From IMG/VR virus record IMGVR_UViG_3300020044_003647: a DNA stretch of 64,000 bases; one strand, 5' to 3'. The notes beneath the pieces were generated by a model. The model saw nothing but the letters and a program-made list of their open reading frames with translations, was not told the origin of the DNA and did not search any database. Within the stretch, counting starts at the first letter, position 1; every line of letters begins with the position of its first letter. The DNA comes from an uncultured virus (IMG/VR IMGVR_UViG_3300020044_003647). Its lineage: Duplodnaviria; Heunggongvirae; Uroviricota; Caudoviricetes. The position numbers were made by a program, and so were the translations under genes. Positions 1 to 64,000 of the stretch are shown here, one piece after another.

Positions 1-193
1 AATGCTCTAAATTTTGCCTCAACTGGATTGAAAGTAATTTAGCGAATAAAAGATTATCGTTCGCAATACTTTTATCCTGCTCATCGATACTGTTTGCAAT
101 TAACTTTAATGCGTTAACATCCTCTTGGTAAACTTTGCTTCGCTTAAATACGTTGTAAATTCGCTTAAGTGCGTTATCTTCTCTCCAGCTCAT
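1..193 (-). CDS. Hypothetical protein, truncated by window edge; homologue of 30221..30718
   Basis: MSWREDNALKRIYNVFKRSKVYQEDV matches MSWKEDNAIKRIYNVFKRSKVYQEDV. Confidence 0.8.
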   Translation of the reverse strand, partial: MSWREDNALKRIYNVFKRSKVYQEDVNALKLIANSIDEQDKSIANDNLLFAKLLSIQLRQNLEH

Positions 194-846
194 ATTCGTA
201 ATGGTATATGGTTATCTTTTGGCTTTTGTTCCTTTTCAATGTATGCTAATGTTTGAAGCAAAGCAGATTTCCAATTTTTAATAGGTTTATCATTTCCGTT
301 TTTCCAACCATTAACAACCCAAGCATCGTACTTGTGCTTTAATGCAGATATTTTTACACTTGGTTCTTTTTCTTTACCGTAGGCTAAAAACAAATCCCAA
401 GTAGGTATATTAATATCTTCTTTTATCTTATCTTCTTTTATCTTATCTTCTCTTATGGCATCGTTTTCGCATTGCGAAATTAATGCGGTCGCATTGCGCT
501 CGCTTAAATCCTTTTGTTTACGGCGTTTTATCCAACCATCTTTTGCATTTTTACTATTTTGTTTGCTAGTATCTTCAAATTCATTTAGTTGTTCAGATAA
601 GAATTTTATAAAAATATTACCATCAATAACCTCTATTATTTTTTCATCGCAAAGCGAATTTAATGCGGTCGCATTGCCAGCGCATAACTTTTGAATCGCT
701 AATTTTAAAGGTATATCTCCAAGCCTGGACCAATACATACTGCATAAGTCAATAAACAATCCTTTATCTTCTCTTGATAACATTTGAATATTTCCGTTAT
801 CCCATTGATTTGGCTCAAATTTAAAGTAAGGAAGTTCTTTAGCCAT
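190..846 (-). CDS. Putative replication initiator / replisome organiser (DUF1376/YdaU-like N-terminus)
   Basis: LPYFKF..W N-terminus, internal EDKIK repeats and DNA repeats. C-terminal domain is nearly identical to 30715..31308. Confidence 0.65.
   Translation of the reverse strand: MAKELPYFKFEPNQWDNGNIQMLSREDKGLFIDLCSMYWSRLGDIPLKLAIQKLCAGNATALNSLCDEKIIEVIDGNIFIKFLSEQLNEFEDTSKQNSKNAKDGWIKRRKQKDLSERNATALISQCENDAIREDKIKEDKIKEDINIPTWDLFLAYGKEKEPSVKISALKHKYDAWVVNGWKNGNDKPIKNWKSALLQTLAYIEKEQKPKDNHIPLRI
481..677. repeat. Two copies of the quasi-palindrome TAATGCGGTCGCATTGC; candidate origin iterons
   Basis: Exact 17-bp repeats at 481-497 and 661-677 inside the initiator gene. Confidence 0.55.
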
Positions 847-1060
847 TTAATACCTCACTTTCTAAAAATCCTATTTGCTTTTTTAATTCACGAACTAAAC
901 TAACAGCAGTTGCTTTGTCAAAACAAATCCAAGAACCTGGACAACTAAACATATCAATTCCGATATAAATATTATTTTTTGAGTTTGCAAACAATACTAA
1001 TTCGTGTTGATCTGTTTTGCTTTCTTCAGTACCACTAAAAACAATTTTAACATTTGCCAT
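839..1060 (-). CDS. Hypothetical protein, copy A only
   Basis: ORF coupled to the initiator; absent at the equivalent position in B. Confidence 0.65.
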   Translation of the reverse strand: MANVKIVFSGTEESKTDQHELVLFANSKNNIYIGIDMFSCPGSWICFDKATAVSLVRELKKQIGFLESEVLNG

Positions 1061-1105
1061 AATATAACGGTTTAAAGATTACCGATAACTATTTAATTAA
1101 ACAAA

Positions 1106-1208
1106 AAACTCCCATAAATCCACCGCTTCTGACTTCGGTTTCATTATAGGAGTTTATGTAAGTCCTTTAAGTTGGTATAATGTCAGAAGCCAACTATTAC
1201 GCAAATAT
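1106..1208 (-). ncRNA. Promoter plus two-hairpin kissing-loop leader RNA (type 1)
   Basis: TATATTTG box, then a hairpin with loop CUUCUGAC, then a long hairpin with loop GUCAGAAG, then a U-run. Co-varies with 31328..31429. Confidence 0.7.
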
Positions 1209-1227
1209 AAAAATAAATTCTAAATAA

Positions 1228-1668
1228 TCAATCTAAATTCAATAAAATTTCTTCATTAGGATTTGGAATGTCAACTCCTAAAAATTCCGCACTCCATTTC
1301 TGAACTTCCAAAACATATTCCATAAACTGAACCGTACTCATTTCGCTAGAACTAATTTTCTCCGATAGCACTTGACCGGTATCGATATTTACAATCTCAT
1401 TACTAGGGGAAAACAATGGAAGCAATATTCCGTAGTGAATCGAATCCGCACTCCTAAACTCGCCCGTAGCATCTTTTAATCCACTTTGTACAATGGGAAT
1501 AACAACGCCCCAATAATATGAGTTTTGATTGTTAGATCGGCTCTTTTTTAGTTTCTCAATAGTAATAACAATGTTCTTACCCTCAAACTCTGCAATCGCT
1601 TGTTTAACTTGCTCTCGGTTGCGTTTAAGATTTTCGTTTTCTACGCTGGATATTATTTTGTGTTTCAT
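1228..1668 (-). CDS. NinB/YbcN-like recombination-associated protein
   Basis: RSNNQNSYYWG and SSSEMSTVQF motifs; located in the recombination module. Confidence 0.55.
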   Translation of the reverse strand: MKHKIISSVENENLKRNREQVKQAIAEFEGKNIVITIEKLKKSRSNNQNSYYWGVVIPIVQSGLKDATGEFRSADSIHYGILLPLFSPSNEIVNIDTGQVLSEKISSSEMSTVQFMEYVLEVQKWSAEFLGVDIPNPNEEILLNLD

Positions 1669-1678
1669 AAAATAAATT

Positions 1679-1700
1679 ACGCCCCGAATTAACGAGGCGT
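1679..1700 (-). terminator. Intergenic hairpin downstream of the SSB-like gene
   Basis: ACGCCTCG-ttaatt-CGGGGCGT on the minus strand; identical in copy B near 32377-32398. Confidence 0.45.
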
Positions 1701-1707
1701 TTTTTAA

Positions 1708-1995
1708 TTAGAATGGTAGATCATCTGTTTCAGGTACATCAGCAGATTCAACTTGTGCCTCCATCGGAGTTGATTCTTTCATATTTCCAAAATAGAACTT
1801 GTCCTCTTTTGTTGCTCCTTTAAAGTTTGATTGAAAGGAAGCGATGTTTCCAAATTTATCAACTTCATCGTTTACGTACATTCGCACGTTTAAATAAATT
1901 TTTCCGTTTTCGGATTTTGAAAAAGCCTTGTTTCCCGATTTTGCCTGCTCAATTAATTTACTAAAATCGATTGAACCATAATAAGACTGCGCCAT
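1708..1995 (-). CDS. Putative single-stranded DNA-binding protein
   Basis: Acidic C-terminal DDLPF tail; adjacent to the ERF recombinase. Confidence 0.6.
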   Translation of the reverse strand: MAQSYYGSIDFSKLIEQAKSGNKAFSKSENGKIYLNVRMYVNDEVDKFGNIASFQSNFKGATKEDKFYFGNMKESTPMEAQVESADVPETDDLPF

Positions 1996-2005
1996 AAATA
2001 AAAAA

Positions 2006-2500
2006 TTAAAGATTAATAAAAATTGTTTCTTGTTGTTGTGTTATGTTGTATTTGGTTTTTACTTGATCCAATGAAAAGCCACCATCCTTTGCCTTTTTAA
2101 GTATTTCAGTTGTAGCGTTTGGTTTTGGCTCTACTGCCTTTTGCCCATCGTCATCATCTGCGCCAACGCAAACAAATGATTGAAGCGAATATCTACGAGC
2201 GTAACTTATTCCACTGCCTTGCGCTTGTGCATCGTTTATTTTATTGTAAACTATTTCGGTAAGTGATTCCATCATTTCGCCAGTTTCGTGCAGCAATATA
2301 GTTTTAACAAAGTTTTTGCCATCCACGTGAACAATCGGCTGCAGGACCGAAATACCGTTTGCGTTTAGCGTTGGTATTACTGCCTCCCGGATTGCGTTTA
2401 AATCTGCGTACTTCTTTTTAAAAAAAGGATTTTCAGCTTGTTTTTTTGGGTTGCTCATTTCTGACTGTGCTTTTAATAAAGCGGTTGCAATGTTTTTCAT
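2006..2500 (-). CDS. ERF-family single-strand annealing recombinase
   Basis: NPFFKKKYADL...QAQGSGISYARRYSL...DDDG signature. Confidence 0.85.
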   Translation of the reverse strand: MKNIATALLKAQSEMSNPKKQAENPFFKKKYADLNAIREAVIPTLNANGISVLQPIVHVDGKNFVKTILLHETGEMMESLTEIVYNKINDAQAQGSGISYARRYSLQSFVCVGADDDDGQKAVEPKPNATTEILKKAKDGGFSLDQVKTKYNITQQQETIFINL

Positions 2501-2529
2501 AAGATAAGATATTAAGATTAATTATTGAT

Positions 2530-2973
2530 TTAAAATGATATTGCCAAACTGCTTTTGCGAGGCGTTGTACTAACTTTAGGCACTTGAACTCCTGCCGCAT
2601 CGTATATTTCGTTTTGCGATTTTAAAGCTAACTTTAGTAAGTCCTCACGTTCTTTAAGTTCTCGATTAATGTCGCTCCACACTTCGCAGTCTTTGTAATT
2701 AATTGTTTCGCCACCACTTCTAAATGTGCCTTTAAGTCCAAACGCTTCAAAGTTTTCTTGCGGAAGTACTTTTAAAAGTTCAGCGTTAATTACTTCCAAC
2801 GCTTCGCCCATTCGTTTGGCTTGTGCTAGTAGTTCAAATTTGTCTGTTTCTCCAGCATCTAACAAATCTTTAATGAATGTTTGTGCCGAGAACTGGATTT
2901 CTTTTTTGTTTGGTAAGAAATTGCTTGTTTGAATTTCTTGCTCTCTCATTAACTGGAATAAATCTTTGCTCAT
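2530..2973 (-). CDS. Conserved phage hypothetical protein
   Basis: Homologue at 33226..33669. Confidence 0.75.
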   Translation of the reverse strand: MSKDLFQLMREQEIQTSNFLPNKKEIQFSAQTFIKDLLDAGETDKFELLAQAKRMGEALEVINAELLKVLPQENFEAFGLKGTFRSGGETINYKDCEVWSDINRELKEREDLLKLALKSQNEIYDAAGVQVPKVSTTPRKSSLAISF

Positions 2974-2990
2974 AATGTTTAAATTAAAAA

Positions 2991-3083
2991 ATCCTAACTT
3001 AAATCCTATTGGTCAGAATAGGCAAAATTAGGATCGATTATAATTTTTGTTTCAATCTCTGACCAGATTGTTTTGCAAATGTA
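2991..3083 (-). ncRNA. Promoter plus two-hairpin kissing-loop leader RNA (type 2)
   Basis: TACATTTG box; CAAUCU-GGUCAG-AGAUUG; then AUCCUAA..CCUAUU-CUGACC-AAUAGG..UUAGGAU and a U-run. Confidence 0.7.
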
Positions 3084-3088
3084 ATTAA

Positions 3089-4190
3089 TTACATATTACC
3101 ATCAAAATTTTTTCGAATAATTGTGTCGATTTTTTTACTTATATCGTTAAAATAAGTCGTTTTTAGAATAGTGTCGGTTGTTGCTAACTCGTTATTCATT
3201 TCCTCAAACAAAGCGATTAAGTCTAACCTTGCCTTTTTCATCTTTGGAGTTGTAGCTTGTAACTCGTCTAAGTTTTCTAACATCAAATGCGATAGGCATA
3301 CCAGCTTGTGCATCAATTGGTCTTTACGTTTACTCATAATTCATTTTGCTAAAAGTCAATAGAAATTTATCTTTTCCCTCTGTGATGTATATTTCTTGTA
3401 GGTACTCTTGATTTGTAAAGGAAACGTAACCGCTATGATTGATTCCTAACCGCACTAATTTAGCATCTAGTAAGTGTCTAGGTATTCCAGACTTTTCGGA
3501 GAACGCTCGTGTGGTGCTGTGGGTTTCTGTTTGTGATATTACTAGCATAGTTCATCGGTGTTATCTTCTTTTCCCTCTTGCCAATTTACTTCCCAATCTT
3601 CAACGATTGAACTCACGTTAGTGAAAGTAAAGTAAAAGAACACGCAGTAAAATAGAATAAAAAACGCTACTGCTCCTGCTAGGAATGGGTGCAAATCTAT
3701 AAAGTTGAATAAGTCTTTCATTAGAATAAGTTGTTTAGTTGCTTAATAGGGTTTTGAAATATCTCGTCAAAGACTTTAGTAGCTTGGTCTAGTTGTGGAG
3801 TGTTTAATACTTCCGCATCGTTTACTTCCCAATCGTTAAGTAAAGACTGCATTAAGTCTTTAGCTTGTCTTAGTTCGTTCTCTAGATAAGCATTTCTAGT
3901 TCTTAATGCTTCTATTTGCTCCGCTTGAAATTTAATTAAATCATTCATTATTCTATGTCTTTTAAAAGGTTTGATATTATTGTTGCTAATCCGTTATTGT
4001 CGTACATTCCATCCGCTAGAAATTTAATCTCTTTAATGTAAACCTCTAAGGTAATTGCTTTTTTCATCCACTCCATTTTTTCATTAAATAAAGTGTTTGC
4101 TAGTTCTTCATAACAGTCAACATTATTGTCAACTTGGTTCGCTGGGTGGCTACTGTTGCCAACTCCTAATACTTGGTCATCGTAATTCAT
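3089..4190 (-). CDS. Cluster of small early genes (3089-3337, 3330-3548, 3542-3721 membrane peptide, 3721-3948, 3948-4190)
   Basis: Translationally coupled ORFs with homologues at 36063-37405. Confidence 0.7.
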
Positions 4191-4218
4191 AATATTTGTT
4201 TTTTAAAGTTTGATAGGG

Positions 4219-4281
4219 CAAATGTAAAATAAAAAAGTTAATAAAAAAATTTTTTTATATAAAAGTTTATTTGTAGGTTTG
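4219..4281. promoter_or_regulatory. Divergent Bacteroidota primary-sigma promoters around an 18-bp A/T palindrome
   Basis: TACATTTG (minus, 4219-4226) and TAGGTTTG (plus, 4274-4281) match the TAnnTTTG -7 box. ATAAAAAAATTTTTTTAT lies at 4241-4258. Conserved at 37942-38004. Confidence 0.7.
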
Positions 4282-4300
4282 CAAATGTAAGTAGGTTAAT

Positions 4301-4437
4301 GGCTTATAACGAAAAAGCATATATGCAGTGTGGGAATAAGAAACCTAAATTTTAAATTATGCAAAAAAGTTTATTTGAAATCCAAAACATTGATAAAACA
4401 CAAAAGCCCACATTGCTTATATGCAGTGTTAGTGGCA
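4301..4437. repeat. attC-like imperfect inverted repeat (candidate recombination site)
   Basis: TTATAAC ... GCATATATGCAGTGTGGG (4317-4334) / CCCACATTGCTTATATGC (4407-4424) ... GTTAGTGGCA. Confidence 0.6.
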
Positions 4438-5063
4438 GTTTTTCTTCCATTACGTATAAACAATCGGTTGATTTTTTATTACCTCGCCATTATTCAGGTA
4501 GGAAACCGAGTATTACTTTTTCTTTTGGTTACTTTGAAAATAACGAATTGAAAGCAGTATGCACATTTGGAAAACCTGCAAGTAATAGTTTATGTATTGG
4601 AGTTTGTGGCAAAGAATATAGCGAAAAGGTATTTGAATTAAACCGCCTTTGCGTTGATGGAGAAATCGAAATACAACTATCAAAGTTTGTAGCTTGGTGT
4701 TTAAATGAATTGAAAGTAAAAGATTTAATATTAGTGTCTTATGCTGATAGCCAAATGAACCATAACGGATATATTTACCAAGCTACAAATTGGATTTATA
4801 CTGGAATGACAAAAGCAAGAACTGATAAATATGTAGAAGGTGGTAAACATTCAAGGCATTACGATAATGAAAAACAAAACGGTTTAAGAAAATACCGAAG
4901 TGCTAAACACCGATACATTTATTTTGCAACAAGTAAAACCAAAAGAAAAGATTATATGAAAAAATTAAATTACGGAATTGAACCTTATCCAAAAGGCGAG
5001 AATAAAAAATACGAACTTGGTACATTTATCGAACCGATTGTTATTAGCACTGTCGTTTCTTAA
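4359..5063 (+). CDS. Mom-like (GNAT-fold) DNA adenine modification protein
   Basis: RHYSGR, GKPAS, ELNRL and LVSYAD..NHNGYIYQATNWIYTG motifs typical of Mu Mom homologues. Confidence 0.75.
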   Translation: MQKSLFEIQNIDKTQKPTLLICSVSGSFSSITYKQSVDFLLPRHYSGRKPSITFSFGYFENNELKAVCTFGKPASNSLCIGVCGKEYSEKVFELNRLCVDGEIEIQLSKFVAWCLNELKVKDLILVSYADSQMNHNGYIYQATNWIYTGMTKARTDKYVEGGKHSRHYDNEKQNGLRKYRSAKHRYIYFATSKTKRKDYMKKLNYGIEPYPKGENKKYELGTFIEPIVISTVVS

Positions 5064-5129
5064 AATTGCCACTAACTCGTGGCTACGACTGATAAATTGC
5101 GACCTATCACGCCAAAACAACAAAAAAGG

Positions 5130-5339
5130 ATGAAAATAACCCACATTAACACTATCCAAAATCCGAAGTTTATAATAGTTCGCCACTATGATAATTCTAT
5201 TGTAACTTTGCCATCTGAATTTAGAGTAGTTGAACAGGATGCAATCGGTTGCTGGCGTGTGCGAATTATCGATAAAATACCAAAAGAATATAAACAACTA
5301 AATAATACAGTATGGCTGGCAGACCAAAAAAAGGAATAG
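5130..5339 (+). CDS. Hypothetical protein (start revised to ATG 5130)
   Basis: Homologue 38062..38274 starts at the equivalent position. Confidence 0.7.
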   Translation: MKITHINTIQNPKFIIVRHYDNSIVTLPSEFRVVEQDAIGCWRVRIIDKIPKEYKQLNNTVWLADQKKE

Positions 5340-5461
5340 AAAAAAGAGTAGCGTATAACGGTAAACTTGAGAAGTATAAGATTGAAGTGATCGGAGGTAC
5401 AAAAGAATGCAACCGATTGGCTTACGATTATTTAACTAAAAAATACAATGAAAGAAAATAA
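5312..5461 (+). CDS. 49-aa basic protein starting MAGRPKKG; candidate DNA-binding regulator
   Basis: Conserved at 38247..38396 with mostly synonymous changes. Confidence 0.65.
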   Translation: MAGRPKKGIEKRVAYNGKLEKYKIEVIGGTKECNRLAYDYLTKKYNERK

Positions 5462-5531
5462 CGAGGATATTGTGCTTTTAATAGTTATGCTTTTACTAGC
5501 GATAACTTATGGCGTTTTAGTTTGTTGGTAA
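5448..5531 (+). CDS. 27-aa single-transmembrane peptide
   Basis: MKENNEDIVLLIVMLLLAITYGVLVCW; conserved at 38383..38466. Confidence 0.55.
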   Translation: MKENNEDIVLLIVMLLLAITYGVLVCW

Positions 5532-5555
5532 TTAAAATAAATTACTACATTTGCC

Positions 5556-5614
5556 TTTCATAATGTTTGATGTTTGATAATTAGAAAAGCCACTATTCAT
5601 CTAGTGGCTTTTTT
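5556..5614 (+). ncRNA. Candidate ~60-nt small RNA
   Basis: TACATTTG box at 5546-5553, then a conserved non-coding tract and an intrinsic terminator. Conserved at ~38490-38548. Confidence 0.55.
5585..5614. terminator. Bidirectional intrinsic terminator
   Basis: AAAAGCCACTA-ttcatc-TAGTGGCTTTTTT between convergent operons. Confidence 0.8.
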
Positions 5615-5715
5615 ATATCATCCTCAATCGGTGGTATTCCTTTCCATTTGTTGACGGCTTTCTCAACTCGCACCCAATCACTACCCTTTTTTATCCATTC
5701 ATATTGAGGTATCAA
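5593..5715 (-). CDS. 40-aa Trp/Lys-rich peptide, last gene of the lysis operon (TTG start)
   Basis: ..YEWIKKGSDWVRV..NKWKGIPPIED; conserved at 38527..38649 with synonymous changes. Confidence 0.6.
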   Translation of the reverse strand: MIPQYEWIKKGSDWVRVEKAVNKWKGIPPIEDDIKKPLDE

Positions 5716-6215
5716 AGCAAGGGAAATTTAATATAGCCTTTATAGTATCGATAGGCTAAATAACAAGCTAGAATAATCAACAGCCACAACCACCAGAGTT
5801 GAAGTATAAAAGTACTCCAATTAAATTGCTCCTTATAAACTATCTTACTGCTTTCAATCTTATTTACTTCAATCTCGTTTGTGAGTGAATCAACTACGAT
5901 TTTAGACACGCTTTTCTCATTTACAACTATTGTATTGTCTTTTCTTTTTTTGTGGCTTAAACGAGCGTTTTTGTAACGAGTTACTTTTCCCTCGTTGTTT
6001 ATTATTTCAATAGGTTTAGTACTATCAACTGCTTCGATAATTATTTCCTCTGTTGCCACGTCGAATTTAATTGAAGTGCTATCTGTGGAAGTGCTGTCGG
6101 TTTTGATTACTTGTGTTGCAACCGATGTTGAATCGGTTTTCTTTTGCTCTTTGTTGAGTGTTTTTGCTCCGCAGCTAATAAGTAGTAGTGCAAATAGTAT
6201 TGATGTTAGTTTCAT
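5712..6215 (-). CDS. Lipoprotein with C-terminal TM helix; candidate unimolecular spanin
   Basis: Lipobox LLISC, C-terminal hydrophobic helix, located in the lysis module. Confidence 0.6.
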   Translation of the reverse strand: MKLTSILFALLLISCGAKTLNKEQKKTDSTSVATQVIKTDSTSTDSTSIKFDVATEEIIIEAVDSTKPIEIINNEGKVTRYKNARLSHKKRKDNTIVVNEKSVSKIVVDSLTNEIEVNKIESSKIVYKEQFNWSTFILQLWWLWLLIILACYLAYRYYKGYIKFPLL

Positions 6216-6331
6216 TTCAATTTAGTTTTAATTATTTTACGATATACTTCGTTTACAAATTCTCTATTTTGACCTCTTGAATAATAGAAATTCATTACTC
6301 TTTTTATTCTTTGGTATGGCGTTTGGCTCAT
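6212..6331 (-). CDS. 39-aa hypothetical peptide, copy A only
   Basis: MSQTPYQRIKRV...; fills the gap and overlaps the next start (ATGA). Confidence 0.45.
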   Translation of the reverse strand: MSQTPYQRIKRVMNFYYSRGQNREFVNEVYRKIIKTKLK

Positions 6332-6332
6332 A

Positions 6333-7484
6333 TTAAAATAAATGTGTTAAACCTTGTAATTGTCCGTGATTAAAATCGTGTATAAATCCCTCAACTGCCT
6401 TTGGCGAGTGCTGGTATCCATTTCTGTGATGCCAACTATCTGTGCCACTAGGAGAACGTAAAGCCTCAACACATACACTCATATAATCTTTACTTATCTT
6501 ATGATGGAAATGATGAATATAAAAATACCTATGGCTACAATCTTGCCAGTCTTTACTTTCGTGCGCCATTAGTAAAGCCAAATCAGTTTCTTTTGCGCCA
6601 TCTCCGTGAGTAGTGCCTACAATGTTATTACCATATCTGTAATACTTACGATGTGAAATGCTACAATCAAAGGTAACGTTTTTACAATCTTTAAAATGCG
6701 TTTGTATTATTTGCGCTAAAAAGAATCCATTTGTATAATCGTGATTGCTAGGATTAAATACTACGTGAACATCCGCTACTTGCATCATCATTTCAATAAT
6801 ATCTACATAAAGCTGTTTGGCAATCATAAAATTTTCAAACCACATACCGTCTGTATCTTGTGGTGTTCCGCTTGTTGTTGTTCTCTTTGCGTTATCTATG
6901 TGCAAAATATCGTTTCCTATAACAAATAATATCCTATCGATGCTATCTGTTGGTAGTTCGGCTAATAGTCCATTACAACCCTCTAAAACACGTCTAACTG
7001 CTATTTGATTGTTATAATCTTCTCCGCTTTCAAAAGCGTTACAAAGTTTTCCAATATGAATATCAGCAGGAGAAAACACAAATAGTCTTTTTTGTTGATT
7101 TTTAGACCTTTCAATCTTTGGGTATTTTGGAGTGTAGTCTTTTAGGTTGTCGATTAACTTTGTTCTTAGTTCCTCTAACTCCTTTTTATCTTGTTCAACG
7201 TAATTAGGATTTTTTACAAATAAAGAGGCTTCTTTATTCTTTACCCAAAGATGCTTAACGGTTGTATTGTCAATATCTAGGCTATTTGTAGCGTTGTAAA
7301 TGCCCTCGTGATTATCGCAAATTCTGTTTAGGTTTCTCTCGAGATATTTACTGAAAGATTTTTTGTCTGGTCCATTTAGATTATCATCTATTCGCCTTAT
7401 TATTTCAATCTTTTGTAATTTTTGTTCTGAATTATTAACTATTTCTAGTATTTTTTCATCGTAGATACTCCATTTTGATAGCAT
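6333..7484 (-). CDS. Calcineurin-like metallophosphoesterase
   Basis: DIHIG, GNDILH, NHD, HGD and HHFHH motifs. Start moved to ATG 7484, downstream of a TATATTTG promoter. Confidence 0.75.
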   Translation of the reverse strand: MLSKWSIYDEKILEIVNNSEQKLQKIEIIRRIDDNLNGPDKKSFSKYLERNLNRICDNHEGIYNATNSLDIDNTTVKHLWVKNKEASLFVKNPNYVEQDKKELEELRTKLIDNLKDYTPKYPKIERSKNQQKRLFVFSPADIHIGKLCNAFESGEDYNNQIAVRRVLEGCNGLLAELPTDSIDRILFVIGNDILHIDNAKRTTTSGTPQDTDGMWFENFMIAKQLYVDIIEMMMQVADVHVVFNPSNHDYTNGFFLAQIIQTHFKDCKNVTFDCSISHRKYYRYGNNIVGTTHGDGAKETDLALLMAHESKDWQDCSHRYFYIHHFHHKISKDYMSVCVEALRSPSGTDSWHHRNGYQHSPKAVEGFIHDFNHGQLQGLTHLF

Positions 7485-7522
7485 AATTTTGTTGTTTAGT
7501 TTCAACAAATATAACCTTTTAT

Positions 7523-7972
7523 CTATGCAAAATACAAATTCGCCTCTTTTGTGCGTCGTTTGGTCAGTCCGTTGTTTACCACACCACCAGCTTTATTCCA
7601 AATTAAGAATGAATTTCTAATTGTCGGATCGCTTGGATTTGCATTTACTTTTTTCAATAATGAACTTTTAGCAAGACCATTTAAGCCGATATTATAAGCT
7701 AGAGATACAATAGCATTGAACTGGTTTTGATTAATATTTGCTTTAATCATTTTATCTACATCGACTGCAAATTTATCGGATATTTCTTTTAACATCCATT
7801 TAGCAGTAGCCAAACTAATTGGAGGGTCTTGTAGCGTTACTTTTTTTAAACTAGGGTAAAATGTCGCTCCGTACCCTATTGTCGCAACTCCAGCACTACA
7901 TTTATAAGGAACTAAAGATAAACCCTCAAACTCTTGCAACAATTTATACCCGCTCTCATCTAGCTTGTTCAT
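7523..7972 (-). CDS. Endolysin, GH24 phage lysozyme
   Basis: FEG...Y.CSAGVATIGYG, QNQFNAIVSLAYNIG and GLTKRR..E motifs. Confidence 0.9.
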   Translation of the reverse strand: MNKLDESGYKLLQEFEGLSLVPYKCSAGVATIGYGATFYPSLKKVTLQDPPISLATAKWMLKEISDKFAVDVDKMIKANINQNQFNAIVSLAYNIGLNGLAKSSLLKKVNANPSDPTIRNSFLIWNKAGGVVNNGLTKRRTKEANLYFA

Positions 7973-8361
7973 TTTGCTGACTTTTTATGATTATCAAAAT
8001 CTGTTTTTAATTTTGCGTAAAGTCCTTTTAAACTTTCGTGGTCTTTAGCTAGTTCGTTGTATTTATCGGTTAATTGTCTATGCAATTTTTCCCAATTTTG
8101 AGACTTCTCTACCTCTTTTGCATAACTCATTTGAATATTATTAAAGTCTGTTTGTAAAGTAAGATTATGTTTTTTCATTTCAACAACTTCTTGCATAACC
8201 TCATCCATTCGATTTTTATAAACAGTTAAAAAGTCATCATACATTATTTTCATTGTAGAAACTGCATCTTGCCTTTGTTTGGCTCTACCTCCAAAAAACC
8301 AAGCTACTGGCGCAGCTAATGTTGCTATAATAGTTTGCCAATATTCGTATAAAAAATTCAT
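7969..8361 (-). CDS. Putative holin-like membrane / coiled-coil protein
   Basis: N-terminal hydrophobic segment and coiled coil; overlaps the endolysin start. Confidence 0.5.
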   Translation of the reverse strand: MNFLYEYWQTIIATLAAPVAWFFGGRAKQRQDAVSTMKIMYDDFLTVYKNRMDEVMQEVVEMKKHNLTLQTDFNNIQMSYAKEVEKSQNWEKLHRQLTDKYNELAKDHESLKGLYAKLKTDFDNHKKSAK

Positions 8362-8362
8362 A

Positions 8363-8620
8363 TTATGTCGTTAAAAGTGTTTCTAATAAATCCGTTTTCT
8401 CTTGCTCACTTAATGTTTCAACTTGCTTCGTCAATAAGTCAATAACTATTTCGTTTACATTTGAACTCTCGTTAATTGGAATTTCATAGTCAGTATCTAA
8501 TAACTCGCCATCGGCTTGTAAATACGCTAAATATGCGTTGTATTGCGCTGTTCCCTCTTGCATTATTACAAGATTGTTATTTGCATCAAAGATTTGGTAT
8601 TTTGAATTTTTATAGTACAT
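8363..8620 (-). CDS. Small protein downstream of the tail fibre (possible fibre chaperone)
   Basis: Position; close homologue at 41404..41661. Confidence 0.5.
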   Translation of the reverse strand: MYYKNSKYQIFDANNNLVIMQEGTAQYNAYLAYLQADGELLDTDYEIPINESSNVNEIVIDLLTKQVETLSEQEKTDLLETLLTT

Positions 8621-8622
8621 AA

Positions 8623-11091
8623 TTATTGATTTTTAAATGAACCTATACCGCCACCATCTAAGTAACTAGCTACGGCAGCAGTAGCGTTATTAGTTATAAA
8701 CGTAAAAAGTTGAATTACACCAGTTGCATAGTTTGGAATGTTTGTACTTGTAGTTACGGATGTTGATATACTTGCTCCTGTTGCAACCGTTACACGCTCA
8801 ACGGTTATAATATAACTCGTTGTTGTTTGCTCGATTGTAATGTAGTAATTATATTGTGAATCATTACAAGGATATGAACTTCCTAAATCCGATGTTGTAG
8901 CAGTTCCACTTGCATCGTTGTAAACAATATGCATATTTGTAGAAGTTGACAACTGACAAACTCCAACAATATCAGTTAGCGTGTTTGGCTCAACATTTGT
9001 TGCTATTGCAAACTGATTACCTTTTGAAATTCCACAGAAAAAACGTTGTCCTGATACGTTTGAGTTGAATTGTATTTTTCTTGTAAACTTACACTCGTAA
9101 CCTTGTAACTGTAAATCATTATTTTGTCGCATTGAAGCTATTGTTCCAGCGGTTGCAGTAGTATTAAAAGATAGCATTCCCCTTGTTATAACTCCGTTTA
9201 ATAAAAGAATAAAAGCAGTAGATGAAATCCTTTCAGAATATCCAAACCCATAAGAACCTCCAGCGGTTACGCCACTAGGTAAAAACCAAAAGTAATTATT
9301 TCTTAAAATACCTGTATCTAGTGTATCAGCTAATAAAGTAGATGTATTTTGTTTTAAAGCCAATCCCGTATTAACCGCATTTACAGTAGGAAATTTTGTC
9401 GCACTTGCTGTTAAGTCTGTTTGTTTGTTTGATGTATCTTCTTTGCTTGCTGCTAAACCGCTATATAAGCTATTTACTGCATTATCTCCGCTATTTGTAC
9501 CGCTAGTGTTACCGATAACTGTTTGTTGCGCATCTGTAACATAACGCTTATTTAAACTATCAGCTATATCAGCAGTTGTAACGCTTTTATTTTTCCAAAG
9601 TGATGTTGCGCTATCAAAAGATAATAATTGATTATTTGTAGGCGCATTTGTAATTAAATCCACATCGTGAATCTCTTTTAATTCAAAACCGTTTTGAACT
9701 TTTACAAAAATTTCTCCGTTTCCTGAACTTACTTTAGTGACTATTCCAATAAAAACCAAGTGTGCTGGTGCATAAGGTTTGTTAGCAAGTCCATATATCA
9801 ATGCTCCATTAACACCTAACCAAACTGGATCTCCAGCGGTTGCAGTTGCAGTATTTAAACCCTCTAGTAAACCCTCTGTAATTACAAATCCAGTTTGAGT
9901 GCCACCCGTTGTAGTAATATTGGATTGCATTAAACCCATTGTTTTACTAGAAGTAGCTTCGGTTGCGTTACTAGCTTTTCCAACTAGCATATTTGTGCCA
10001 TTTGAACCCGTAACATAAACAGCAGTACCTTTTGTGATTAAAGCAGTACCATCATTTTTTACCGTATGCTTAACAACAGAAGTCCAATCAGCATAATTCT
10101 CTTGCCAAGTTGCGTTATAATCTGTTGCATCAACCTTTGTTAGTATTTGCCCCGCAGTTCCTCCAGTTGGTAGTCCGTTTGAAGCTGGTGGAATATCTAA
10201 TGCAGTAATAAAAGGATTTATACCATCTGCGCCATCATTAGTTAAGTCAGATGTTTTTTTAGGACTTCTATCAACTTGTAAAAACCAAATGCCACTAGCT
10301 AACTTTTTAAACTCTATATTGTCGCCTCTGTAAAGATTAGCAGTTGTTATTGGCGTTTCTATATCAACCCCTAAATTAGACCTTACATCGGTGCTAACTG
10401 CTTCAAAAACACAGTCGCATTGTATTTTAATTGGAATACTAGAATGTTCTAAAAATGTATCTGTTGAATCATCTAGGGTAATTGTACCCGTTGATGGAAC
10501 ATATAAAAGCCATTCTTTATTGTCTGTTGGTAGTAAAGTATAATCACCGCTTATTTCTTTGTAAACCCTATCCCCTTGCTCTAATACTTGCCCTAGATTT
10601 GGAAAATTTAATACTTGCTCCCAAACTGCTGCGCCTGTACTTGCATCTAAACATTTGTAAGTAGTCCCATCATCTAAAGTCCAAAGTGAATCAACTTTAA
10701 ATCTTAAAGTAACATCAAAGCTAGAATCTGGAACTACATCAAAGCAATTTGTTGAGTGTCTTATAAATCCGTTATTGTCAAATACGTGTCTTATTCCACT
10801 TTGCCAGTTGTCCTCGTATCCTACCGAACAAATGCGGGATGTACCACCGTCGCCACCAAAGTCGTAAGTTCCTTTTTTAAGTGATGAACCGTTTTCTAAT
10901 TCAATAGCGTCGGCATTGTTAATCAATGGATTTGTGCCACCCGTATTTCTTCCAAGTGCTAATGTTTGTGCAAAAGTTTGAGTTCCACCGCCACCTCCAC
11001 TTGTGCGAGTTACATTAACTTCAATAATATTAGGGTTTACCGTAATATCTACCAAATCAATCGTTTCGTTAATCGTTATATCTACTGCCAT
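8623..11091 (-). CDS. Tail fibre / receptor-binding protein
   Basis: Gly/Thr-rich modular protein with GLPTGGTAGQILTK and related fibre motifs; position before lysis genes. Confidence 0.7.
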   Translation of the reverse strand: MAVDITINETIDLVDITVNPNIIEVNVTRTSGGGGGTQTFAQTLALGRNTGGTNPLINNADAIELENGSSLKKGTYDFGGDGGTSRICSVGYEDNWQSGIRHVFDNNGFIRHSTNCFDVVPDSSFDVTLRFKVDSLWTLDDGTTYKCLDASTGAAVWEQVLNFPNLGQVLEQGDRVYKEISGDYTLLPTDNKEWLLYVPSTGTITLDDSTDTFLEHSSIPIKIQCDCVFEAVSTDVRSNLGVDIETPITTANLYRGDNIEFKKLASGIWFLQVDRSPKKTSDLTNDGADGINPFITALDIPPASNGLPTGGTAGQILTKVDATDYNATWQENYADWTSVVKHTVKNDGTALITKGTAVYVTGSNGTNMLVGKASNATEATSSKTMGLMQSNITTTGGTQTGFVITEGLLEGLNTATATAGDPVWLGVNGALIYGLANKPYAPAHLVFIGIVTKVSSGNGEIFVKVQNGFELKEIHDVDLITNAPTNNQLLSFDSATSLWKNKSVTTADIADSLNKRYVTDAQQTVIGNTSGTNSGDNAVNSLYSGLAASKEDTSNKQTDLTASATKFPTVNAVNTGLALKQNTSTLLADTLDTGILRNNYFWFLPSGVTAGGSYGFGYSERISSTAFILLLNGVITRGMLSFNTTATAGTIASMRQNNDLQLQGYECKFTRKIQFNSNVSGQRFFCGISKGNQFAIATNVEPNTLTDIVGVCQLSTSTNMHIVYNDASGTATTSDLGSSYPCNDSQYNYYITIEQTTTSYIITVERVTVATGASISTSVTTSTNIPNYATGVIQLFTFITNNATAAVASYLDGGGIGSFKNQ

Positions 11092-11411
11092 TATCTTGAA
11101 ATATCATCGTTAATAATAAACAATCCACTAATCCACGTAACAACCGTATCATCCGCTAAAGTAATCTGAATGTCATATTGATAAGTACACGCAGGAATAT
11201 TGATAATTTGCTCATCGATTTGAAAGTCGCCACCAACCGCATCGGTAATAGTTAAATCGGGAGTTAAAGCAATAACGCCTCCCGCCTCTTTTCTTAACTG
11301 CATCAAAATAACTGCACCAGTCAAATCTAAATCAACATTATTTACTTTTATGTTTATCGGTGTTTGGTAAAATGTATCCCCTCGTTTGTGCGTGAAATTT
11401 ACTGTTCTCAT
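11091..11411 (-). CDS. BppU-N-like baseplate / fibre adaptor
   Basis: RGDTF..DLTG..MQLR..YQYDIQ pattern; precedes the fibre gene. Confidence 0.5.
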   Translation of the reverse strand: MRTVNFTHKRGDTFYQTPINIKVNNVDLDLTGAVILMQLRKEAGGVIALTPDLTITDAVGGDFQIDEQIINIPACTYQYDIQITLADDTVVTWISGLFIINDDISR

Positions 11412-11473
11412 TGCTTAAATACTTTTCTAGTTTTTTTATATTGTCCTCTGTTCGCTTGTCAACTTTTCTCATT

Positions 11474-11992
11474 CTAAAAATAGTTGTTATTTGGATCTAA
11501 AAAGTACCATCGGTTCAATATACTACTTTTATTGTAAACGGGCGGCACGATTTGACTGTCTGCGCTTAAATATTCTGGCAATTCGTTTAGCATTAACCAA
11601 CGCTCTAAACGCCCTTGATACATTTCAGCCTTATGCCTTTGATTATTTACTAGATAATCAACTTCGGTTTTATCAACTGCCGCTGTGTTTTCTGGTTGTG
11701 TTTTATAAATACCATTGTTAGTAATCTTGTAAGCACCCACTAAAAGATATTCTACTGCGCTTTGATGAATCAAAAAAGGTTTAATGTAATCATCGAACAA
11801 AGTAAGATATAAACCGCTTAAATCGTCGTTTCCAAAGTCAACATCAATTTTATTAAATAGTGTTTCCCCTAGAATTTCCTCTAGCTTTGTTCGTTGTGCA
11901 TCTGCTATGCAAGGGATGTATAAATCAATATCTATATTGCCACCTAGTAAGGTGTTTTTCGTGAGTTCGTTTTCTCTTAACCAAATATTCAT
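11474..11992 (-). CDS. Putative head-tail adaptor
   Basis: Follows the portal gene; homologue at 44530..45030. Confidence 0.5.
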   Translation of the reverse strand: MNIWLRENELTKNTLLGGNIDIDLYIPCIADAQRTKLEEILGETLFNKIDVDFGNDDLSGLYLTLFDDYIKPFLIHQSAVEYLLVGAYKITNNGIYKTQPENTAAVDKTEVDYLVNNQRHKAEMYQGRLERWLMLNELPEYLSADSQIVPPVYNKSSILNRWYFLDPNNNYF

Positions 11993-12010
11993 AATACTTT
12001 TTTTTGTAGG

Positions 12011-13744
12011 TTACATATCGTGAGGAGCGATATAGGCTTTTGATTCACTTGGTTTTAATACTGGTAAAATTTCGCCCTCTTTTCTCGCTTTTGCAGGTGT
12101 AATAATTTCAGCAAGAGGATTGTTTACATCCGCTCGTAATCTGTACGTTTCACGTACCCAAAAGTGCTTACAAGTTCCAAAAGGAAACGCATCTGAAAGC
12201 AAGCCGCCACCTTTCCAAAGAAATATATCATAAGGTTTATTTGGGTTTGGTCGCATTCCGAATCCCGGATTAACATTTCGTTTACTCATCATTTCAATAT
12301 CTTCTTTTCGATAAACTTTGTTTGCGCTCATCATCGCTTTACAAAACTCTCTTTCTGGGTTTGGATTTCCGCTATATCTATATCGGCTTTTAAATAGAAC
12401 TCCATCTTGATTGCTTCTTGCGTTTGGTTTTGCAGTTCCAGTCTTTACATCTGCTAAAGCAACGTTCATTAATTTAATAGTTGTAGAGTTTAACCTTTCC
12501 AACTCCGCATCTCTCTCCTCTTCTTTATCGTAGTCAACTGGCTCGGCACTAACCAACTCCCACTCGTTTAAATCTATTTCCTCTCCTAAGTCTGAAAAGT
12601 CATCCGCAGCCATTTGTATTGGCGTTACTATTGTTTCTGTTACCGTTGGCTCTTCACTTCTCAAACTTAAAAATTGTAAATCTAAACTAATTCCGTTTGC
12701 CTTTAGTATTTCCATTAAACCATCCAAAATAATTTCTTGTTTTGGTGTAATTACGTTAATCATTAATTCAGCAAATCCAACTTTTATTTCATCGGCATTT
12801 GAACTGAATCCGCTTGCCTCTTTAATACCTACCAACATCGGCGAAGTAAGTTTGTGAGCGGTGCAAAGTTGTTGCCTAGCTTCAGCGCTTAGATATTCAT
12901 ATTGTTTGTGCGCCTCGCTAACATCCAAAGCTGTAATTGTAATCTCACTTTCTTTATTATCGTTCCAATTTAAAAAGAAATTCCCAGCTTTATTTGATCC
13001 CGTTAAATTCTCACGAATCCTGCGAGTAGTTTCCATTATTTCAATCTCACTCGCTTGTACTCCAGCGTTCATATTTATAATATACCCAAAAGATAAACCG
13101 TTTTGAATATGCTTAATACAATAGTTTTGAAATTCCTCCTCAAACTTCGCCCAAGATAACCCACTTACATAACTAGGGTTTGAATAATAAAATTGTCCTA
13201 CTTGGTAATCTTTGATAATGTAAATTTCAGACCGCTCTCCGCCACCGCTTCCAAATCCAAAAGCATCATATCTTTCGGGTTTGTATTTTTGAACATTTGA
13301 AAAATCATAAGAATACCAATATCCCGTAATATCGCCATCCTCATTGGCTACTTCGGGAGCAACTCTCTCCTTTGCGATGTGGTAAACTTTTTTTACTTCG
13401 TTATTCAAATATTTCACTTCAACCGAAGCCTCGCCAAACATTTCAAAATCTTTACAAATTTTTCTTAATTCCTTTTTATCAAAGATGGTATTTAATGCGC
13501 TCCACTCCTTTGGTTTGGTTAACTTCTCGTTGGAGTTAATCCCTTTACCATAAATGAAATTAGCGTAACTATCAATTATAGCACTATTTGTAGTTGATCC
13601 GTTGTAAGCATCAATAATCGTTTTGTAAAATTCATTATTTCTGCCGTTCAATACCCACTTTTTACCCTGAACTTCCTTAATTTCTGGGCGAATGTAGTTG
13701 CTTAATTGAATATCAAATACTCTTTGCGTTGGTTTATCGTACAT
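12011..13744 (-). CDS. Portal protein with C-terminal extension
   Basis: Size; IIDAYNGSTTNSAII and AHKLTSPML motifs; C-terminal REFC..KGG..CKHFW domain. Confidence 0.75.
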   Translation of the reverse strand: MYDKPTQRVFDIQLSNYIRPEIKEVQGKKWVLNGRNNEFYKTIIDAYNGSTTNSAIIDSYANFIYGKGINSNEKLTKPKEWSALNTIFDKKELRKICKDFEMFGEASVEVKYLNNEVKKVYHIAKERVAPEVANEDGDITGYWYSYDFSNVQKYKPERYDAFGFGSGGGERSEIYIIKDYQVGQFYYSNPSYVSGLSWAKFEEEFQNYCIKHIQNGLSFGYIINMNAGVQASEIEIMETTRRIRENLTGSNKAGNFFLNWNDNKESEITITALDVSEAHKQYEYLSAEARQQLCTAHKLTSPMLVGIKEASGFSSNADEIKVGFAELMINVITPKQEIILDGLMEILKANGISLDLQFLSLRSEEPTVTETIVTPIQMAADDFSDLGEEIDLNEWELVSAEPVDYDKEEERDAELERLNSTTIKLMNVALADVKTGTAKPNARSNQDGVLFKSRYRYSGNPNPEREFCKAMMSANKVYRKEDIEMMSKRNVNPGFGMRPNPNKPYDIFLWKGGGLLSDAFPFGTCKHFWVRETYRLRADVNNPLAEIITPAKARKEGEILPVLKPSESKAYIAPHDM

Positions 13745-13746
13745 AA

Positions 13747-14055
13747 TTATACTTTTAATATGCCATTATTCATTTCGTAGTTTTCTAAATCTGTTTGAGC
13801 AGTACAATAAGCCTTACCTCTGTACGTAATTGCGTCATTTTCGAGTATTGTACACTCAAAACTTTGCCCCTCGATGGTTTGAAAATCCGAAAATATGATT
13901 ATTAATTGAAAATTTTGGTAAAAAACATTATCATATTCAATAGAATAGGTAATATTTTTGAGTTCATCACGTAAATTAAACACAATTTCCCCACCATTAT
14001 AGTAAGATGGGATGCATCTGAACGTGTGATTTGTTGCTACATTAAAGACTATCAT
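13747..14055 (-). CDS. Hypothetical structural-module protein
   Basis: Positional homologue 46752..47093. Confidence 0.65.
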   Translation of the reverse strand: MIVFNVATNHTFRCIPSYYNGGEIVFNLRDELKNITYSIEYDNVFYQNFQLIIIFSDFQTIEGQSFECTILENDAITYRGKAYCTAQTDLENYEMNNGILKV

Positions 14056-14085
14056 ATTTATAAGACTAAAATAAAGTGATTTGTA
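14056..14085 (-). promoter_or_regulatory. Copy A late-promoter motif ACAAA-N10-TTAGT-N9-ATG
   Basis: Same spacing repeated upstream of 16844 and 24178. Confidence 0.6.
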
Positions 14086-14087
14086 AC

Positions 14088-14114
14088 AAAAAACCCATCA
14101 ATTAAGATGGGTTT
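14088..14114 (-). terminator. Intrinsic terminator after the major tail gene
   Basis: AAACCCATC-ttaatt-GATGGGTTTTTT on the minus strand. Confidence 0.75.
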
Positions 14115-14135
14115 AAGTAGTAGGTAAGCTAAAAT

Positions 14136-14666
14136 TTAAGAAACAACATCCTCAGAAACCAAAGTTGCTAATTCTGTTTTGGTTGTGTTATCTAAAAATG
14201 GAGATAATCCTCCCTCTTCTGCTGTGATTGTCAAAGTGTAACCTGATAAATCTCCACCCGCTGCTCCTGTTACTTTTGTACAGTTACTCATCGTTCCGTT
14301 GGTCAATCCAACTAGATGAATATTACCGTTATAATCTTCAACAAATACAAAAGGTCTGCCTTGACAAATTAATTGTACTTGCGCTTGTAAGTCTGTTGCC
14401 AATTTTGGAAGTGTAACCGCCAAAGATTGAGCAACTAAATAAGTTCCGTTATCTTCCGAACTTGTACCGGTTTCTGTTAGTGCGTTTGTAGTTGCTTTTA
14501 CTTCGTATTTAAAAACTTCTGTTAAAGTTCCCAAATCGGTAACCGCTTGCGCTGCTACTACGAATCCATAATTATCGTAATTTGCAAAGTAAAGGTTTTT
14601 AATACCTCCTCTTTGGTTTTTACAATTATTTAAAAGCCTCCCCGCTGTGATAGGACAATATGCCAT
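14136..14666 (-). CDS. Putative major tail tube protein
   Basis: C..GGIK.LYF and VEDYNGN..LVG motifs; follows the capsid gene; homologue 47183..47710. Confidence 0.6.
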   Translation of the reverse strand: MAYCPITAGRLLNNCKNQRGGIKNLYFANYDNYGFVVAAQAVTDLGTLTEVFKYEVKATTNALTETGTSSEDNGTYLVAQSLAVTLPKLATDLQAQVQLICQGRPFVFVEDYNGNIHLVGLTNGTMSNCTKVTGAAGGDLSGYTLTITAEEGGLSPFLDNTTKTELATLVSEDVVS

Positions 14667-14716
14667 AATAATTTAATTTAAAATAAGGGCGGAAACTAAT
14701 CCGCCCTAGTTACTTC

Positions 14717-15736
14717 TTATCCTCCGTAAAGTACTCCTTTTGTAGCTTGACCTACATTCGCTGCCAATGTGTAGATTGAACGTACAAATTGAACATCGCC
14801 ATCGTTAACCAATTTACCTACTTCAAATCTGTTTACATCATCAAGTAAATCAGTGTTCCAAGATACTGCCGCTTTTCTTTGAGCGTAAGCCATCAAAGCA
14901 TTTGGTGCAGGAACGAATAATAACTCGATTCCGTTGTAAAATACTTGAGAATTGTTAAAGTTATCTCCAGTGATTACAAAGTTGATTTGTTGAGCAGCAC
15001 CAACCGCATTGTTAGCGTTGTAGCATAATTGCTTCCAAGAACGTGGGCAGTAAATAACTGTTGGAGAAACTGTATCGAGTAAGTTTTCCGCAGGTATTGC
15101 TTGAAAAATTTTGCTCACTTCGCCCGCTATATTGGCCGCTGTAACCGTTGTTCCGATAACTTTGATATAACCTCCCAATGCAGCGTTATCGTAAAGTGCT
15201 TTTGCAAAAACTCCATCAACAAGTCCCGGAGTTAATGCAGCAACCGCAGTTTTTGTAGCAGCAGTGATCGAACCTTGTGCGTTACCCGCAGTTAAGGCAG
15301 CAATAGCCGTTTGCGTTGCAGCAGTCATACCACCCCAAAAGATTGATTCAGCATCTTGTGAAACGTTTGGCCCAACCATAGCTAATACAGTTGAAGCAAA
15401 CTCGCTTGATTCAATGTTAAAAGCACCCGGATTCATTGTTCTGTTAAATCTAGAAGTACGTAAAGCCTCTTGTAAGAATGTTTGTTTATACTCTAGTTTT
15501 GTAGGTGTGATTGTACGGTCTGTAATGTTGATTGATCCGCTTGAACTCAAAGCACTACCCGTATAAAGTTGTGCTGTTACATCAACACCTGCTTCGGTAA
15601 AAATTGTACCAGCTTTGATGTTGTCGTTAAATGTTACGTATCCATCGCCAATGGTTTTATTAGCGAATAATACTTCTTCTAGGATTGGTTCTACTGCAAC
15701 CCCTCTAATGTCTACTGGTGTATAGCTTATTGCCAT
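14717..15736 (-). CDS. Major capsid protein
   Basis: 339 aa; follows protease/scaffold; ITDRTITPTKL resembles LTERILEPKEL of 47776..48732. Confidence 0.7.
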   Translation of the reverse strand: MAISYTPVDIRGVAVEPILEEVLFANKTIGDGYVTFNDNIKAGTIFTEAGVDVTAQLYTGSALSSSGSINITDRTITPTKLEYKQTFLQEALRTSRFNRTMNPGAFNIESSEFASTVLAMVGPNVSQDAESIFWGGMTAATQTAIAALTAGNAQGSITAATKTAVAALTPGLVDGVFAKALYDNAALGGYIKVIGTTVTAANIAGEVSKIFQAIPAENLLDTVSPTVIYCPRSWKQLCYNANNAVGAAQQINFVITGDNFNNSQVFYNGIELLFVPAPNALMAYAQRKAAVSWNTDLLDDVNRFEVGKLVNDGDVQFVRSIYTLAANVGQATKGVLYGG

Positions 15737-15755
15737 TTTTTTTAGTTTTTAGTTG

Positions 15756-16844
15756 TTATTTTAATGATTTTTTGATTTCTCTGTGTCGCTCCAAAGCTGT
15801 CATTTGCTCGAATGGCTTTGATTCTTTTACCTCTGGTTTAGCTTTTGTGCTTGCGCTTAATTGAATTTCTTTAGCTTCTGAAATATCTGCTTTCAATTCA
15901 ACTTTTAGATCATTGATTTGTTTAGATACTTCGCTAGATAAATTCATCACAATGGTTTTAATTAACGCTTCAAATTTATCGTCGTTACTCATTTCCATCG
16001 GAACTTCTGCTGCTGGTTTAATTTCAGCAATCATACCCGCTTCTGTAATTACCAAGATGCTACCATCTTCCAATTCGTGTTCTCCAACAGGCGCAGGAGT
16101 AGTCGTGCCATCTTCAGCTACGATGTTTACTTCTTGACCTGCTTCAAAACTTGCCGCTTCTAAAACTGTAACGCCATCGTTAAGTTTCATCTGTGCTAGT
16201 TGCACTGCCACCACTTCTGGCGTTGGTTCATCTGCCGATAGTTTTATCGCAGCAAACCCCTCTTTAATTGCATTCGCAATCGCTTCTAGATTCATATAGT
16301 TACTATTTAAATTAATTTTCTCTAGTCCAAACTTTGTACCATCTATTGAAAAGCCTTTTACTTTACCCGTTTTAATGTAATCGTTCCAAACTTCGTCGTT
16401 ATTTATTTTCTGCATTGCAAACAATGTACCTACTGGTTGATTAAAACCGTATAGTACTGACTTATCGTGTACGTCATCTTCTTTTACCCACGTTTCAATA
16501 AATGTTACATCTTCAATGAATTGCCCGTCGTGTTCAATAGTAGAGTTATTTTGAAAACCGTTTTTTACAAATTTCTCTTGTATTCCTTTTATAGTTTCCG
16601 CTTCAAATGTTATGTTAAACGGTTCTCCTCCATCGGGATCATTTCTTAATATTAGTTGATTTGGTATTAATACTGGGCCAATTACTAATCTCTTTTCCTC
16701 GCTTACCGTTGCTAATTGTATTTCAGTTTCCTTTTCTGCTGAAAGAGAAATAAATAACTCTTTTGTGGCAGGATCATCTACAAGTGAAATAGCGTAAATT
16801 CCGCTTTCATCGTTTTCGTTTAATATTACCTTATACGTTTGCAT
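15756..16844 (-). CDS. Prohead protease (XkdF-like) fused to scaffold
   Basis: AISLVDDPA, EH and IKTGKVKGFSIDG motifs; acidic C-terminal half matches the separate gene 49189..49752. Confidence 0.75.
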   Translation of the reverse strand: MQTYKVILNENDESGIYAISLVDDPATKELFISLSAEKETEIQLATVSEEKRLVIGPVLIPNQLILRNDPDGGEPFNITFEAETIKGIQEKFVKNGFQNNSTIEHDGQFIEDVTFIETWVKEDDVHDKSVLYGFNQPVGTLFAMQKINNDEVWNDYIKTGKVKGFSIDGTKFGLEKINLNSNYMNLEAIANAIKEGFAAIKLSADEPTPEVVAVQLAQMKLNDGVTVLEAASFEAGQEVNIVAEDGTTTPAPVGEHELEDGSILVITEAGMIAEIKPAAEVPMEMSNDDKFEALIKTIVMNLSSEVSKQINDLKVELKADISEAKEIQLSASTKAKPEVKESKPFEQMTALERHREIKKSLK

Positions 16845-16882
16845 ACTCTTTTAACTAAATTAAATTTGTTTGTTATAAACTT

Positions 16883-18850
16883 TTAACCAAGTGAGGCATT
16901 TCGGATGATGTTACGGTCTAGTGATTGACCGCTAGTAACATCGCTAGGTACTACATACGCCTTAACTGGTGTTTGCTCTTTAGTAGACATTATACCTGCT
17001 AATTGATTTACTCCGCTATTGCCTACAACGTTGAACTGTGGTGCGCTTGGTGCGCTTCCTCCGCTTGGAACTCCACCACTACCACCTCCTCCACCTTTAG
17101 GAGTTTTAACTGCTAAAATCTTTTTAACCGATGCGTAACCAGAGGCTAATGCACCAGCTGCCGCGACTGCCCCTAACGCAATACCAACAGGCCCGGGAAC
17201 AGCTGCTGTCATTCCTTTAAATGCTGAAACTCCTGATTGTATAGTATCTATTGTTGTAGCTGCTATTGCCGCTGCCTTACCAGCATCTGTGCTTTCTCCC
17301 AATAAACTTGCAGCTGTTTTTAGTGATGAAGAATAAGCCGAAAGGGCAACCTGTCTAGCTTGTTGTTTCTTTTTTTCAATTTCATTTATTGCATCCGCAT
17401 TTTCTTTTTCTTGTTGGTATGCTTTATCTTGTGCAGTAAGATTTATATCATTTAAATTGTTTAAATGTTGTATCTCTAATTCTTCGGTATCATACCCAGC
17501 TTTTACCGCATTATCATATTTAATTTTATACGCTTCATTTTCTGTTTGTATTGCTAATTCTTGCTCTGTAAGTAATCGATCCGCATTTGCTTTTCTAGCT
17601 GCCTCAACGTCATCTTGCGCTTTGTAACCTTGTTCTCTTTGTAAATCTCTAGCCTTTTCTGCGTACTCCTGTTGTATCTTTAATAATTCTTCGGCTTCTT
17701 TTTTTGCTGCCGCTATTGCATCATCTAAATTTTTTTGCTCAATAGTATCTAATTTGTCTTTAGCTTCTTTGTCAATCGCTTGTTTAGATAATTGATACCC
17801 TGCTCTATCATTTAACAATTTATCTATTGTTTCTTGGGAAGCCTTAACTGTTTTATCTCCTTCCGCTTTTACTTGCTCTGGATTAAATCCTAATTTAGCA
17901 ATATAATCAGCTGCTTTATCTCCAAGAGTTTCGTCTAATTTTCCTTTTATATTTACTCCAGGAATCTTATTTAGCAAATCAATAATATTATTTATTGACT
18001 TTGCTGCGTTTTCGTATAAAAATCTAGTAGGTATAGAAACAAAATCAATATAAGATTTTAACATCTCATAATTTCTTTGTGCGCCTTCAACCGCTAACTG
18101 TGTATTTAAGATTTGATTTTGTTGATTTATTTTATTAGCTGTTATAGCTTCATCTGTTTGCTTAATCTTAATATCTAAAATCTCTTTTTCAGATTTGCCT
18201 TGAAGTTTTAAAATATTATCTTGATTGCCTATTGCTTTTAATTTTTCTGCTTCTAAATCAACATTCTTTTGTGAAGCAGCGTTAAGTTTCTTTTGTTCTT
18301 CACTTACGCCGCTAACAGCTTCTTTTATATCATCCCAATAAGCATAAATTGCACCTAGCGCAACAACTAATAAACCAATACCTGTACTTCCTATTGCGGT
18401 TCTAATGCTTTTAAACGCATCAACCGCAACTGCTCCAAGTTGTTTAAATGAATCTCTAGCCTCTCCTATTTGTTGAAGTCCTGCACTTAAAGCCATTGCA
18501 GACTGAACCTTTAAAAGTGTTTTTTCTACATCTTCTGACTGCTTTCCAAATAATGCTTGTGCACCTTGAATCGCAGCAAATCCTCCAGCTACTCCAGCCA
18601 AAGAACTACTTAACGCCTTAAATTTTGCATCTGGATTGAACGCATCAGTTAATGCCTTAGCATCCCCTATTTTGTCTTTTAACTCTCCTGCTCTTTTAGC
18701 TGCTTCAACTGCTTGTTGGGAAGTAACGCCAAACTTTTCAGATAGTGCCGCAACATCCGCTTGTGCTTGTCTTAACTGACTGCGTAATGAGCCGACCGCC
18801 TCGTCAGCGTTGCCTTGTACTTTTATATCAATTACTTTCTCTATTGCCAT
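16883..18850 (-). CDS. Tape-measure-like protein
   Basis: Ala/Lys-rich helical protein with hydrophobic segments; C-terminus shared with 50519..52351. Confidence 0.7.
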   Translation of the reverse strand: MAIEKVIDIKVQGNADEAVGSLRSQLRQAQADVAALSEKFGVTSQQAVEAAKRAGELKDKIGDAKALTDAFNPDAKFKALSSSLAGVAGGFAAIQGAQALFGKQSEDVEKTLLKVQSAMALSAGLQQIGEARDSFKQLGAVAVDAFKSIRTAIGSTGIGLLVVALGAIYAYWDDIKEAVSGVSEEQKKLNAASQKNVDLEAEKLKAIGNQDNILKLQGKSEKEILDIKIKQTDEAITANKINQQNQILNTQLAVEGAQRNYEMLKSYIDFVSIPTRFLYENAAKSINNIIDLLNKIPGVNIKGKLDETLGDKAADYIAKLGFNPEQVKAEGDKTVKASQETIDKLLNDRAGYQLSKQAIDKEAKDKLDTIEQKNLDDAIAAAKKEAEELLKIQQEYAEKARDLQREQGYKAQDDVEAARKANADRLLTEQELAIQTENEAYKIKYDNAVKAGYDTEELEIQHLNNLNDINLTAQDKAYQQEKENADAINEIEKKKQQARQVALSAYSSSLKTAASLLGESTDAGKAAAIAATTIDTIQSGVSAFKGMTAAVPGPVGIALGAVAAAGALASGYASVKKILAVKTPKGGGGGSGGVPSGGSAPSAPQFNVVGNSGVNQLAGIMSTKEQTPVKAYVVPSDVTSGQSLDRNIIRNASLG

Positions 18851-18975
18851 TTCGCTGCTTTTTTAAATAATTCCCAGTTATTTGTATATTGATATTTTCC
18901 CTTTGCGGTTTCGATTGTTTCGTTGCCTTTATAGTCCTCTGCTATTTGTAGCATCTGTAAAATTTGATTAAGCAT
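18841..18975 (-). CDS. 44-aa conserved peptide upstream of the tape-measure gene
   Basis: MLNQILQMLQ..AKGKYQ..NW..AAKWQ; homologue 52333..52473. Confidence 0.55.
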   Translation of the reverse strand: MLNQILQMLQIAEDYKGNETIETAKGKYQYTNNWELFKKAAKWQ

Positions 18976-21355
18976 ATTGATAAACTAATATTGAAATGGT
19001 TGTACTTACTGCTCCTTTGTAATATTCAATTAAAATCTCGTCTTGCCTATCTACTCCGCTTGTGTTAATTGGTATAGATATATCCATAATTCCATCGGAA
19101 TACGTATTGCCTTTGAAATATGTACCGTTTAAAAATCCTATTGCTAATTTACTTCGCCATAAAGTCCTATCTTGCAAGTAAACTTGTAACTGTATATCCT
19201 GCGCTGTGTTGTCTAAAATTAAACTTTGTAAGTTTGTATTACGATTAACTGAACCATCCGTTAAAATGTTTCTAAAGTCGTTTAATAGTTCAATGTTGCA
19301 TTCTTTTGTAGATAGGTTAGTTGTCATTTTATTTATAACATATCTTTTGTTTTGAACTATAACCCTATCATTTAATTTTAAGCTAGTCAATAAAGGTGTA
19401 GTAATTTTAAATTTATAGTTCATTAAACGAGTTGAAAGGTTGTAAAGGTTTTCGATATAATTAGCGTAAAATCTACCGTATAATCCTTTAGGTGGTGCGC
19501 TTGTTGGTTGCCACGCTGAAATTTCATCACTCCAACAATTAGAAATTAAAGTAGCTGTATCTGTTCCTCCAATATTTAACTCATTACTAAATCTGATATA
19601 ATAAGCAGTTTGAAAAGTATCCGCACTAAATTTATATTCAATGTCGGTTGCTACACCATCAACTAATAAATCTTCTCTGCCATTATTGTAAAGTAATATA
19701 GGTTTTGGAACATACGGATTTGTATCTTTATCCCAACAAGTTGCAGTTAAAAATGTAGTACTTAAACCACCCGCAGTAACTGGATAGCGTTCAAACATTA
19801 TATTTTCAAAAGGTAATTTAACTTCATAGTTTTCTGTGAATGCTGATGATTGGTTTTCGTATAATAAATCTGCGTAATATCTATTAAACAACCCACGAAA
19901 AGCATTGTTTAAAATATTGGTTGACTGCTCAAATAAAAATGAAATCTTACGAAATAATCTAGGCGAATTAATATCAATATTCTCTTTATTAATATGCTTT
20001 GTAATATCTGTTATTTGCCCTCTTGCATACCAGACTTCCATTGTAACAAACTCAAAAGAATTTTCATTACTTGGTACAATCATAAGATTAAACATCTTTA
20101 CAATACCCGTTAAGAAGTCTAATACTTTAATTTTTGGGATATAGTTGCGTATGTTTAAGTTTGCACTTGTGTTTTGTGTATCTCCATAAGAATAATTATA
20201 AAGCCAACCATAAGTTGAACCAAAAGGAGCAAATCTTTTAAATTCCATTTGACTTGTAAAACTTAAAGGAAATTCACTTGCAACAAAAAAAGTAAATTTA
20301 TGCTCTGGAAATTCACCATTTATTAATGGTTCTGTTTGCCTACTATTGGCATAACAATTCCATTCTAAATAACCAGTAAAGTTTTCAATACTTGCAATTA
20401 AAATACCATTGTCATAAACTTGAACTGTATAAGGTATTGAATCATCTGTAGGGGCAATATCAATCCACACTTGTATTTGAGTAGCAAAATTAAAACTTCT
20501 ATATTGAAAAGCTAAAGTACTTGTTGCAACATCATAATAATTTGTATCGTTAAGACTCCAGCCGTTATCGCCTTGAACTAATAAAGGCTCAGTCCTAACT
20601 GTAAATGTTTCGCTATTTTTACAATACAACCATAACTTTTGAAACTCTAAAGTATCAAAGAAAACTCCGCTAAAATTTAAACCGTATGCACTTTGTATGT
20701 ACTCTAATATCTTACTAACTGGAATGGCAGGAAATAACTCCCTTGAATCAATCGCTCCCGTTGGCGTTGTAATATCATAAGCACCACCATCGCCACATTG
20801 ATAGCGTCTAGTATTTCCAATTAAAGGGAATCTTACATTTGGATATGAAACAGTACTGCCTAATAAAATGCTACGGACAGCAATACGGTCATATTCAAAA
20901 TTTAATTCATTGTAGGCACTAACTCCATCAACTTGCAAATTTGCTATTTCATCTTCTTGGAATTTGTCTTTTAACTGGACTAAATTACCCACGAAATTAA
21001 TTGAATAGCTTTCAATCATTCCATTCTTTGCGTTGGCTTTGGTTAGTTTAAATTTACCATATCTAAATGGTATCGTGTCTATTTCAATGAATCCGTAGTA
21101 ACTAATTCTATGGTCAAATCCGTTTTGTAATGCGCTTTCGTACCAATGTTTAAAAATCTTATTGTTATGTGTAGATGCCGGAACTGTAAACGACTGTGAA
21201 TAGTCCGTAAATATTGCGCCTAAATCATTAAAGTTTTGAATCGATGAAGTAATACTAATATTCTCATCTGCAAATAATTCTATTCTATGTGATATTGGAG
21301 TTAGTACGCTATCAATTAACTCGTCTATGTAAATATAAAGTGCTACCGTTCTCAT
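18968..21355 (-). CDS. Large minor tail / baseplate protein
   Basis: Homologue 52466..54934; tail-module context. Confidence 0.6.
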   Translation of the reverse strand: MRTVALYIYIDELIDSVLTPISHRIELFADENISITSSIQNFNDLGAIFTDYSQSFTVPASTHNNKIFKHWYESALQNGFDHRISYYGFIEIDTIPFRYGKFKLTKANAKNGMIESYSINFVGNLVQLKDKFQEDEIANLQVDGVSAYNELNFEYDRIAVRSILLGSTVSYPNVRFPLIGNTRRYQCGDGGAYDITTPTGAIDSRELFPAIPVSKILEYIQSAYGLNFSGVFFDTLEFQKLWLYCKNSETFTVRTEPLLVQGDNGWSLNDTNYYDVATSTLAFQYRSFNFATQIQVWIDIAPTDDSIPYTVQVYDNGILIASIENFTGYLEWNCYANSRQTEPLINGEFPEHKFTFFVASEFPLSFTSQMEFKRFAPFGSTYGWLYNYSYGDTQNTSANLNIRNYIPKIKVLDFLTGIVKMFNLMIVPSNENSFEFVTMEVWYARGQITDITKHINKENIDINSPRLFRKISFLFEQSTNILNNAFRGLFNRYYADLLYENQSSAFTENYEVKLPFENIMFERYPVTAGGLSTTFLTATCWDKDTNPYVPKPILLYNNGREDLLVDGVATDIEYKFSADTFQTAYYIRFSNELNIGGTDTATLISNCWSDEISAWQPTSAPPKGLYGRFYANYIENLYNLSTRLMNYKFKITTPLLTSLKLNDRVIVQNKRYVINKMTTNLSTKECNIELLNDFRNILTDGSVNRNTNLQSLILDNTAQDIQLQVYLQDRTLWRSKLAIGFLNGTYFKGNTYSDGIMDISIPINTSGVDRQDEILIEYYKGAVSTTISILVYQYA

Positions 21356-22443
21356 TAATTTACATCGTTGATTAAGTTAAAAGCATATTCAAACTCCATT
21401 TCATAATTAATCATTTTATCTTTTAACCTTGTTTTCTTTTGGATTTGTCGGCTTGTTAATGTGGCAGGAATATTGTCAAGTAATACCGTTTCGCTATTGG
21501 TTAAGTCTGCTAATAGTTCAATATAGTTTTCATCAACCCATCCAGTATTAACTTTTATCTTTTGTGTTTGCTCAAAGTTGAAATTCTTTTTTTGCCCTCT
21601 TAATGGATTGTAGTCAACCGCATCTGAAAGTAGATTATACTCTTTAGTTTTAGTATCGTAGTTTGTTGAACTTGCTTTGAAGAATGTTAAGTATTGCCAC
21701 CCTCCAAATTTATTTATAAAAGCGCATTTAATCGGTGTATAAAGACAATCATCCCCATTTAAAAAGTAAACAAATGGTTGAGCAGGAACATCGCCAGAAG
21801 TATCTAATCTAACTTGTACACTATTGCCGTTTTCTAATCCGCTTGTTGCAGTTCGATATGGTACTTTAAGCAAATAAACTCGAGTATCATCTGAACTCGT
21901 TAAAACAGTTACATTCTCAATCGTTGCGTTGGATAGGTTTCTGTATCTATAAACTAGATCATAACCACCCGAATTATCAAAGTCAACTAATACGTTAAAA
22001 TATTGGTTGTTATCGGCTCTCATAAGTTTAACATCTGTATTTAGTAAACAAAGAACATCGGTATTTATTAATTGATTATAACCACCCGTGTAATCTGTAT
22101 ATCCGTTAACAGCAGTAAATAAGTCATTAACTACTGAAATCCACTCGCCATCTAAAGCATCTTTATAATATGATGAATAATAAACCATAGCAAACATATT
22201 TTCATCATCCTCTGTTGGTGTTATAGAAGTAGGCGCTATATTTTCTAAATAGTCTTTAATATAAGGGGAAATATTAAAAGTACACGCTCTGTTTACTGTG
22301 TCAGGGATTTGTTTCTCTAGTACAATAGTTGGGTAAATTGGCGCACCATCCGCAGCGTAAATAACCATTTCTACTTTTGTGAGTAGTTGGCCAGTTTCGT
22401 TAACTATAATCGTGTATGGACTTCTAACAAATATTACTTTCAT
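21355..22443 (-). CDS. Minor tail / structural protein
   Basis: FINKFGGWQY..F and NTGWVDEN motifs; homologue 54935..56026. Confidence 0.6.
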   Translation of the reverse strand: MKVIFVRSPYTIIVNETGQLLTKVEMVIYAADGAPIYPTIVLEKQIPDTVNRACTFNISPYIKDYLENIAPTSITPTEDDENMFAMVYYSSYYKDALDGEWISVVNDLFTAVNGYTDYTGGYNQLINTDVLCLLNTDVKLMRADNNQYFNVLVDFDNSGGYDLVYRYRNLSNATIENVTVLTSSDDTRVYLLKVPYRTATSGLENGNSVQVRLDTSGDVPAQPFVYFLNGDDCLYTPIKCAFINKFGGWQYLTFFKASSTNYDTKTKEYNLLSDAVDYNPLRGQKKNFNFEQTQKIKVNTGWVDENYIELLADLTNSETVLLDNIPATLTSRQIQKKTRLKDKMINYEMEFEYAFNLINDVN

Positions 22444-22994
22444 TTTATTTCTTTTAATGTAAACTTCAAAAAGGTTTCTACATCTAAACCGTATTTTTCA
22501 ACTATGTTTTCATCTAAAGTTTTGTAGCTTGTTTCAAACGCTTCTCTAAAAAACTTTGTTTCGTTTGTACCCTTTAAATAAATGCTTCGGCTTATCATCG
22601 ACACCATCTGTTTACGTGTGGTAAACCTACCATCCTTGCCTCTAGTTCCTGCTAATCCTTTACGTACTACCCAGCTATCAATGGCTGTTCTTAAACCGCC
22701 TTTTTTACCCGTGCCACTTCCAAACTTATAAGGGGAGTTAGGTGCTTTTGCGCTTGAAATTTTACCCTTAACTCCATAATCTAAAAACTTCCAATAGTCC
22801 TCTGCATAAAAATCAAATGCAATACTTCGAGGCATTTCCTTTGTTTCAAATCTCAAAGAGTCGGTCAACTTGTTACTTGTATTATGTGAACCGTATTTGC
22901 CTCCTTTCTTTAAGTTAGACTTCGCCCGATCAATAACAAGTTTTCCGAACTCATTTAAAGCCTGCTGAACGTTATCAATCTTCACAACAAACAC
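22440..22994 (-). CDS. Putative neck / tail-completion protein
   Basis: Basic protein with YWKFLDYGVKG; homologue 56023..56550. Confidence 0.5.
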   Translation of the reverse strand: MFVVKIDNVQQALNEFGKLVIDRAKSNLKKGGKYGSHNTSNKLTDSLRFETKEMPRSIAFDFYAEDYWKFLDYGVKGKISSAKAPNSPYKFGSGTGKKGGLRTAIDSWVVRKGLAGTRGKDGRFTTRKQMVSMISRSIYLKGTNETKFFREAFETSYKTLDENIVEKYGLDVETFLKFTLKEIK

Positions 22995-23436
22995 TCATTG
23001 CGTTATTAGGAATAGAAAGCGTTAAATCTACTTTCCATCCGTCTAACATATTCGTAAATTCTAAAAGTATAGGCGTTAAATCTGAAACGTTTTCAATCTC
23101 AATATCAAACTCATTTCTCGTTAACTGCATTTTGGTTATAGCATAATTGATAATGGCGTGACAGGTATTTAGATTGTCAATCTCATTATCATTTCCTAAA
23201 AACTTATTATTTGATTTTACCTTTGACACGTTGCGAATATCTAGCACCGCTATTTCAAAAGTGAATGTATTATTTTGTCCGGGAGCAGATGCGCTCGTTA
23301 TATTAATATGGGCTAATGGAAATATATTCTTTTTTACATTATCGATTATATCCGTTCCCTGCGTGATTGTATTCACAAAAGGTGCATCTTTAATGCTATC
23401 TCGGATGAAGTTTAAACAAGTGTAGTATTGGTTCAT
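22975..23436 (-). CDS. Putative tail terminator
   Basis: IFPLAHI motif; homologue 56544..56972. Confidence 0.5.
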   Translation of the reverse strand: MNQYYTCLNFIRDSIKDAPFVNTITQGTDIIDNVKKNIFPLAHINITSASAPGQNNTFTFEIAVLDIRNVSKVKSNNKFLGNDNEIDNLNTCHAIINYAITKMQLTRNEFDIEIENVSDLTPILLEFTNMLDGWKVDLTLSIPNNAMSVCCED

Positions 23437-23693
23437 TTCTGTTGTGTTTGTTTTATTCTACGTGCTTCCTCTTTGCTTTCATCAATCAAGTAAGATAGTA
23501 ACGTGAGTGATTCAAAAAGAGGCTCTTTTCCAACGTCTGAAATTCTAATTTTAAGTTCTCGGCTAATTGTGATAAAGGATTGATACCATCCCCATCGTTC
23601 GGTAAAACTTCCTCCAAATTCAACTTCTCCCTCGCTGCCATCTTGGGAATAGAGCAAAGGGTGTTCTGTAATAATTCGCTGAATAAAGTCCAA
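23433..23693 (-). CDS. -1 frameshift extension of the tail assembly chaperone
   Basis: Begins at the slippery run GTTTTTTTTT (23692-23701). WGWY motif conserved in copy B. Confidence 0.7.
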   Translation of the reverse strand: MDFIQRIITEHPLLYSQDGSEGEVEFGGSFTERWGWYQSFITISRELKIRISDVGKEPLFESLTLLSYLIDESKEEARRIKQTQQK

Positions 23694-24178
23694 AAAAAAA
23701 CCATTGCGCCACGTACTATGTGCATCGGGGTATCGTTAAAATTTAAAGCAAGGGATTCATCGCCAGTAAACTCCTCAATCTCGTAATACTCTCCCGCTTT
23801 TCTTTTGATAGGTCGGTACATTACTGAAAGCATCAACTCTGTTAGTTCATCTTTGCCCATACAGGTATCAATGGTTGCGTGTTCCCCTAGTGAGATGCGT
23901 TCCATATTTGGAATAAAGCCATAATTTACGCCATTCATTTTAAACGTACGTGTAAGTGCAGGCGATTGGTCGAGCGTTTGCGATATTGTTTTTACGATAT
24001 CGGCAAATTCAATCGCAGGAAGTTTCATTACATCGCTAACTTCTATATTGCAAAAGATAGCCACCATCTGAATACAGATGTACGTTTCATCGTCTGCATT
24101 ATCGGCTACTACCTTTTGATAACGCTTGTATTGTGATAGCGTTATTTCTTTTAAATCTGTTGGAATTACTACTCTCAT
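23486..24178 (-). CDS. Tail assembly chaperone-like protein
   Basis: EITLSQY, YGFIPN and YRP motifs; internal slippery site; homologue 57048..57713. Confidence 0.6.
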   Translation of the reverse strand: MRVVIPTDLKEITLSQYKRYQKVVADNADDETYICIQMVAIFCNIEVSDVMKLPAIEFADIVKTISQTLDQSPALTRTFKMNGVNYGFIPNMERISLGEHATIDTCMGKDELTELMLSVMYRPIKRKAGEYYEIEEFTGDESLALNFNDTPMHIVRGAMVFFWTLFSELLQNTLCSIPKMAAREKLNLEEVLPNDGDGINPLSQLAENLKLEFQTLEKSLFLNHSRYYLT

Positions 24179-24207
24179 ACTTATAAGACTAAAAAATGTG
24201 GTTTTGT

Positions 24208-25473
24208 TTATGTTATTATTACTTTTCGTGTAGGTTTTAATTCAAAATAGATACGCATCATTAACGCATCGCTATAATCAGGAGAACGGCCTATCTTCTT
24301 TTTAATTTCATCTTTGCTAATAATAGCAATTTTTGAAGCGTCAATCTCTTTTGCCAGTCTTACCATTTCTAACTCTTCTGTAAGTTGCCTTTCTTGAAAC
24401 TCGTTGCAGTCAATATAGATTTCATTTCTGTTTATAACCTCGGCCAACTTGTAATAACATTGCGTTTTAAGATTAACAAAATTTTCTTCTTTGTTATTGT
24501 ACTTAACTGGCCTTGCATTATTTGTAAATCCTATGCACTTCAGATAATCTTTTACGCCACCTCCAACTCCATCTTCATCAACTATAATATTGTTTCGGTT
24601 TACGTTGTATTTTGCGGCCAATTCATTTATTGCATCAACACTTTGATTAACCGTTGAAACTTGCATCTCTATTATTTCGCAAACTCTTAAACCATCCCAA
24701 ACAAAAATAACGGTTTTATCTTTTCCTAGTCGCGCAATATCGGCCGTTATAAATTTCACTCCGCTTTCAATATGTACATTTGAGAATAATTTAATAATAC
24801 TTTCATTCATTACTAACTGGCCTACATCTTCGGATTGCTCGGCCTCGTAAAGTTCTTTAAATATCTTTTCGGGCAAATCTCGTTTTGCTTGTAATACTTC
24901 CTCTTCATCAATTATCCCCTCGGCCACCGCATCCCAGCAAGTAACTCTAAAATACTCGTACTCTTTATCATTTCGCGCTTTCTCTTTTAGCTTATGCACC
25001 CAATTAGAAATGCCACCAAAGTTTCCAATCAATTTACAAGGTGCGTTTGTGGATGTTAATGTTGATCGCAAAGCAAACCACGCCTCCTCTCTTGCTCTCG
25101 GTGCTTCATCAAATACGCAAGCGTAAACATCTTCCCCATAAAGGTTATCGGGTTTCTCTGCCGACTTAAAATGTATTTCAGCACCATTAGGGCAATAGAT
25201 AATTAAATTGGTTTCATTAAAGCGATACATCTTTGTTGCAGATAGGTATCTTCTTAATCGATTAAAAGCTATTTTAGATTGATTAAATACGGGAGCAACC
25301 CACCAAAAGTTACGGCCTTGGTAATCGCTCCCCTCGTGTGCTTTTCCGTATAGCCAAATAATATGCGAAAACGTTTTACCTACCTTAGTTGATGCCTCGG
25401 TAATAGTAAAACGCGCTCGTGAGTTTAGTATCCTCTTTTGGTAAGTAGTTAATTTTGGTGGTATTATTTCCAT
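24208..25473 (-). CDS. terL: Terminase large subunit (Terminase_6-like)
   Basis: ASTKVGKT Walker A variant, VFDEA Walker B, ADIAR.G.D nuclease motif and SPDYSDAL. Confidence 0.85.
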   Translation of the reverse strand: MEIIPPKLTTYQKRILNSRARFTITEASTKVGKTFSHIIWLYGKAHEGSDYQGRNFWWVAPVFNQSKIAFNRLRRYLSATKMYRFNETNLIIYCPNGAEIHFKSAEKPDNLYGEDVYACVFDEAPRAREEAWFALRSTLTSTNAPCKLIGNFGGISNWVHKLKEKARNDKEYEYFRVTCWDAVAEGIIDEEEVLQAKRDLPEKIFKELYEAEQSEDVGQLVMNESIIKLFSNVHIESGVKFITADIARLGKDKTVIFVWDGLRVCEIIEMQVSTVNQSVDAINELAAKYNVNRNNIIVDEDGVGGGVKDYLKCIGFTNNARPVKYNNKEENFVNLKTQCYYKLAEVINRNEIYIDCNEFQERQLTEELEMVRLAKEIDASKIAIISKDEIKKKIGRSPDYSDALMMRIYFELKPTRKVIIT

Positions 25474-25730
25474 TGCGACATATCGACAATCGGTATTGCT
25501 CCATCGAGTTCGATTGTTTGGTCTGGTTTTCCAACAACATATTCCAAATATAGTTTAGCTGCTGCAATATCTTGATCGGCTATTGCTTTGTGTTTAACCA
25601 TATTCAAAACTGCCTTAACATCTTCGGGAGTTTGGCTTTCAGATATAACCTCTCTATATTGGTTTTTCCTTTTGTCAATTCCTTTGGCTTTTGTGCTGTG
25701 GCCTCCGTTGTTTTTTCTTGGATTATCCAT
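25464..25730 (-). CDS. Terminase small subunit (putative)
   Basis: Immediately upstream of terL; AAAKLYLEYVVGKP.Q motif. Confidence 0.6.
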   Translation of the reverse strand: MDNPRKNNGGHSTKAKGIDKRKNQYREVISESQTPEDVKAVLNMVKHKAIADQDIAAAKLYLEYVVGKPDQTIELDGAIPIVDMSQWK

Positions 25731-25740
25731 TTAATACAAT

Positions 25741-26028
25741 TTAACTATTAAATAACTTTTCTAAATCCTTTACCATTATCGCCATTATCTTTTCGCTTTT
25801 GGTGTTGGTGTTATCTAAGCCGAAGTATTTAAGATACAATGCTGCAATGTTAGCATCTGAACTATTAAACGCCTCGCAGTCTTTACAATCGATTTTACAA
25901 ATAGGCTTCTTGTGAGTCCATTTATCCATCGTGAATTGGCGATCCTCACATTTGGCACATTGCTTAATTCCAACTGCCTCTGTGATCTCTTTTACTATTG
26001 TTCCGATTTTTGGTTTTTTACTTGCCAT
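25741..26028 (-). CDS. Cys-containing hypothetical protein
   Basis: IG..V..IT.A.GI..C..CE.R; homologue 59254..59610. Confidence 0.65.
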   Translation of the reverse strand: MASKKPKIGTIVKEITEAVGIKQCAKCEDRQFTMDKWTHKKPICKIDCKDCEAFNSSDANIAALYLKYFGLDNTNTKSEKIMAIMVKDLEKLFNS

Positions 26029-26432
26029 ATCAATTTCTCTTTTACCATTTTATTAATTCTGTGAACTGTTTGGATGTGAATACCTGTTTGCCTTGAAAAT
26101 GGTCTTTGCCCCTCTAGTGTTGAACAAACAAACATTGTCTTTTCGTACCAAGTTAACCGCTTTGTCAGTTCGTCAAACTCTGGGAGCGTTATGTATTCAT
26201 CATCAATAATCTCAAACCTTGTAAAGTCATCGATTAGTATTTCTTTTGTCTTTAAGCTATCGTAAAATAAGTTTCTTAAGATGGTGTAAATGTACGAATT
26301 ATTTATATTCTTAAACGTATGCGCTTTTAAGTACATTTCCTGCACAATATCGTCAGCAAGGTCTTTGTCTTTCGTAATCTTGAAAGCCATCTGTCGCCAT
26401 TGCTTATCATCTTGTGCAAGTTTTTCAATCAT
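25995..26432 (-). CDS. Phage ECF-like sigma factor / late transcription activator
   Basis: LADDIVQEMYLK (region 2-like) and a C-terminal HTH. Confidence 0.65.
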   Translation of the reverse strand: MIEKLAQDDKQWRQMAFKITKDKDLADDIVQEMYLKAHTFKNINNSYIYTILRNLFYDSLKTKEILIDDFTRFEIIDDEYITLPEFDELTKRLTWYEKTMFVCSTLEGQRPFSRQTGIHIQTVHRINKMVKEKLIWQVKNQKSEQ

Positions 26433-26669
26433 CTAATTACATATCTTTTCCCCTAGTGTATGAACTCCTACTAAATCTCTTTGTCTTTGCGCTCCGGTGC
26501 AATCGTTTGATAGTACTGCTACTGTCCATCTGTAACCAGTTGGAAGTGCAAATACATCGGCTCTAATAATTGTTTCGCAAGAGCAGTTTGCAGGTTCTTC
26601 TTGTCTGGCTTGTTCATCGTTTGAGCAACTCGACAACGCTATTGCTAGTAATAAAATTATTCGTTTCAT
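26433..26669 (-). CDS. Small lipoprotein
   Basis: Lipobox ALSSC; own TACATTTG box just upstream. Confidence 0.7.
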   Translation of the reverse strand: MKRIILLLAIALSSCSNDEQARQEEPANCSCETIIRADVFALPTGYRWTVAVLSNDCTGAQRQRDLVGVHTLGEKICN

Positions 26670-26681
26670 AATTCAAATGTA

Positions 26682-26891
26682 TTAATTATTTTCTAATGTT
26701 TTACTTTTTATTCTATCTCGCACCCAGTCGGTAACATTTGACTTTGGATCTAAATCTATAACATCATCGTAAATTGTATCGTCTAGGTCGGATTTTCTGC
26801 AAATTTGCCTTGCATCCATAAAAGTTAAATTTTCTTGAAGTAGGTAACTTTTAAAAATTTCCCTATCGGTTGTAATTACTGCTATTTTCAT
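26682..26891 (-). CDS. Hypothetical protein
   Basis: Homologue 60306..60512. Confidence 0.75.
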   Translation of the reverse strand: MKIAVITTDREIFKSYLLQENLTFMDARQICRKSDLDDTIYDDVIDLDPKSNVTDWVRDRIKSKTLENN

Positions 26892-27044
26892 AATTATTTA
26901 ATTATTGTGTAATAAGTTATTAAATCGTTTTTCAAAGAAATATTTTCGTTTGTTAATCGCTCTATTTTTGCATCTTTTATTCTGTTTAATTCTAAAGCAG
27001 ATTTTAATTCATTCAGCATTATAGAGTAACTTTCAAAAGTTGGT

Positions 27045-27398
27045 TTATTTTCGTTCATTTTCTAAATTTTGTTGTTCTCTAATATTTTTAATTTCCCTCT
27101 GGAGGTAGTCAACTGCTTTCTCTAAATCGTGTAACTCGTTTTGTTTTTTTCCAGCGCGACAAATGTATTTTAGCACATTAAAGCGGAAAAAATTAAGGTT
27201 GTAATGTGTTCCGACATCGATAAGATCGTAATCGTGTCCAGAGGTGTAGTGTAGTGGTGTCATTGTTTCTTTTTTAAAAATTTCTAATAATTCGTGATAT
27301 AAATAAGTTTCATCAAATTTTGACTTTGCATAAAGAATTTCATTTTTAAAATTTCTATTCCTGTAAGGGTAACTATCTAAAAAATTTTTAAAATTCAT
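27045..27398 (-). CDS. DUF3310-like protein
   Basis: PLHY...FFRFNVLKYICRAGKK..DLEKA..YL motif. Confidence 0.7.
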   Translation of the reverse strand: MNFKNFLDSYPYRNRNFKNEILYAKSKFDETYLYHELLEIFKKETMTPLHYTSGHDYDLIDVGTHYNLNFFRFNVLKYICRAGKKQNELHDLEKAVDYLQREIKNIREQQNLENERK

Positions 27399-27482
27399 TT
27401 TTTATCTAATTATTGGCACTTTTTTAAATTTGATGCCGTTTTATAGGTTTATTACTTTTACTTGTATTAAAAACCCCATTTT

Positions 27483-28647
27483 TTAGGGTTTATCTTGTTG
27501 TGAAAGGTTAAATGTTTCGTTGTAGTATTGTTCTCCGCAATTTATTTCACAGTTTTCATTATATTTACCATAATAATTACCATTATCAAATCCATTATCC
27601 CAAGATTCAAAAATCTGTTGCTTTTCCATTTCCTTGGCTTTGTCAGTTACTGATAACCTTTCAATATCTATATCGTATCTTGTTTTTAATTGTTCAACTA
27701 ACCATTCTACTGCTGTCATCTTATTTCTTTTTAAATTTATTAAACCATTCTGTCAAAGTCATTCTTTTACCATATCCATTAAAGTATTCAGTATGTTTAA
27801 ATAAAATATCTAACACTTCTTCCTCACTATAACTTCTTTCTTGTTGCCATTTAGCACCTTCTCTAAATCCAATCAAATGTGAAGTGTTATTCAACTCTCT
27901 ACTTAACGCATAATTATGCGAAGCTTCTTCAAGTGTTTCTTGTTTCATCTTATTTCTTTTTCAAACTCATTAATATTGTTGCTCTCTGACTGGCGCAGCT
28001 TAATTTGTGATTATACTGATCTTGCCCGCAGTATTTACATTTATTATTGTGCCAAAATAAATCGCAGTTGTACGCATCCGCCTCTCTGTTGGTATTAATC
28101 CAACTTTGCCGAAATTCATCAACTGGCGCAGTAAACCGATAACAAATTGTTTTTGATGGGCAAAGATTATCGTTACATTTTGATATATCCATAAGTTATA
28201 AATTTTGAATTTCTAATTTAACCTCAATATAAAAATCGTAGATTTCATTTTTTGCATAAAAAGCCGCTTTTAAAACTTCATTAACTGCAATAATTGCGCA
28301 TCTTTTCTGAGCGGCTTCTAAAAAATAAGTATCGCACTCCATTAAGTCATCTTCAAAACTATCTATTAAATCTATTGCTTTTTCTTTAGGTGTCATAAAT
28401 TATCTAATATTTTACGAGTTGCCTCGTGGTTAAACTTCTGCACAAAATTATCATTATAATCAAATTCAAATCCAAATAGGCTATTGTCGTCGGTGTAAAT
28501 AAAAAAATAGTACCAATGCCAATGCTCAACTTTATTAATCCATTTACTAGCAACTTGTAAATTTTTACCAATACTTAACAACCTATAAGGTCTGCCTAAC
28601 TTTGAAAGTTTTGGCGTGATTGATAAATTTAATTCAGATGGTTTCAT
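27483..28647 (-). CDS. Cluster of small accessory genes (27483-27719, 27721-27948, 27950-28192, 28196-28396, 28393-28647)
   Basis: Tightly packed ORFs with N-termini MTAVEWL, MKQETLEEA and MTPKEKA, typical of Bacteroidota phage accessory genes. Confidence 0.7.
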
Positions 28648-28838
28648 CGTGTGTAAACTTCTCGAATTTCGTAATTTTCGTAACCTTTCAACTCCGCTCT
28701 TAATTTAGCGTGTTCCTCTGTTCTGTAATAATTTTCAGAGTGTTGGTTCTCTTGTGTCCAGATGTAATATTGCTTTGTCATAATGTTATATTTTAATGTT
28801 TCAACAAAGATTAAAAGAATTTTTTAATTGAACTAATT

Positions 28839-29396
28839 TTATTTTGATTTTAACACTTCCTTGCATTTAATATCGTACTGTAATTTTTTGGCTATCAACT
28901 GCTCACGTGTGAATTTTAGTTGTCTTGTGTCGTTTGCTAGTTGTTCAATATCATTTGCGTAATCAACTCCATACCTATCAATTAAACCTAGTCTATAATT
29001 TAATTCGTTGCCATTTAAAAAGCGGTTGCACTTGCGGCATTGTTTGTGGCAATTCATTTCGTTGAATATAACGCCTGAATATATCTCGGCTTTTTTATAG
29101 TGTCCGCCATCCCATAACTCGGTGGTTTTTACTCCGCAGGATATGCAAGGTAATTCAGCATCACGCAACCTAATAAACTTCTGAAATGATTTTTTAGCCT
29201 CTGCCTCTAATTGCGTTAACGTTTTTAAAGCCGTTTTAAGGCTTTGTTTTTCCTTTTGCCACACTTTACTCGCATTTACTTTTACTTTTGCTCTAGCGTA
29301 TTGTATTGAAGCGTCAACGCATTTTTCATCGTTGCAATGCTTTTGTAAAAAACGAGTTGGTGTAAATTTCTGTTTGCAGTTTAGGCATCTAGGCAT
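28839..29396 (-). CDS. NinG/Rap-like endonuclease
   Basis: FIRLRD..PCISCG..DGGHY..NCHKQC.KCN..L.GN motifs. Confidence 0.85.
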   Translation of the reverse strand: MPRCLNCKQKFTPTRFLQKHCNDEKCVDASIQYARAKVKVNASKVWQKEKQSLKTALKTLTQLEAEAKKSFQKFIRLRDAELPCISCGVKTTELWDGGHYKKAEIYSGVIFNEMNCHKQCRKCNRFLNGNELNYRLGLIDRYGVDYANDIEQLANDTRQLKFTREQLIAKKLQYDIKCKEVLKSK

Positions 29397-29397
29397 A

Positions 29398-30228
29398 TTA
29401 TTCTATTAAGTAAGGCAATCCGTTTTTATTAATATCAAAAGCAAAAGAATTAAAGTGATATCCACGTGAGTAGGGATTTGTAACTGTAACGCTACGATCT
29501 GAATTAACATCTAAATTTATAACCGTTTCAGCTTTTTTTAGTACATAAGTTCCTAAATGTCCCAAAGGTTTGCCAGTACTTGCCGCTTTGTGTATAATTG
29601 CTATCACGTGAATATTATAATCATTTGTCCATTTTAAAATAAAATCACTCGCTTGTTTGCTTAAAATAATATCGTTTGTGTTTTCTACTAAATCCGCTAT
29701 TCCATCAATAGCAATCAGCTTGACTTCTTTTTTGTATAGAGTTTTTTGGTTTGTTAAACAGTAATCAATAAGTCCTAACCTTTCAGCAGATGATAAACTA
29801 CGGGTTGCATAACCTTTGTAATGCTCATAAACTGCTCCGCTAATATCCTGCACTCGCCTAAAAGTTCTTTGCGTGTAGTATTTGCCTTGCTCGGTGTCAA
29901 AATCCAGTATTTGATATTCTTTATCTCGGTGGCTTTTTATGTTTGGGAATAGTGTAGTAGCATTTCCACCAATGTAGCAACCTATCAATCCCGATTTTAA
30001 AAAAGATTTCTTTGCTTTTGATTCTGCAACTATTGCGGAGAACTCTCCAGCAGTCATAATTGGCGTATCGTAAAAATTTCCTTTATATTCGTGCTGGCCG
30101 ATTGAAAGTAAAATTTCTGGTTTTGGCATCTCTAAAGATAAATCAACAAAGCAATCATTCTCTAGTTGGCCAAAATTAAATTCAACTGGTGCATCTTGCA
30201 GGAGATCATCAAAATTTATATCATTCAT
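29398..30228 (-). CDS. RecA-like / AAA P-loop ATPase (putative replicative helicase)
   Basis: AESKAKKS Walker A variant, FDTEQG, IDGIADL and GHLGT motifs. Confidence 0.65.
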   Translation of the reverse strand: MNDINFDDLLQDAPVEFNFGQLENDCFVDLSLEMPKPEILLSIGQHEYKGNFYDTPIMTAGEFSAIVAESKAKKSFLKSGLIGCYIGGNATTLFPNIKSHRDKEYQILDFDTEQGKYYTQRTFRRVQDISGAVYEHYKGYATRSLSSAERLGLIDYCLTNQKTLYKKEVKLIAIDGIADLVENTNDIILSKQASDFILKWTNDYNIHVIAIIHKAASTGKPLGHLGTYVLKKAETVINLDVNSDRSVTVTNPYSRGYHFNSFAFDINKNGLPYLIE

Positions 30229-30718
30229 AGTAATTCATATTTTTAATTATTTGATTTGCGGTTTTGTAAAATGATTTTTCAACTTGCTCAAAACTCCAAT
30301 CCTTTATAAACTTTTTAGCGATTTCCTTTTGTTGCTTAATTATTATATCATCGTTGTTTTTAGCATCTAATTTCGAATGGATAAAATTAACATTTATTCC
30401 TATTGATTTTAAATAAGAATCAAATTCAACGTGATTTAAAGTTGTATGAAATATTTGAGAATGATAGTTCAAAGGTCTTTTTAGTTCATCATCAATTTTT
30501 TTTAATGCTACTTCCATAGATCCGTAATGCTCTAAATTTTGCCTCAACTGGATTGAAAGTAATTTAGCGAATAGTAAATTATCGTTTGCAATACTTTTAT
30601 CCTGCTCATCGATGCTATTTGAAATTAACTTTAGTGCATTAACATCCTCTTGATAAACTTTGCTTCGCTTAAACACGTTGTAAATGCGTTTAATGGCGTT
30701 ATCTTCTTTCCAACTCAT
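30221..30718 (-). CDS. Hypothetical replication-module protein
   Basis: Lies between initiator and ATPase; homologue at the window start. Confidence 0.7.
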   Translation of the reverse strand: MSWKEDNAIKRIYNVFKRSKVYQEDVNALKLISNSIDEQDKSIANDNLLFAKLLSIQLRQNLEHYGSMEVALKKIDDELKRPLNYHSQIFHTTLNHVEFDSYLKSIGINVNFIHSKLDAKNNDDIIIKQQKEIAKKFIKDWSFEQVEKSFYKTANQIIKNMNYYE

Positions 30719-31308
30719 ATTCTTAAAGGTATGTGGTTATCTTTTGGCTTTTGTTCCTTTTCGATGTATGATAGTGTTTGTAGCAAAGCGGATTTCCAAT
30801 TTTTAATTGGCTTATCATTTCCGTTTTTCCAACCATTAACAACCCACGCATCGTATTTGTGTTTTAATGCGGAGATTTTTACGCTTGGTTCTTTTTCTTT
30901 ACCGTAGGCTAAAAATAAATCCCAAGTTGGTATATTAATATCTTTAGATATTACATTAACATTAACATTAACATTATCATTAACAGTTGAAACCGTTGCA
31001 ACGGAATCAACGTTCGTTAACGTTCGTTGACTTTCGTTGACTTTCGTTGACTTTCGTTGCTCTGCGGATTTTTTACCTGCTTCACTCCATTGCTCACGCT
31101 TCTTTTCGTACTTAACTAAATCCCTTTTTAATTGCATCTTAATTGGCTCAAAAGCAATGTTTAAAAGCAATTCATCTGTTGTTGGATTTTCATCGTTTAC
31201 ATAAGCGTAAATATGCTTTAATAACCTACCTGCAACATCGTCTGGTAGTTGGTTTACTAAACCTTGACTGTCTGAATACAGTACAAATGATTTTTTATTT
31301 TCAGCCAT
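30715..31308 (-). CDS. Putative replication initiator (DUF6291-like N-terminus)
   Basis: KKSFVLY..GRLLKHIYAY N-terminus and NVNVNVN linker; C-terminus shared with 190..846. Confidence 0.7.
   Translation of the reverse strand: MAENKKSFVLYSDSQGLVNQLPDDVAGRLLKHIYAYVNDENPTTDELLLNIAFEPIKMQLKRDLVKYEKKREQWSEAGKKSAEQRKSTKVNESQRTLTNVDSVATVSTVNDNVNVNVNVISKDINIPTWDLFLAYGKEKEPSVKISALKHKYDAWVVNGWKNGNDKPIKNWKSALLQTLSYIEKEQKPKDNHIPLRI
31011..31060. repeat. Five tandem 10-bp repeats (C[G/T]TTCGTT..); candidate origin iterons
   Basis: cgttcgttaa cgttcgttga ctttcgttga ctttcgttga ctttcgttgc, inside the initiator gene. Confidence 0.65.
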
Positions 31309-31327
31309 AGTTAATAGTTTAAACAGA

Positions 31328-31429
31328 AAACTCCCATAAATCCAACCCGTCTCACTTGGTTTTCATTATAGGAGTTTATGTAATTCCTTTGCGTTGGTAT
31401 GTTGTGAGACGCCAACCGATAGCAAATAT
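31328..31429 (-). ncRNA. Promoter plus kissing-loop leader RNA (type 1, variant loops)
   Basis: Loops CGUCUCAC / GUGAGACG; inner stem AACC/GGUU. Confidence 0.7.
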
Positions 31430-31448
31430 AAAAATAAATTCTAAATAA

Positions 31449-31889
31449 TCAATCTAAATTCAATAAAATTTCCTCATTAGGATTTGGGATATCAACTCCT
31501 AAAAATTCTGCGCTCCATTTTTGAACTTCCATCACGTACTCCATAAACTGGACCGTACTCATTTCGCTAGAACTAATTTTCTCCGATAGCACTTGGCCAG
31601 TATCAATATTTACAATCTCATTACTTGGAGCAAACAACGGTAGCAATATTCCGTAATGAATAGAATCTGCGCTCCTGAACTCGCCCGTAGCATCTTTTAA
31701 ACCACTTTGTACAATCGGAATAACAACGCCCCAATAAAATGCGTTTTGATTGTTAGAACGGCTCTTTTTAAGTTTCTCAATGGTAATAACAATGTTTTTA
31801 CCCTCAAAATCTGCAATCGCTTGTTTAACTTGCTCTCGATTGCGTTTAAGATTTCCGTTCTCTACGCTGGAAATTATTTTATGTTTCAT
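31449..31889 (-). CDS. NinB/YbcN-like protein (start revised to 31889)
   Basis: Near-identical to 1228..1668. Confidence 0.55.
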   Translation of the reverse strand: MKHKIISSVENGNLKRNREQVKQAIADFEGKNIVITIEKLKKSRSNNQNAFYWGVVIPIVQSGLKDATGEFRSADSIHYGILLPLFAPSNEIVNIDTGQVLSEKISSSEMSTVQFMEYVMEVQKWSAEFLGVDIPNPNEEILLNLD

Positions 31890-32349
31890 TAATATAAAGC
31901 AATTTATAGCCATTACATAAATTCCATTCTTTATTTAATACACGATAAACAGCAGCAACATCCCTTTGAACAAATTTAGCGCAATCTCTTAAAGATTTGT
32001 GATTTGTAATTACATCATTTTTTATAGAAACTATTTTTTTATTAGTAACATTTTTGTTTTTAAAATTTGACATTGATGGATTTTGTAAATATGCTTTTTT
32101 TGAATTTTCAGAGTAGCTTAACCATTGTAAATTTGAAATACTATTATCATTTTTATTTCCGTTAATATGATCAACTATTGGTTTATTTTCTTTATTGTCA
32201 ATATATTTCATAGCAATAAGTCTATGAAGTCTGTACACGTTTCCGTCGATTATAACTCTATTATATCCTTGACTGTTTTTTGAAACTTTTAAAACGTTTG
32301 TATTGTAATAAAAATTATCATCTTTAATTTCAAATAAATCTATATTCAT
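31879..32349 (-). CDS. Free-standing HNH homing endonuclease, copy B only
   Basis: LHRLIA..VDHINGNKNDNSISNLQW..EN, plus a NUMOD1-like C-terminus; very AT-rich. Confidence 0.85.
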   Translation of the reverse strand: MNIDLFEIKDDNFYYNTNVLKVSKNSQGYNRVIIDGNVYRLHRLIAMKYIDNKENKPIVDHINGNKNDNSISNLQWLSYSENSKKAYLQNPSMSNFKNKNVTNKKIVSIKNDVITNHKSLRDCAKFVQRDVAAVYRVLNKEWNLCNGYKLLYINET

Positions 32350-32405
32350 TATATTTTTAAATTAAGTTTATAAATTACGCCCCGAATTAACGAGGCGTTT
32401 TTTAA

Positions 32406-32693
32406 TTAGAATGGTAAGTCATCTGTTTCCGGTACATCTGCAACTGCTATTGGAGTATCAATAGGAGTTGATTCCTTCATATTTCCAAAATAAAACTTGT
32501 CCTCTTTTGCTGCTCCTTTAAAGTTTGATTGAAAAGAAGCTACATTTCCAAATTTATCAACTTCATCATTAACGTACATACGCACGTTTAAATAGATTTT
32601 TCCGTTTTCGGATTTTGAGAAAGCCTTGTTTCCCGATTTTGCCTGCTCAATTAATTTACTAAAATCGATTGAACCATAATAAGACTGCGCCAT
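32406..32693 (-). CDS. Putative SSB
   Basis: Homologue of 1708..1995. Confidence 0.6.
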   Translation of the reverse strand: MAQSYYGSIDFSKLIEQAKSGNKAFSKSENGKIYLNVRMYVNDEVDKFGNVASFQSNFKGAAKEDKFYFGNMKESTPIDTPIAVADVPETDDLPF

Positions 32694-32702
32694 AAAAAAA
32701 AA

Positions 32703-33197
32703 TTAAAGATTAATAAAAATAGTTTCCTGTTGTTGTGTTATTGTGTATTTGGTTTTGACTTGATCCAATGAAAAGCCACCATCCTTTGCCTTTTTAAGTA
32801 TTTCAGTTGTAGCGTTTGGCTTTGGCTCTACTGCCTTTTGCCCATCATCATCATCTGCGCCCACGCAAACGAACGATTGAAGCGAATATCTGCGAGCGTA
32901 ACTTATTCCGGATCCCTGCGCTTGTGCATCGTTTATTTTGTTGTAAACTATTTCAGTTAATGATTCTAGCATTTCTCCGCTATCGTGCAGTAAAATAGTC
33001 TTTACAAAGTTTTTACCATCTACGTGAACAATCGGCTGCAATACACTAATACCGTTTGCGTTTAGTGTTGGAATAACTGCCTCACGAATTGCGTTTAAAT
33101 CTGCGTACTTCTTTTTAAAGAAAGGATTTTCAGCTTGTTTTTTTGGGTTGCTCATTTCTGACTGTGCTTTTAATAAAGCGGTTGCAATGTTTTTCAT
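32703..33197 (-). CDS. ERF-family recombinase
   Basis: Near-identical to 2006..2500. Confidence 0.85.
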   Translation of the reverse strand: MKNIATALLKAQSEMSNPKKQAENPFFKKKYADLNAIREAVIPTLNANGISVLQPIVHVDGKNFVKTILLHDSGEMLESLTEIVYNKINDAQAQGSGISYARRYSLQSFVCVGADDDDGQKAVEPKPNATTEILKKAKDGGFSLDQVKTKYTITQQQETIFINL

Positions 33198-33225
33198 AAG
33201 ATAAGATATTTAATTAATTATTGAT

Positions 33226-33669
33226 TTAAAATGATATAGCCATACTACTTTTTCGTGGCGTTGTTGATACTTTAGGCACTTGAACTCCTGCCGCATCGTA
33301 AATCTCGTTTTGCGATTTTAAAGCTAGTTTAAGAAGTTCCTCACGTTCTTTAAGTTCTCGGTTGATTTCGCTCCAAACTTCGCAATCTTTGTAGTTAATC
33401 GTTTCGCCACCGCTTCGGAATGTTCCTTTTAGTCCGTAACCCTCGAAGTTCTCTTGTGGGAGTACTTTTATAAGTTCTGCATTAATAACATCTAACGCTT
33501 CGCCCATTCTTTTGGCTTGTGCTAGTAGTTCAATTTTGTCTATCTCTCCAGCATCTAACACTTCTTTAATAAATGTTTTTGCAGATAGCTGGATCTCTAG
33601 CTTGTTTGGTAAAAAGTTTTGCGTGTCAATCTCTTGTTGTCGCATTAACTGGAATAAATCTTTACTCAT
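33226..33669 (-). CDS. Conserved phage hypothetical protein
   Basis: Homologue of 2530..2973. Confidence 0.75.
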   Translation of the reverse strand: MSKDLFQLMRQQEIDTQNFLPNKLEIQLSAKTFIKEVLDAGEIDKIELLAQAKRMGEALDVINAELIKVLPQENFEGYGLKGTFRSGGETINYKDCEVWSEINRELKEREELLKLALKSQNEIYDAAGVQVPKVSTTPRKSSMAISF

Positions 33670-33687
33670 AATGTATTAAATTAAAAA

Positions 33688-33779
33688 ATCCTAACTTAAA
33701 TCCTATTGGTCAGAATAGGCAAAGTCAGGATAGATTATAGTTTTGTTTCAATCTCTGACCAGATTGTTTTGCAAAGATA
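33688..33779 (-). ncRNA. Promoter plus kissing-loop leader RNA (type 2)
   Basis: TATCTTTG box; same loops as 2991..3083; outer-stem changes keep pairing. Confidence 0.7.
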
Positions 33780-35963
33780 TTAAAATAAAGTTAATGTACT
33801 ATTTTTTTCTTCAACAAATGCTTTGTGATTATTTTCATTTATCTTAAAATAACTTTCTTTTAATTCAATAGATATGCTTTTACGATTCATTTTTATAGCA
33901 CTACAACCTTCTGAACCAATACCACCAAACGGACTTAAAACCGTTTCGCCCTCATTTGAGTATAAATGTAATATTCTTTCAATAGTATCTAACTGTAAAG
34001 GACAAATATGCTTTTCATCATTACCATCACGCCCAGATCTATATTGTAATGTTCTTGAATAATCTATATCATACCAAACTGGAGATGCGTATTTTTGCCA
34101 CAAATCAACTGGTAAATAATCTAATTTAGAACTGTCTTTATCTTGGTGTGTTATTGGTGTTTCATTATCGCCATCATTTCTAAAAAACAAAACATAATCA
34201 GGGATTCCTACTCGGCTCATTATACTATCTTTTTTTATAGTTTTATGAAGCAATCCTAATGCTTTTGTTCTTTGCATTTCCGTAACTGGATTTTTCCATA
34301 AAGTAACTTTTGAATGATAAATAAAACCTTCCTTTTGAAACCAGTCAATTAACATTCCAGAAAAATCACGCAATCCAATATATCCTTCTTTGCCTTTTTG
34401 TATTGGTAAATCCATACAATGAATAGCGCACATACGACCGCTTTTTAGCGTTCTTTTTAATTCAGGTATAAGGAATTTAAAATGACTCTCAAATTCTTTA
34501 TAATTAGACACGTTGCCCATATCCTCTTCTTTATCTGAATAAACATACAACTCCGCAAATGGTGGCGAAAATATAACTATATCCGCACAGTTATCAGCTA
34601 GTTTAGCAGTTTCTTGAACACAATCTCCGTTTATTAAATGATATTGATCTGTTTTAATTTCTTTATTCATAATTTTTACTTTTGATTTTGATTTTTTATA
34701 ATTAGTTTCTGCGCTATATCTAGACATTTCTTTAATGCGCTCAAAATGTTGTTTTTCTTTTTCTAATATTGTATTTCTAACATTAACTTGAGATTCAGGA
34801 ATAAGGATATGAACTGTTACTTTATTCTTTTGACCAAATCTATAACAACGTCTTACCGCTTGATAAAATGCCTCAAATTTAAAATCATAAGACATAAATA
34901 CCATTTGATTGCATTGTTGGTAATTCATACCAAATGAAGCTATTGAAGTCTTTGTAATTAATGTTTTAAATTGATTATTTGCAAATCCATTTAAATACTT
35001 CGCTTTATATTCTGGATTGTCAGAACCTTGCACATTTACGCTATTTTCAAGTAATTTTGATAAAGTGTCTGTTTCTTGATTCTTTAAACCCCAAACAATC
35101 CATTGATTCTCGTTTGAATTAACAAGTTCTAAGGTCTTTTCAATTCTTAAATCAAAAGACCTATTTAAATCTTTATGTAATTCAGTAGCTGAAACTGCAA
35201 CATCTCCAAATAGATTTTCGCTTAAATTATCTACTTTTATAATATGCTCAATATATTCTATTTCTGGCAAATTATATCCATCACTACAAAAACCTAAACT
35301 AGATGGATTGTCAATAGCCATAGACCATCCAGACACATATTTCCAAAAGTTATCTTGAGCGTGTTTTCTTAATCTCCATTTTGAAGTTTCCCCTCCATCG
35401 TGAACAAAAAACATTGCTAACATTTCTAAATAAGACATACCTCCTAAAAACTCGGAATGTTGACCTAATTCCATGTGATCGTTTGGAGATGGTGTAGCGG
35501 TACAAGCTAATTTATAAGGAGTGTTTTTAAATGTTTGTAAAATTAAAGATGAAAGTTTACCATCTCTGCCTTTTAAAATACTAGATTCATCTAAAACAAC
35601 TCCAGAATAAATGCTACAATCTATATTTTTTAGTTGATCATAATTTGTAATGTCAAAGTAATTTAAGTCAATGCCAAACTTTATAGCTTCATTTTTTGTT
35701 TGCTCTACTATTGCCAAAGGCGCAAGTATTAAAACTTTTTTATTTGTTTTTAAATATACTTGTTTTGCCCATTCTAATTGTGAGAATGTTTTACCTAAAC
35801 CGCAATCAAAAAAGAATGCGAATTTACCCTTAAATAAAGCAGTTTTAATACCATACTTTTGAAAGTCTTTTAGTAATGGATTTAATTCTGTTTCTGAAAT
35901 TTCAAAACCACTTTCTGTAAAAGTTTTACGTTTTGTTTCTAAGAACTTTTGATATTCTGTCAT
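33780..35963 (-). CDS. SNF2-like helicase fused to N4-C/N6-A DNA methyltransferase, copy B only
   Basis: DCGLGKT, DESS, TATP and QAVRRCYRFGQ; then FSPPF (motif IV) and LSPFGGIGS (motif I). Start revised to MTEYQ. Confidence 0.85.
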   Translation of the reverse strand: MTEYQKFLETKRKTFTESGFEISETELNPLLKDFQKYGIKTALFKGKFAFFFDCGLGKTFSQLEWAKQVYLKTNKKVLILAPLAIVEQTKNEAIKFGIDLNYFDITNYDQLKNIDCSIYSGVVLDESSILKGRDGKLSSLILQTFKNTPYKLACTATPSPNDHMELGQHSEFLGGMSYLEMLAMFFVHDGGETSKWRLRKHAQDNFWKYVSGWSMAIDNPSSLGFCSDGYNLPEIEYIEHIIKVDNLSENLFGDVAVSATELHKDLNRSFDLRIEKTLELVNSNENQWIVWGLKNQETDTLSKLLENSVNVQGSDNPEYKAKYLNGFANNQFKTLITKTSIASFGMNYQQCNQMVFMSYDFKFEAFYQAVRRCYRFGQKNKVTVHILIPESQVNVRNTILEKEKQHFERIKEMSRYSAETNYKKSKSKVKIMNKEIKTDQYHLINGDCVQETAKLADNCADIVIFSPPFAELYVYSDKEEDMGNVSNYKEFESHFKFLIPELKRTLKSGRMCAIHCMDLPIQKGKEGYIGLRDFSGMLIDWFQKEGFIYHSKVTLWKNPVTEMQRTKALGLLHKTIKKDSIMSRVGIPDYVLFFRNDGDNETPITHQDKDSSKLDYLPVDLWQKYASPVWYDIDYSRTLQYRSGRDGNDEKHICPLQLDTIERILHLYSNEGETVLSPFGGIGSEGCSAIKMNRKSISIELKESYFKINENNHKAFVEEKNSTLTLF

Positions 35964-35979
35964 TATATTAAAATTAAAA

Positions 35980-36057
35980 AACCCACTCAATGACCGCCAA
36001 GTACAAAGAGTGAGTTAGTTATAAATTCAATCTTGGCGGATTTCTTTTGCAATAATA
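35980..36057 (-). ncRNA. Kissing-loop leader RNA (type 3) upstream of the helicase-MTase gene
   Basis: AAUC-CGCCAA-GAUU; AACUCACUC..CUUGGCGG..GAGUGGGUU and a U-run. Promoter box is imperfect (TATTATTG). Confidence 0.6.
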
Positions 36058-36062
36058 GTAAT

Positions 36063-37914
36063 TTACATATTAAGATCAAAATTTTTGCGAATAATTGTAT
36101 CGATTTTTTTACTTATATCGTTAAAATAAGTCGTTTTGAGAATAGTGTCGGTTGTTGCTAACTCGTTATTCATTTCCTCAAACAAAGCGATTAAGTCTAA
36201 CCTAGCCTTTTTCATCTTTGGAGTTGTAGCTTGTAACTCGTCTAAATTCTCTAACATCAAATGTGATAGGCAAACTAGCTTATGCATTAATTGGTCTTTA
36301 CGTTTGCTCATAATTCATTTTACTAAAAGTCAATAGAAATTTATCTTTTCCCTCTGTGATGTAAATCTCTTGCAGGTACTCTTGATTTGTAAAGGAAACG
36401 TAACCGCTATGATTGATTCCTAACCGCACTAATTTAGCATCTAATAAATGTCTAGGTATTCCAGACTTTTCGGAGAACGCTCTAGTTGTACTGTGTGTTT
36501 CTGTTTGTGATATTATTAGCATAACTCGTCAAAATTATCTTCTTTACCATCTTTCCAATCACACTCCCACGTTTGCACTATCGCACTTACATTAGTAAAA
36601 GTAAAGTAAAAGAAAATGCAGTAAAAAAGGATGTAAAACGCAACCACTCCAGCAAGGAATGGGTGCGTGTCTATAAAGTTGAATAAATCTTTCATTAGAA
36701 TAAATTGTTAAGTTGCTCAATAGGGTTTTGAAATATCTCATCAAAGACTTTAGTTGCTTGGTCCAGTTGCGGAAATTCTAATACTTCCGCATCGTTTACT
36801 TCCCAATCGTTAAGTAAAGACTGCATTAAGTCTTTAGCTTGTTTTAGTTCGTTCTCTAGATAAGCATTTCTAGTTCTTAATGCTTCTATTTGCTCCGCTT
36901 GAAATTTGATTAAATCTTCCATTGTTTTATAGTTTAATTTTAAATTTTTCTTCAATCCATTGCTCGAATGTTTTGCTAACATAACTGCTACTAAAGCATT
37001 TTCTCATTTCTTCTTGTGCATCTTTATAGCATTCTTTTAGTTGCTCTACATTGTAAATGTTTTGCAGTGCTTCTTGATAGCCTTTAATAAATCCATCTCT
37101 TTGTAAGGTTTGATCCGTTTCTGGAAAAGTTTTTTCTGATAATTGTTTTAAGTCCATTATTTAATTTCTTTTAGTTTGTTAAAAATATAAGTATTATCGC
37201 CACACACCGCTTGGCAAAGTTCAACTATTTTCTTGTTAACCGCTTCTCGGTATTTGATGCGGTTTGTTAAATCTCTGATTTTGCTTTCTAAATCGCAAAT
37301 CTCGTTTTCCATTTGCTCCTCAATAGTCAACTCAATTTCTGTTTCCTCTTGGTTCGCTGGGTGGCTACTGTTGCCAACTCCTAATACTTGGTCATCGTAA
37401 TTCATAATGTTAATTTTTAAATGTTTCTAAATAATATTCTAGTCCTATTCTGTTTTGATCTTCACAAACTACATCAAAGGCATCTATAATTTGTTGCTTT
37501 TCTAGTTCTAAAAATTTATAATAATCGTTTATAAACTTTCTGCCATCTAATGAATGTAAATTGAATAAATTAGGATGCTCAATTTCTAACTGGCTAAATA
37601 ATTCTTGCATTGCTGTTTTCATAATTATATAATTTCGTCAATGTAAATAGTTCGTGATGGAAGCGCATCAATTTTAGCACGCTCCTCAATAGTTTCTAGG
37701 TAGTAATCATCTTGGCAATCATAGCCTTTTGATTCAAGTTCATTTTTAGCATCAAGAAATGATTTAGCTTTTACGGTTTTAATAATGCCACCGGTGTGAT
37801 AAGAAGTAAGGTTAAATGTTTTCATTAGTATCTAAATATTATTTGAGTTAGAAACCATACTGCTGCGCCAAACGCAATTAAATACTGCCAATCGTTTTTT
37901 TGAAATGTTTTCAT
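36063..37914 (-). CDS. Cluster of small early genes (36063-36311, 36298-36522, 36695-36922, 36927-37157, 37157-37405, 37410-37622, 37625-37825, 37825-37914)
   Basis: Coupled ORFs; several are homologous to 3089-4190, others are unique to B. Confidence 0.7.
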
Positions 37915-37941
37915 AATAAATGTTTTTAAAGTTTGATAGGG

Positions 37942-38004
37942 CAAATATAGAATCTAAATTGTAATAAAAAAATTTTTTTATATAAAAGTTTATTTGTAGG
38001 TTTG
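37942..38004. promoter_or_regulatory. Divergent promoters with A/T palindrome
   Basis: TATATTTG (minus), TAGGTTTG (plus) and palindrome at 37964-37981. Confidence 0.7.
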
Positions 38005-38061
38005 CCGTAAGTAATAGAAAATGCTTATAAATACCAACATTAAGCACTAAAAATACAATTA

Positions 38062-38274
38062 ATGATAAAAATAACTCACATCAAAACAATCCAAAACCCT
38101 AACTTTATAATAGTTCGGCAGTATGACAATTCTATTGTAACTTTGCCTAGTGAGTTTAGAGTAATGGAGGAAAATGCGATAGGTTGCTGGCGTGTGCGGA
38201 TCATCGATAAAATACCAAAGGAATATAAACAACTAAATAATACAGTATGGCAGGAAGACCAAAAAAAGGAATAG
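38062..38274 (+). CDS. Hypothetical protein
   Basis: Homologue of 5130..5339. Confidence 0.7.
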   Translation: MIKITHIKTIQNPNFIIVRQYDNSIVTLPSEFRVMEENAIGCWRVRIIDKIPKEYKQLNNTVWQEDQKKE

Positions 38275-38396
38275 AGAAAAGAGAACCGTATAACGGTAAA
38301 TTAGAAAAGTATAAGATTGAAGTTATCGGAGGTACAAAAGAATGCAACCGATTGGCTTATGATTATTTAACTACAAAATACAATGAAAGAAAATAA
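38247..38396 (+). CDS. 49-aa MAGRPKK protein
   Basis: Homologue of 5312..5461. Confidence 0.65.
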   Translation: MAGRPKKGIEKREPYNGKLEKYKIEVIGGTKECNRLAYDYLTTKYNERK

Positions 38397-38466
38397 CGAG
38401 GGATTGGTGCTTTTAATAGTTATGCTTTTATTTGCTATAACTTATGGCGTTTTAATTTGTTGGTAA
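38383..38466 (+). CDS. 27-aa TM peptide
   Basis: Homologue of 5448..5531. Confidence 0.55.
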   Translation: MKENNEGLVLLIVMLLFAITYGVLICW

Positions 38467-38489
38467 TTAAAAAACTATTACATTTGTCA

Positions 38490-38548
38490 CTCATAATGTT
38501 TGATGTTTGATAGATTAGAAAAGCCACTATTTATTTAGCGGCTTTTTT
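38490..38548 (+). ncRNA. Candidate small RNA ending in a bidirectional terminator
   Basis: TACATTTG at 38479-38486; TCATAATGTTTGATGTTTGATA; hairpin AAAAGCCACTA / TAGCGGCTTTTTT. Confidence 0.55.
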
Positions 38549-38649
38549 ATTTCATCTTCTATCGGTGGAATACCTTTCCATTTGTTTAACGGCTTCTGAA
38601 CTCGAATCCAATCTTTACCTTTTTTAATCCATTCGTACTCCGGTGTCAA
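38527..38649 (-). CDS. 40-aa peptide (TTG start)
   Basis: Homologue of 5593..5715. Confidence 0.6.
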   Translation of the reverse strand: MTPEYEWIKKGKDWIRVQKPLNKWKGIPPIEDEIKKPLNK

Positions 38650-39143
38650 ATCATCGGAAATTTAAGATAGCCTTTAAATCTTCGGTAAGCTAGATAAATA
38701 GCCAGTAGGATCAAGAGCCACAACCACCAAAGTTGAATTATAAAAGTACTCCAGTTGAATTGTTCCTTATAAACAATCTTTGTGCTTTCAACTTTGTTTA
38801 CTTCAATCTCGTTACTAACTGAATCAACAACGATTTTAGACACGCTTTTCTCATTTACTACTATTGTATTGTCTTTTCTTTTTTTCTTGCTTAAACGAGC
38901 GTTTTTGTACTTTGTTACTTTACCCTCATTGTTTGTGATTTCGATTGGCTGAGTTGTGTCAACTGCTTCAATTACGATTTCATCTGTTTCAACATCATAA
39001 ACCAATACCTTTTTATCAATAGAAGTGCTATCGGTTTTCACTACTGCAATAGTTGTAGCAATACTATCGGTTTTTTTGTCGTCTTTATTAATTGTTTTTG
39101 CTCCGCAGGAAACAATAAGAAATGCAAGTAGTAAATATTTCAT
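38646..39143 (-). CDS. Lipoprotein; candidate unimolecular spanin
   Basis: Lipobox LIVSC and C-terminal TM helix. Confidence 0.6.
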   Translation of the reverse strand: MKYLLLAFLIVSCGAKTINKDDKKTDSIATTIAVVKTDSTSIDKKVLVYDVETDEIVIEAVDTTQPIEITNNEGKVTKYKNARLSKKKRKDNTIVVNEKSVSKIVVDSVSNEIEVNKVESTKIVYKEQFNWSTFIIQLWWLWLLILLAIYLAYRRFKGYLKFPMI

Positions 39144-39144
39144 T

Positions 39145-40164
39145 TTAAACGATTTTATAGTTAATGATGCGAATGTTTTTTAATTCGTAATTGCCATCGC
39201 TTCCAACTTTAACGTGAGCAAATCCGTGATTATAATTATTGTAAGGCGCATACTCTGGTTCAAGTCCGCAAAGGCATCCAGTCGACCACGTTGTAACTAC
39301 TTCCCCGCTTAAAGTCTTTTCTGTGTGTTCGCTAGTGCGATGATGGTGTCCGACTAATGCGCTTTCTTTTGCTTTTAAAAACAACCCCCTAGCTGGATTA
39401 ACTGGAGGCGCAAAACCGCCATACCATTCGTGTCCGTGTAAGATAGGTAATTTCCCCGCCATTGCTATTTGCTTATCTTTTACCAAAGTTACTCCAAACT
39501 CTCTAAAGCGTAATATCTGTTCTAGTTTAAAATCGTCAATCCCTAAAAGTTCGGGTGCTTTTAATTGTAAATAATGCTCCCATCTCGCTTCGTGGTTGCC
39601 AATCTTAAAATAAATCGGGCATTTAAACATATCTTGCACCAATTTTAAAAACTCCCTAGTCATTTCCAACTCTCCAGCTAGATCCCGCAATCGCCTATCT
39701 TTTGTAAACCTACTCGCCTGGTACATATCGATCGTGTCGCCATTCAAATAAACAGCGTTTACTTTGTTTTCAAGTCCGTAATTCAAAGCTAGTGTAAGTG
39801 CGTGATTATCTTGATAAGGTAAATGTATATCGCTTAAAACTAAAATATTGTTTTGTCCTTTTGGAATGATGAAAGGCTCTAATTTTGAGTAATCGCTTTC
39901 AGGAAGTTCGGAAATTTGTCGCATTGCCAATTTCTTTTCCTCAGATGTTCTAAGTCCCTCTAGGGTGATGAATTGACTTTTACTTTCGTGTCTGTACTGT
40001 CTAACCATTCCCCTAACTCCCTCTAGTGTTTTAAAATCTAAAGGGTTTTCAAAAAATATCATTCGTGAGATAGCCATCGTTGTCGCTTTTGGAAATCTTT
40101 TCAAATAAGATAATATAATATATTTTTTGTAGGTTGCTGCGTTTTGGTTTCCTTTTACGCTCAT
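39145..40164 (-). CDS. Calcineurin-like metallophosphoesterase (different subfamily from copy A)
   Basis: SDIH, NGDTID, GNHE, HGHE and GHHH motifs. Start revised to ATG 40164. Confidence 0.8.
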   Translation of the reverse strand: MSVKGNQNAATYKKYIILSYLKRFPKATTMAISRMIFFENPLDFKTLEGVRGMVRQYRHESKSQFITLEGLRTSEEKKLAMRQISELPESDYSKLEPFIIPKGQNNILVLSDIHLPYQDNHALTLALNYGLENKVNAVYLNGDTIDMYQASRFTKDRRLRDLAGELEMTREFLKLVQDMFKCPIYFKIGNHEARWEHYLQLKAPELLGIDDFKLEQILRFREFGVTLVKDKQIAMAGKLPILHGHEWYGGFAPPVNPARGLFLKAKESALVGHHHRTSEHTEKTLSGEVVTTWSTGCLCGLEPEYAPYNNYNHGFAHVKVGSDGNYELKNIRIINYKIV

Positions 40165-40202
40165 AATTTTGTTGTTTAGTTTCAACAAATATAACCTTTT
40201 AT

Positions 40203-40649
40203 CTATGCGAAATACAATTTAGCTTCAATAGCACGTCTTTTAGTAAGTCCGTTTAATACTTTGCCCCCCGCTTTATTCCAAATCATAAAGGAGTTTGTAA
40301 TTGTCGGATCGCTAGGATTAGCATTTACTTTTTTCAATAATGAACTTTTAGCAAGTCCAGCAAGTCCGATATTATAAGCTAAAGACACAATAGCGTTGAA
40401 CTGGTTTTGATTGATATTTGCTTTAATCATTTTATCTACATCAACTGCAAACCTATCCGCTATTGTTCTAAACATCCACGAGGCAGTCGCTAAACTAATT
40501 GGCTTGTCTTGCATCGTAACTTTTATTCCGCTAGGGTAAAAAATATTCCCCCACCCTATGGTCGCTACTTTGGCACTACACAAATATGGAACTAAAGACA
40601 ATCCCTCGAAGCCTTGTATCAATTTATATCCGCTGTCATCGAGTTTCAT
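40203..40649 (-). CDS. Endolysin, GH24 lysozyme
   Basis: Close homologue of 7523..7972. Confidence 0.9.
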   Translation of the reverse strand: MKLDDSGYKLIQGFEGLSLVPYLCSAKVATIGWGNIFYPSGIKVTMQDKPISLATASWMFRTIADRFAVDVDKMIKANINQNQFNAIVSLAYNIGLAGLAKSSLLKKVNANPSDPTITNSFMIWNKAGGKVLNGLTKRRAIEAKLYFA

Positions 40650-41059
40650 TTGGCTAGTTTTTTTTGTGCATCAAAATCTTTTTTCAATTTATCATACAAG
40701 CCTTTTAACTGCTCATAGTCCTTTTCCAACGCTGTATATTTTGAAGATAAATCCCGATGCTTTTCGGTGTCTTTATGATAAGATATTTGCATTTCGTTGA
40801 ATTGCTTTTGCATCGTCTTATAATTGTCCTTTACTTCTGTAAGTTCAGTCATAACCTCGCTCATTCGTAATTTATAGTCATCTAGGAATTTATTGTAAAC
40901 TTCTTGCATCGCTGACACCGCATCGGCATTACCTTTCTTTATATCAGTTTCGCCTTTTTTTATTTCCTGCGCTTTGGCTTGTTTGCCACCAAATACCCAA
41001 GCTATCGGAGTGCTTATTGCTCCTACTATTAACATCCAATTATTTACAATCCATTCCAT
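40646..41059 (-). CDS. Putative holin-like protein
   Basis: Homologue of 7969..8361. Confidence 0.5.
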   Translation of the reverse strand: MEWIVNNWMLIVGAISTPIAWVFGGKQAKAQEIKKGETDIKKGNADAVSAMQEVYNKFLDDYKLRMSEVMTELTEVKDNYKTMQKQFNEMQISYHKDTEKHRDLSSKYTALEKDYEQLKGLYDKLKKDFDAQKKLAK

Positions 41060-41060
41060 A

Positions 41061-41402
41061 TTACAAAAAATAAAAAAAAGTTATTACTATTCCGCAAAGT
41101 AAGAAAAATAAACCGACAATAAAGTCCTTATTGCTCTCAAACATTTCTAGTTCTCCAATTATGCGCCCTTTCTTTTGCCACGCTTCAAACAACCATAAGC
41201 AAATGCCCCCTAAAAATGTAGGTACAAATATCTTAAACGCTATTTCTGTTGATACATAAGTGTCGCTTATTGTGTCTTTTAGTAGCCAAAACATAAAGCA
41301 CCCCGCAATTAAAGCTATTGGTGCGTGTAAATGCCAACGATTAACTAATATTCTATTCCAACTTTTAACATCGCTTAGGATTGATTTAATTAAGTCTTGC
41401 AT
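41061..41402 (-). CDS. Three-TM membrane protein, copy B only
   Basis: Three hydrophobic segments; lies in the lysis module. Confidence 0.6.
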   Translation of the reverse strand: MQDLIKSILSDVKSWNRILVNRWHLHAPIALIAGCFMFWLLKDTISDTYVSTEIAFKIFVPTFLGGICLWLFEAWQKKGRIIGELEMFESNKDFIVGLFFLLCGIVITFFYFL

Positions 41403-41403
41403 A

Positions 41404-41661
41404 TTAGGTGTTTAAAATTGTTTCTAGTAAATCTGTTTTCTCTGTTTCGCTCAATGTTTCAACTTGCTTTGTAAGTAAATCAATAACGATATCTTTAACA
41501 TTTGCGCTCTCATTTACTGCTATTTCATAGTCAGTATCGATTAACTCTCCATCGTTCTGCAAATACGCTAAATATGCGTTATATTGCGTTGTTCCCTCTT
41601 GCATTATTACAAGGTTGTTATCAGCATCAAAGATTTGGTATTTTGAATTTTTATAGTACAT
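41404..41661 (-). CDS. Small fibre-associated protein
   Basis: Homologue of 8363..8620. Confidence 0.5.
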   Translation of the reverse strand: MYYKNSKYQIFDADNNLVIMQEGTTQYNAYLAYLQNDGELIDTDYEIAVNESANVKDIVIDLLTKQVETLSETEKTDLLETILNT

Positions 41662-41663
41662 AA

Positions 41664-44126
41664 TTATTGATTTTTTACGTTCCCTATTGCGCCACCATCT
41701 AAATAACTTGCAACAGCAGCAGTAGCGTTATTTGAAATCCAAGTTAATAATTGAATAGTCCCAGTTGCATAATTAGGAATATTTGTAGTTAATGTATTTG
41801 TAGTTGATATACTTGCACCCGTTGCAATAGTTACCCTTTCAACCGTTACAATATAACTTGTCGTTGTTTGCTCAATTGTAATATAGTAATTGTATTGTGA
41901 ATCGGTACAAGGATATGAACTTCCTAAATCTATTGTTGTGGCTGTTCCACTTGCGTCATTGTGAACAACGTGCATATTAGTTGAACTAGATAATTGACAA
42001 ACTCCAACAATATCAGTTAGTGTTGATGGCTCTACGTTAGTTGGTGGGCTAAATTGATTTCCTTTGCTTATTCCGCAAAAGAAACGCTGTCCTGACACGT
42101 TAGAATTAAATTGAATTTTTCTAGTAAATACAACCTCTAAACCTGTTAATATCATAGCATCATTTTTTCTCATAAATGCTATTGTTCCTGCTGATGCAGT
42201 TGAAGAAAAAGGAATTAACCCTCTTAATAATGTTCCACTATTACTTAAAGTAAATGTATTTCCACCTAACCTTTCAGAATAACCAAAACCAGCAGCTACT
42301 CCTGTTGAAATACTATTAGGAACAAACCAAAAATAGTTATCTCGCATTATAGCTTTTTGAATCGAATCAAAAATTAATGTAGATGTATTTTGTTTATTGT
42401 TAAATGTAGTCCAATCTGTTGAACTTAAAGCACCCCTATTACTTGCGCTTGCTGTTGGTAAATTAAATGTGTGAGTTGATGTAGTAGAGTTAATAGCAAA
42501 ATCAGTTCCTGTTGTTCCTACTGCTAAATTCTGTACTTGCGCTGTAAGTCCATTTAATGCAGTAAGTCCAGTTGAAAAGGTTGTTATTACTTGACAAAGA
42601 TGATTGTCCTCTGTATGAAGTGTAATAGTCCTACCACTATGTGTAACATAAATCCTTACTGCTAGTCTATCAGTTACTAATAAAGTAGTTTGTGGAACTG
42701 CTAAAGCACTAAAATAAGCCTCTATATTTGTGCCGTCTGTAATTAATATTGGCGATGATGAGTTTGATGCTATTAAAGATAAAGTAGTTCCATTCCATTT
42801 GTATAACTCAACATAAAATGATGGCGAACCTCCACCACTTGAAGCACTAAAATAAGTTTCAAAATTCCAATTTCCTGCTGGTATCTCTAATTGATTTGGT
42901 ACTCCAGCATCAGTTATAAAAGATTGAATATAACCATTTGCATTTATTGTAAAATCAGTACCTGCACCTAGAATTGGCGTTCTATCCATTTCTCTAAATG
43001 CAACGCCTCCGATTGTGCCTTGCGAAACTGAACCATTAAGATAAAAAGATAATGAAGAACCGCCACCGCTTGAAGTTGGAAAATTAGCCAAAGTACCATC
43101 GCCACGAACGTATTGCGATACCGCTCCTGCGCCTGTAACTGCTATATCTCCACTTGATGTAATAGGACTATTTGTTACCGTAAAAGCACTCGGCATAGTT
43201 AATCCGACTGAAGTTACTGTGCCACCGCCACTTGGAATATCGTCTAAAGTTGCAAGTGTATAATCTCCGCTAGGTTTAAAAGGAATGAAATAGTTTGATG
43301 CTATATTTTCAATTGGTAAATCAGTGTAATATTCAGATGCTAGTTTAATTTCTAACGCTGCGCTACTTGTACCGTCTTGTGTTGCTAAACCGAACCCAGT
43401 TATTTGGTCGCCCCAAGAAGCTGCCAAACTTACGCTACATTGGTCTATACCCGTACCATCTCCATTTACAAAATTAGCTCCTTGTGTACCTATTGATGAA
43501 TTATTACCAAGACTATCTAATATTTGTACTTGACCAATTTGTATTGATGTTTCATTCCCTGCACCATCTGAAACATAAATTGTATTATCAGTTGTTGCGC
43601 CTGCATCTGTTACTTGTTGAAGTGTTGGAATACCAGCAACGCTATAAATTTCCCACACCGCTGCGCCAGTACTTGCATCGGTACATTTGTAAGTAGTTCC
43701 GTTATCTAAAGTCCAAAGCGAATCTATTTTAAAACGTAGCGTATTATCAAAGCTAGAATCAGGAATTACATCAAAGCAATTAGTTGAATGTCTTATAAAT
43801 CCGCTTTGGTCAAATACGTGTCTAAATCCACTTTGCCACATATCCTCGTATTGATTTGAGCATATTCTTGAAATACCACCATCACCACCAAAATCGTATG
43901 TTCCCTTTTTTAGCAAAGAAGTATTTTCTAGTTCTATCGCATCGGCATCGTTTACAAGTATGTTTTCGCCACCAGTTGTATTGCCTAAATCTAAAGTTTG
44001 TGCTAGTGTTTGATTGCCACCGCCCCCTCCGCCAGTAGTTATATTTACAATATATTCGTTAGGCTCTGCAACAATCGTAACATCATACGTTGTTGTCGTT
44101 ACTGCTATATCTATTTCTGTTGCCAT
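41664..44126 (-). CDS. Tail fibre / receptor-binding protein
   Basis: Shares N- and C-terminal blocks with 8623..11091. Confidence 0.7.
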   Translation of the reverse strand: MATEIDIAVTTTTYDVTIVAEPNEYIVNITTGGGGGGNQTLAQTLDLGNTTGGENILVNDADAIELENTSLLKKGTYDFGGDGGISRICSNQYEDMWQSGFRHVFDQSGFIRHSTNCFDVIPDSSFDNTLRFKIDSLWTLDNGTTYKCTDASTGAAVWEIYSVAGIPTLQQVTDAGATTDNTIYVSDGAGNETSIQIGQVQILDSLGNNSSIGTQGANFVNGDGTGIDQCSVSLAASWGDQITGFGLATQDGTSSAALEIKLASEYYTDLPIENIASNYFIPFKPSGDYTLATLDDIPSGGGTVTSVGLTMPSAFTVTNSPITSSGDIAVTGAGAVSQYVRGDGTLANFPTSSGGGSSLSFYLNGSVSQGTIGGVAFREMDRTPILGAGTDFTINANGYIQSFITDAGVPNQLEIPAGNWNFETYFSASSGGGSPSFYVELYKWNGTTLSLIASNSSSPILITDGTNIEAYFSALAVPQTTLLVTDRLAVRIYVTHSGRTITLHTEDNHLCQVITTFSTGLTALNGLTAQVQNLAVGTTGTDFAINSTTSTHTFNLPTASASNRGALSSTDWTTFNNKQNTSTLIFDSIQKAIMRDNYFWFVPNSISTGVAAGFGYSERLGGNTFTLSNSGTLLRGLIPFSSTASAGTIAFMRKNDAMILTGLEVVFTRKIQFNSNVSGQRFFCGISKGNQFSPPTNVEPSTLTDIVGVCQLSSSTNMHVVHNDASGTATTIDLGSSYPCTDSQYNYYITIEQTTTSYIVTVERVTIATGASISTTNTLTTNIPNYATGTIQLLTWISNNATAAVASYLDGGAIGNVKNQ

Positions 44127-44464
44127 TATCTAGTAATATCACATTCAATTAAAAACTCTCCTTTTATCCAAGTATAAACATCGTTATCCGCTTCTTTGAT
44201 TTGAATATCGTATTTGTAATTAGCAGCGTCAATATCAATGATCTGTTTATTGATTTTAAACTGTCCTTGTGCAGCGTTTGTAATTGTCAATCCTGCACTT
44301 GCAACGGTTGTTAAATCCAGCGCAATTATACCTCCGCATTCAGTACGTAACTGCATACGAATTACAAACCCCGTAAGATTCAAATCGACGTTATCAATTT
44401 TAATTCTAAAACCGACTTCTTCAAACGTGTCGCCTTTGTAATGTTGGAAGTTTAATCCTGCCAT
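44126..44464 (-). CDS. BppU-N-like adaptor
   Basis: Homologue of 11091..11411. Confidence 0.5.
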   Translation of the reverse strand: MAGLNFQHYKGDTFEEVGFRIKIDNVDLNLTGFVIRMQLRTECGGIIALDLTTVASAGLTITNAAQGQFKINKQIIDIDAANYKYDIQIKEADNDVYTWIKGEFLIECDITR

Positions 44465-44529
44465 CTTCTACTTTTTTTAAAAATATTTCTAGTTTCTTTA
44501 CGTTTTCTTTTTTCGGCTCATATTGCCTT

Positions 44530-45030
44530 TTACAAATACCATCCGCCATAGTCTGCATTTTTATCAGGGTAAACATCGTTATTTGAATTACTTAAATACT
44601 CAGGAAAATCGCTGCTATTAAAACACATAAAATCAATAAACCTACGTGTATAATGTTGCGCTGTATCACGTGCTTTTTCAATTAAGAAATCAACTTCGCT
44701 TTTATCTACATTTTGACTGTTTTCAGCACCGTGTTTGTACAATCCTTTATTTCCTATAATATAAGATGCATAAGGCAAATATTCAACCATAGTCCATTGT
44801 ATAACCATTGGTTTAATATAGTCGTTTACAAGCGACAAATAAGGCTCTTGCAAATCACTATCTAATATATCATCACTAATTTTATTAAATAGTTTAGTGC
44901 CTAAATAATTTTGAATGTAAATATCTTGCGCTATTTTAACGAACTGAATAAATTTATCTACATCAACGTTTCCGTTTAATGCAGTGAATCTTTTTACATC
45001 GTCTGTACTTACAAAAATTGCTATTGCCAT
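44530..45030 (-). CDS. Putative head-tail adaptor
   Basis: Homologue of 11474..11992. Confidence 0.5.
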   Translation of the reverse strand: MAIAIFVSTDDVKRFTALNGNVDVDKFIQFVKIAQDIYIQNYLGTKLFNKISDDILDSDLQEPYLSLVNDYIKPMVIQWTMVEYLPYASYIIGNKGLYKHGAENSQNVDKSEVDFLIEKARDTAQHYTRRFIDFMCFNSSDFPEYLSNSNNDVYPDKNADYGGWYL

Positions 45031-45037
45031 AGTTTAA

Positions 45038-46762
45038 TTAGTTTGGGTAAAATCCCTCGTTAGGCATATCTTTAGGCATCATTGCCACTTCTTTTGGATT
45101 TCTAACTCTATATCCTGCTTGTTCTGCTTTTGCTACTGAAATAGTTGTAGCGTTTGGATTTGTAACATCTACTTTTACTCCGCTTACATAAGTTTGACGC
45201 ACCCATTTATGATGACATCTTGCTCCACCTTTGAACAAAAACAAATTGTAAGATTGTCCGTTGTGTCCAAATCCTGCGTTAACTGCATTTGAATCAGTAT
45301 TTACAATATCCTCTTTACGATAAATCTTATCGCTAGACATCATTTTTTTACAGAAATCTCTTTGCGGGTTTGTGCTGCCAGTATATTTATAACGAGTTAT
45401 AAAATTTAAACCCTCTATTTTTTTATCTTGTTCGCTTTTGCTGTTTGGTCTAGCTGTTATAGCTTTGGCAAACTTTTGAAATAAACTAGGATTTTGTTCT
45501 TTGTTTAGTCTTTCAATCTCGGCATCAAAATCATTTTCTAGTTCTAAATCAACATCACTTTCATCGATTAAAATCCAATCAGCACCAACGCTTTCTCCTT
45601 TATTAATTAAAGCGTCTGCAAATTCAAAAGGCGTTTCTACTTCGCTGGATAATGCGGTTGGCGCAGGTGTTGCTTTTGTAAGTTCACCATCTACGCTTAA
45701 AGGTTGCAAAGAAGTAAAAATTAAATTCAAACTTGTTTCTGCTTCAATCTGAATAATATCAAGCGTGTCAAGTATCATTTGTTGAAATGGTTTGATAGTC
45801 ATATTTTCGTAAAGGATATGACTATTTTTTAATTCATCGGCATTACTAGAAAATCCAGTACTTGTAGCAATTCCAAATAATAAAGGCGATGTTACATTAT
45901 GCCCCAACATAATCTTATGCATCGCCTCCTCACTTACATATTTATAATGTTCCGGAGCATCGTTTAAAGGTATGCTATCAACGGTGGTTTTTTTAGTTTC
46001 ATCTGAATTAAATCCTATTACTACCTTTTTCCCATTTGCTCCCGTTAATGTTCTCTCAGTTTGAGCAACCATTAACTCCATTTTTTCAGGATCAGGCACA
46101 CCATTATTAAAATTAACTACCGTTGTAGGACTAAAAGAATTTTGCACCTCGTTAATAAGGTAATCTGCCACCTCTTTTTCTAGCACACAATAAGGCAAAG
46201 AACCGTAATAATCTACGTTTGAGTAATATTTTTGTCCTACGGTGTAATTTCCACCCTTTAAAATCTGTATTTGACCGCCAAAACCAAAGGCAGGAATTGG
46301 TTGTGGTGGGAATTTTTTAGTATCTGCCCAATTATCTGAATAAAACCACGTGTCTATTTCGCCTTTTTCATTGCATTTACCCGCTCTTAATAACTGAAAA
46401 GGCACGTGTTCAACTTGCACAAGTCTTTTCTGACCGTCGTAAATCATCTGAAAAGCATAATTACCTAACATTTTAGCGTCTGTAATTACATTTTTTATAG
46501 TTTCTTTGCTTACTAACGATAAAAATCTAGCGTATTCGTTAGGTCTTAATCTGCCATCGGTTGCACTCAATCCTTTTCCGTACGCCAATTTAACAAAATT
46601 GTTTATAATTGCGCTATTTGTAGTGCTTGAATTATACAAATCAATCAAATAATTAAACTGATTGTTTGTATCTCCAAACTCAACCCAGTCCTTTGTTTTG
46701 CTTTCGGTTATCTTTGGACTTTTGTAGCTTTCTAATTGAATAAATCTTACGTTACTGCTCAT
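45038..46762 (-). CDS. Portal protein
   Basis: LIDLYNSSTTNSAII, GHNVTSPLLFG and FKGGARCHHKW motifs. Confidence 0.75.
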   Translation of the reverse strand: MSSNVRFIQLESYKSPKITESKTKDWVEFGDTNNQFNYLIDLYNSSTTNSAIINNFVKLAYGKGLSATDGRLRPNEYARFLSLVSKETIKNVITDAKMLGNYAFQMIYDGQKRLVQVEHVPFQLLRAGKCNEKGEIDTWFYSDNWADTKKFPPQPIPAFGFGGQIQILKGGNYTVGQKYYSNVDYYGSLPYCVLEKEVADYLINEVQNSFSPTTVVNFNNGVPDPEKMELMVAQTERTLTGANGKKVVIGFNSDETKKTTVDSIPLNDAPEHYKYVSEEAMHKIMLGHNVTSPLLFGIATSTGFSSNADELKNSHILYENMTIKPFQQMILDTLDIIQIEAETSLNLIFTSLQPLSVDGELTKATPAPTALSSEVETPFEFADALINKGESVGADWILIDESDVDLELENDFDAEIERLNKEQNPSLFQKFAKAITARPNSKSEQDKKIEGLNFITRYKYTGSTNPQRDFCKKMMSSDKIYRKEDIVNTDSNAVNAGFGHNGQSYNLFLFKGGARCHHKWVRQTYVSGVKVDVTNPNATTISVAKAEQAGYRVRNPKEVAMMPKDMPNEGFYPN

Positions 46763-47093
46763 TGGTTACAAATTGGTTAGTCGTTACTCTTTGCGTGTAA
46801 ACGTCTTTATTAATTGTATAGTCTAATATTGTTTGATCGGTGCAAATTATCATATCGTGTAGCACTAAATCTCCTGCTGTGTTAAACGCTTCAAATGTAA
46901 GTTTATCATTTACAGTTAAAGTCATAGATGCGTTTAAAAGCACAAAGTAATATTTCTGTAAATACACCTGACTTTTAGTAAAATTGTAAGTTGTATTGTC
47001 TAAAACATTTTTAATAACAATAGTCGCTACATCATTTCCAATAGGAATGAATTTAAAAGTATGCAACGCATTGTCAGGGTTTGCTGTCATCAT
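46752..47093 (-). CDS. Hypothetical structural-module protein
   Basis: Positional homologue of 13747..14055. Confidence 0.65.
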   Translation of the reverse strand: MMTANPDNALHTFKFIPIGNDVATIVIKNVLDNTTYNFTKSQVYLQKYYFVLLNASMTLTVNDKLTFEAFNTAGDLVLHDMIICTDQTILDYTINKDVYTQRVTTNQFVTNEQ

Positions 47094-47098
47094 ATACC

Positions 47099-47126
47099 TA
47101 TTATCGTAAAAAAGTGTATTTTGTTT
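47099..47126 (-). promoter_or_regulatory. Copy B late-promoter motif AACAAAA-N11-ACGATAATA
   Basis: Repeated upstream of 50467 and 57713. Confidence 0.65.
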
Positions 47127-47132
47127 TAAATT

Positions 47133-47162
47133 AAAAAAAGCGATAGGGTTACTATCGCTTTT
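47133..47162 (-). terminator. Intrinsic terminator after the major tail gene
   Basis: AAAAGCGATAG-taacc-CTATCGCTTTTTTT on the minus strand. Confidence 0.8.
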
Positions 47163-47182
47163 AAGTTTGTTTAGTTTAAGTT

Positions 47183-47710
47183 TTAAGCACCTGCTGTAAC
47201 TGTAAATCCAGCAGTCGATAAACTCACTCCAATAAAGTTTGCAGGAACTGGCTCATCACCTGATAACGTAATTGTGTACCCTGACATATCGCCAAGTGCA
47301 GCACCAGTTACAAGTGTACCACCCGTTACTTCCATACCTCTAGTTAAACCCGCATAAAATAAATTTCCGTTGTTATCTTCTACAATAACCTGCGGTCTTC
47401 CGTATGCCATCAACTTTAATTCTTTGTGCATTTTTGGCGTTAATGTTTTCAAAGCCAACTCAACTACTTGCTCAAAATAAGTCGTTCCGTTGTTACGGTC
47501 AGATTTAATATTTTGTACAAAACTTGAAGTTCCTTTCAAATCATATTTAAACGCTACTGGCGTACCTGCAACCGCATCGATAACATCTGTATCTGTTGCG
47601 TCATAAGTGTACCCAGTTGCATCACCATCGTTTACAAAATAAACAGCCTTTAAACCGCCTATAACGTCTTTGCAAACTTCTTTTCTTCCTAGTGTTAAAT
47701 CACAAGCCAT
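47183..47710 (-). CDS. Putative major tail protein (start revised to MACDLT)
   Basis: Homologue of 14136..14666. The upstream in-frame ATG lies in a terminator hairpin. Confidence 0.6.
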   Translation of the reverse strand: MACDLTLGRKEVCKDVIGGLKAVYFVNDGDATGYTYDATDTDVIDAVAGTPVAFKYDLKGTSSFVQNIKSDRNNGTTYFEQVVELALKTLTPKMHKELKLMAYGRPQVIVEDNNGNLFYAGLTRGMEVTGGTLVTGAALGDMSGYTITLSGDEPVPANFIGVSLSTAGFTVTAGA

Positions 47711-47775
47711 AATATATTTTGTATAAAAAAAGGTGGCGTTTGTTGCACCACCTTTCAAGTTATTTAATCAGTTAC

Positions 47776-48732
47776 TTAGTTTACAGAGTTAACGATTCCG
47801 TAAGTTACAATTTCCTCAACGATTCCGTATTGAACTCCGCCAGTCATTCTCATAACAATTCTTACGTTTTGTGATCCGTCGATGTCTGCCATATCAATAA
47901 CTTTTACTTCGTTAGTATCGTTTAACAAACCAGTTCCAAAATAAAGGTTTTCGCTTTGTGCAGCAACCGCTGTATTGGCAGCTAAACCTTGTGTCATTTC
48001 TAGTTTAACACCGTCAAACATTAAACCACTACCCATTGAATACCATTGTGTACCTTTTGTGTCTGTACCTGACGAACCAACTCCGTTAGCTGCATAACCG
48101 CCCAACGCTCTGATGTATGCTTTGTAAATGTTTTGCGCTACAAAGATTGTTAAATCTTCTTTTCCGTACAATGTCGCAGGAATAGCATCTACAATTTTTC
48201 CAAGTTCTGCTATAACGTTTGTAGCGTCAACGGTTGTTCCTGTAATTTCGTTTGCAGTAGGTAATGCAGCATCAAGAGACAAAAGGGTAGTAAATCCGTT
48301 AAATTGTCCGTTTGTTGCAGCAACACCTCTCCAAATGTTTACCTCGTTTTCGGCAGCTACTTTAGCAACGTGATTCGCTACTAAGAAATCTGCAAAACTT
48401 GGAGGCAAAGTATCAAAAGCAGAATAACCCATTGATACCGCATCCCAATCAGAACGGAAATCTTTTTTACAAAGTTGGTTATTTACTTGTAATTCTTTTG
48501 GCTCTAAAATACGCTCGGTCAATGTGATTGTTCCAGTAGCGTCAAAGTCGCACGTTCCATCTTTCAACAAAGAACCTTGTGTTAATTTCTTAACTACTTC
48601 TTTATATTTGATGTTTGGTTTAATTGTAACCAATCCTTTCTCTAAGGTTGGAGCAGAAAGCAATGCTGCTGAGATATATTTCCCTGCTGATTCTCCTGCG
48701 TAAGTCGTTGTAATGCTAGTTGTTGTTGACAT
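47776..48732 (-). CDS. Major capsid protein
   Basis: TTTYAGE..GKYISAALLS, TCDF and LTERILEP; position after the scaffold gene. Confidence 0.75.
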   Translation of the reverse strand: MSTTTSITTTYAGESAGKYISAALLSAPTLEKGLVTIKPNIKYKEVVKKLTQGSLLKDGTCDFDATGTITLTERILEPKELQVNNQLCKKDFRSDWDAVSMGYSAFDTLPPSFADFLVANHVAKVAAENEVNIWRGVAATNGQFNGFTTLLSLDAALPTANEITGTTVDATNVIAELGKIVDAIPATLYGKEDLTIFVAQNIYKAYIRALGGYAANGVGSSGTDTKGTQWYSMGSGLMFDGVKLEMTQGLAANTAVAAQSENLYFGTGLLNDTNEVKVIDMADIDGSQNVRIVMRMTGGVQYGIVEEIVTYGIVNSVN

Positions 48733-48759
48733 TTAGTATATGTATTTTTTGATTAATGA

Positions 48760-49182
48760 TTATGCTTCTGAAGCCCAAATTCCAACACCACCAACGATAA
48801 ACCATTTTGTCAATGCTACTGCTTTTAGTATAACATAGTCGCCATTGTTTGCGGTTGCTTTTGTGTTGTTTAATTTTTTACCTACTACCCCACTTGCTAC
48901 TGCGTCTGCTGCTGCGTTTGCAATACTTCCGTTAATTCCATCTGTTGAAGACGGATCAATTGATAGCAATACAGCTCCGTCTGCTCCGGTGTTTCTAAAT
49001 GAAAATTCCATTCCGATAGTTTCGGCTGTAATTGTTGGTAAATTTAAAACGATAGCGTCTGTTGCTACGTTGTAAGTTCCTGACGCATCTGCTGCTGTAA
49101 AAGTAGTAGTTGCAGTAACCGTTGTTTCTTTTGAACGACTTAATAAAGGATCGTTACTTACTGATGTGATTGTTCTTGACAT
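48760..49182 (-). CDS. Possible head decoration protein, copy B only
   Basis: Ala/Thr-rich; lies between scaffold and capsid genes. Confidence 0.45.
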   Translation of the reverse strand: MSRTITSVSNDPLLSRSKETTVTATTTFTAADASGTYNVATDAIVLNLPTITAETIGMEFSFRNTGADGAVLLSIDPSSTDGINGSIANAAADAVASGVVGKKLNNTKATANNGDYVILKAVALTKWFIVGGVGIWASEA

Positions 49183-49188
49183 TGTTGT

Positions 49189-49752
49189 TTAGTTTTTTGA
49201 AAATAGTTTTTTATAAATTCTGTCTTGTGTTGTTTCAGGTCTTTTGCTATGTAGCAAATTAACTTCCACTTTCTTTTCGTTTTCAGGATTGTAAACCAAA
49301 GGCGCAGGAGCGGCAGATAATTGAACTTTCAATTCGTTTAATTCCGCTTCTAATTTTGCGTTTTTTGTTTTCTCAACTTCCAACTCTTGTTCTTTTGCGA
49401 AAAAAGTTTCTTTAGAAACTGATTCAACAATTTTTTTAGGTGTTGCTTCCATTTCAGGTGCAACAATTTCCTCAGGTGTTTCAGCACTTGCTTCTTCTAC
49501 TTCCGCACTTGCCTCTTTAACCTCTTTGATAATTCCCTCTTGTTCAACTACGATAATCGCACCGTCTGCAGTTGTGTACTCGCCAACTGGCATAGCAACA
49601 ATTCCCGTTTCAGATACAATACCAATCGAATAATCAGGCTCAAAAGATTCCGCTTCAACAACGGTAACACCATCTTCCAACTTCATCTGCTCCAATTTAA
49701 CTTGAATAGATAAAATTGCTTTGATTTGATTTAACGTTTTTTTGTACTCCAT
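49189..49752 (-). CDS. Scaffold protein
   Basis: Acidic; MKLEDGVTVVEAESFE matches the C-half of 15756..16844. Confidence 0.65.
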   Translation of the reverse strand: MEYKKTLNQIKAILSIQVKLEQMKLEDGVTVVEAESFEPDYSIGIVSETGIVAMPVGEYTTADGAIIVVEQEGIIKEVKEASAEVEEASAETPEEIVAPEMEATPKKIVESVSKETFFAKEQELEVEKTKNAKLEAELNELKVQLSAAPAPLVYNPENEKKVEVNLLHSKRPETTQDRIYKKLFSKN

Positions 49753-49758
49753 TTTGAT

Positions 49759-49911
49759 TTATAAATTAATAATTACACTCGTTCCTTGATTCTCTAATGA
49801 ACCAATACCTTGATTGATTAACTCGCCTTTGCAGCACTCACGGCTGTACGTTTCCTCATCTGCACACAAACACCCTCTTTTATTATTTGTCGGACTTGAA
49901 TTATTTTTCAT
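49759..49911 (-). CDS. 50-aa Cys-rich peptide
   Basis: SP...RGCLC..ETYSRECC.G.L..QGIG; fills the protease-scaffold gap. Confidence 0.55.
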   Translation of the reverse strand: MKNNSSPTNNKRGCLCADEETYSRECCKGELINQGIGSLENQGTSVIINL

Positions 49912-50467
49912 TTTCTAGAATTTTTTTAATTTGTTCTATTAAATTCTGCTCCTCTTTCATCTGCATTTTGTCTGCAAAATAACCCTCGATTGAAAATCCT
50001 TTTACCTTTCCACTTTTAACATCTTCCCAAACTGCATCGTTATTACATTTCATCGAAATCATCCACGTGCCTACTGGAACGTCAAAACCGTGAAAATTAG
50101 ATTTGTCTTTTTCTTTGTCTTCAACAATCCAGCTTTCTGTCACGGTCATTCCGTCAATCTCTTTTTCGTGTTGCTGTGTAGCGTTAGATTGATTGTTATT
50201 TATAAAAAATAACTCAGATGCTTTGCGTACTGTTTGCTCACTAAAAAATACATAAAACTCCTCGCCATTTTCTTTTCTGTAAATCTTTTTATTTGGAATT
50301 AAAGCTGCACCCATTAAGATTTTTTTCTCGATGTTTACTTCTTTTAATTCTACTTCTAATTGTGATGAAAGCGCAATAAAATCAGATTCGATTGCAGGTC
50401 TATCTACTACTGAAATAGCATCTATACCATCTTTTTCGTTATCAATTACAAGTTCTACAATCTTCAT
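49901..50467 (-). CDS. Prohead protease (XkdF-like)
   Basis: AISVVDRPAIE and VKSGKVKGFSIEG motifs. Confidence 0.75.
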   Translation of the reverse strand: MKIVELVIDNEKDGIDAISVVDRPAIESDFIALSSQLEVELKEVNIEKKILMGAALIPNKKIYRKENGEEFYVFFSEQTVRKASELFFINNNQSNATQQHEKEIDGMTVTESWIVEDKEKDKSNFHGFDVPVGTWMISMKCNNDAVWEDVKSGKVKGFSIEGYFADKMQMKEEQNLIEQIKKILENEK

Positions 50468-50518
50468 TTTTTAGTGCTTTTAAAATATTATCGTTAAATA
50501 GTTTGTTTTGTTGTATTT

Positions 50519-52351
50519 TTATCCTAAACTCGCATTTCTAATAATGTTTCTGTCTAGTGATTGCCCAGTTGTTACATCGCTCGGCACTACAAAAGCCTTA
50601 ACGGGTGTTTGATCTTTTGTTGCCATTATTCCCGCTAATTGATTAACTCCGCTATTTCCTACGACATTAAATTGTGGTGCGCTTCCACCTCCACCACTAT
50701 CTCCACCTGCTGCTCCACCTGCCGATGGTGCACCGCCACCACCTAACGCACCTAACGCTTTTGCTGTTGCTGCTAAATTGGCTGCTATTCCAATACCTGC
50801 TCCAACTTTATTCATTACTATTTCGGCTGCTGCTAATGCTGCACCTCCAGGCAATAAAGAATATTTTAATCTTGCTGCCGAATTTGCTGCATTTGTGTTT
50901 ACTATAATTTTCGCTATACCTGCTGCACTTTCAGCAACCAATAAGGCTTTTTGAATTGCCTTATTTTTTATACCCAAAGTTTGCAATAAGTTTATACCTC
51001 TGCTTATATTATCTAATCCTGCGTTTTGTATTGCTAGTTTTGCATCGGCTACTGCTTTTGCGGTATCTATTTCGTCTTTAGCATCTTTATCTGTTTTTGC
51101 TTTTTTATCAGCATAATATTTATCTTGACCTTGTAATTTAATATCGTTAACCTCATTCATTTGCGCTATTTCTAGCGTGTCAATTTCTTCTTGTGTTCTG
51201 CCTTGCTGTTTTGCTAACTCTATTAATCTAAAATATTTATCATTTACAGCTGTTATTTCCGCTTGTTCTTTTGTTACTAAAAACTCCGCTTGTTTGTCTT
51301 GTGCATCTGAAAGAACTTTTGTTATTTCGTTTTCTAAGGCAACCACATTTTCTAATTGCGCTTTTTTTAATGCCTTAATTTGTTCTATTTCTTTATTTCT
51401 AGCATCAGATATTTCTTTATTTCTAGCTGTTCTTTTATCGTGTGCCTCTTTTTGGTCGGCTTCCATTTGAGCATTAAGTTGCTTTTGTTGCTTATTAGCT
51501 GACCGCAATATTTGTGCGCTTTCCGCTTCTAAATTTAGTATTTCAGCTTTTGCGTCTGCAATCGCATCTAGTCTTTCATCTGCTGATGCTTTTTTATTTA
51601 ATTGCGCTGCTCTTAATGTTTTACGTGCGTTTTCTAAAGCGTCTTTTGTATATTCTGCCTCGCCTTTTCTTATGTCCTCAATTGCTTTTTTCTTTTGCGC
51701 GTAGGTTGCATTTTCATCTGAAAGCAATTCTTTTGATTCGGCTAGATTTTTATTTAATTCAGCACGTGCAACTTTTAGACCACGCATCGCATCGCCAACC
51801 TCTTGAAGTAATTTAGCTGCTTCTGCTCCTTTTTTAAACTCGGCAGCAATCTCATCACCCACTCCCGAAATAGCACTTTTTGCATCTTTAACCGCACCGC
51901 TAAAATCACCTGAAAAGAATTTTGCCAACGCTTCGCCAAACTTTAAAAACCTATCACGAACAACAACCATCACGTTAGACAATCCGCTCATCATTTGCTC
52001 CAACTTATCTGCTCCCTCATCGGTTGAAGTAAAGGCTTTATACAACGCAGTAAGTCCTAACACAAGCGCAGCAATAACAGCACCGATAGGATTTGCAACC
52101 ATCGCCCACATTTGGGTTAATACTGCACCAAATCCTTTTTCTGCTCCTGCTAGTGCTGGGTTTAATTCGGTAACCATATTTTTAATAGCACCAAATGAAT
52201 TTCCTGCTGCACCCGCTTTACTTAAAGAGTTGCCTACTTTGTCTGCGCTTTTATCAACGCTTTGAATAGCTGTATTTAATTGCTTAACATCTTGCGTTGT
52301 TTGGTCAATATTACTATTAACTTGTAAGTCTACTATTTTTGTGATAGCCAT
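50519..52351 (-). CDS. Tape-measure-like protein
   Basis: ANPIGAVIAAL repeat-type motif; C-terminus shared with copy A. Confidence 0.7.
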   Translation of the reverse strand: MAITKIVDLQVNSNIDQTTQDVKQLNTAIQSVDKSADKVGNSLSKAGAAGNSFGAIKNMVTELNPALAGAEKGFGAVLTQMWAMVANPIGAVIAALVLGLTALYKAFTSTDEGADKLEQMMSGLSNVMVVVRDRFLKFGEALAKFFSGDFSGAVKDAKSAISGVGDEIAAEFKKGAEAAKLLQEVGDAMRGLKVARAELNKNLAESKELLSDENATYAQKKKAIEDIRKGEAEYTKDALENARKTLRAAQLNKKASADERLDAIADAKAEILNLEAESAQILRSANKQQKQLNAQMEADQKEAHDKRTARNKEISDARNKEIEQIKALKKAQLENVVALENEITKVLSDAQDKQAEFLVTKEQAEITAVNDKYFRLIELAKQQGRTQEEIDTLEIAQMNEVNDIKLQGQDKYYADKKAKTDKDAKDEIDTAKAVADAKLAIQNAGLDNISRGINLLQTLGIKNKAIQKALLVAESAAGIAKIIVNTNAANSAARLKYSLLPGGAALAAAEIVMNKVGAGIGIAANLAATAKALGALGGGGAPSAGGAAGGDSGGGGSAPQFNVVGNSGVNQLAGIMATKDQTPVKAFVVPSDVTTGQSLDRNIIRNASLG

Positions 52352-52473
52352 TTTGCTGCTGTTTTAATTTGTTTCCAATTTTTAGGAAATTGATTTTTAC
52401 CTTTTGCTATTGCGATTAACTCTCCGCTGTTGTTTGGCACTTCTCTAAGAAGTGTAAATATTTGTTTAAGCAT
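52333..52473 (-). CDS. 46-aa conserved peptide
   Basis: Homologue of 18841..18975. Confidence 0.55.
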   Translation of the reverse strand: MLKQIFTLLREVPNNSGELIAIAKGKNQFPKNWKQIKTAAKWLSQK

Positions 52474-54934
52474 ATTGATTGATTTGGATTTGAATAGTTG
52501 TTGAAACTGCGCCTTGAAAGTACTCTAGTAATACATTATCAGTTCGATTAACTCCAGTTGTATTTGCTGGAACTGCAACATTTAAAAGCCCATCTTCGTA
52601 AACATTTCCACCGCTTGTGTAAGTCCCTACTAAGTATCCCGTTGCTAGTTTTGAACGCCACAAATCAAAGTCTTTTAAGAATACTTGCAACTCGATTGAT
52701 TGTGCTGTATTGTCAAGAGTCATTGTTTGAATGTTTGTTAATCTTAAAATCTCGCTTCCTATTTGCGATGGTTCGCTATTGTCTAAAATCAACTCAAAGG
52801 AAGTTTCCCCCGTAGTTAATTCGGGTGTCATTGTGTTAATGATATACCTTTTATTTGAAACTATTAATTTATCTTTTAACTTGATTGAACAAATCAAAGA
52901 AGTTGGAAGCATAGCTTTTAATTTAAGTATTCTAGTACGTTGGTTAAATAAATTTTCAATATAATCTGAATAAAATTTATCGTATAATCCTGTAAAATTG
53001 ATATCTAAAAACCAAGATGAAATTTCAGCACCCCAATTTAAAGATTGAACGTAACTTAAATCTGTACTTGCTAAAGGCAACTCATTGTTAAACCTAACAT
53101 ATTCCGATATGTTATTTGTATTTGTAGTATCTGATATTTTAATGTCGGGAGTTACTGGCTGCACCCCATTGCAATAAATTAAACTCGGCTTTGGAACGTA
53201 TGCGTTATTGTCTTTATTAAACATTGTCGCAGTGATAAAATCCGTTCCGGTTTCGCGGTCAAACATAAAATTTTCAAAAGGTAAAGCCACCTCATAAGTT
53301 TCCGCAAAGGCACTATTTTGATTTTCAAAATTTAAGTCGCCATATTCTTTGTTGAATAAACCTCGATAAATTTCATTTAAAGCATTTTCAGACTTTTGGT
53401 ATTTGAACGATATACGTTTGAATAATTGTGGAGGGTTTATGTCGATTGAATCTGTAATTACATATTCTGTAACATCTACATTTACGCCATCTAAATAATA
53501 ATCAGGCAACGGCTGTAAATTAAATGAAGTATCAGATGTTGGAATTACCATCAAATTAAACATCTTAATCAATCCCTCCATAAATGAAACAACGGTTATA
53601 TCGGGAACAAATGATTTTATATCAATATTTGATACTGTTGTTTGTGATGGGCTTGTGGCTGTTAATTTTTGATATTCAGAATATACACCAGTCGAGTAAA
53701 AACCTACTCTTCTTTTTCTTTGAATTAACTCACTTGTAAAAGTTATACCTAATTCCGAACTTACAAAAAAAGTAAATAAATATTCTGGACCAAGGTTACT
53801 CACATTTATTAAGTAATTTATATTTCCGACTCGGTTTAATATAGATGTAAATAATACTCCATTATTATAAACATAAACATTGTAAGGATTTGTTGATGCT
53901 GTTGTAATTTTTAAACTTAATTCTCTATTTATAAAAATTGTATTGTTAATTGGTGTTGCTGGTGGATTGTAAAATTGATTTATAGCGTTAAAATTATAAG
54001 TCAATAAATCTGTTGTTAAATCTAAATCATCAAACCCCGCTCCTATTTCTGTGTCTATAAAAGCGCCAAATACATCTTCAATAATTGTGTCAGATGCTTT
54101 AGCAGTAAAGTCAATTTTTATTTGTTCAGGTCTAATCGTAAATTCATCTTGATTTTTAAGATAAAGAAACAATTTGCTAAAAGTCAAACTTTGAATAAAT
54201 GCCCCAGTAAAAGTAATTCCGTACGCGCCTTGAATATACTCTAAAATTTTTGTTACTCTTATGGCTGGAAATATCTCGTTAAATAATAATTTACCCGCAG
54301 TCGTTGAAATATTATCCGCTGCGGTTGCTCCTGCTGCTAAAAATAATCTTCTTTTAGTTCCTATTAATGGGTAAAGTATATCGTAGTTATCATCCGTAAC
54401 CCTTGCTTGAACATTTGTAAGGTCGTAAAGGTGATTTAACTCATCGTAGTAACTAATTCTCGCGCCATCCTCAAAGTAAGCTAGTGAGTTTAATTTGTCG
54501 TCTTTAAAACGCTCTTTTAATTGTACTAAATTACCCGTAAAATTTATCGAGTAACTTTCAATTTTATTGTCTGTTTTCTTACTGCCCTTTAAAGACCACT
54601 TTCCAAACCTAAAAGGAATAGTGTCAATTTCAATATATCCAAAATACGTTATTCTGTGGTCAAATGCATCGGTTAAACTCAAAGGATTGTCGATTGTTGT
54701 CGCCCCTACTTCGCTATTATACCAATGGTAAAGAATTTTGTTATTATGGCTCGATGCTGGAATAGTAAATGCCTTTGAATAGTCCGTAAAAATCTTACCT
54801 AAATCCCTAAAATTTTGAATGGATGAAGTAACGGAAATTGATTCATCCGCAAACAATTCCAAACGGTGTCTAATTGGCGTTATAACGTCATCAATTAACT
54901 CGTCGATATAAATGTATAGTGCAACGTTTTTCAT
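52466..54934 (-). CDS. Large minor tail / baseplate protein
   Basis: Homologue of 18968..21355. Confidence 0.6.
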   Translation of the reverse strand: MKNVALYIYIDELIDDVITPIRHRLELFADESISVTSSIQNFRDLGKIFTDYSKAFTIPASSHNNKILYHWYNSEVGATTIDNPLSLTDAFDHRITYFGYIEIDTIPFRFGKWSLKGSKKTDNKIESYSINFTGNLVQLKERFKDDKLNSLAYFEDGARISYYDELNHLYDLTNVQARVTDDNYDILYPLIGTKRRLFLAAGATAADNISTTAGKLLFNEIFPAIRVTKILEYIQGAYGITFTGAFIQSLTFSKLFLYLKNQDEFTIRPEQIKIDFTAKASDTIIEDVFGAFIDTEIGAGFDDLDLTTDLLTYNFNAINQFYNPPATPINNTIFINRELSLKITTASTNPYNVYVYNNGVLFTSILNRVGNINYLINVSNLGPEYLFTFFVSSELGITFTSELIQRKRRVGFYSTGVYSEYQKLTATSPSQTTVSNIDIKSFVPDITVVSFMEGLIKMFNLMVIPTSDTSFNLQPLPDYYLDGVNVDVTEYVITDSIDINPPQLFKRISFKYQKSENALNEIYRGLFNKEYGDLNFENQNSAFAETYEVALPFENFMFDRETGTDFITATMFNKDNNAYVPKPSLIYCNGVQPVTPDIKISDTTNTNNISEYVRFNNELPLASTDLSYVQSLNWGAEISSWFLDINFTGLYDKFYSDYIENLFNQRTRILKLKAMLPTSLICSIKLKDKLIVSNKRYIINTMTPELTTGETSFELILDNSEPSQIGSEILRLTNIQTMTLDNTAQSIELQVFLKDFDLWRSKLATGYLVGTYTSGGNVYEDGLLNVAVPANTTGVNRTDNVLLEYFQGAVSTTIQIQINQYA

Positions 54935-56026
54935 TTAATCTACATCGTTTATTAAGTTAAATGCGTACTCAAAATTCATCTCGTAGTTAATCATTTTATC
55001 TCTTAACCTAGTTTTCTTTTGGATTGATTTGTCTTTTAGCGTTGCTGGTTCGTTATCGAGTAGTATAGTTTCGCTAGATAGTAGTTCAACAAGTAACTCG
55101 ATTGTGTTTTCATCCACCCACCCAGTATTAAGTTTAACAGTTTGCTTTAAATCAAAGTTAAACTCTTTCTTTTGCCCTCTTAATGGGTTGTAATCAACTG
55201 CATCAGCTAACAAATTAAATCCTTTGCTCTTTACTTCATAGCTATCTGTACGTGCTTTAAAGAATGTTAGGTATTGCCATCCGCCTTTTGAGTTTATAAA
55301 CGTGCATTTAATCGGAGTGTAAAGACAATCATCACCATTTAAGAAGTAAACGAACGGTTGTGCTGGAACTGCTCCCGAAGTATCAAGTCTAACTTGTACG
55401 CTATTTCCACCTGCTAAATCGGGATCGCTAGTTCGATAAGGTACTTTTAACATAAATATTCCAGCAGGGTCAGTATCTTTATCAAGTACAACCACGTTTT
55501 CAATCGTTGCGGCTGCTAAATTTCTATAACGGTAAACCAAATTAAAACCATCTGCTGGGTCATAATCAACTAGCACGTTAAAATATTGGTTGTCATCGGC
55601 TCTGTAAATATTCACATCTGCATTTGTCAAGCAAATAACGTCTTCTGTTAATGATTGATTGTAACCACCTTGATAATTGTTATATCCATTTACTGCGACA
55701 AATCCTTGCTCTTCTAATGAAGTCCATTCATCTGTTAAATTTACTTTCCAATAGGTATTAACTGTAACTAATCGCCACATATTAGCATCTTCATCCGTTG
55801 GAGTGATTGCGCTAGGTGCGATGTTCTCAATATCATCTTTTATGTAAGGGGAAATATTAAACCAACAATCCCGATTAACTGTGTCAGGTATTTGCTTTTC
55901 TAGCGTTACTGTTTTGGTTGGTAACACTCCAGCAGGGTCAGCTATATCAACTACGCATCTAGTGTAAACCTGCGTAGCTTCATCAACTAAAATTTTATAA
56001 GGACTTCGAACAAATATTACTTTCAT
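54935..56026 (-). CDS. Minor tail / structural protein
   Basis: Homologue of 21355..22443. Confidence 0.6.
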   Translation of the reverse strand: MKVIFVRSPYKILVDEATQVYTRCVVDIADPAGVLPTKTVTLEKQIPDTVNRDCWFNISPYIKDDIENIAPSAITPTDEDANMWRLVTVNTYWKVNLTDEWTSLEEQGFVAVNGYNNYQGGYNQSLTEDVICLTNADVNIYRADDNQYFNVLVDYDPADGFNLVYRYRNLAAATIENVVVLDKDTDPAGIFMLKVPYRTSDPDLAGGNSVQVRLDTSGAVPAQPFVYFLNGDDCLYTPIKCTFINSKGGWQYLTFFKARTDSYEVKSKGFNLLADAVDYNPLRGQKKEFNFDLKQTVKLNTGWVDENTIELLVELLSSETILLDNEPATLKDKSIQKKTRLRDKMINYEMNFEYAFNLINDVD

Positions 56027-56550
56027 TTTGTTGTAAATTTTAACAAATTATCTAAATCTAAATCAAACGCTTCTACTAATTCATCAGGCAAATTTTTAAA
56101 AGCACTTTCAAATGGTTTGGTAAAAAATAAACTCGGCTTTATACCTTGTGCAAATATTCGATTAGCCAGTATAATTCCTATCGTTTCGTAATTGCCTTTT
56201 TTATACCTACCCTTTTCATCTCTTAATCTTATATTTTTAGCTTTTGCCCACTCGCTAATAAATTTACTCGGTGGTCTTTTGTTCTTAAAACTAAAGGGAG
56301 CGTTAGGTGCTTTTTGTTTGCCTCCTTTCACTAAATTAGGGTTCGCACCTTTCACTCCCTGATCTTGAAACGCTCCGTAATTTTCCATCTCAAACGATAA
56401 CGAAAAACTATTTTTACTAGCGTTTAAATCTGCTTTTATGCTATCATATAACTTACTAGATACTTTCTTGCCACCTTTTGTTAAATTGGCTTTAGATTGC
56501 GTTACTACGTGTTTTGCAAATCTATTAAGTACCTTATCTAAGTTTAACAT
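56023..56550 (-). CDS. Putative neck / tail-completion protein
   Basis: Homologue of 22440..22994. Confidence 0.5.
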   Translation of the reverse strand: MLNLDKVLNRFAKHVVTQSKANLTKGGKKVSSKLYDSIKADLNASKNSFSLSFEMENYGAFQDQGVKGANPNLVKGGKQKAPNAPFSFKNKRPPSKFISEWAKAKNIRLRDEKGRYKKGNYETIGIILANRIFAQGIKPSLFFTKPFESAFKNLPDELVEAFDLDLDNLLKFTTK

Positions 56551-56972
56551 ATTGTCATCGTGTTTGGAACTACGACCGTAAACGATTGCTCAACTCCTGC
56601 TAAATTATTCTCAAACCTTTCTGTAAATAAAGTAGATGCAGAAGTATCTTGTAACTCCCAGTTATTCTCGCTTAAACTGCCTCGTCTTATGCTGCCCAAT
56701 ATTCTAAGTATTAATTCGCTTTGAGTATTCCAAATATTATTTTTATTTGTGATAGGCGTTTTTGTTTCATCGATTATATCCATACATAACACACTAAAAG
56801 ATACTGCAACTGTACTACCTAAATCTTGAAAACCAGTACACATAACATGAGTTAAAGGAAATATAGTAACCTTGTTTAAATCCACATCAAATATATCTCC
56901 ATCGGTTGCCGTATTGCAAAAAGGCTCATTTAAAAATGATTGTTTAAGTGTGTTAATTGTTTCCGCTACCAT
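56544..56972 (-). CDS. Putative tail terminator
   Basis: IFPLTHV; homologue of 22975..23436. Confidence 0.5.
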   Translation of the reverse strand: MVAETINTLKQSFLNEPFCNTATDGDIFDVDLNKVTIFPLTHVMCTGFQDLGSTVAVSFSVLCMDIIDETKTPITNKNNIWNTQSELILRILGSIRRGSLSENNWELQDTSASTLFTERFENNLAGVEQSFTVVVPNTMTIC

Positions 56973-57225
56973 TGCTTTTTATTTTTGCTATTTCTATTTG
57001 ATTCTTTTCGCTTTCGTATGATAACCACGTTAAAGCCTTATGTATATTTAATTCAGTTGCGTCATCAATTTTGAAAGCGTCTCCTTTGGCGATTGCATAA
57101 AAGCTATTATACCATCCCCATTTTCTAAAGAACTGGCTTTCTCGACTATAATCGCCTTGTCCGACTGTGGTAGTTGCTCCAAATAATCCATCGTAACGCT
57201 CAACAATTCTTTGCTTAAATTGTAA
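56953..57225 (-). CDS. -1 frameshift extension (missing from the ORF track)
   Basis: LQFKQRIVERYDGLF...RKWGWYNSFYAIAKG...ALTWLSYE, following the slippery run at 57224-57233. Confidence 0.7.
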   Translation of the reverse strand, partial: LQFKQRIVERYDGLFGATTTVGQGDYSRESQFFRKWGWYNSFYAIAKGDAFKIDDATELNIHKALTWLSYESEKNQIEIAKIKSNGSGNN

Positions 57226-57713
57226 AAAAAAACCTGCACCGCTAGAACTATTGCAACTGGCGTGTCTTTCATTGTTTCAGCGTATTGCTCTGTGCCTTTG
57301 TATGGTTCAATATCATAAAACTTTGCTAACTTCTTTGTAACAGGTCGATATAAAACCGCTATACATTTATGCCATTGCTCCACGTCTGAATTATAATCAT
57401 CTAAATCGGCAAACTCTCCAGCACTCATATCGTCAAAGTTAGGTATTAAACCAAACTCAATGTTATTAATTGTAAATCTAGAAATCAATTCAGGACTTCC
57501 GTTAAACAATTCAATCAGTCCGTTGTAAACTTCATCGATTGAACTAAGTAACATTTGTCTTACATCTTTCATTTCTACATTGCAGAATATTGAAACGGTT
57601 TTCTGTCTTACAAACTCACTATCGGGATTGTTAGTTATTAGCTTATAAAACTTTTGATACTGCCCTAACGTAATCTCATTTAATGATTCAGGAACTATTA
57701 AATTTGCTTTCAT
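57048..57713 (-). CDS. Tail assembly chaperone-like protein
   Basis: Homologue of 23486..24178. Confidence 0.6.
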   Translation of the reverse strand: MKANLIVPESLNEITLGQYQKFYKLITNNPDSEFVRQKTVSIFCNVEMKDVRQMLLSSIDEVYNGLIELFNGSPELISRFTINNIEFGLIPNFDDMSAGEFADLDDYNSDVEQWHKCIAVLYRPVTKKLAKFYDIEPYKGTEQYAETMKDTPVAIVLAVQVFFYNLSKELLSVTMDYLEQLPQSDKAIIVEKASSLENGDGIIAFMQSPKETLSKLMTQLN

Positions 57714-57749
57714 AATCTATTATCGTTTTTATTAGTGTTTTGTTGCACG

Positions 57750-58955
57750 TTAATATACGTGATATATTCCTTGATTTGGTTTACCGATTAAATCCCATAC
57801 AGCATAACCTATTGCATCGAGTGCGTGATTGTAGTCATCTATTGGCGTTTGCGACTTCTTATCGTGCCAAACGTAGTTATTAATTTCTTTTATAATATTG
57901 ATGCTGTCAGGACTTATAATCAATTCATAATCTTGCATAAGTGCAACCCTATCAACTATTTTAGGCTTGTCAATTCCACGAATGTTTAACCCTCGACTTC
58001 TTAACTCCTCAATCAATCTCGGCTCGGCACTATCAGCAATTATCAAATCTCTATGTCCGCAGTATCGATTGTTTTCAATGTAGATTTCGCTTGTGGTTAA
58101 CTTTGGTTTGTAAAGTAATTCTTTGCAGAAAATCCTTTTGTTTGCTTTGTCGATTGATATTTTAACTAGCGTTGTAGGATCAACACTAAATCCAAAATCT
58201 TGACCGTATGCCGTGAGGTTTTGTTCTGCGAAGTTATCAATACGCCAGTTGGTAAATATAACACCCTCTGCTTTATCTAACCAACCGCCTAATATTTGAT
58301 GTTTGTATTTTTTAGGGTTGTTCTTTTCAATGCTTAACACTTCATCGATAAACGACTGGTCCAAGTGTTTAATGTTATCTCGGTAATCAGTATGAATATA
58401 AGTTACATCATCTTTAATTCCGTTAAACCTTTCGGGTATTCCTTTTGATTCAAAAAACCTTTGATAAATCCAATGCTCTTTTGTCGATGGATTCAATATT
58501 AGTATGATTCTATTCTGTTTACCCTTTTGCCTTATGGATAGGTTTATTTTATCAAATGTTGCCTCGTCTGTAAGTTCTTCAGCTTCATCTAATATCCACG
58601 TTGTAACGCCTTGTAATGATTTGAGGTTAGCTGTTTGATCGCCTGATGAAGTCTTTAAACCTCTAAATATAATTTCGCTCTTTGACTTCTTATTTATAAT
58701 CTCGGACTTTGTTACATCAAAAATCTCATTCGCTTGCATTAAATCTATCTTTTCCTGAAACTCAGGTATAATTGAAAGGTGCGCAGATGTCATTGTTTGG
58801 CGTGTAAATAGTATTTTATGATTTGCTTCAAACGACAAAAGGCTGGCAAAAGTGCCAACCCCGAAAGACTTTGCAGAACCACGCCCGCCAGTTATAATAT
58901 AATACCTCGTTTCATTTTGAAATAACGATTGGTATTTATGGTTTAAGATTATCAA
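57750..58955 (-). CDS. terL: Terminase large subunit (PBSX / Terminase_3-like)
   Basis: GGRGSAKS, LDEAEE, GQDFGF..DP, ADSAEP and NHALDA motifs. Confidence 0.9.
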   Translation of the reverse strand: MIILNHKYQSLFQNETRYYIITGGRGSAKSFGVGTFASLLSFEANHKILFTRQTMTSAHLSIIPEFQEKIDLMQANEIFDVTKSEIINKKSKSEIIFRGLKTSSGDQTANLKSLQGVTTWILDEAEELTDEATFDKINLSIRQKGKQNRIILILNPSTKEHWIYQRFFESKGIPERFNGIKDDVTYIHTDYRDNIKHLDQSFIDEVLSIEKNNPKKYKHQILGGWLDKAEGVIFTNWRIDNFAEQNLTAYGQDFGFSVDPTTLVKISIDKANKRIFCKELLYKPKLTTSEIYIENNRYCGHRDLIIADSAEPRLIEELRSRGLNIRGIDKPKIVDRVALMQDYELIISPDSINIIKEINNYVWHDKKSQTPIDDYNHALDAIGYAVWDLIGKPNQGIYHVY

Positions 58956-59229
58956 ATTGAATAACGTCTTTTATATTAAAATCGTTTAAAGTAACGTTTG
59001 TATTATTGTCGATGGTTTGTTTTGGCAAACTAAAGAAATATTTAAACCATAATTCAATAGCCCATTTTTCACCTGCTTTTATTGCTGTTTCCAAACACTT
59101 TAACGCATCAGGTAAGAATGGTTTTAAATTCTCATAAGCGTCTTGTAATTCTGTTTTAGTCAACAATCGTTTGTCATCAGGTCTTTGCGGTGCTGTACTA
59201 TGCCCTCCGTTGGTTGCTCTCTTATCCAT
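58936..59229 (-). CDS. Terminase small subunit (putative)
   Basis: Upstream of terL; NGGHST shared with copy A. Confidence 0.55.
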   Translation of the reverse strand: MDKRATNGGHSTAPQRPDDKRLLTKTELQDAYENLKPFLPDALKCLETAIKAGEKWAIELWFKYFFSLPKQTIDNNTNVTLNDFNIKDVIQFDNLKP

Positions 59230-59253
59230 AATTAATATAAATTAACCAATTAA

Positions 59254-59610
59254 TTATTCTGCCATCGCATTTTTTAAATCTTTCAACACATCACGCCAAC
59301 AACTTGAACACGTTGTATCAATAGTAAATCCGTAAACATCTTTATAAATGTTACTTAATTCTCTTTGTTGAATAGGGTAAATTTGTGTCGGTTGTGTTTC
59401 AAAGAATGTAGTTAAGTATTGACGTTGTTCATCTGTTAAACATTGTCTTACTCTTTTCCCAAAAGGGAATAATTGATTTAACTTCTCTTTGCGTTCTTCG
59501 CACCCGCAATCATCGCCTAGTATTGCTTTTGCTACTTTATCAATTCCAGTTGCTTGTGTAATGCTTTCAACTACATCGCCAAGTCCTTTAGGTTTTCTTC
59601 CTCTTTTCAT
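59254..59610 (-). CDS. Cys-containing hypothetical protein
   Basis: GLGD...DCGCEERKEKLN..F...CSSC. Confidence 0.7.
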   Translation of the reverse strand: MKRGRKPKGLGDVVESITQATGIDKVAKAILGDDCGCEERKEKLNQLFPFGKRVRQCLTDEQRQYLTTFFETQPTQIYPIQQRELSNIYKDVYGFTIDTTCSSCWRDVLKDLKNAMAE

Positions 59611-60029
59611 AATTCTATTTCGTGATTTTCATTTATAAAAATAAGTATTTTTTTATTGCAATTTTTAATAGTGTTGTAAATACTTGTTAAACTAATATTT
59701 ACTTCCTTTGCGATATCTCGCATTGACATTCCGTTGTTGATATAAAGAAGATATAACTTTCTGTCGTATGGATGCCACGTGTCAATATGTTGGTAAATTT
59801 CTTCAGTAATAAACTGTGTAGGCTCAATGTAATAACATTCTCTTTTTTCTTTTCTGAAATGATCTGCTATTGTATTTCGTAGCACAAAGTAAAATAGGGA
59901 TTCGTTTACCTTTTCTTTGTCTAGAATTTTAATGTATGAATCTTGTACAAAGTCCTCAGCTAAATCGTCTGCACCAAATGTTTTAGCGATGTTAATCCAT
60001 TTAGTATGCTGACTGAATATATGATTCAT
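59607..60029 (-). CDS. Phage ECF-like sigma factor / late activator
   Basis: AEDFVQDSYIK and an HTH (SMRDIAKEVNISLTSIY); TACCTTTG box upstream. Confidence 0.7.
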   Translation of the reverse strand: MNHIFSQHTKWINIAKTFGADDLAEDFVQDSYIKILDKEKVNESLFYFVLRNTIADHFRKEKRECYYIEPTQFITEEIYQHIDTWHPYDRKLYLLYINNGMSMRDIAKEVNISLTSIYNTIKNCNKKILIFINENHEIEL

Positions 60030-60053
60030 TTAAACAAAGGTAACGTTTTTATT

Positions 60054-60293
60054 TTAATTACATATTTTTTCTCCAGCTCTAAAAATACCTTGTTTGGTGA
60101 AATTCTTTTGTACTCCTGTACAATCATTTGCCATTACTCCAGAGGTAAAAATTTCTCCACTTGGCAAATTATAAGTTGTGCCTTGTAAAATTGTCGAACA
60201 TCTACAATCTGCTTGCGGTTGGTTTGTTGTGCTTTCTTCATCTGTTGAGCAACTAGATAACGCTATTGCTAGTAATAAAATTATTCGTTTCAT
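60054..60293 (-). CDS. Small lipoprotein
   Basis: Signal peptide identical to 26433..26669. Confidence 0.7.
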   Translation of the reverse strand: MKRIILLLAIALSSCSTDEESTTNQPQADCRCSTILQGTTYNLPSGEIFTSGVMANDCTGVQKNFTKQGIFRAGEKICN

Positions 60294-60305
60294 AATTCAA
60301 ATGTA

Positions 60306-60512
60306 TTAATTATTTTCTAATGTTTTACTTTTTATTCTTACCCGCACCCAGTCGGTAACATTTTGCTTTGGATCGAGGTCAATTATATCATCATAAATGG
60401 TGTTATCTAAATCGGATTTTCGGCAAATTTGCCTAGCATCGGCAAAGGTTAGGTTTTCTTGTAAAAGATAAAGTTGGAAGATTTTTTGATCTGTGGTCAG
60501 TACTGCAATCAT
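60306..60512 (-). CDS. Hypothetical protein
   Basis: Homologue of 26682..26891. Confidence 0.75.
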   Translation of the reverse strand: MIAVLTTDQKIFQLYLLQENLTFADARQICRKSDLDNTIYDDIIDLDPKQNVTDWVRVRIKSKTLENN

Positions 60513-60518
60513 AGTGTT

Positions 60519-60761
60519 TTATTTAATTGGTTTTAAATTCATTATTCTGTCATCAATATAGGGATCTAGCAAACCTTTATTTTCATACTGCAAAACTGCT
60601 AGATCTTTATTGTATTGAAATATGTCTTTGGATATTGCCGCAAGTTCGTATTTATTATCATTTAATCTAGCGTTATTCAAACTTTCAATAAATGAATTTC
60701 TTTCAACTAAATGCCTTTCATAACGATGACCTTTAGCTAACCAACAAGGTACGTGAATCAT
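60519..60761 (-). CDS. Hypothetical protein, possibly 5'-truncated at the junction
   Basis: ORF abuts the compositional break. Confidence 0.5.
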   Translation of the reverse strand: MIHVPCWLAKGHRYERHLVERNSFIESLNNARLNDNKYELAAISKDIFQYNKDLAVLQYENKGLLDPYIDDRIMNLKPIK

Positions 60762-60891
60762 TAAAAAAATTAAAGAAAAAATTATAAAAAAATATGGAAA
60801 AACAAGAAAACTACCAAATAGTTTAGAAGTTGAAAATAGTTTTTCAGCAGATTTTGTAAATACTCAAATAGATAATTTACAAGAATTATAA
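60760..60891 (+). CDS. 3' fragment of a gene from the unrelated sequence
   Basis: ..IKKIKEKIIKKYGKTRKLPNSLEVENSF..QEL*, with no start codon. Confidence 0.35.
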   Translation: MKKIKEKIIKKYGKTRKLPNSLEVENSFSADFVNTQIDNLQEL

Positions 60892-61055
60892 ATTTAATAA
60901 AAAAATTTAAAAATAAAAGTATATGAGATTATGATAAGATTTTTAAAGAATATTATAAGAATATAATACCATTAATTTAGTATTTTTTGATAAATCAACG
61001 ATTTTTAACAAATTCTCTTACTACTACCTGTGATTTTCTTTAAAAAATCTTTATA

Positions 61056-63998
61056 TTAGCCGCAATGATAGGTGACAGCAATGAAAGCAACTCTTAATTT
61101 ATTCCCATTAATATCTAACTCATCGATTTCGAAACATTTATAATATTGACTATCTAATTCAAAATTACAGTCCATAGTGGCTTTGGCTACTGTATAATTA
61201 TGAAGTATATCATCATCCTGACGCTCACCAAAACCAAGATAGTCACTACTTTGTATATAATCACCATTTTCAATATTAGAATTAGAATTAATAACGTACA
61301 TTGAGCCTTCACCGACAGAATTTACTATCATTCTTTCAGGTCTATTATTTCTTCTTCTTCTATCCCCTAAAACACCAAAAACTCTTTTGTCTTTCTTTTT
61401 TCTTGATAATTCTATTTTAGGTAAAGCATCTTCGATAGTTATTCCCGCTTTATCATATAATATTTCCCATTCAGTATTATTTTGAACTCCATTATCAGTT
61501 GTATCAGTTGCTATTTTACCATTTGATATTACAATTCTACCTTCATAATCATCCTTAAATTGTTGAGGTTGTTCTATATTAAATAATTCATCATCCGTAA
61601 ATACTCTATGAAATCCAGTAAATGTTCCTTGAATACAATATAAAACAGTATTGTTAATATCATTCACTGATGTATTTTCAATATTAATACCAGTTAAATC
61701 TCTATTAGTATTAGCGATTGTTATAAATTTACACTGTAATACGCCTTGTAATATTAAATTGCCTGAATTATCTAATCGCATCTTTTGAACTCCTTGATGA
61801 TTACGCCATTCGTGATTAATATCTAAAACATATTGACCGTATCCTTGGTAGTAAGTAATGCCATTATTACCGAAATATAATCTTTGATTATTATCACTTG
61901 AATAATTCCATACATCAGTTTTAAAATATAATGAATTAGTTAATAATACACTACCATTATAATCAATTGACATTCTTGAATTTGCTACTGATGCATTATA
62001 AGTAGTAGAATTATCAGCAGTATTATCTAAACAAAAATGTAATTTACTTCTTGAAAATGTTGATTGTCCTTGTGCTATAATAGCGCATTTAAGAGCGCTT
62101 CCACTTGAAAAAGGTGTTGCTAAATATAATATAGCACTATCAGATTCACTTGAACTTTTAATATTTAATGATGGTGTTGTAGCGCTTATTGTAGTATTAG
62201 TATAAATTGTTGTTGTTGTTGGTGATATTTGAACTTTTGTTCCATAAGTATTCATACCTAAATTAATATTGGTTGTATTTGTTGTTATTCCTAAATCCCC
62301 TGTTGGTTGATAAATAGTATTTCCAGTATCCCCACCATTAATTCTTAATCCATTAAAATAAGAGTATCCTGATGATGATGTAATTGGACCTGTGCTAGTA
62401 ATATTACCATTTTCATTTATAGTAAAAATATCACTTTGAGCGAAATTACGAAAATTGAAACCACCTGTTCCTGTATTACCTGAATGAAAATAAGTAGTTC
62501 CAACATCTCCAAAATATATTCTATCAATATTATCGCTTGACTTTATCCAATTATTTTTTAATACTGTTAATATTCCATTAATATTAGCATTACCATTTAC
62601 ATCTAATAAATATTGAGGATTAGTAGTTCCAATACCAACATTACCATTTGCTAAAATTATCATTCGTGGTACGCTTGTAGATGTATTAGTACCTGTATTC
62701 ACTACGAAAGCATTTGTTGTTTCTATAAATAAATTATTTTGATAATTACCTCCAAAAGTTGTTCCAGCGATACCAATATATCCATAATTTGTAGAATTAT
62801 TTTTAATTTGAATACAATTATTAGCAGAACTAATAGATGAATTAATATATAATTGATTATTTCCCGAGGTGGTATTTAGTATTAATTGTGTTCCTGTTAT
62901 TAAAACATTATTTCCAGAATTTATAATTATCGCAGCAGCACTACCACCACTTTGTAATATTAATTGATTTGCAGTTCTACTTCTTAAAATACAATCATTT
63001 GTAGATGCTGATGATGAAAAAGCACCAGCACTACCAGCCTCACCGAGTGCAGCACCAGTACCACCACCAAAGTAAAAAGCACTACTACTACCAGTCATTA
63101 TAAGGGATGCTGTCATAGTTCCACCAGATAATGGTAAATAATTATTAAATGTTGTTGATAATTCTGTTCCTTTATATATTAAACTTGTAGAAGTTGTAAT
63201 ATTAGGTGCTGTTAATACACCAGTAGTAGTGCCATTTGTTATTGGTAAATATGTGCTTGAAGCAGTTGTTATTGGTAAATAAGTGCTTGACGCGTTTGTT
63301 TGTGTTAAATATGTACTTGATGCTGTTGTTATTGGTAAATATGTACTTGAAGCAGTTGTTATTGGTAAATAAGTGCTTGACGCGTTTGTTTGTGTTAAAT
63401 ATGTACTTGATGCTGTTGTTATTGGTAAATATATACTTGATGCTGTTGTTGTTGATAAATATCCATAAGAATTTATTATATTTGTTAAAGAATTACTATT
63501 AATAAAATAATTGCTATTTATGATATTCTGATTATTTATGGATGTTATTCTTGCTGTTATAGTATCATATCCATAAGAATTTATTATATTTGTTAAAGAA
63601 TTACTATTAATATAAATATTTGCTGCTGTATTCGAAGTGATATATCCTGATAAATCAGGTTTATTTATTGTTATATTATTATAATTAATATCAGAAATAT
63701 TAGACCCAACTCCAAGTAATGGTGACGATATTGTCAATGTATCTTGTTTTGTTGATATAGTATTATAAAAAACATTTGAACTAATATATATATTATCAAT
63801 GTTAATAGAATTTTTAAAAATATTTGATGCGTTAAAAGTACCATTGACATCTAATTTATAAGAAGGAAATGATGAACCTATACCTACATTACCATTAAAT
63901 AATATTGATAATAATGGTGAAAAAGTATTAGTTCCTGTTAATGTTGCTAATGTATTTTGAATTAAACATGAACCTATATCGTATCTTAAAGAATTGCT
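61056..63998 (-). CDS. Long fibre-like virion protein, 5'-truncated by window edge
   Basis: The frame stays open to the window end. Contains NGNVGIG..P.Y.LDVNG repeats, 10-aa tandem repeats, and a C-terminal GEG..IENGDYIQSS..HNYTVAK..YHCG domain resembling an intramolecular-chaperone / autoproteolytic domain. Confidence 0.7.
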   Translation of the reverse strand, partial: SNSLRYDIGSCLIQNTLATLTGTNTFSPLLSILFNGNVGIGSSFPSYKLDVNGTFNASNIFKNSINIDNIYISSNVFYNTISTKQDTLTISSPLLGVGSNISDINYNNITINKPDLSGYITSNTAANIYINSNSLTNIINSYGYDTITARITSINNQNIINSNYFINSNSLTNIINSYGYLSTTTASSIYLPITTASSTYLTQTNASSTYLPITTASSTYLPITTASSTYLTQTNASSTYLPITTASSTYLPITNGTTTGVLTAPNITTSTSLIYKGTELSTTFNNYLPLSGGTMTASLIMTGSSSAFYFGGGTGAALGEAGSAGAFSSSASTNDCILRSRTANQLILQSGGSAAAIIINSGNNVLITGTQLILNTTSGNNQLYINSSISSANNCIQIKNNSTNYGYIGIAGTTFGGNYQNNLFIETTNAFVVNTGTNTSTSVPRMIILANGNVGIGTTNPQYLLDVNGNANINGILTVLKNNWIKSSDNIDRIYFGDVGTTYFHSGNTGTGGFNFRNFAQSDIFTINENGNITSTGPITSSSGYSYFNGLRINGGDTGNTIYQPTGDLGITTNTTNINLGMNTYGTKVQISPTTTTIYTNTTISATTPSLNIKSSSESDSAILYLATPFSSGSALKCAIIAQGQSTFSRSKLHFCLDNTADNSTTYNASVANSRMSIDYNGSVLLTNSLYFKTDVWNYSSDNNQRLYFGNNGITYYQGYGQYVLDINHEWRNHQGVQKMRLDNSGNLILQGVLQCKFITIANTNRDLTGINIENTSVNDINNTVLYCIQGTFTGFHRVFTDDELFNIEQPQQFKDDYEGRIVISNGKIATDTTDNGVQNNTEWEILYDKAGITIEDALPKIELSRKKKDKRVFGVLGDRRRRNNRPERMIVNSVGEGSMYVINSNSNIENGDYIQSSDYLGFGERQDDDILHNYTVAKATMDCNFELDSQYYKCFEIDELDINGNKLRVAFIAVTYHCG
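63232..63462 (-). repeat. About eight tandem 30-bp coding repeats (YLPITTASST / YLTQTNASST)
   Basis: Directly visible; includes a higher-order 90-bp duplication. Confidence 0.9.
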
Positions 63999-64000
63999 AG

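Follow-up and report, generated by a model that had tools for sequence, protein, structure and literature searches.

Introduction

In phage lambda, a single PR'-tR' unit, the source of the 6S RNA, stands before the late genes and is released by Q bound at the promoter. In the P4 CI, P1/P7 c4 and pT181 systems, short complementary segments encoded in the leader covary and decide premature termination; these RNAs act in trans after processing or from an antisense promoter, extra target copies are present, and each system occurs once per genome in an immunity or replication-control region. The put element of HK022 consists of two stem-loops just past the early phage promoters which act in cis on their own polymerase; it has no U-run terminator, and we know of no loop-loop helix in it.

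For Stx phages, the StxS sRNA has been described as arising from an active promoter with an immediate intrinsic terminator, which yields a short leader RNA unless antitermination takes place (PMC7547250). PeSL cassettes of T4-like phages are described as short promoter/stem-loop composites between genes that serve as exchange points for unrelated modules (PMC4122927). In the guanidine-IV riboswitch (mepA motif), the terminator hairpin is engaged by a kissing loop that competes with its completion, the growing stem taking up the linker (PMC11611296). Among the sources covered, we came across no other described system in which termination is controlled by a kissing loop that engages a terminator loop.

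Here we report that five segments of a 64-kb stretch of Flavobacterium-type phage DNA, analysed as a whole and referred to as the window, are part of a large uncatalogued phage family, which we call kissing-loop terminator leaders.

Results and Discussion

The first-pass annotation had proposed five minus-strand leader RNAs of one common design. All five are present where it had placed them, and the shared layout was confirmed: a Bacteroidota -7 box is followed after ~5 nt by a first hairpin (HP1, loop L1), an A/U linker, a long hairpin interrupted by an internal loop (HP2, apical loop L2), a U-run 3' of HP2 and the start codon.

1103..1209, minus strand: leader cassette E1; -7 box 1209-1202 (TATATTTG); HP1 1194-1171; L1 1189-1182; linker 1170-1153; HP2 1152-1109; L2 1133-1126; U-run 1108-1103; start codon of a 73-aa ORF at 1060; loop pair CUUCUGAC/GUCAGAAG, 9 bp counting one closing pair
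2986..3083, minus strand: leader cassette E2; -7 box 3083-3076 (TACATTTG); HP1 3070-3053; L1 3064-3059; HP2 3034-2991; L2 3016-3011; U-run 2990-2986; start codon of a 147-aa ORF at 2973; loop pair GGUCAG/CUGACC, 8 bp as UGGUCAGA/UCUGACCA
31325..31430, minus strand: leader cassette E3; -7 box 31430-31423 (TATATTTG); HP1 31416-31393; L1 31411-31404; HP2 31374-31331; L2 31355-31348; U-rich run 31330-31325; start codon of a DUF6291 replication-type ORF at 31308; loop pair CGUCUCAC/GUGAGACG
33683..33779, minus strand: leader cassette E4; -7 box 33779-33772 (TATCTTTG); HP1 33766-33749; L1 33760-33755; HP2 33731-33688; L2 33713-33708; U-run 33687-33683; start codon at 33669; loop pair as in E2
35976..36057, minus strand: leader cassette E5; -7-like box 36057-36050 (TATTATTG); HP1 36042-36029; L1 36039-36032 (overlaps the closing pair); HP2 36014-35982 (19-nt loop); L2 36001-35994; U-run 35981-35976; start codon at 35963; loop pair CCGCCAAG/CUUGGCGG

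The TAnnTTTG box assigned to the whole set is present in E1 to E4; that of E5 deviates at one base. As had been noted, the HP1 loop is complementary to the apical loop of HP2 in all five elements, over 6-9 nt. The inner stem is compensated between E1 and E3 (ACCG/CGGU versus AACC/GGUU), both retain the internal loop UGAA/GGAU, and G-U pairs in the outer HP2 stems of E1, E2 and E4 are specific for the minus strand, with A-C on the opposite one. MFE folds recovered both hairpins in four of the five elements; the MFE fold of E5 is a different long helix, and its HP2 appears only in the centroid fold.

All five elements came up in a terminator-anchored scan blind to loop complementarity, with G+C-rich 8-9-mers and p values of 0.0-0.03 (200 shuffles for each). 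A few hairpins in coding sequence reached similar values (e.g., 33421-33464, plus strand, 0.035), none of them intergenic behind a -7 box. No kissing-loop element was found in the remaining intergenic gaps of the window, and the 8-mer arms are confined to their own elements, with no further copy in the 64 kb. Unfiltered terminator-like hairpins as a class showed no excess of complementarity (3918, all loci); the signal is confined to promoter-proximal hairpins, of which 29 have at least 8 complementary nt versus 5.2 expected (n = 211).

Members of the family were found in IMG/VR contigs, in Bacteroidota MAG contigs and in cultured Flavobacterium phages, namely the Ficleduovirus FCV-1 group and Muminvirus snusmum9-1. 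Rfam 15 contains no match: scans of the window and of 8 loci at gathering score, and of window 30500-37000 and contig L009 4700-6100 at E ≤ 10, hit none of the elements. The literature searched contained no description of this leader design.

Alignment of 13 E1/E3-type leaders showed pairing of the loop-loop helix in 98% of cells. Five of its eight pairs vary at both positions, and no pair varies at a single one. Over the whole structure 90.6% were paired versus 70.2% after shuffling (reached by 0 of 500), and sliding the structure lowered pairing to 39-47%. Among 41 covariance-model hits, in an alignment fitted to the model itself, the nested helices were paired to 96.5% versus 57.4% with double changes in 18 of 18 pairs. 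All 41 hits lie on the gene strand, and one HP2 pair is U-G on that strand in 15 of 37 distinct rows. With a covariance model that ignores the loop pairing, 27 of 31 distinct hits had at least 6 complementary nt between their own loops; for non-self loop combinations of these hits the count was 94 of 930. In distinct regions upstream of DUF6291 homologues the full descriptor was found in 29 of 62 on the sense strand versus 2 of 62 on the antisense strand. Every helix thus covaries, that between the loops included, and the family is large.

The kissing helix comprises 6-10 bp in ~25 loop-pair versions, all Watson-Crick and without G-U extension (6 G-U versus 20 A-C at 88 flanking positions). 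Geometry was taken from 45 curated elements that had been chosen using complementarity. In these, HP1 begins 2-11 nt (mean 4.9) behind the -7 box, L2 lies 18 ± 1.8 nt from the HP2 base, and the A/U-rich linker measures 10-31 nt (mean 17.8). A longer basal stem goes with a shorter linker (Spearman -0.47), a correlation among related, non-independent sequences that is partly a product of how the basal stem is called. The UGAA/GGAU internal loop is invariant in the six closest leaders, and another subfamily has an AGUA/GAAA type. Some members show an interrupted U-run (UUAACUUUU). A simple terminator scanner misses HP2 because it demands a loop of 3-8 nt.

On the evidence of conserved structure and position, these leaders are most likely promoter-proximal, cis-acting transcription attenuators in which the kissing helix sets or gates read-through, a reading to which we give about an even chance. 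The cassette promoter would be of host type (Bacteroidota sigma-A) and the transcript is predicted to start ~5 nt past the -7 box, which would make HP1 the 5'-terminal hairpin. HP2, in which a conserved non-canonical internal loop separates a G+C-based lower stem from a short upper stem, would form together with the U-run an intrinsic terminator ~10-60 nt ahead of the start codon. Standing in front of DNA-metabolism and accessory modules, the cassette would halt polymerases that come in from the unit before it, and the majority of those that start at its own promoter. The kissing helix could form once L2 has emerged from the polymerase, when the 3' arm of HP2 has yet to be synthesised, and might then set or gate the fraction that reads through. 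We infer the start of transcription, termination at the U-run, and the effect of the kissing helix on termination and its direction from the sequence; the effect could also be the opposite, or nil.

The closest precedent for such a step is the guanidine-IV riboswitch, which likewise has two hairpins, the second being the terminator, with kissing between their loops; here the likeness is one of covariation and not of biochemistry. The shortening of the linker with a longer basal stem corresponds to the competition described for guanidine-IV (PMC11611296), and steric competition of the kissing helix with closure of the terminator base may operate here as well. Against it stands that, on paper, HP1 and HP2 are compatible with the kissing helix in most members, the ratio of extended linker length to helix span averaging 1.2 (range 0.65-2.4). 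Unlike the conserved ligand-binding loops of guanidine-IV, the loop letters here are free and form a plain duplex. Guanidine-IV precedes guanidine-export genes, whereas our leaders precede genes of phage DNA metabolism (helicase-methylase, Erf block, replication initiator, HNH, ParB-like). The Rfam scans gave no match to that class, and none of the genes that follow is of a guanidine-export or detoxification type.

The annotation had spoken of a reusable RNA switch. A real, strand-specific and reusable leader RNA family with covarying loop-loop pairing stands, but no alternative, mutually exclusive pairing was found in MFE or centroid folds. A stable, G+C-rich kissing helix of 6-10 bp offers no obvious input signal for a gate, and as the helices are compatible on paper in most members, the leader may represent a fixed valve, or else a structural module. 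Translational control, also suggested, is unlikely: the start codons follow HP2 at a distance of ~10-60 nt, in unpaired A/U-rich sequence that does not sequester them.

Attenuation would fit the position of the leaders. E5 heads a helicase/N6-N4 methylase fusion gene and E4 a block of a 147-aa ORF, Erf, an unknown gene, HNH and NinB. Gating of replication, recombination and methylase operons had been proposed; the leaders do stand at the head of these blocks, though a switching action there would be hypothetical. Among 25 other leader contexts, an HNH endonuclease gene comes next in three, a methylase or ParB gene in two, and a replication or primosomal-type gene in four, two of these being unnamed PHROGs shared with the DUF6291 protein of the window.

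The same arrangement is compatible with a possible, if unlikely, alternative, in which efficient promoter-proximal terminators are opened by an immediate-early phage protein or a host factor reading the shape of the kissing complex and not its sequence, all units being released together as in the lambda N/Q cascade. Rom/Rop recognises ColE1 kissing complexes in this way. In phage A, the promoters of the first unit are plain TACATTTG boxes without a leader and the unit has only small unknown ORFs, and the units after it all begin with a leader; moreover, the architecture is kept with free loop letters, and the internal loops (UGAA/GGAU; AGUA/GAAA) could be protein sites. Against such a factor, no Q, N or other antiterminator family was recognised among 68 distinct window ORFs (PHROGs; 20 also Pfam), many of the small ORFs having no family. 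The same search recognised no integrase and no repressor, in line with the earlier remark that no CI repressor is visible. In FCV-1, tblastn matches were obtained for only 3 of 52 phage B proteins, no small early protein among them, and both phages carry leaders; a conserved dedicated phage factor is thus not visible by sequence. All five cassettes have a -7 box and a hairpin with U-run, candidate counterparts of the promoter and terminator of PR'-tR', but the lambda unit is single, serves late genes, lacks a loop-loop helix and depends on Q, whereas here three units per genome stand before early or middle genes and no Q-family protein was found. Of HK022 put, the leaders share only the two-hairpin position behind early promoters, and the U-run behind HP2 argues against a put-type reading.

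The borders of the leaders bear on a second alternative, which we likewise regard as possible, if unlikely: the kissing fold would give one compact shape, with paired 5' end and 3' hairpin, that protects against nucleases and folds alike in any genomic context, a portable cassette for expressing genes that are mobile or swappable, whose own termination efficiency is independent of the kissing helix. One module is present in only one of the two phages compared:

33776..36041, minus strand: module of phage B absent from phage A, running from the E5 leader body through the helicase-methylase gene to the E4 promoter

The junction of this indel is the 12-nt promoter box/transcript start 'TTGCAAAA' common to E5, E4 and E2, and A 3068-3079 aligns with both B 36042-36053 and B 33764-33775. 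A-B similarity ends directly after the E1/E3 U-run, with unrelated genes beyond. As judged from these two junctions between A and B, leader edges coincide with mosaic junctions. In contig L009, an inserted ParB-like gene brings its own second leader; this, the leaders before HNH endonuclease genes and the start of HP1 shortly behind the -7 box would all suit a portable module. In role, though in no sequence relation, the leader edges resemble PeSLs as junctions of an indel and a gene replacement. PeSLs are described (PMC4122927) as terminator/promoter composites with a T4-type early promoter and a single stem-loop, without second hairpin or loop-loop pairing and in a different host phylum, whereas the leaders have a Bacteroidota-type box, two hairpins and loop-loop pairing. 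However, ordinary terminators and 5' hairpins function without a loop-loop helix, and the fixed height of L2 and the conserved internal loops are left unexplained.

Returning to attenuation, we consider doubtful its most far-reaching form, a ligand-free, sequence-programmable 'kissing-loop valve' whose helix forms during terminator synthesis and sterically decides base closure, and whose short leader RNA titrates address-matched nascent copies, as would be possible because every leader has its own address. If true, each phage module would have RNA-only feedback, related co-infecting phages could exclude one another by RNA, Bacteroidota phages would possess a general protein-free timing and insulation of gene modules, and ready-made orthogonal parts for engineering would be at hand.

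A trans-acting or immunity RNA is very unlikely. Here a terminated ~90-nt leader would accumulate and, by way of L1 or L2, base-pair with nascent leaders of its own type, much as in P4 CI, P1 c4 or pT181-type attenuation, providing feedback or exclusion of co-infecting relatives with the loops as specificity alleles. Close relatives do differ in their loop alleles, with compensation, on an almost identical backbone (CUUCUGAC, CUUCUCAC, CGUCUCAC, GCUUCGAC, GGUCUGAC), and each genome has several leaders with mostly different loops. Nevertheless, the arms show no faster change than other parts of the leader (4 of 15 variable columns versus 7 of 18 in the linker), two leaders of contig L013 have the same loops, and arms paired to each other in the folded RNA are not free. 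The analogy to P4 CI and P1 c4 drawn in the first-pass annotation is weak: a leader RNA with covarying complementary segments is common to both, but here each arm has one partner, in cis, there is no extra target copy in the window, and no Rfam C4 match.

That the 6-9-mers are DNA-level inverted repeats, as protein sites or recombination signals, is extremely improbable: purely Watson-Crick helices and mosaic junctions at leader edges would suit it, but ~25 loop pairs would demand as many binding specificities, the arms always lie in hairpin loops on stems with many G-U pairs on the gene strand only, and every covariance-model hit falls on that strand.

Conclusions

Almost nothing is known about how Bacteroidota phages control their genes, and the genomes analysed here have no recognisable repressor or antiterminator. 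A covarying fold that recurs ahead of replication, recombination, methylase and homing-endonuclease genes, and is shared by many uncultured phages and cultured Flavobacterium phages, therefore provides a testable handle on the timing and dosing of early genes. The match between leader edges and mosaic junctions bears on the exchange of phage modules. The sole described mechanistic relative, guanidine-IV, needs a ligand and conserved loops; if our reading is true, the kissing-loop/terminator principle would be far wider, with freely exchangeable loop sequences.

Structure of the leader cassettes

Re-reading of the minus strand bore out the first-pass annotation, which had described five intergenic segments of one layout: a promoter box (the -7 box), a small first hairpin (HP1), an A/U linker, a long hairpin with an internal loop (HP2), a U-run and the start codon, the two hairpins carrying mutually complementary loop arms (L1 and L2). 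The promoter box had been given as TAnnTTTG, from which the box of E5 deviates by one base.

1103..1209, minus strand: leader E1, phage A
2986..3083, minus strand: leader E2, phage A
31325..31430, minus strand: leader E3, phage B
33683..33779, minus strand: leader E4, phage B
35976..36057, minus strand: leader E5, phage B

The minimum free energy structure from RNAfold comprises HP1 and HP2 in E1-E4; in E5, HP2 appears only in the centroid. A scan anchored on terminator-like hairpins, in which loop complementarity was not used for detection, revealed in E1-E5 G+C-rich matches of 8-9 nt that link the inside of HP2 to the 75 nt upstream (p 0.0-0.03). The remaining intergenic gaps of the window contain plain terminators or nothing, but no such element. 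A simple promoter/terminator scanner, built on an E. coli-type promoter consensus and a terminator rule demanding a 3-8-nt loop, says nothing on these elements.

Two further features of E1 were rejected, namely a leader peptide (a 15-codon ORF, but with a stop after 4 codons in E3) and an additional pairing between the HP1-loop sequence AUUAUA and the sequence UAUAAU of the HP2 arm, which is absent from E3 and from the related phage loci L009, L011 and L038 and thus due to chance. Downstream of the E1 U-run and ahead of the start codon (window 1061-1100, minus strand) lies a conserved segment of ~30 nt of the AAUAGUUAUCGGUAAUCUUUAAACCG type, which recurs behind the leaders of loci L011, L012, L026 and L047 and matches Flavobacterium phage morran9-1 at 88.6%. 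It may form another small hairpin or serve as a protein site.

Gene order in the window

In the window ~2.5 phage genomes, related to one another and each ~33 kb long, are arranged head to tail, with boundaries near 5,300-5,700 and 38,050-38,650. The boundary regions (5114-5700 and 38049-38634) are 87% identical to each other, and each contains a strong simple terminator of the GCCAC...GUGGCUUUU type. The long ORFs are on the minus strand, with one clear exception, a gene divergent from phage A's first early promoters:

4359-5063, plus strand: Mom-like DNA-modification gene (Pfam PF25680, 1.4e-28)

Genes and leaders of phage B, in order of transcription:

Small unknown ORFs
E5, then the helicase/N6-N4 methylase fusion
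E4, then a 147-aa ORF, Erf, an unknown ORF, HNH, NinB
E3, then the DUF6291 primosomal-type protein, an unknown ORF, an AAA-like protein, NinG
Small ORFs, terminase, portal, tail genes, endolysin

Integrase, repressor and antiterminator families were not recognised among the 68 distinct window ORFs scanned against PHROGs. Phage B's HNH endonuclease gene (31899-32369) is inserted in comparison with phage A, the flanks being 89-90% identical; it sits within its operon and has no separate leader. In phage A, the first small ORF is preceded (window 4180-4370, minus strand) by two tandem TACATTTG promoter boxes, and since these are hairpin-free, the first transcription unit of this phage lacks the leader design. 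Window DNA had no match in GenBank phages outside the helicase-methylase gene (33780-35963), which shares 77.5% nucleotide identity with 64 Flavobacterium phage records including the cultured phage FCV-1; the stated host is F. columnare in 58 of these 64.

Covariation of the loop-loop helix

That the loops co-vary had been claimed from the window, and covariation is indeed present among homologues. The tests made no use of the loop pairing for finding members. When 13 E1/E3-type leaders were aligned with MAFFT and the pseudoknot was entered in the structure, 98% of the cells of the loop-loop helix were paired, five of its eight pairs had changed on both sides and none on one side only. Over the whole structure, 90.6% of cells were paired in comparison to 70.2% in shuffles (0/500 reached the observed value) and 39-47% when the sequences were slid.

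Two covariance models, R1 and R2, were constructed without the pseudoknot and yielded 27 matches in 0.95 Mb and 41 matches in 1.10 Mb, respectively, all on the gene strand. The HP1 loop was complementary to its own HP2 apex over at least 6 nt in 27 of 31 distinct model matches compared to 94 of 930 other combinations; in the four failing matches HP1 is misaligned, and inspection by eye reveals the pairing. In the 41 matches the nested helices were 96.5% paired compared to 57.4%, the alignment being fitted to the model, and they contain many U-G pairs, which would be A-C on the opposite strand. A G-U extension of the loop helix, sought as a strand test, was not seen. As a negative control, all 3918 terminator-like hairpins of all loci were pooled and showed no excess of complementarity (8-mers, for example, 147 versus 153.7); the excess is restricted to promoter-proximal hairpins behind a -7 box. 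The results show a folded RNA, specific to one strand, whose loop-loop helix covaries and which lies between a promoter box of host type and the gene that opens a module.

Distribution of the family

Exact-pattern scans of IMG/VR found close relatives, one of which combines the E3 loop allele with the inner stem of E1. Two leaders built alike but with different loops (GUAGUGC/GCACUAC and GUAGAGAG/CUCUCUAC) occur in the cultured lytic phage FCV-1 and are conserved in 65 and 70 GenBank records. In the homologous leader of the Muminvirus snusmum9-1 the loops are GUGGAACG/CGUUCCAC, compensated at four positions, and as natural variation among cultured phages the leader of FCOV-S1 shows a single change without compensation, which leaves a helix of 7 instead of 8 bp. 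The 31-aa 'hypothetical protein' gp041 annotated in snusmum9-1 (L134 21-116; MN812237 14006-14101) overlaps the leader promoter and HP1 and is probably a spurious gene call.

Eighty IMG/VR loci fetched via the DUF6291 protein gave 62 distinct upstream regions. The full descriptor of the element was satisfied in 29/62 on the sense strand versus 2/62 antisense, and 28 of the 29 sense-strand matches also have the -7 box. Some 25 different loop pairs occur among 45 curated elements, which describe the family and are no test of it because they were chosen by complementarity. The MAG contigs that carry typical members have the labels Flavobacterium, Flavobacteriaceae, Crocinitomicaceae, Saprospiraceae and Bacteroidetes; the Firmicutes loci and the three isolate loci retrieved through DUF6291 showed no member.

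Of the five elements in the window, E1 and E3 are the only ones that R1 and R2 pick up at E ≤ 1. Types E2, E4 and E5 are detected by the descriptor but escape both models, so that model counts understate the family. R2 matched in 2 of 121 Flavobacterium genomes, both times adjoining phage-like genes, although with 33 candidates scored per genome and a narrow model this is no measure of chromosomal absence. In a separate search it matched none of five genomes, one of which has two descriptor matches, and is therefore too narrow.

Geometry and possible mode of action

In the 45 curated elements HP1 starts 2-11 nt (mean 4.9) after the -7 box, at the predicted transcript 5′ end, L2 is separated from the base of HP2 by 18 ± 1.8 nt on both sides, and the linker measures 10-31 nt (mean 17.8). 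Loop helices end abruptly at A.A, A.C or A.G mismatches. Internal loops are kept within subfamilies, UGAA/GGAU being unchanged among the six leaders closest to one another. In another subfamily the internal loop, immediately beneath the L2 hairpin, is AGUA...GAAA; it resembles the loop-E/sarcin-ricin consensus and may point to a defined 3D module or protein site:

L006 40409-40442
L007 2878-2922
L009 5923-5962
L010 7424-7465
L052 11802-11898

Several observations are consistent with a portable cassette. A 12-nt promoter-box junction bounds the helicase-methylase module, similarity between phages A and B stops directly behind the E1/E3 U-run with unrelated genes next, and a ParB-like gene inserted in L009 brings its own leader. 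Gating of antitermination by a dedicated phage protein is disfavoured, as FCV-1 contains matches to just 3 of 52 proteins of phage B, with no small early protein among them. A trans-acting RNA is opposed by arms that have no other copies in the window and vary no faster than the remainder of the leader, and by one contig with identical loops in two leaders; diversifying selection on the loops was not seen.

As a promoter-proximal attenuator, the leader would terminate transcription at HP2 and its U-run, and the loop-loop helix may affect this termination. Longer basal stems go with shorter linkers (Spearman -0.47, related sequences). In the guanidine-IV riboswitch (PMC11611296), a kissing loop that engages the terminator loop impedes full closure of the terminator stem, and the linker becomes shorter as this stem grows; the negative relation fits this picture, the best mechanistic precedent. 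The average linker, however, is long enough to accommodate all three helices together, so that any effect could run in either direction.

At the element positions no match to any Rfam 15 family was found, either at gathering score or at E ≤ 10; the leaders are members of neither guanidine-IV nor C4. The only true Rfam match type was DUF805b RNA (RF02914; gathering score 35.6), a motif separate from the leaders:

L009 4962-4994: 49.5 bits; directly behind an E1-type leader, ahead of a ParB-like ORF
L017 3531-3563: 38 bits; leader not evident just upstream

A description of the motif was not found in searches of the openly accessible literature. The element would combine a promoter-proximal terminator leader with a kissing-loop/terminator contact.

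What the first reader, a model, noticed from the sequence alone, without database searches (positions are those of the whole stretch)
4301..5076. Integron-cassette-like unit delivering a Mom-like gene, with no integrase in the phage
Seen: the gene body is bracketed by an exact 10-bp inverted pair, GTTAGTGGCA (4428-4437) and TGCCACTAAC (5067-5076). Next to it is a long imperfect hairpin (18-bp arms, 2 mismatches) closed by TAAC...GTTA. On the minus strand this reads G|TTAGTGGCA - antisense gene - GCCACTAAC - hairpin - G|TTATAAGC. Copy B has only GCTTATAA at this point (~38023) and no gene. The ATG (4359) lies inside the hairpin, so the site itself encodes the N-terminus (..PTLLICSVSGS). Established: integrated integron cassettes start with the part of their own attC core that complements their AAC-ending core. 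Inference: the phage captured a cassette, possibly using a host IntI-like recombinase, and expresses it opposite to cassette orientation from its own plus-strand promoter at 4274. The cores deviate from canonical GTTRRRY/RYYYAAC.
Basis: partly seen in the sequence, partly recalled or inferred. Interest (0 to 1): 0.85.

Follow-up and report, generated by a model that had tools for sequence, protein, structure and literature searches.

The report
Swappable Mom gene cassette in phage
A phage of freshwater Bacteroidota carries its DNA-protecting Mom gene as a precisely bounded, integron-style mobile cassette, one member of a very large and barely described cassette system that these phages share, in mirror-image orientation, with their bacterial hosts.

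Summary
Window 4310-5075 is a 766-bp unit: an attC-like hairpin site (4310-4437) followed by a Mom-family gene (4359-5063) whose start codon lies in the hairpin loop. It ends in TGCCACTAA, the complement of the core behind the hairpin.

The same unit, with exactly the same ends, sits in 10 other sequence contexts. At this locus, relatives carry no insert, other single cassettes (N6 or C5 DNA methylases) or arrays of up to six units.

Across 311 fetched loci, the cores flanking a gene are complementary in 96 of 144 consecutive site pairs, against 20 of 312 within a site.

The site family occurs in 77 of 151 sampled genomes of the host phylum. There it forms arrays next to a XerA-like tyrosine recombinase that lacks the insertion defining integron integrases. 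The window's phages encode no such enzyme; some larger phages do, one with 44 sites.

Bacterial cassettes are gene-then-site; phage cassettes are site-then-gene.

Attachment-site clusters without an integrase in virulent phages are in print (Qi et al. 2023). I found neither the scale, nor the recombinase type, nor the reversed phage orientation in print. No recombination was shown here.

The parts
4256..4282 (+). Conserved early promoter-like 27-mer, ending in TAGGTTTGC. In cassette-free relatives it lies 3 nt before the ATG of the 69-aa gene.
   Evidence: It is exact in 22 IMG/VR stretches. It is present with 5 or fewer mismatches upstream of the 69-aa gene in 25 of 25 relatives, and the gap is 3 nt in 19 of those 25. 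Reading TAGGTTTG as a Bacteroidota -7 box is recalled knowledge and was not tested. The sigma-70 scan gave nothing above shuffles.
4283..4309 (+). Left half of the attI-like platform (...GTAGGTTAATGGCTTATAA). It is constant in front of the different first cassettes.
   Evidence: The same left flank precedes different hairpins in L024, L034, L036, L037, L049 and L055.
4310..5075 (+). The Mom cassette: 766 bp, made of the attC-like site plus the gene.
   Evidence: The unit has identical ends in 10 further contexts. Likeness of metagenome contigs stops at 5076/5077.
4301..4437 (+). The attC-like site as integrated: outer core GGCTTATAAC, G, bulge, stem 4317-4334, loop, stem 4407-4424, then GTTAGTGGCA.
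   Evidence: Model R1 scores it at 78.9 bits, but this site was in the seed alignment. The arms are (I5).
4359..5063 (+). Mom-family gene of 234 aa. Residues 1-27 are encoded by the loop, the 3' arm and the inner core of the site.
   Evidence: Pfam PF25680 at 1.4e-28, residues 28-212 on profile positions 4-202 of 202. phrog_1384 'Mom-like DNA modification protein' at 6.4e-56. No in-frame start codon lies downstream of the core.
4428..4437 (+). Inner core GTTAGTGGCA, the cassette's own half of the R box.
5067..5076 (+). Distal core TGCCACTAAC, the exact complement of 4428-4437. The cassette ends at 5075.
5076..5096 (+). Right half of the attI-like platform (C|TCGTGGCTACGACTGATAAA). No hairpin follows it.
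   Evidence: Terminal junctions without a hairpin share a TAAC|TnnTnnnTAYAYnCGC-like motif in phage arrays and in bacterial arrays next to the recombinase.
5130..5339 (+). Conserved 69-aa gene. It is the first gene of this small rightward operon in cassette-free relatives.
   Evidence: It is 70-96% identical in 25 IMG/VR loci. It has no Pfam or PHROG family.
38006..38063 (+). The same locus in copy B: 58 nt including GCTTATAA (38023-38030), with no cassette and no site.
   Evidence: R1 finds no site in copy B.

Best explanation
**What it is.** Window 4310-5075 is a mobile gene cassette of the integron kind. In the free, circular form, its two ends (..TGCCACTAA and C-G-bulge-stem...stem-T-GTTAGTGGCA..) would make one long imperfect hairpin site. 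That site has a 10-16 bp outer (R-like) stem, a 4-nt bulge, an inner (L-like) stem with a conserved mismatch, and a variable loop.

**How it got there (inferred).** A tyrosine recombinase crossed this site, probably as folded single-stranded + strand, with an attI-like site. That site (GGCTTATAA|C-TCGTGGCTAC..) lies directly behind the phage's early promoter. The crossover falls inside the invariant TAAC.

**Which enzyme (inferred).** The phage has no such enzyme. It must have been supplied in trans by the host chromosome's cassette platform or by a co-infecting larger phage. Both encode a XerA-like recombinase beside arrays of the same sites.

**Orientation and function.** In phages the cassettes are the mirror image of the bacterial ones. 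The site precedes the gene, and the A-rich loop carries the start codon. The phage promoter therefore reads site and gene as one message. The cargo, Mom, is expected to modify phage DNA and so blunt host restriction. The cassette format would let phages swap such anti-restriction genes (Mom, N6, C5 and other DNA methylases).

**Shown:** architecture, exact ends, complementary cores, folding of the joined form, shared site family, position of the recombinase.

**Inferred:** the recombination itself, the strand used, the enzyme, and Mom's activity.
For: (a) **Exact, portable ends.** The hairpin-plus-mom unit occurs in the window and in 10 other flank contexts across 13 IMG/VR contigs (L313-L326). 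Likeness begins right after ..AAC and ends at ..GCCACTAAC every time. Three hairpin variants carry compensating changes in both arms.

(b) **Same locus, other cargo.** Of 25 relatives, 19 have no insert. Four have arrays or cassettes with the same logic: L024 has 6 units, L036 has 3, L037 has 2, and L034 has an N6 methylase. L049 has a C5 methylase.

(c) **Core logic.** Six-nt flanks across a gene are complementary at 5 or more of 6 positions in 96 of 144 consecutive site pairs. The figure is 20 of 312 within a site and 4.5% for random pairs.

(d) **Folding.** The script-joined junction folds at -24.7 kcal/mol, z -4.73, 0 of 200 shuffles as good. The integrated site folds at -14.5, z -0.56.

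(e) **Structure.** In 103 sites, 10 of 11 pairs of the inner stem change on both sides, and mismatches concentrate at two positions (20 and 48 of 103).

(f) **Direction.** The ORF starts inside the upstream site in 28 of 52 sense viral cassettes. Every array begins with a hairpin and ends without one.

(g) **Hosts.** The site family is in 77 of 151 sampled genomes of the phylum. The recombinase profile hits 52 of 151; 45 of those 52 have sites, against 32 of the other 99.

(h) **Recombinase position.** The recombinase lies on the predicted attI side of the array in 12 of 12 fetched loci that hold both a homologue and detected sites, out of 15 loci with a homologue. The same holds in at least 13 sampled genomes.

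(i) **Recombinase is likely active.** The catalytic R, K, H, R, H and Y are invariant in 13 recombinases.

(j) **Phage-borne platforms.** Five viral contigs carry the recombinase beside arrays. One 169.7-kb contig has 44 sites on one strand followed by the gene.

(k) **Cargo.** Mom family hits are. Thirty-two of 134 viral cassette ORFs are DNA methylases.
Against: - No recombination event, circle or empty attI-like site was observed. Only assembled contigs, not raw reads, were available.
- The integrated hairpin alone is not more stable than shuffles.
- The sites were collected with a pattern that demands TAAC, a stem and TGTTA. Pairing percentages and invariant columns are therefore partly built in, and model R1 inherits this.
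- Many loci were fetched through one 19-mer that also encodes the N-terminus of a methylase cassette type. The methylase share is therefore biased upward.
- The recombinase lacks the insertion held to be necessary for integron recombination. Cury et al. [quoted passage not shown]
- The one family hairpin tested in print, P12002L_attC1, was the single site of six that IntI1 did not integrate.
- R1 found no site in phage P12002L, although the units are visible by eye.
- The extra bases lie on the arm that would be cleaved. As I recall, this differs from canonical attC sites.
- Within the window's phage lineage, the whole platform plus cassette may simply have spread by homologous recombination.
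Confidence: 0.78

Rival explanations
1. The site is a fossil. The unit was once a cassette, but in this phage lineage it is inert. It arrived together with its platform by ordinary homologous recombination between related phages, using the phage's own ERF, exonuclease and NinG genes. No site-specific event ever happened in a phage without a recombinase.
For: The window's phages encode ERF, a repair exonuclease and NinG, but no tyrosine recombinase. The platform flanks (promoter 27-mer, 69-aa gene) are 70-96% conserved among relatives, which gives ample homology. The platform is bounded by a duplicated ATGAAA, which suggests a block insertion. No empty platform was seen in 25 relatives.
Against: At this one locus, relatives with the same platform carry six different contents whose breakpoints all fall at TAAC. 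The Mom unit is found behind 10 different left cores in unrelated contexts. That needs a site-specific step somewhere, though not necessarily in this phage.
Confidence: 0.3
2. The hairpins act mainly at the RNA level. They would be a 5' leader that presents the start codon in an A-rich loop, or a processing or attenuation signal of early phage messages. On this view their spread reflects selection for expression, with mobility a side effect.
For: In phages the folded strand is the message strand. The start codon lies in the loop in 28 of 52 sense cassettes. A G-T (G-U) pair closes the outer stem in all 103 aligned sites, though the search pattern required it. The + strand folds better than the - strand.
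Against: In bacterial arrays the same sites lie on the strand opposite to the genes, in 57 of 71 cassettes. An RNA role cannot explain cores that are complementary across each gene, nor the constant position of a recombinase. This reading can be true in addition to the main one, but not instead of it.
Confidence: 0.25
3. The units are miniature transposable elements moved by a single-strand HUH transposase (IS200/IS605-like, palindrome-associated elements) or a homing endonuclease, not by a tyrosine recombinase.
For: IS200/IS605 elements also use subterminal hairpins and insert next to a fixed tetranucleotide (recalled). HNH genes occur as cargo in 2 of 134 viral cassettes and elsewhere in the window. 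A 2024 survey lists many MITEs shared by Bacteroidota and their viruses (passages).
Against: Each unit has one hairpin, not two. Its two ends pair with each other, which such transposons do not need. No HUH transposase turned up in the Pfam scans of the window, of L257 or of the cassette ORFs. The only enzyme found at a fixed side of arrays is the tyrosine recombinase.
Confidence: 0.04
4. The inverted pair and the hairpin are chance features of AT-rich DNA.
For: Four other exact inverted pairs of 10-13 nt lie in the same 1.2 kb. The integrated hairpin has z -0.55.
Against: all argue against chance: family-wide core logic, identical ends in 10 contexts, the fold of the joined form, and hundreds of sites elsewhere.
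Confidence: 0.01

Closest known systems
Clusters of attC sites lacking an integrase (CALINs) in virulent phages: Qi, Rajabal, Ghaly, Tetu, Gillings 2023, Front Microbiol (PMC9892861). I read the abstract, section 3.4, passages and supplementary file 1.
   Same: These are phage genomes without an integrase that carry attC-bounded genes. DNA methylases are the cargo, and the paper proposes that cassettes help phages beat restriction. One of their phages, Polaribacter phage P12002L, holds units of exactly this family, including a Mom-like gene (gp53) as the last unit of an array. Their primer for P12002L_attC1 is a family hairpin.
   Different: They report 17 CALINs with two or more predicted sites, and for P12002L two sites 'with divergent directions'. 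Their second site is what I read as the hairpin-less terminal junction. The following are not in the parts I read: the reversed gene/site order, start codons in the loop, the attI-like platform, the host-phylum-wide site family and the XerA-like recombinase. P12002L_attC1 was the one site of six that IntI1 did not integrate.
Sedentary chromosomal integrons as stores of anti-phage defence cassettes (Darracq et al. preprint 10.1101/2024.07.02.601686, abstract and passages read).
   Same: The bacterial arrays of this site family look like this: long same-strand arrays, gene then site. Cargo includes GmrSD (2), DarT, AIPR, a reverse transcriptase, and type I and Eco57I-like restriction-modification genes.
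   Different: Those integrons have a canonical IntI. That preprint counts Bacteroidota among clades previously found without integrons. IntegronFinder 2.0 reports a single complete integron, in Salinibacter, for Bacteroidetes. Here the enzyme is XerA-like, and its gene points the same way as the cassettes.
Canonical integron attC sites and IntI (class 1, Vibrio). Features as stated in the passages, otherwise recalled.
   Same: Both have an imperfect palindrome with AAC...GTT ends, a variable loop and unpaired features. The start of a cassette complements its own distal core. The crossover lies in the conserved core. There is an array plus a hairpin-less attI next to the recombinase gene.
   Different: The cores are xxxxTAAC/GTTAxxxx, not RYYYAAC/GTTRRRY. 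A 4-nt bulge lies on the arm that carries the crossover. The recombinase lacks the IntI-specific insertion. In phages the gene lies on the other strand.
Promoter-early stem-loop (PeSL) mobile regulatory cassettes of T4-type phages (Arbiol et al. 2010). Recalled, not read here.
   Same: These are small phage genes preceded by a stem-loop, shuffled among phages in hyperplastic early regions.
   Different: As I recall, PeSL shuffling is explained by homologous recombination between repeated promoter and stem-loop copies. It has no cassette-specific complementary cores and no dedicated recombinase.
Mom of phage Mu (Karambelkar et al., bioRxiv 10.1101/861617 / PMC7261163; seen only as a search listing with the start of its abstract).
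   Same: The cargo belongs to the Mom family. In Mu, Mom makes a methylcarbamoyl modification that protects phage DNA from restriction.
   Different: Mu's mom is a fixed late gene under elaborate control (recalled). Here the gene is a portable unit under an early promoter, with 27 N-terminal residues supplied by the recombination site.

Membership tests
Integron gene cassette / attC site | An imperfect inverted repeat with conserved ..AAC at one end and GTT.. at the other, two stem regions and a variable loop. | tested here: met
   Window 4307-4431. In 103 aligned family sites, the inner stem has 10 of 11 pairs with changes on both sides. Caveat: the sites were selected for a stem.
Integron gene cassette / attC site | Core consensus RYYYAAC / GTTRRRY. 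| tested here: not met
   The window has CACTAAC and GTTAGTG. The family consensus is xxxx(T)AAC / GTTAxxxx. Only AAC/GTT agree.
Integron gene cassette / attC site | The first bases of an integrated cassette complement the distal core of the same cassette, so the free circle carries one complete site. | tested here: met
   In the window, 10 of 10 exact and 14 of 17 with flanks. In the family, 96 of 144 pairs against 20 of 312 within a site. The joined form has z -4.73.
Integron gene cassette / attC site | Gene precedes its attC (site at the 3' end of the gene), and arrays are read from a promoter on the attI side. | tested here: not met
   In the window and in 126 of 134 viral cassettes, the site precedes the gene and the promoter is on the far side from the attI-like junction. 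Bacterial members meet the feature in 57 of 71.
Integron gene cassette / attC site | Extrahelical bases and an unpaired central spacer that set strand choice. | tested here: inconclusive
   A 4-nt bulge and a mismatch hot spot exist, but on the arm that carries the crossover. Equivalence of function was not tested.
Integron gene cassette / attC site | Recognised by attC detectors (IntegronFinder / HattCI models) and recombined by an integron integrase. | not testable with these tools
   Those models are not on hand, and Rfam gave 0 hits. In print, HattCI predicted P12002L_attC1, a family hairpin, but IntI1 did not integrate it.
Integron integrase (IntI) | A tyrosine recombinase with the catalytic R-K-H-R-H-Y residues. 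| tested here: met
   PF00589 at 3e-39. The residues are invariant in 13 sequences. None of these enzymes is in the window.
Integron integrase (IntI) | The IntI-specific additional domain around patch III, necessary for activity (Messier & Roy 2001, as cited in the passages). | tested here: not met
   Against IntI4 (2a3v), query residues 269-289 stand opposite chain residues 180-242, so about 42 residues are missing. TIGR02249 scores 133-208 bits against a cut-off of 265, always in two stretches that skip model positions about 180-238, in 9 of 9 proteins. The best family is NF040815, XerA type.
Integron integrase (IntI) | The gene lies next to attI at one fixed end of the array. | tested here: met
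   It lies on the predicted side in 12 of 12 loci that hold both and in at least 13 sampled genomes. It is co-directional with the cassette genes, not divergent.
CALIN (cluster of attC sites lacking an integrase) | Two or more attC sites and no integrase nearby. | tested here: not met
   The window has one site only. Relatives L024, L036 and L037 would qualify.
Mom family (PF25680) | Full-length match above the curated score. | tested here: met
   100.4 bits against a cut-off of 27.1, profile positions 4-202 of 202. phrog_1384 at 6.4e-56. Enzyme activity was not tested.
IS200/IS605-type palindrome-associated element or MITE | Two subterminal hairpins, or terminal inverted repeats with target duplication, and a Y1/HUH or DDE transposase in the genome. 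| tested here: not met
   There is one hairpin per unit, no target duplication and no such transposase in the scans.

The most novel reading that the evidence does not exclude
Bacteroidota and their phages share a widespread analogue of the integron that standard integron finders miss. It uses hairpin sites with TAAC/GTTA cores and a XerA-like recombinase that lacks the IntI insertion. Bacteria use it in the classical sense, to bank defence and other genes. Phages run the same sites in mirror image. The site then sits in front of the gene and its loop supplies the translation start, giving phages an exchangeable library of anti-restriction genes (Mom and many DNA methylases). This library reaches a 44-site array with its own recombinase in one roughly 170-kb phage contig. 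On this reading, the window's Mom unit is one borrowed book from that library, moved by an enzyme supplied in trans.
Probability: 0.55. Interest if true: 0.9.

Novelty: new variant of a known kind. Interest (0 to 1): 0.8.

Why it matters
**For phage biology.** Counter-defence genes would be shown to travel as precise, promoter-less plug-in units behind an early promoter. This mirrors the way hosts bank defence genes. Host arrays hold GmrSD-type enzymes that, as I recall, attack modified DNA; phage arrays hold the modifying enzymes.

**For integron biology.**
- The work points to a large cassette system in a phylum that surveys list as almost integron-free.
- The system is driven by a recombinase without the domain thought indispensable. 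This makes directly testable the question of what is really needed to recombine folded hairpin sites.
- A recombination site doubles as a 5' leader and an N-terminal coding segment, which constrains both functions.

**Practically.** Model R1, the terminal-junction motif and the recombinase profile give a way to mine phage anti-restriction genes and host defence genes in Bacteroidota.

Tried and rejected
- **Rfam** (evalue mode, window 3800-5600): 0 hits.
- **Sigma-70 promoter and terminator scan:** 9 promoter-like sites against 9.4 expected, and 0 terminators. It is uninformative for this phylum.
- **First two pattern scanners:** they were too loose, giving 47 'sites' in the window against 23-39 in shuffles. 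I replaced them with a stricter pattern and with model R1.
- **R1 on phage P12002L:** 0 hits at E up to 1, although the units are visible by eye. R1 therefore misses short or divergent members, and all counts made with it are lower bounds.
- **Own genome:** none is held.
- **Earlier findings of this scan:** nothing on record.
- **Sequencing runs:** only assembled contigs with word shares of 0.30 or less. Laying four of them gave no circle joint. One contig skips 4284-5329 with 35 other letters between, which is a relative without the cassette and without the 69-aa gene, not an excision product. Contigs cannot show rare circles, so this says nothing against excision.
- **Terminase family search** on the five recombinase-bearing viral contigs: one weak hit below the cut-off. 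Their viral nature therefore rests on IMG/VR and CheckV (92, 82, 81, 43 and 10% completeness) and was not verified here.
- **L050** matched the 17-mer by chance and is unrelated.
- **The + strand reading of the unit** (gene, then hairpin, crossover at G|TT) was considered and rejected. It would separate ORFs from start codons that lie in the upstream loop in two different frames. It would also leave a variable hairpin as the phage's resident site and leave the last unit without a hairpin.
- **pdif-type modules** (genes between inverted Xer sites; recalled) were considered. The cores here differ from cassette to cassette and pair with each other, which fixed Xer sites would not explain.
- **Literature:** 7 full-text searches found no paper that describes this site family, a Mom cassette or the reversed phage orientation. 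The library lacks most subscription journals.
Full report
**The window**

A self-comparison shows two related phage genomes of about 30 kb laid end to end. Copy A runs from 1 to about 30.5 kb and copy B from about 30.5 to 61 kb, at 70-92% identity in blocks. Distant named relatives are Flavobacterium phages of the vB_FspS group; they match the exonuclease gene only, at about 75%. Close relatives are many IMG/VR contigs. No whole genome is held for the window.

Almost all genes lie on the minus strand. The finding lies in a short rightward operon that diverges from them at about 4200-4300.

**The observation**

- the exact 10-nt inverted pair at 4428-4437 and 5067-5076;
- the 18-nt arms at 4317-4334 and 4407-4424 with two mismatches;
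- TAAC and GTTA closing them;
- the ATG at 4359 inside the loop;
- GCTTATAA without a gene in copy B.

The ORF 4359-5063 is a Mom-family protein. Pfam PF25680 scores 1.4e-28 over profile positions 4-202 of 202, and phrog_1384 scores 6.4e-56. The family match begins at residue 28. The first 27 residues are therefore encoded by the loop, the 3' arm and the inner core. No in-frame ATG, GTG or TTG lies behind the core.

By itself the locus is not statistically remarkable. Four other exact inverted pairs of 10-13 nt lie in the same 1.2 kb. The integrated hairpin folds no better than shuffles.

**What relatives show at this locus**

A 27-mer ending in TAGGTTTGC (window 4256-4282) is conserved in 25 of 25 relatives. 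In 19 of the 25 it lies 3 nt before the ATG of a conserved 69-aa gene (window 5130).

Six of the 25 have inserts there:
- Two are plain genes without sites (L023, L033).
- Four follow the pattern GGCTTATAAC, hairpin, GTTAxxxx, gene, xxxxTAAC, hairpin, and so on, ending in xxxxTAAC followed by a conserved TCRTKGCTAC.. with no hairpin.

L024 has six such units, L036 three and L037 two. L034 has one, an N6 DNA methylase. L049, found separately, has a C5 methylase. The left flank GGTTAATGGCTTATAA is constant, while the first hairpin differs from phage to phage. So the locus is a hot spot whose breakpoints always fall at TAAC.

**The Mom unit is portable with exact ends**

A search with the Mom protein found 45 IMG/VR loci. 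In 13 of them the match includes the site-encoded N-terminus. Printing the junctions shows the hairpin-plus-gene unit in 10 flank contexts other than the window's. Likeness always starts directly after ..AAC and always ends at ..GCCACTAAC, whatever lies outside.

Three hairpin variants occur, and both arms change together, although the 3' arm is coding. More distant Mom genes, matching from residue 28-31 on, have no such sites.

Contigs of public metagenome runs laid on the window also stop resembling it at 5076/5077 in three runs. This is weak support only.

**Family-wide logic**

A stricter pattern (TAAC, G or A, four bases, a 10-bp stem with at most one mismatch, TGTTA) finds 312 distinct sites in the 311 loci held at that point. 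The pattern says nothing about the six bases outside TAAC and GTTA, so these give an unbiased test:
- Across a gene they are complementary at 5 or 6 of 6 positions in 96 of 144 consecutive pairs.
- Within one site this holds in 20 of 312.
- In random pairs it holds in 4.5%.

The 48 failing pairs include cases where an intermediate, degenerate site was missed.

Joining the unit's two ends in a script gives a site that folds at -24.7 kcal/mol on the + strand (z -4.73, 0 of 200 shuffles as good). The - strand gives -22.0. The integrated site gives -14.5, z -0.56.

In an alignment of 103 sites, the inner stem has changes on both sides in 10 of 11 pairs. Mismatches pile up at two neighbouring positions (20 and 48 of 103). 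A 4-nt bulge separates the inner stem from the outer one. Because sites were chosen for a stem, the pairing percentage is partly built in. The variety of pair types is not.

**Which way round the unit runs**

Two readings are possible, because the site is nearly symmetric.

The evidence favours a unit that starts with the hairpin and ends in xxxxTAA, with the crossover within TAAC on the + strand:
- Arrays begin with a hairpin that varies and end without one.
- In 28 of 52 sense viral cassettes the ORF starts inside the upstream site.
- Those starts use at least two different frames relative to GTTA. The hairpin must therefore travel with the gene behind it.

**The same sites in bacteria, and a recombinase**

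One 19-mer from a hairpin arm occurs in more than 130 IMG/VR contigs and in more than 126 genome contigs. Nearly all of the genome contigs are labelled Bacteroidota (Flavobacteriales, Chitinophagales, Cytophagales, Sphingobacteriales, Saprospiraceae).

Model R1 finds sites in 77 of 151 genomes sampled evenly from the phylum of G001, often 10-20 per genome and clustered.

In locus L257, at least 12 sites on one strand separate genes that all lie on the other strand. This is the classical gene-then-site order. About 3 kb beyond the end of the array lies a 369-aa tyrosine recombinase. Its properties are:
- PF00589 at 3e-39.
- Best NCBIfam families XerA type (NF040815: 213 bits, cut-off 220) and integron integrase (TIGR02249: 208 bits, cut-off 265, in two stretches).
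- Against the solved Vibrio integron integrase 2a3v, about 42 residues are missing exactly where the IntI-specific insertion lies. The best solved relatives are archaeal XerA proteins.

Eight further homologues behave the same way. The catalytic residues are invariant in 13 sequences.

tblastn found homologues in 15 distinct fetched loci. In the 12 of these that also hold detected sites, the gene lies on the side where the hairpin-less junction is predicted.

In the phylum sample, the recombinase profile (E at most 1e-60) hits 52 of 151 genomes. Of those 52, 45 have sites, against 32 of the other 99. All 19 genomes with a hit at E 1.5e-120 or better have sites. In at least 13 genomes the gene lies within about 12 kb of an array on the predicted side; I saw one exception, G136:C5. 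Related genomes share labels, so these counts are not independent events.

Hairpin-less terminal junctions of phage arrays and of bacterial arrays share a motif of the form TAAC|TnnTnnnTAYAYnCGC. The window has a slightly degenerate copy, TCGTGGCTACGAC.

**Mirror-image use in phages**

I defined cassettes as a site plus the first downstream complementary core. This gives 205 distinct longest ORFs:
- In viral contigs, 126 of 134 lie on the site's + strand (site, then gene).
- In genome contigs, 57 of 71 lie on the other strand (gene, then site).

Among ORFs with a Pfam family the split is 39 of 41 against 24 of 27. The genome-contig exceptions include L203 and L234, which carry phage-type small sense ORFs.

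Viral cassettes are short: median ORF 103 aa against 255 aa. Of 134 viral ORFs, 41 have a Pfam family, and 32 of those are DNA methylases (N6_N4 24, MT-A70 2, D12 2, C5 2, Dam 1, EcoRI-type 1). That share is inflated, because the 19-mer used to fetch loci encodes part of a methylase cassette's N-terminus.

Bacterial cassettes carry GmrSD (2), DarT, AIPR, a reverse transcriptase, type I and Eco57I-like restriction-modification genes, a YhcG nuclease and many unrelated functions.

Five viral contigs carry the recombinase beside arrays, there co-directional with and downstream of the cassette genes. By CheckV they are 92, 82, 81, 43 and 10% complete. One of them, 169.7 kb long, has 44 R1 sites on one strand between 77,245 and 114,900, followed by the recombinase gene.

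The window's two phages have none. No PF00589 hit appeared in the 43 of 72 ORFs of 90 aa or more that I scanned, and the best tblastn gave E 0.021.

**What is in print**

Qi et al. 2023 (PMC9892861; abstract, section 3.4, passages and supplementary file 1 read) report 17 clusters of attC sites without an integrase in phages. They show that five of six sites from three virulent phages are integrated by IntI1. They suggest that cassettes give phages methylases against restriction.

One of their phages, Polaribacter phage P12002L, contains units of this very family:
- gp55, gp54 (a methylase) and gp53 (Mom-like) form one array.
- gp38 to gp35 form another.

Their primer for P12002L_attC1 is a family hairpin, and it was the site that failed with IntI1. 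Their attC2 lies on the other strand across what I read as the terminal junction.

IntegronFinder 2.0 reports one complete integron in Bacteroidetes, in Salinibacter (passage). A 2024 preprint counts Bacteroidota among clades previously found without integrons (passage). Cury et al. [quoted passage not shown] Smyshlyaev et al. 2021 note that the insertion is 'not fully conserved' in their integron-like subgroup (passage). A 2024 survey of MITEs shared by Bacteroidota and their viruses may include these hairpins under another name, but I could not tell from the passages.

Seven full-text searches found no description of the site family, of a Mom cassette or of the reversed orientation. Supplements of preprints were not available, and subscription journals are mostly absent from the library.

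**Verdict**

The finding is a genuine integron-type cassette carrying Mom. It sits in an attI-like platform behind an early phage promoter, in a phage without a recombinase.

It fails strict membership of 'attC/IntI integron' on three tested points: the core consensus, the gene/site order, and the recombinase's missing insertion. It works like one on every structural test I could run.

The recombination itself, the strand, the enzyme and Mom's activity remain inferred.

Noticed in passing
IMG/VR contig behind L066 (handle G157), contig coordinates 77,245-114,900 and about 115.7-116.6 kb: A 169.7-kb viral contig (CheckV 82%) carries 44 R1 sites, all on one strand, over 37.6 kb. A XerA-like recombinase gene follows directly. 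This is by far the largest phage-borne array seen here.
   Followed up: partly
L312 (Polaribacter phage P12002L, NC_028924) 37,250-39,250 and 29,200-32,330, minus strand: This isolated virulent phage has at least two arrays of the same hairpin-gene units: gp55 / gp54 methylase / gp53 Mom-like, and gp38 to gp35. Both arrays end in the same roughly 70-nt sequence, AACGGATAAAACAAG.. Model R1 misses all of them.
   Followed up: partly
window 33776-36041 (copy B), against the junction at about 3068-3079 in copy A: Copy B has a 2.27-kb insert absent from A. It encodes a 736-aa helicase / N6_N4 DNA methylase fusion (33780-35990, minus strand). The two sister phages therefore carry different DNA-modification genes at different hot spots. 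No R1 site flanks this insert.
   Followed up: no
window 4685-4786 (+), inside the mom gene: There is a weak partial R1 match (19.6 bits, E 0.015, model positions 12-128) built on an exact 13-nt inverted repeat, TTTGTAGCTTGGT / ACCAAGCTACAAA. It has no TAAC/GTTA ends. It could be chance or a relic of a site.
   Followed up: no
L024 700-1070 (minus-strand units) and 4355-4910; L025 4404-4542; L026 4403-4809: Relatives of the window's phage have further cassette hot spots. One is in the leftward operon upstream of the promoter. Another is just behind the 49-aa gene (window equivalent about 5461-5700), where the window itself has no site.
   Followed up: no
window 4283-4300 against L024 1488-1506: The platform with its array appears to have been inserted between two copies of ATGAAA, the start of the 69-aa gene. 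L024 keeps AAAATGAAAGTAGG at the left edge. The window has AAATGTAAGTAGG, so the orphaned start codon is followed at once by a stop.
   Followed up: no
L257 15,781-18,720: Between the last regular cassette and the recombinase gene of this bacterial array lie a hairpin-less junction (GGCGGTAAC|TTACTTATAGGCG), a degenerate site (TAAAG.. / ..GTTGT) and two small HTH (Xre-type) genes. These genes might regulate the recombinase.
   Followed up: no
window 1-64000: The window holds two complete-looking, related phage genomes in tandem, followed by part of a large ORF (61056-63998). I could not tell whether this reflects a real tandem arrangement or how the record was put together.
   Followed up: no

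Follow-up and report, generated by a model that had tools for sequence, protein, structure and literature searches.

The element at 5546-5614 of an uncultured phage raises the question of whether phages of a phylum that starts translation without Shine-Dalgarno sequences carry a small RNA gene directed at start codons. The initial annotation of the 64,000-nt stretch of DNA analysed here (the window) proposed a small RNA antisense to translation starts; such an RNA, encoded by a unit of its own, is well supported by the anatomy and spread of the unit. It overlooked that the box of the unit is the Bacteroidota sigma-A -7 element and that there are known analogues, FopS and GibS. To judge from its sequence, 5546-5614 looks like a genuine small RNA gene of the phage, built in the manner of FopS and equipped with its own seed. 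Statements on published systems refer throughout to the accessible portions of the sources cited.

Genomic context of the locus

Self-comparison, with gene names from PHROG and Pfam, resolved the window into two related phage genomes of ~33 kb in tandem, followed by the start of something else. The tandem genomes (1-61000) have a period of ~32.9 kb and share 70-92% identity in patches; past ~60.8 kb the DNA is AT-rich and unrelated. The tandem arrangement is probably a joined assembly, and the two genomes are not independent samples. Each of them has one small RNA unit (at 5546 and 38479), so that this is not a within-genome repeat. Genes lie on the minus strand; a small cargo region that is read rightward separates the leftward early promoter from the end of the late-lysis operon. 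The cargo region of copy 1 holds a Mom-like gene and is closed by the small RNA unit. None of 20 RNA runs shared more than 0.18 of the words, and within the window the reads of four of them (other organisms' RNA) covered the Mom gene only.

The nearest cultured relative was Nonlabens phage P12024S by portal (37%) and Flavobacterium phage 11b by Erf (62%), and the Baltic Mumin/Lillamy siphoviruses share a 147-aa early protein (~60%); from this relatedness, the host is probably Flavobacterium-like.

Several further features were observed. A divergent sigma-A promoter pair lies at 4219-4296, and a third box (4289, minus) overlaps the rightward promoter of this pair; the DNA to the right is a swappable cargo slot, occupied by the Mom-like gene in the window and by different genes in relatives. 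A candidate late activator, encoded by the phage at the early/late border (25995-26432, minus), contains a sigma-70 region 2 domain, and a helicase fused to an N6/N4 DNA methyltransferase (33780-35963, minus) occurs in the second genome only. The 147-aa gene is preceded by a sigma-A box and a conserved structured leader of ~100 nt (2974-3083 and 33670-33779, minus; two hairpins, -23.9 kcal/mol), which is exchanged for other structured leaders in relatives and is a possible cis-regulator. At 1209 and 31430 (minus), a sigma-A box is followed by a structured leader of 80-100 nt with a terminator and an internal complementary repeat, ahead of replication genes, and the same leader type precedes replication genes in L570 (33621), L581 (4754), L589 (10345), L592 (3778) and L594 (10373). 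These leaders, which had no Rfam match, presumably resemble c4-type leader RNAs.

Anatomy of the predicted small RNA unit

The box, tract and terminator described by the initial annotation at 5546-5614 and 38479 were all present (Table 1), both copies holding the box TACATTTG, a 22-nt tract and a hairpin with a U-run. The box fits the Bacteroidota sigma-A -7 consensus TAnnTTTG (PMC9723704, PMC7366714). Since the Bacteroidota sigma-A box sits at -12 to -5 (PMC9723704), the predicted +1 of the RNA is 5558 and that of the early leader 4214; the spacer is probably not transcribed. The unit is thus predicted to encode an RNA of ~57 nt (5558-5614), in which an unpaired 5' tract precedes the hairpin and its U-run. 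Folding was more stable than in shuffled sequences for both copy 1 (z = -4.25, 0/200 shuffles as good) and copy 2 (z = -3.72, 1/200 as good), and left the 5' tract unpaired. The hairpin at 5582-5615 escaped a simple terminator scan, probably because the A-run that precedes it can pair with the U-run as well. This hairpin appears usable on both strands and would also end the convergent late operon. The claim that the plus strand holds no conserved ORF needs a qualification, as both copies contain a mini-ORF of four codons (5563-5577), although it is altered in relatives.

Table 1. Coordinates of the small RNA units and of the start regions with which the RNAs may pair.
Feature	Position	Strand	Remarks
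27-aa hydrophobic ORF before promoter	5448..5531	+	Several relatives have other genes in its place; hence outside the unit
Possible -33 TTTG	5521..5524	+	21 nt before box; not in all relatives; consensus from PMC7366714
Sigma-A -7 box TAnnTTTG	5546..5553	+	TACATTTG; invariant in 20/20 distinct A sequences
4-nt spacer, six variants	5554..5557	+	Column identity 0.71 vs 1.00 for box
11-nt anti-start-codon seed, predicted 5' end	5558..5568	+	Unpaired on folding; also in cultured phages
Two GTTTGAT repeats	5565..5578	+	Complement first 7 nt of early leader
Intrinsic terminator hairpin, A-run before, U-run after	5582..5615	+	Folding; stem variants changed on both arms
Small RNA unit, second genome	38479..38548	+	Box TACATTTG at 38479-38486; predicted +1 at 38491
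Sigma-A box, leftward early promoter	4219..4226	-	Predicted +1 at 4214
Unstructured leader and AUG, first early gene	4186..4214	-	Best predicted target, two helices
Start region, 147-aa early gene of unknown function	2970..2980	-	Exact 11-nt seed complement, RNAs of both copies
Early promoter box, leader and AUG, second genome	37910..37949	-	-13.8 kcal/mol with own RNA
Early gene start region	37401..37411	-	10-nt match inside predicted RNA
Start region, 147-aa gene of second genome	33664..33674	-	9-nt match inside predicted RNA
Start region, 45-aa early ORF (start 28781)	28778..28787	-	10-nt match, additional to those of the initial annotation

Conservation and alleles among relatives

An exact 21-mer search recovered 15 IMG/VR contigs that keep box, tract and hairpin while the flanking DNA changes on both sides. 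Among 62 relative loci picked by the neighbouring 167-aa protein, 31 carried this allele (A), five a second allele (B) and 19 neither, the remaining seven being too short. Allele B has the box TATCTTT[GA], lacks CAT and shares the GTTTGA core of A. Across the 20 distinct A sequences the box was invariant, compared with identities of 0.67 for the 25 nt before it and 0.71 for the spacer, and conservation begins at the predicted +1. GTTTGAT follows the seed in all 20, the seed itself being fixed by the search. The stem had 11 variants, some changed on both arms and four with mismatches; in alignment A3, after a slide of +2 columns, 95.5% of it was paired and one pair had a double change. L597 and L594 have no same-strand gene upstream of the unit, which therefore cannot be a 3' UTR there. 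The putative small RNA gene is an accessory, phage-borne and movable unit with swappable alleles.

A second box-terminator unit of different sequence adjoins the first in L581 (10750-10889), L585 (12976-13049) and L613 (1673), possibly as stacked small RNA genes. Two other interpretations of the unit were tried and rejected. As a minus-strand gene start, the CAT of 14 units gave ORFs of only 5-32 aa that were unrelated and variable. As part of a type I toxin-antitoxin system with the 27-aa ORF, the RNA paired weakly with that ORF (-8.9 kcal/mol), which is moreover missing in L002, L005, L006 and L013.

Predicted pairing with start codons

Translation initiation in Bacteroidota depends on adenines at -3, -6, -12 and -13 and on low structure, not on a Shine-Dalgarno sequence (PMC6847099), and the 5' tract mirrors this start-codon context. 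Pairing energies are RNAduplex/cofold values, and shuffles that keep the anti-AUG (TCAT) served as controls. The two helices that had been proposed with the first early leader exist, although the 13 bp at 4186-4198 and the 8 bp at 4208-4215 shrink to 12 and 7 bp inside the predicted transcripts. Together the RNA and this leader reached -15.5 kcal/mol, which one of 1000 anti-AUG-fixed shuffles equalled. The three 11-nt matches annotated at other starts differed in extent: that at 2970-2980 is complete (11/11) for both copies, that at 33664-33674 only for copy 2 and with the use of two bases before +1, and that at 37401-37411 only for copy 1 and with one base before +1. Complements of the seed 8-mer occur six times on the minus strand; two are the element itself and the other four all lie on early start codons.

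Eight of 97 real starts paired at -12 kcal/mol or better, against a shuffle mean of 1.9 (1/200 shuffles as good). Seven of these were among 49 early starts (1/200 shuffles reach seven) and one among 48 late-region starts, this last belonging to a cargo gene with its own box. The same threshold was reached by 1/64 starts in 11b, 0/47 in P12024S and 2/300 internal ATGs. Compared over all starts, early and late regions gave p = 0.08 (A1) and 0.19 (A2), and B alleles showed neither an anti-AUG nor a preference for starts. The shuffled controls suggested by the initial annotation therefore came out in favour of pairing, both for the first leader (1/1000) and for the number of strong starts (1/200). 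It had also warned that some matches would arise by chance; pairing in the window exceeded chance, and the cultured phages with the same seed showed no significant match to genes of their own.

Among relatives, the exact 11-nt match of the 147-aa gene was found in 22 of 28 A rows (three contigs counted twice), and also in 2/2 B rows and 4/22 rows in which no unit was found. The seed stays fixed while the AUG context of the first leader varies (-9.8 to -18.2 kcal/mol). Covariation, another check that had been proposed, yielded one matching change, an extra base in both the RNA and the 147-aa gene start of L582, but leaders and RNA do not change together within the family and the RNA-by-leader matrix has no clean diagonal. 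For the 11b RNA, the starts of 11b itself gave the best pairing (z = -2.7); the window RNA reached z = -2.6 on the starts of phage JQ vs -2.4 on its own, and -14.8 to -15.7 kcal/mol with leaders of other phages. Own-start pairing was equalled by 11/100 shuffles in lillamy9-1 and 9/100 in mumin9-3, where the exact seed complement occurs only in the unit itself, and this complement stands at starts in P12024S and P12002L. The proposal that the phage's own early genes are the target is plausible, with pairing beyond shuffles in its favour and the all-starts comparison (p = 0.08), the lack of co-change within the family and the lack of an exact own target in cultured phages with the same seed against it.

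The cleanest RNA-target pair among those examined came from L666 (2309-2460) and L690 (1267-1420), where box, seed and terminator lie directly upstream of a gene whose start is matched over 14 nt plus a second helix. The RNAs pair at -18.7 and -20.1 kcal/mol, respectively, with this next gene, which has its own box, and read-through would fold back on that AUG (-39 kcal/mol).

Distribution beyond close relatives

Nine cultured genomes were scanned for box-terminator units regardless of RNA sequence. The cultured Flavobacterium siphoviruses lillamy9-1, mumin9-3 and tooticki9-1 have the box, an identical 11-nt seed and a terminator, in units located behind the lysis amidase gene and in the reverse orientation to it, a position that matches the window. 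Phage 11b carries a similar unit, whose anti-AUG tract is related. Other box-terminator units, in P12024S, JQ, P12002L, GRAP2 and lotta8-1, were not counted as members; the U-rich ones of P12024S, JQ and P12002L were rejected because their own-start pairing was not above shuffles. Further anti-AUG units were found in L582 and L597 (80 loci chosen by SSB alignment).

Scanning for box plus seed gave at least 113 rows, at least 81 of them from one group of large phages (L658 and at least 80 other rows). These are contigs of 78-160 kb with ~46% G+C that have the box, the same 11-nt seed and a terminator, and no own target was found within 4 kb. Box, seed and terminator recur together in unrelated contigs among the matches listed (the L658 group, L688, L691, L673 and L749). 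A terminator followed box and seed in 9 of the 28 intergenic lineages listed vs 25 of 421 unselected intergenic boxes (p = 7e-5; lineages after clustering, own family included). Anti-AUG words among terminator-bearing boxes of an unbiased set gave p = 0.017 for TCATA and 0.059 for TCAT, compared with 0.052 for the control word TCTA. A look-alike in L137/L320 is doubtful, as its start falls within a stop codon and its pairing with own leaders is weak (best -7.8).

Other searches yielded little. Blastn of the region against cultured phages gave only chance or Mom matches, plasmids had no match to the region, and the L658 region had no match in its search. Looser sequence patterns returned mostly chance rows, and a metagenome scan one true member among 101. 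Tblastn with NinG and endolysin produced no useful Bacteroidota accessions, and GTDB genomes matched neither the DNA pattern nor the 147-aa protein.

Proposed function and alternative explanations

From the observed DNA anatomy, conservation as a movable unit and pairing beyond shuffles, we infer the transcription of the small RNA, its exact +1, repression, targets and timing. Host sigma-A RNA polymerase would make the non-coding RNA from the onset of infection, very probably as a separate unit. Its unpaired U-rich 5' tract would then pair in trans over the AUG and the preceding A-rich bases, which are the initiation signal in Bacteroidota in place of a Shine-Dalgarno sequence, and would block ribosome loading like FopS and GibS. 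Such action over start codons is likely. The best own targets would be the sigma-A-driven early messages (the first early leader and the 147-aa gene), and the RNA would be a delayed brake on early genes, whereas structural genes, mostly without a match, would stay on. We thus suggest that its probable effect is to dampen the translation of early genes of the phage itself, and perhaps also of genes of the host or of rival phages. Taking own early genes as the main targets is a tentative choice, with slightly less than an even chance; it is the leading option only.

The same RNA and the same pairing might have been selected for targets outside the phage, namely host messages that have this widespread start context (surface receptors, defence genes) or early messages of co-infecting phages, the matches to own genes being a by-product of a common start-site style. 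FopS, for example, silences SusC transporters (PMC11697453). Such outside targets would suit an accessory unit with swappable alleles, a seed that some phages share in identical form without matching it at their own starts and that recurs with box and terminator in unrelated contigs among the matches listed, and the pairing of the window RNA with other phages' leaders, including complements at P12024S and P12002L starts. Yet own starts beat shuffles or pair very strongly in the window family, 11b, GRAP2, L582 and L666/L690, and we regard selection for outside targets as rather unlikely. If there were no separate RNA, the element would serve the rightward cargo operon as its 3' UTR and as a terminator in both directions, with a chance box and a compositional match to starts. 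TAnnTTTG is indeed frequent in the window, the unit begins 14 nt after a stop codon, L384, L389, L393, L400 and L428 have a terminator right after the stop without box or seed, and reverse strands of ordinary start regions look alike. We nevertheless consider this improbable: box and seed do not vary, unlike the spacer and the DNA upstream, some units have no gene upstream on their own strand, pairing beats anti-AUG-fixed shuffles and terminators are enriched. No more probable, in our estimate, is an RNA that is made but does not pair and that instead acts as a decoy sequestering an RbpB-like RNA-binding protein or serves as the message of a minigene (ATG TTT ... stop). The unstructured U-rich tract with its repeats, the plus-strand ATG with A at -3 in the seed and the binding of RbpB to the 5' part of FopS (PMC11697453) would fit these roles; however, the length of the mini-ORF varies among A alleles, B, 11b, L582 and L597, which mostly keep CAT, lack it altogether, and a decoy would not need complementarity to start sites.

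By comparison with the c4/CI mechanism, the unit might instead encode an RNA that confers immunity in a lysogen or a carrier state, as CI does in P4 and c4 in P1. Two-site pairing with the first early leader resembles the P4/P1 systems (PMC3632133), and superinfection immunity had been raised by the initial annotation. However, 2/2 near-complete relatives lack a tyrosine integrase and 5/5 lack an HTH_3 repressor, neither the element nor the 147-aa gene was found in GTDB genomes, no Rfam c4 match was obtained, and tooticki6-1 has been called lytic (PMC7077304). Prophage immunity is therefore unlikely, and an immunity RNA of any such state is the least probable of the readings considered, with only a very slight chance. 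The RNA may still exclude later-arriving phages from an infected cell, and unit-bearing phages may have a carrier state.

A broader and rather speculative proposal is that lytic Bacteroidota phages share swappable 'anti-Kozak' RNAs. Since translation in the phylum begins at AUGs with A-rich surroundings and without Shine-Dalgarno sequences, one 11-nt seed, conserved between lake-type Flavobacterium siphoviruses and large unrelated phages, could silence a whole class of messages (own early, host receptor or defence, and rival), with virion genes avoiding the match.

Comparison with known regulatory RNAs

The c4, CI and CA RNAs are structured, are processed from the leader that they control and belong to temperate phages, whereas the window unit is separate, unstructured and found in apparently lytic phages; Rfam c4-type models had no match to it. 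What c4 RNA of P1/P7, CI RNA of P4 and CA RNA of N15 have in common with the proposed role is that they are phage small RNAs repressing own lytic-side genes (PMC3632133). Lambda OOP, PreS and VpdS of a Vibrio phage are also phage RNAs that base-pair with phage or host messages; OOP is cis-antisense and PreS Hfq-bound, and none is described in the accessible part of that source as aimed at a common start-codon context (bioRxiv 10.1101/2024.10.31.621285). Candidate ncRNAs of Pseudomonas lytic phages have been listed without function (PMC10914365). To our knowledge, base-pairing RNAs of lytic phages with a known job are few, and our literature search found none for Flavobacterium phages, most subscription papers lying outside its scope. 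The cultured phage-host pairs with the same seed (lillamy9-1, mumin9-3, tooticki9-1) and the similar unit of 11b make the present reading directly testable and, if it is true, a repressor of 57 nt would be a handy tool for Flavobacterium genetics.

Closer analogues come from Bacteroides thetaiotaomicron, in which blocking of start codons has been shown for both FopS and GibS (PMC11697453, PMC7366714; review PMC13750123). GibS pairs over starts without Shine-Dalgarno sequences through two seed regions in its unstructured 5' part; it differs from the window unit in being 145 nt long and chromosomal, with a non-canonical promoter and metabolic targets (PMC7366714), and has no sequence match to it. 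FopS (RF04319), which has also been found in one phage, shares with the window unit a sigma-A promoter, a single-stranded 5' seed over the start codon and a Rho-independent terminator (PMC11697453); in the window this promoter is the invariant TAnnTTTG at 5546, with predicted activity. FopS is 65-70 nt long, compared with a predicted ~57 nt for the phage-borne, single-copy window RNA, and its seed reaches into the first codons whereas that of the window RNA reaches into the seven bases before the AUG (PMC11697453). Only a TCATA core is common to the FopS R1/R1' seed consensus and the window seed (PMC11697453 supplement). FopS has 12-15 copies per genome against one unit per phage genome and, unlike FopS, the window RNA has own phage genes as candidate targets. 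RF04319 (gathering cut-off 56 bits) had no match in the window and 0/5 records exceeded the cut-off; its weak hits lie elsewhere and are reverse strands of ordinary start regions. The window RNA is thus of FopS/GibS-like build and, by analogy, would share their mechanism, but is not FopS, because RF04319 fails, the seed differs and there is one copy. If this reading is true, phages have adopted the initiation blocking of FopS and GibS in a phylum without Shine-Dalgarno sequences, whether for the timing of their early genes or for the silencing of host and rivals.
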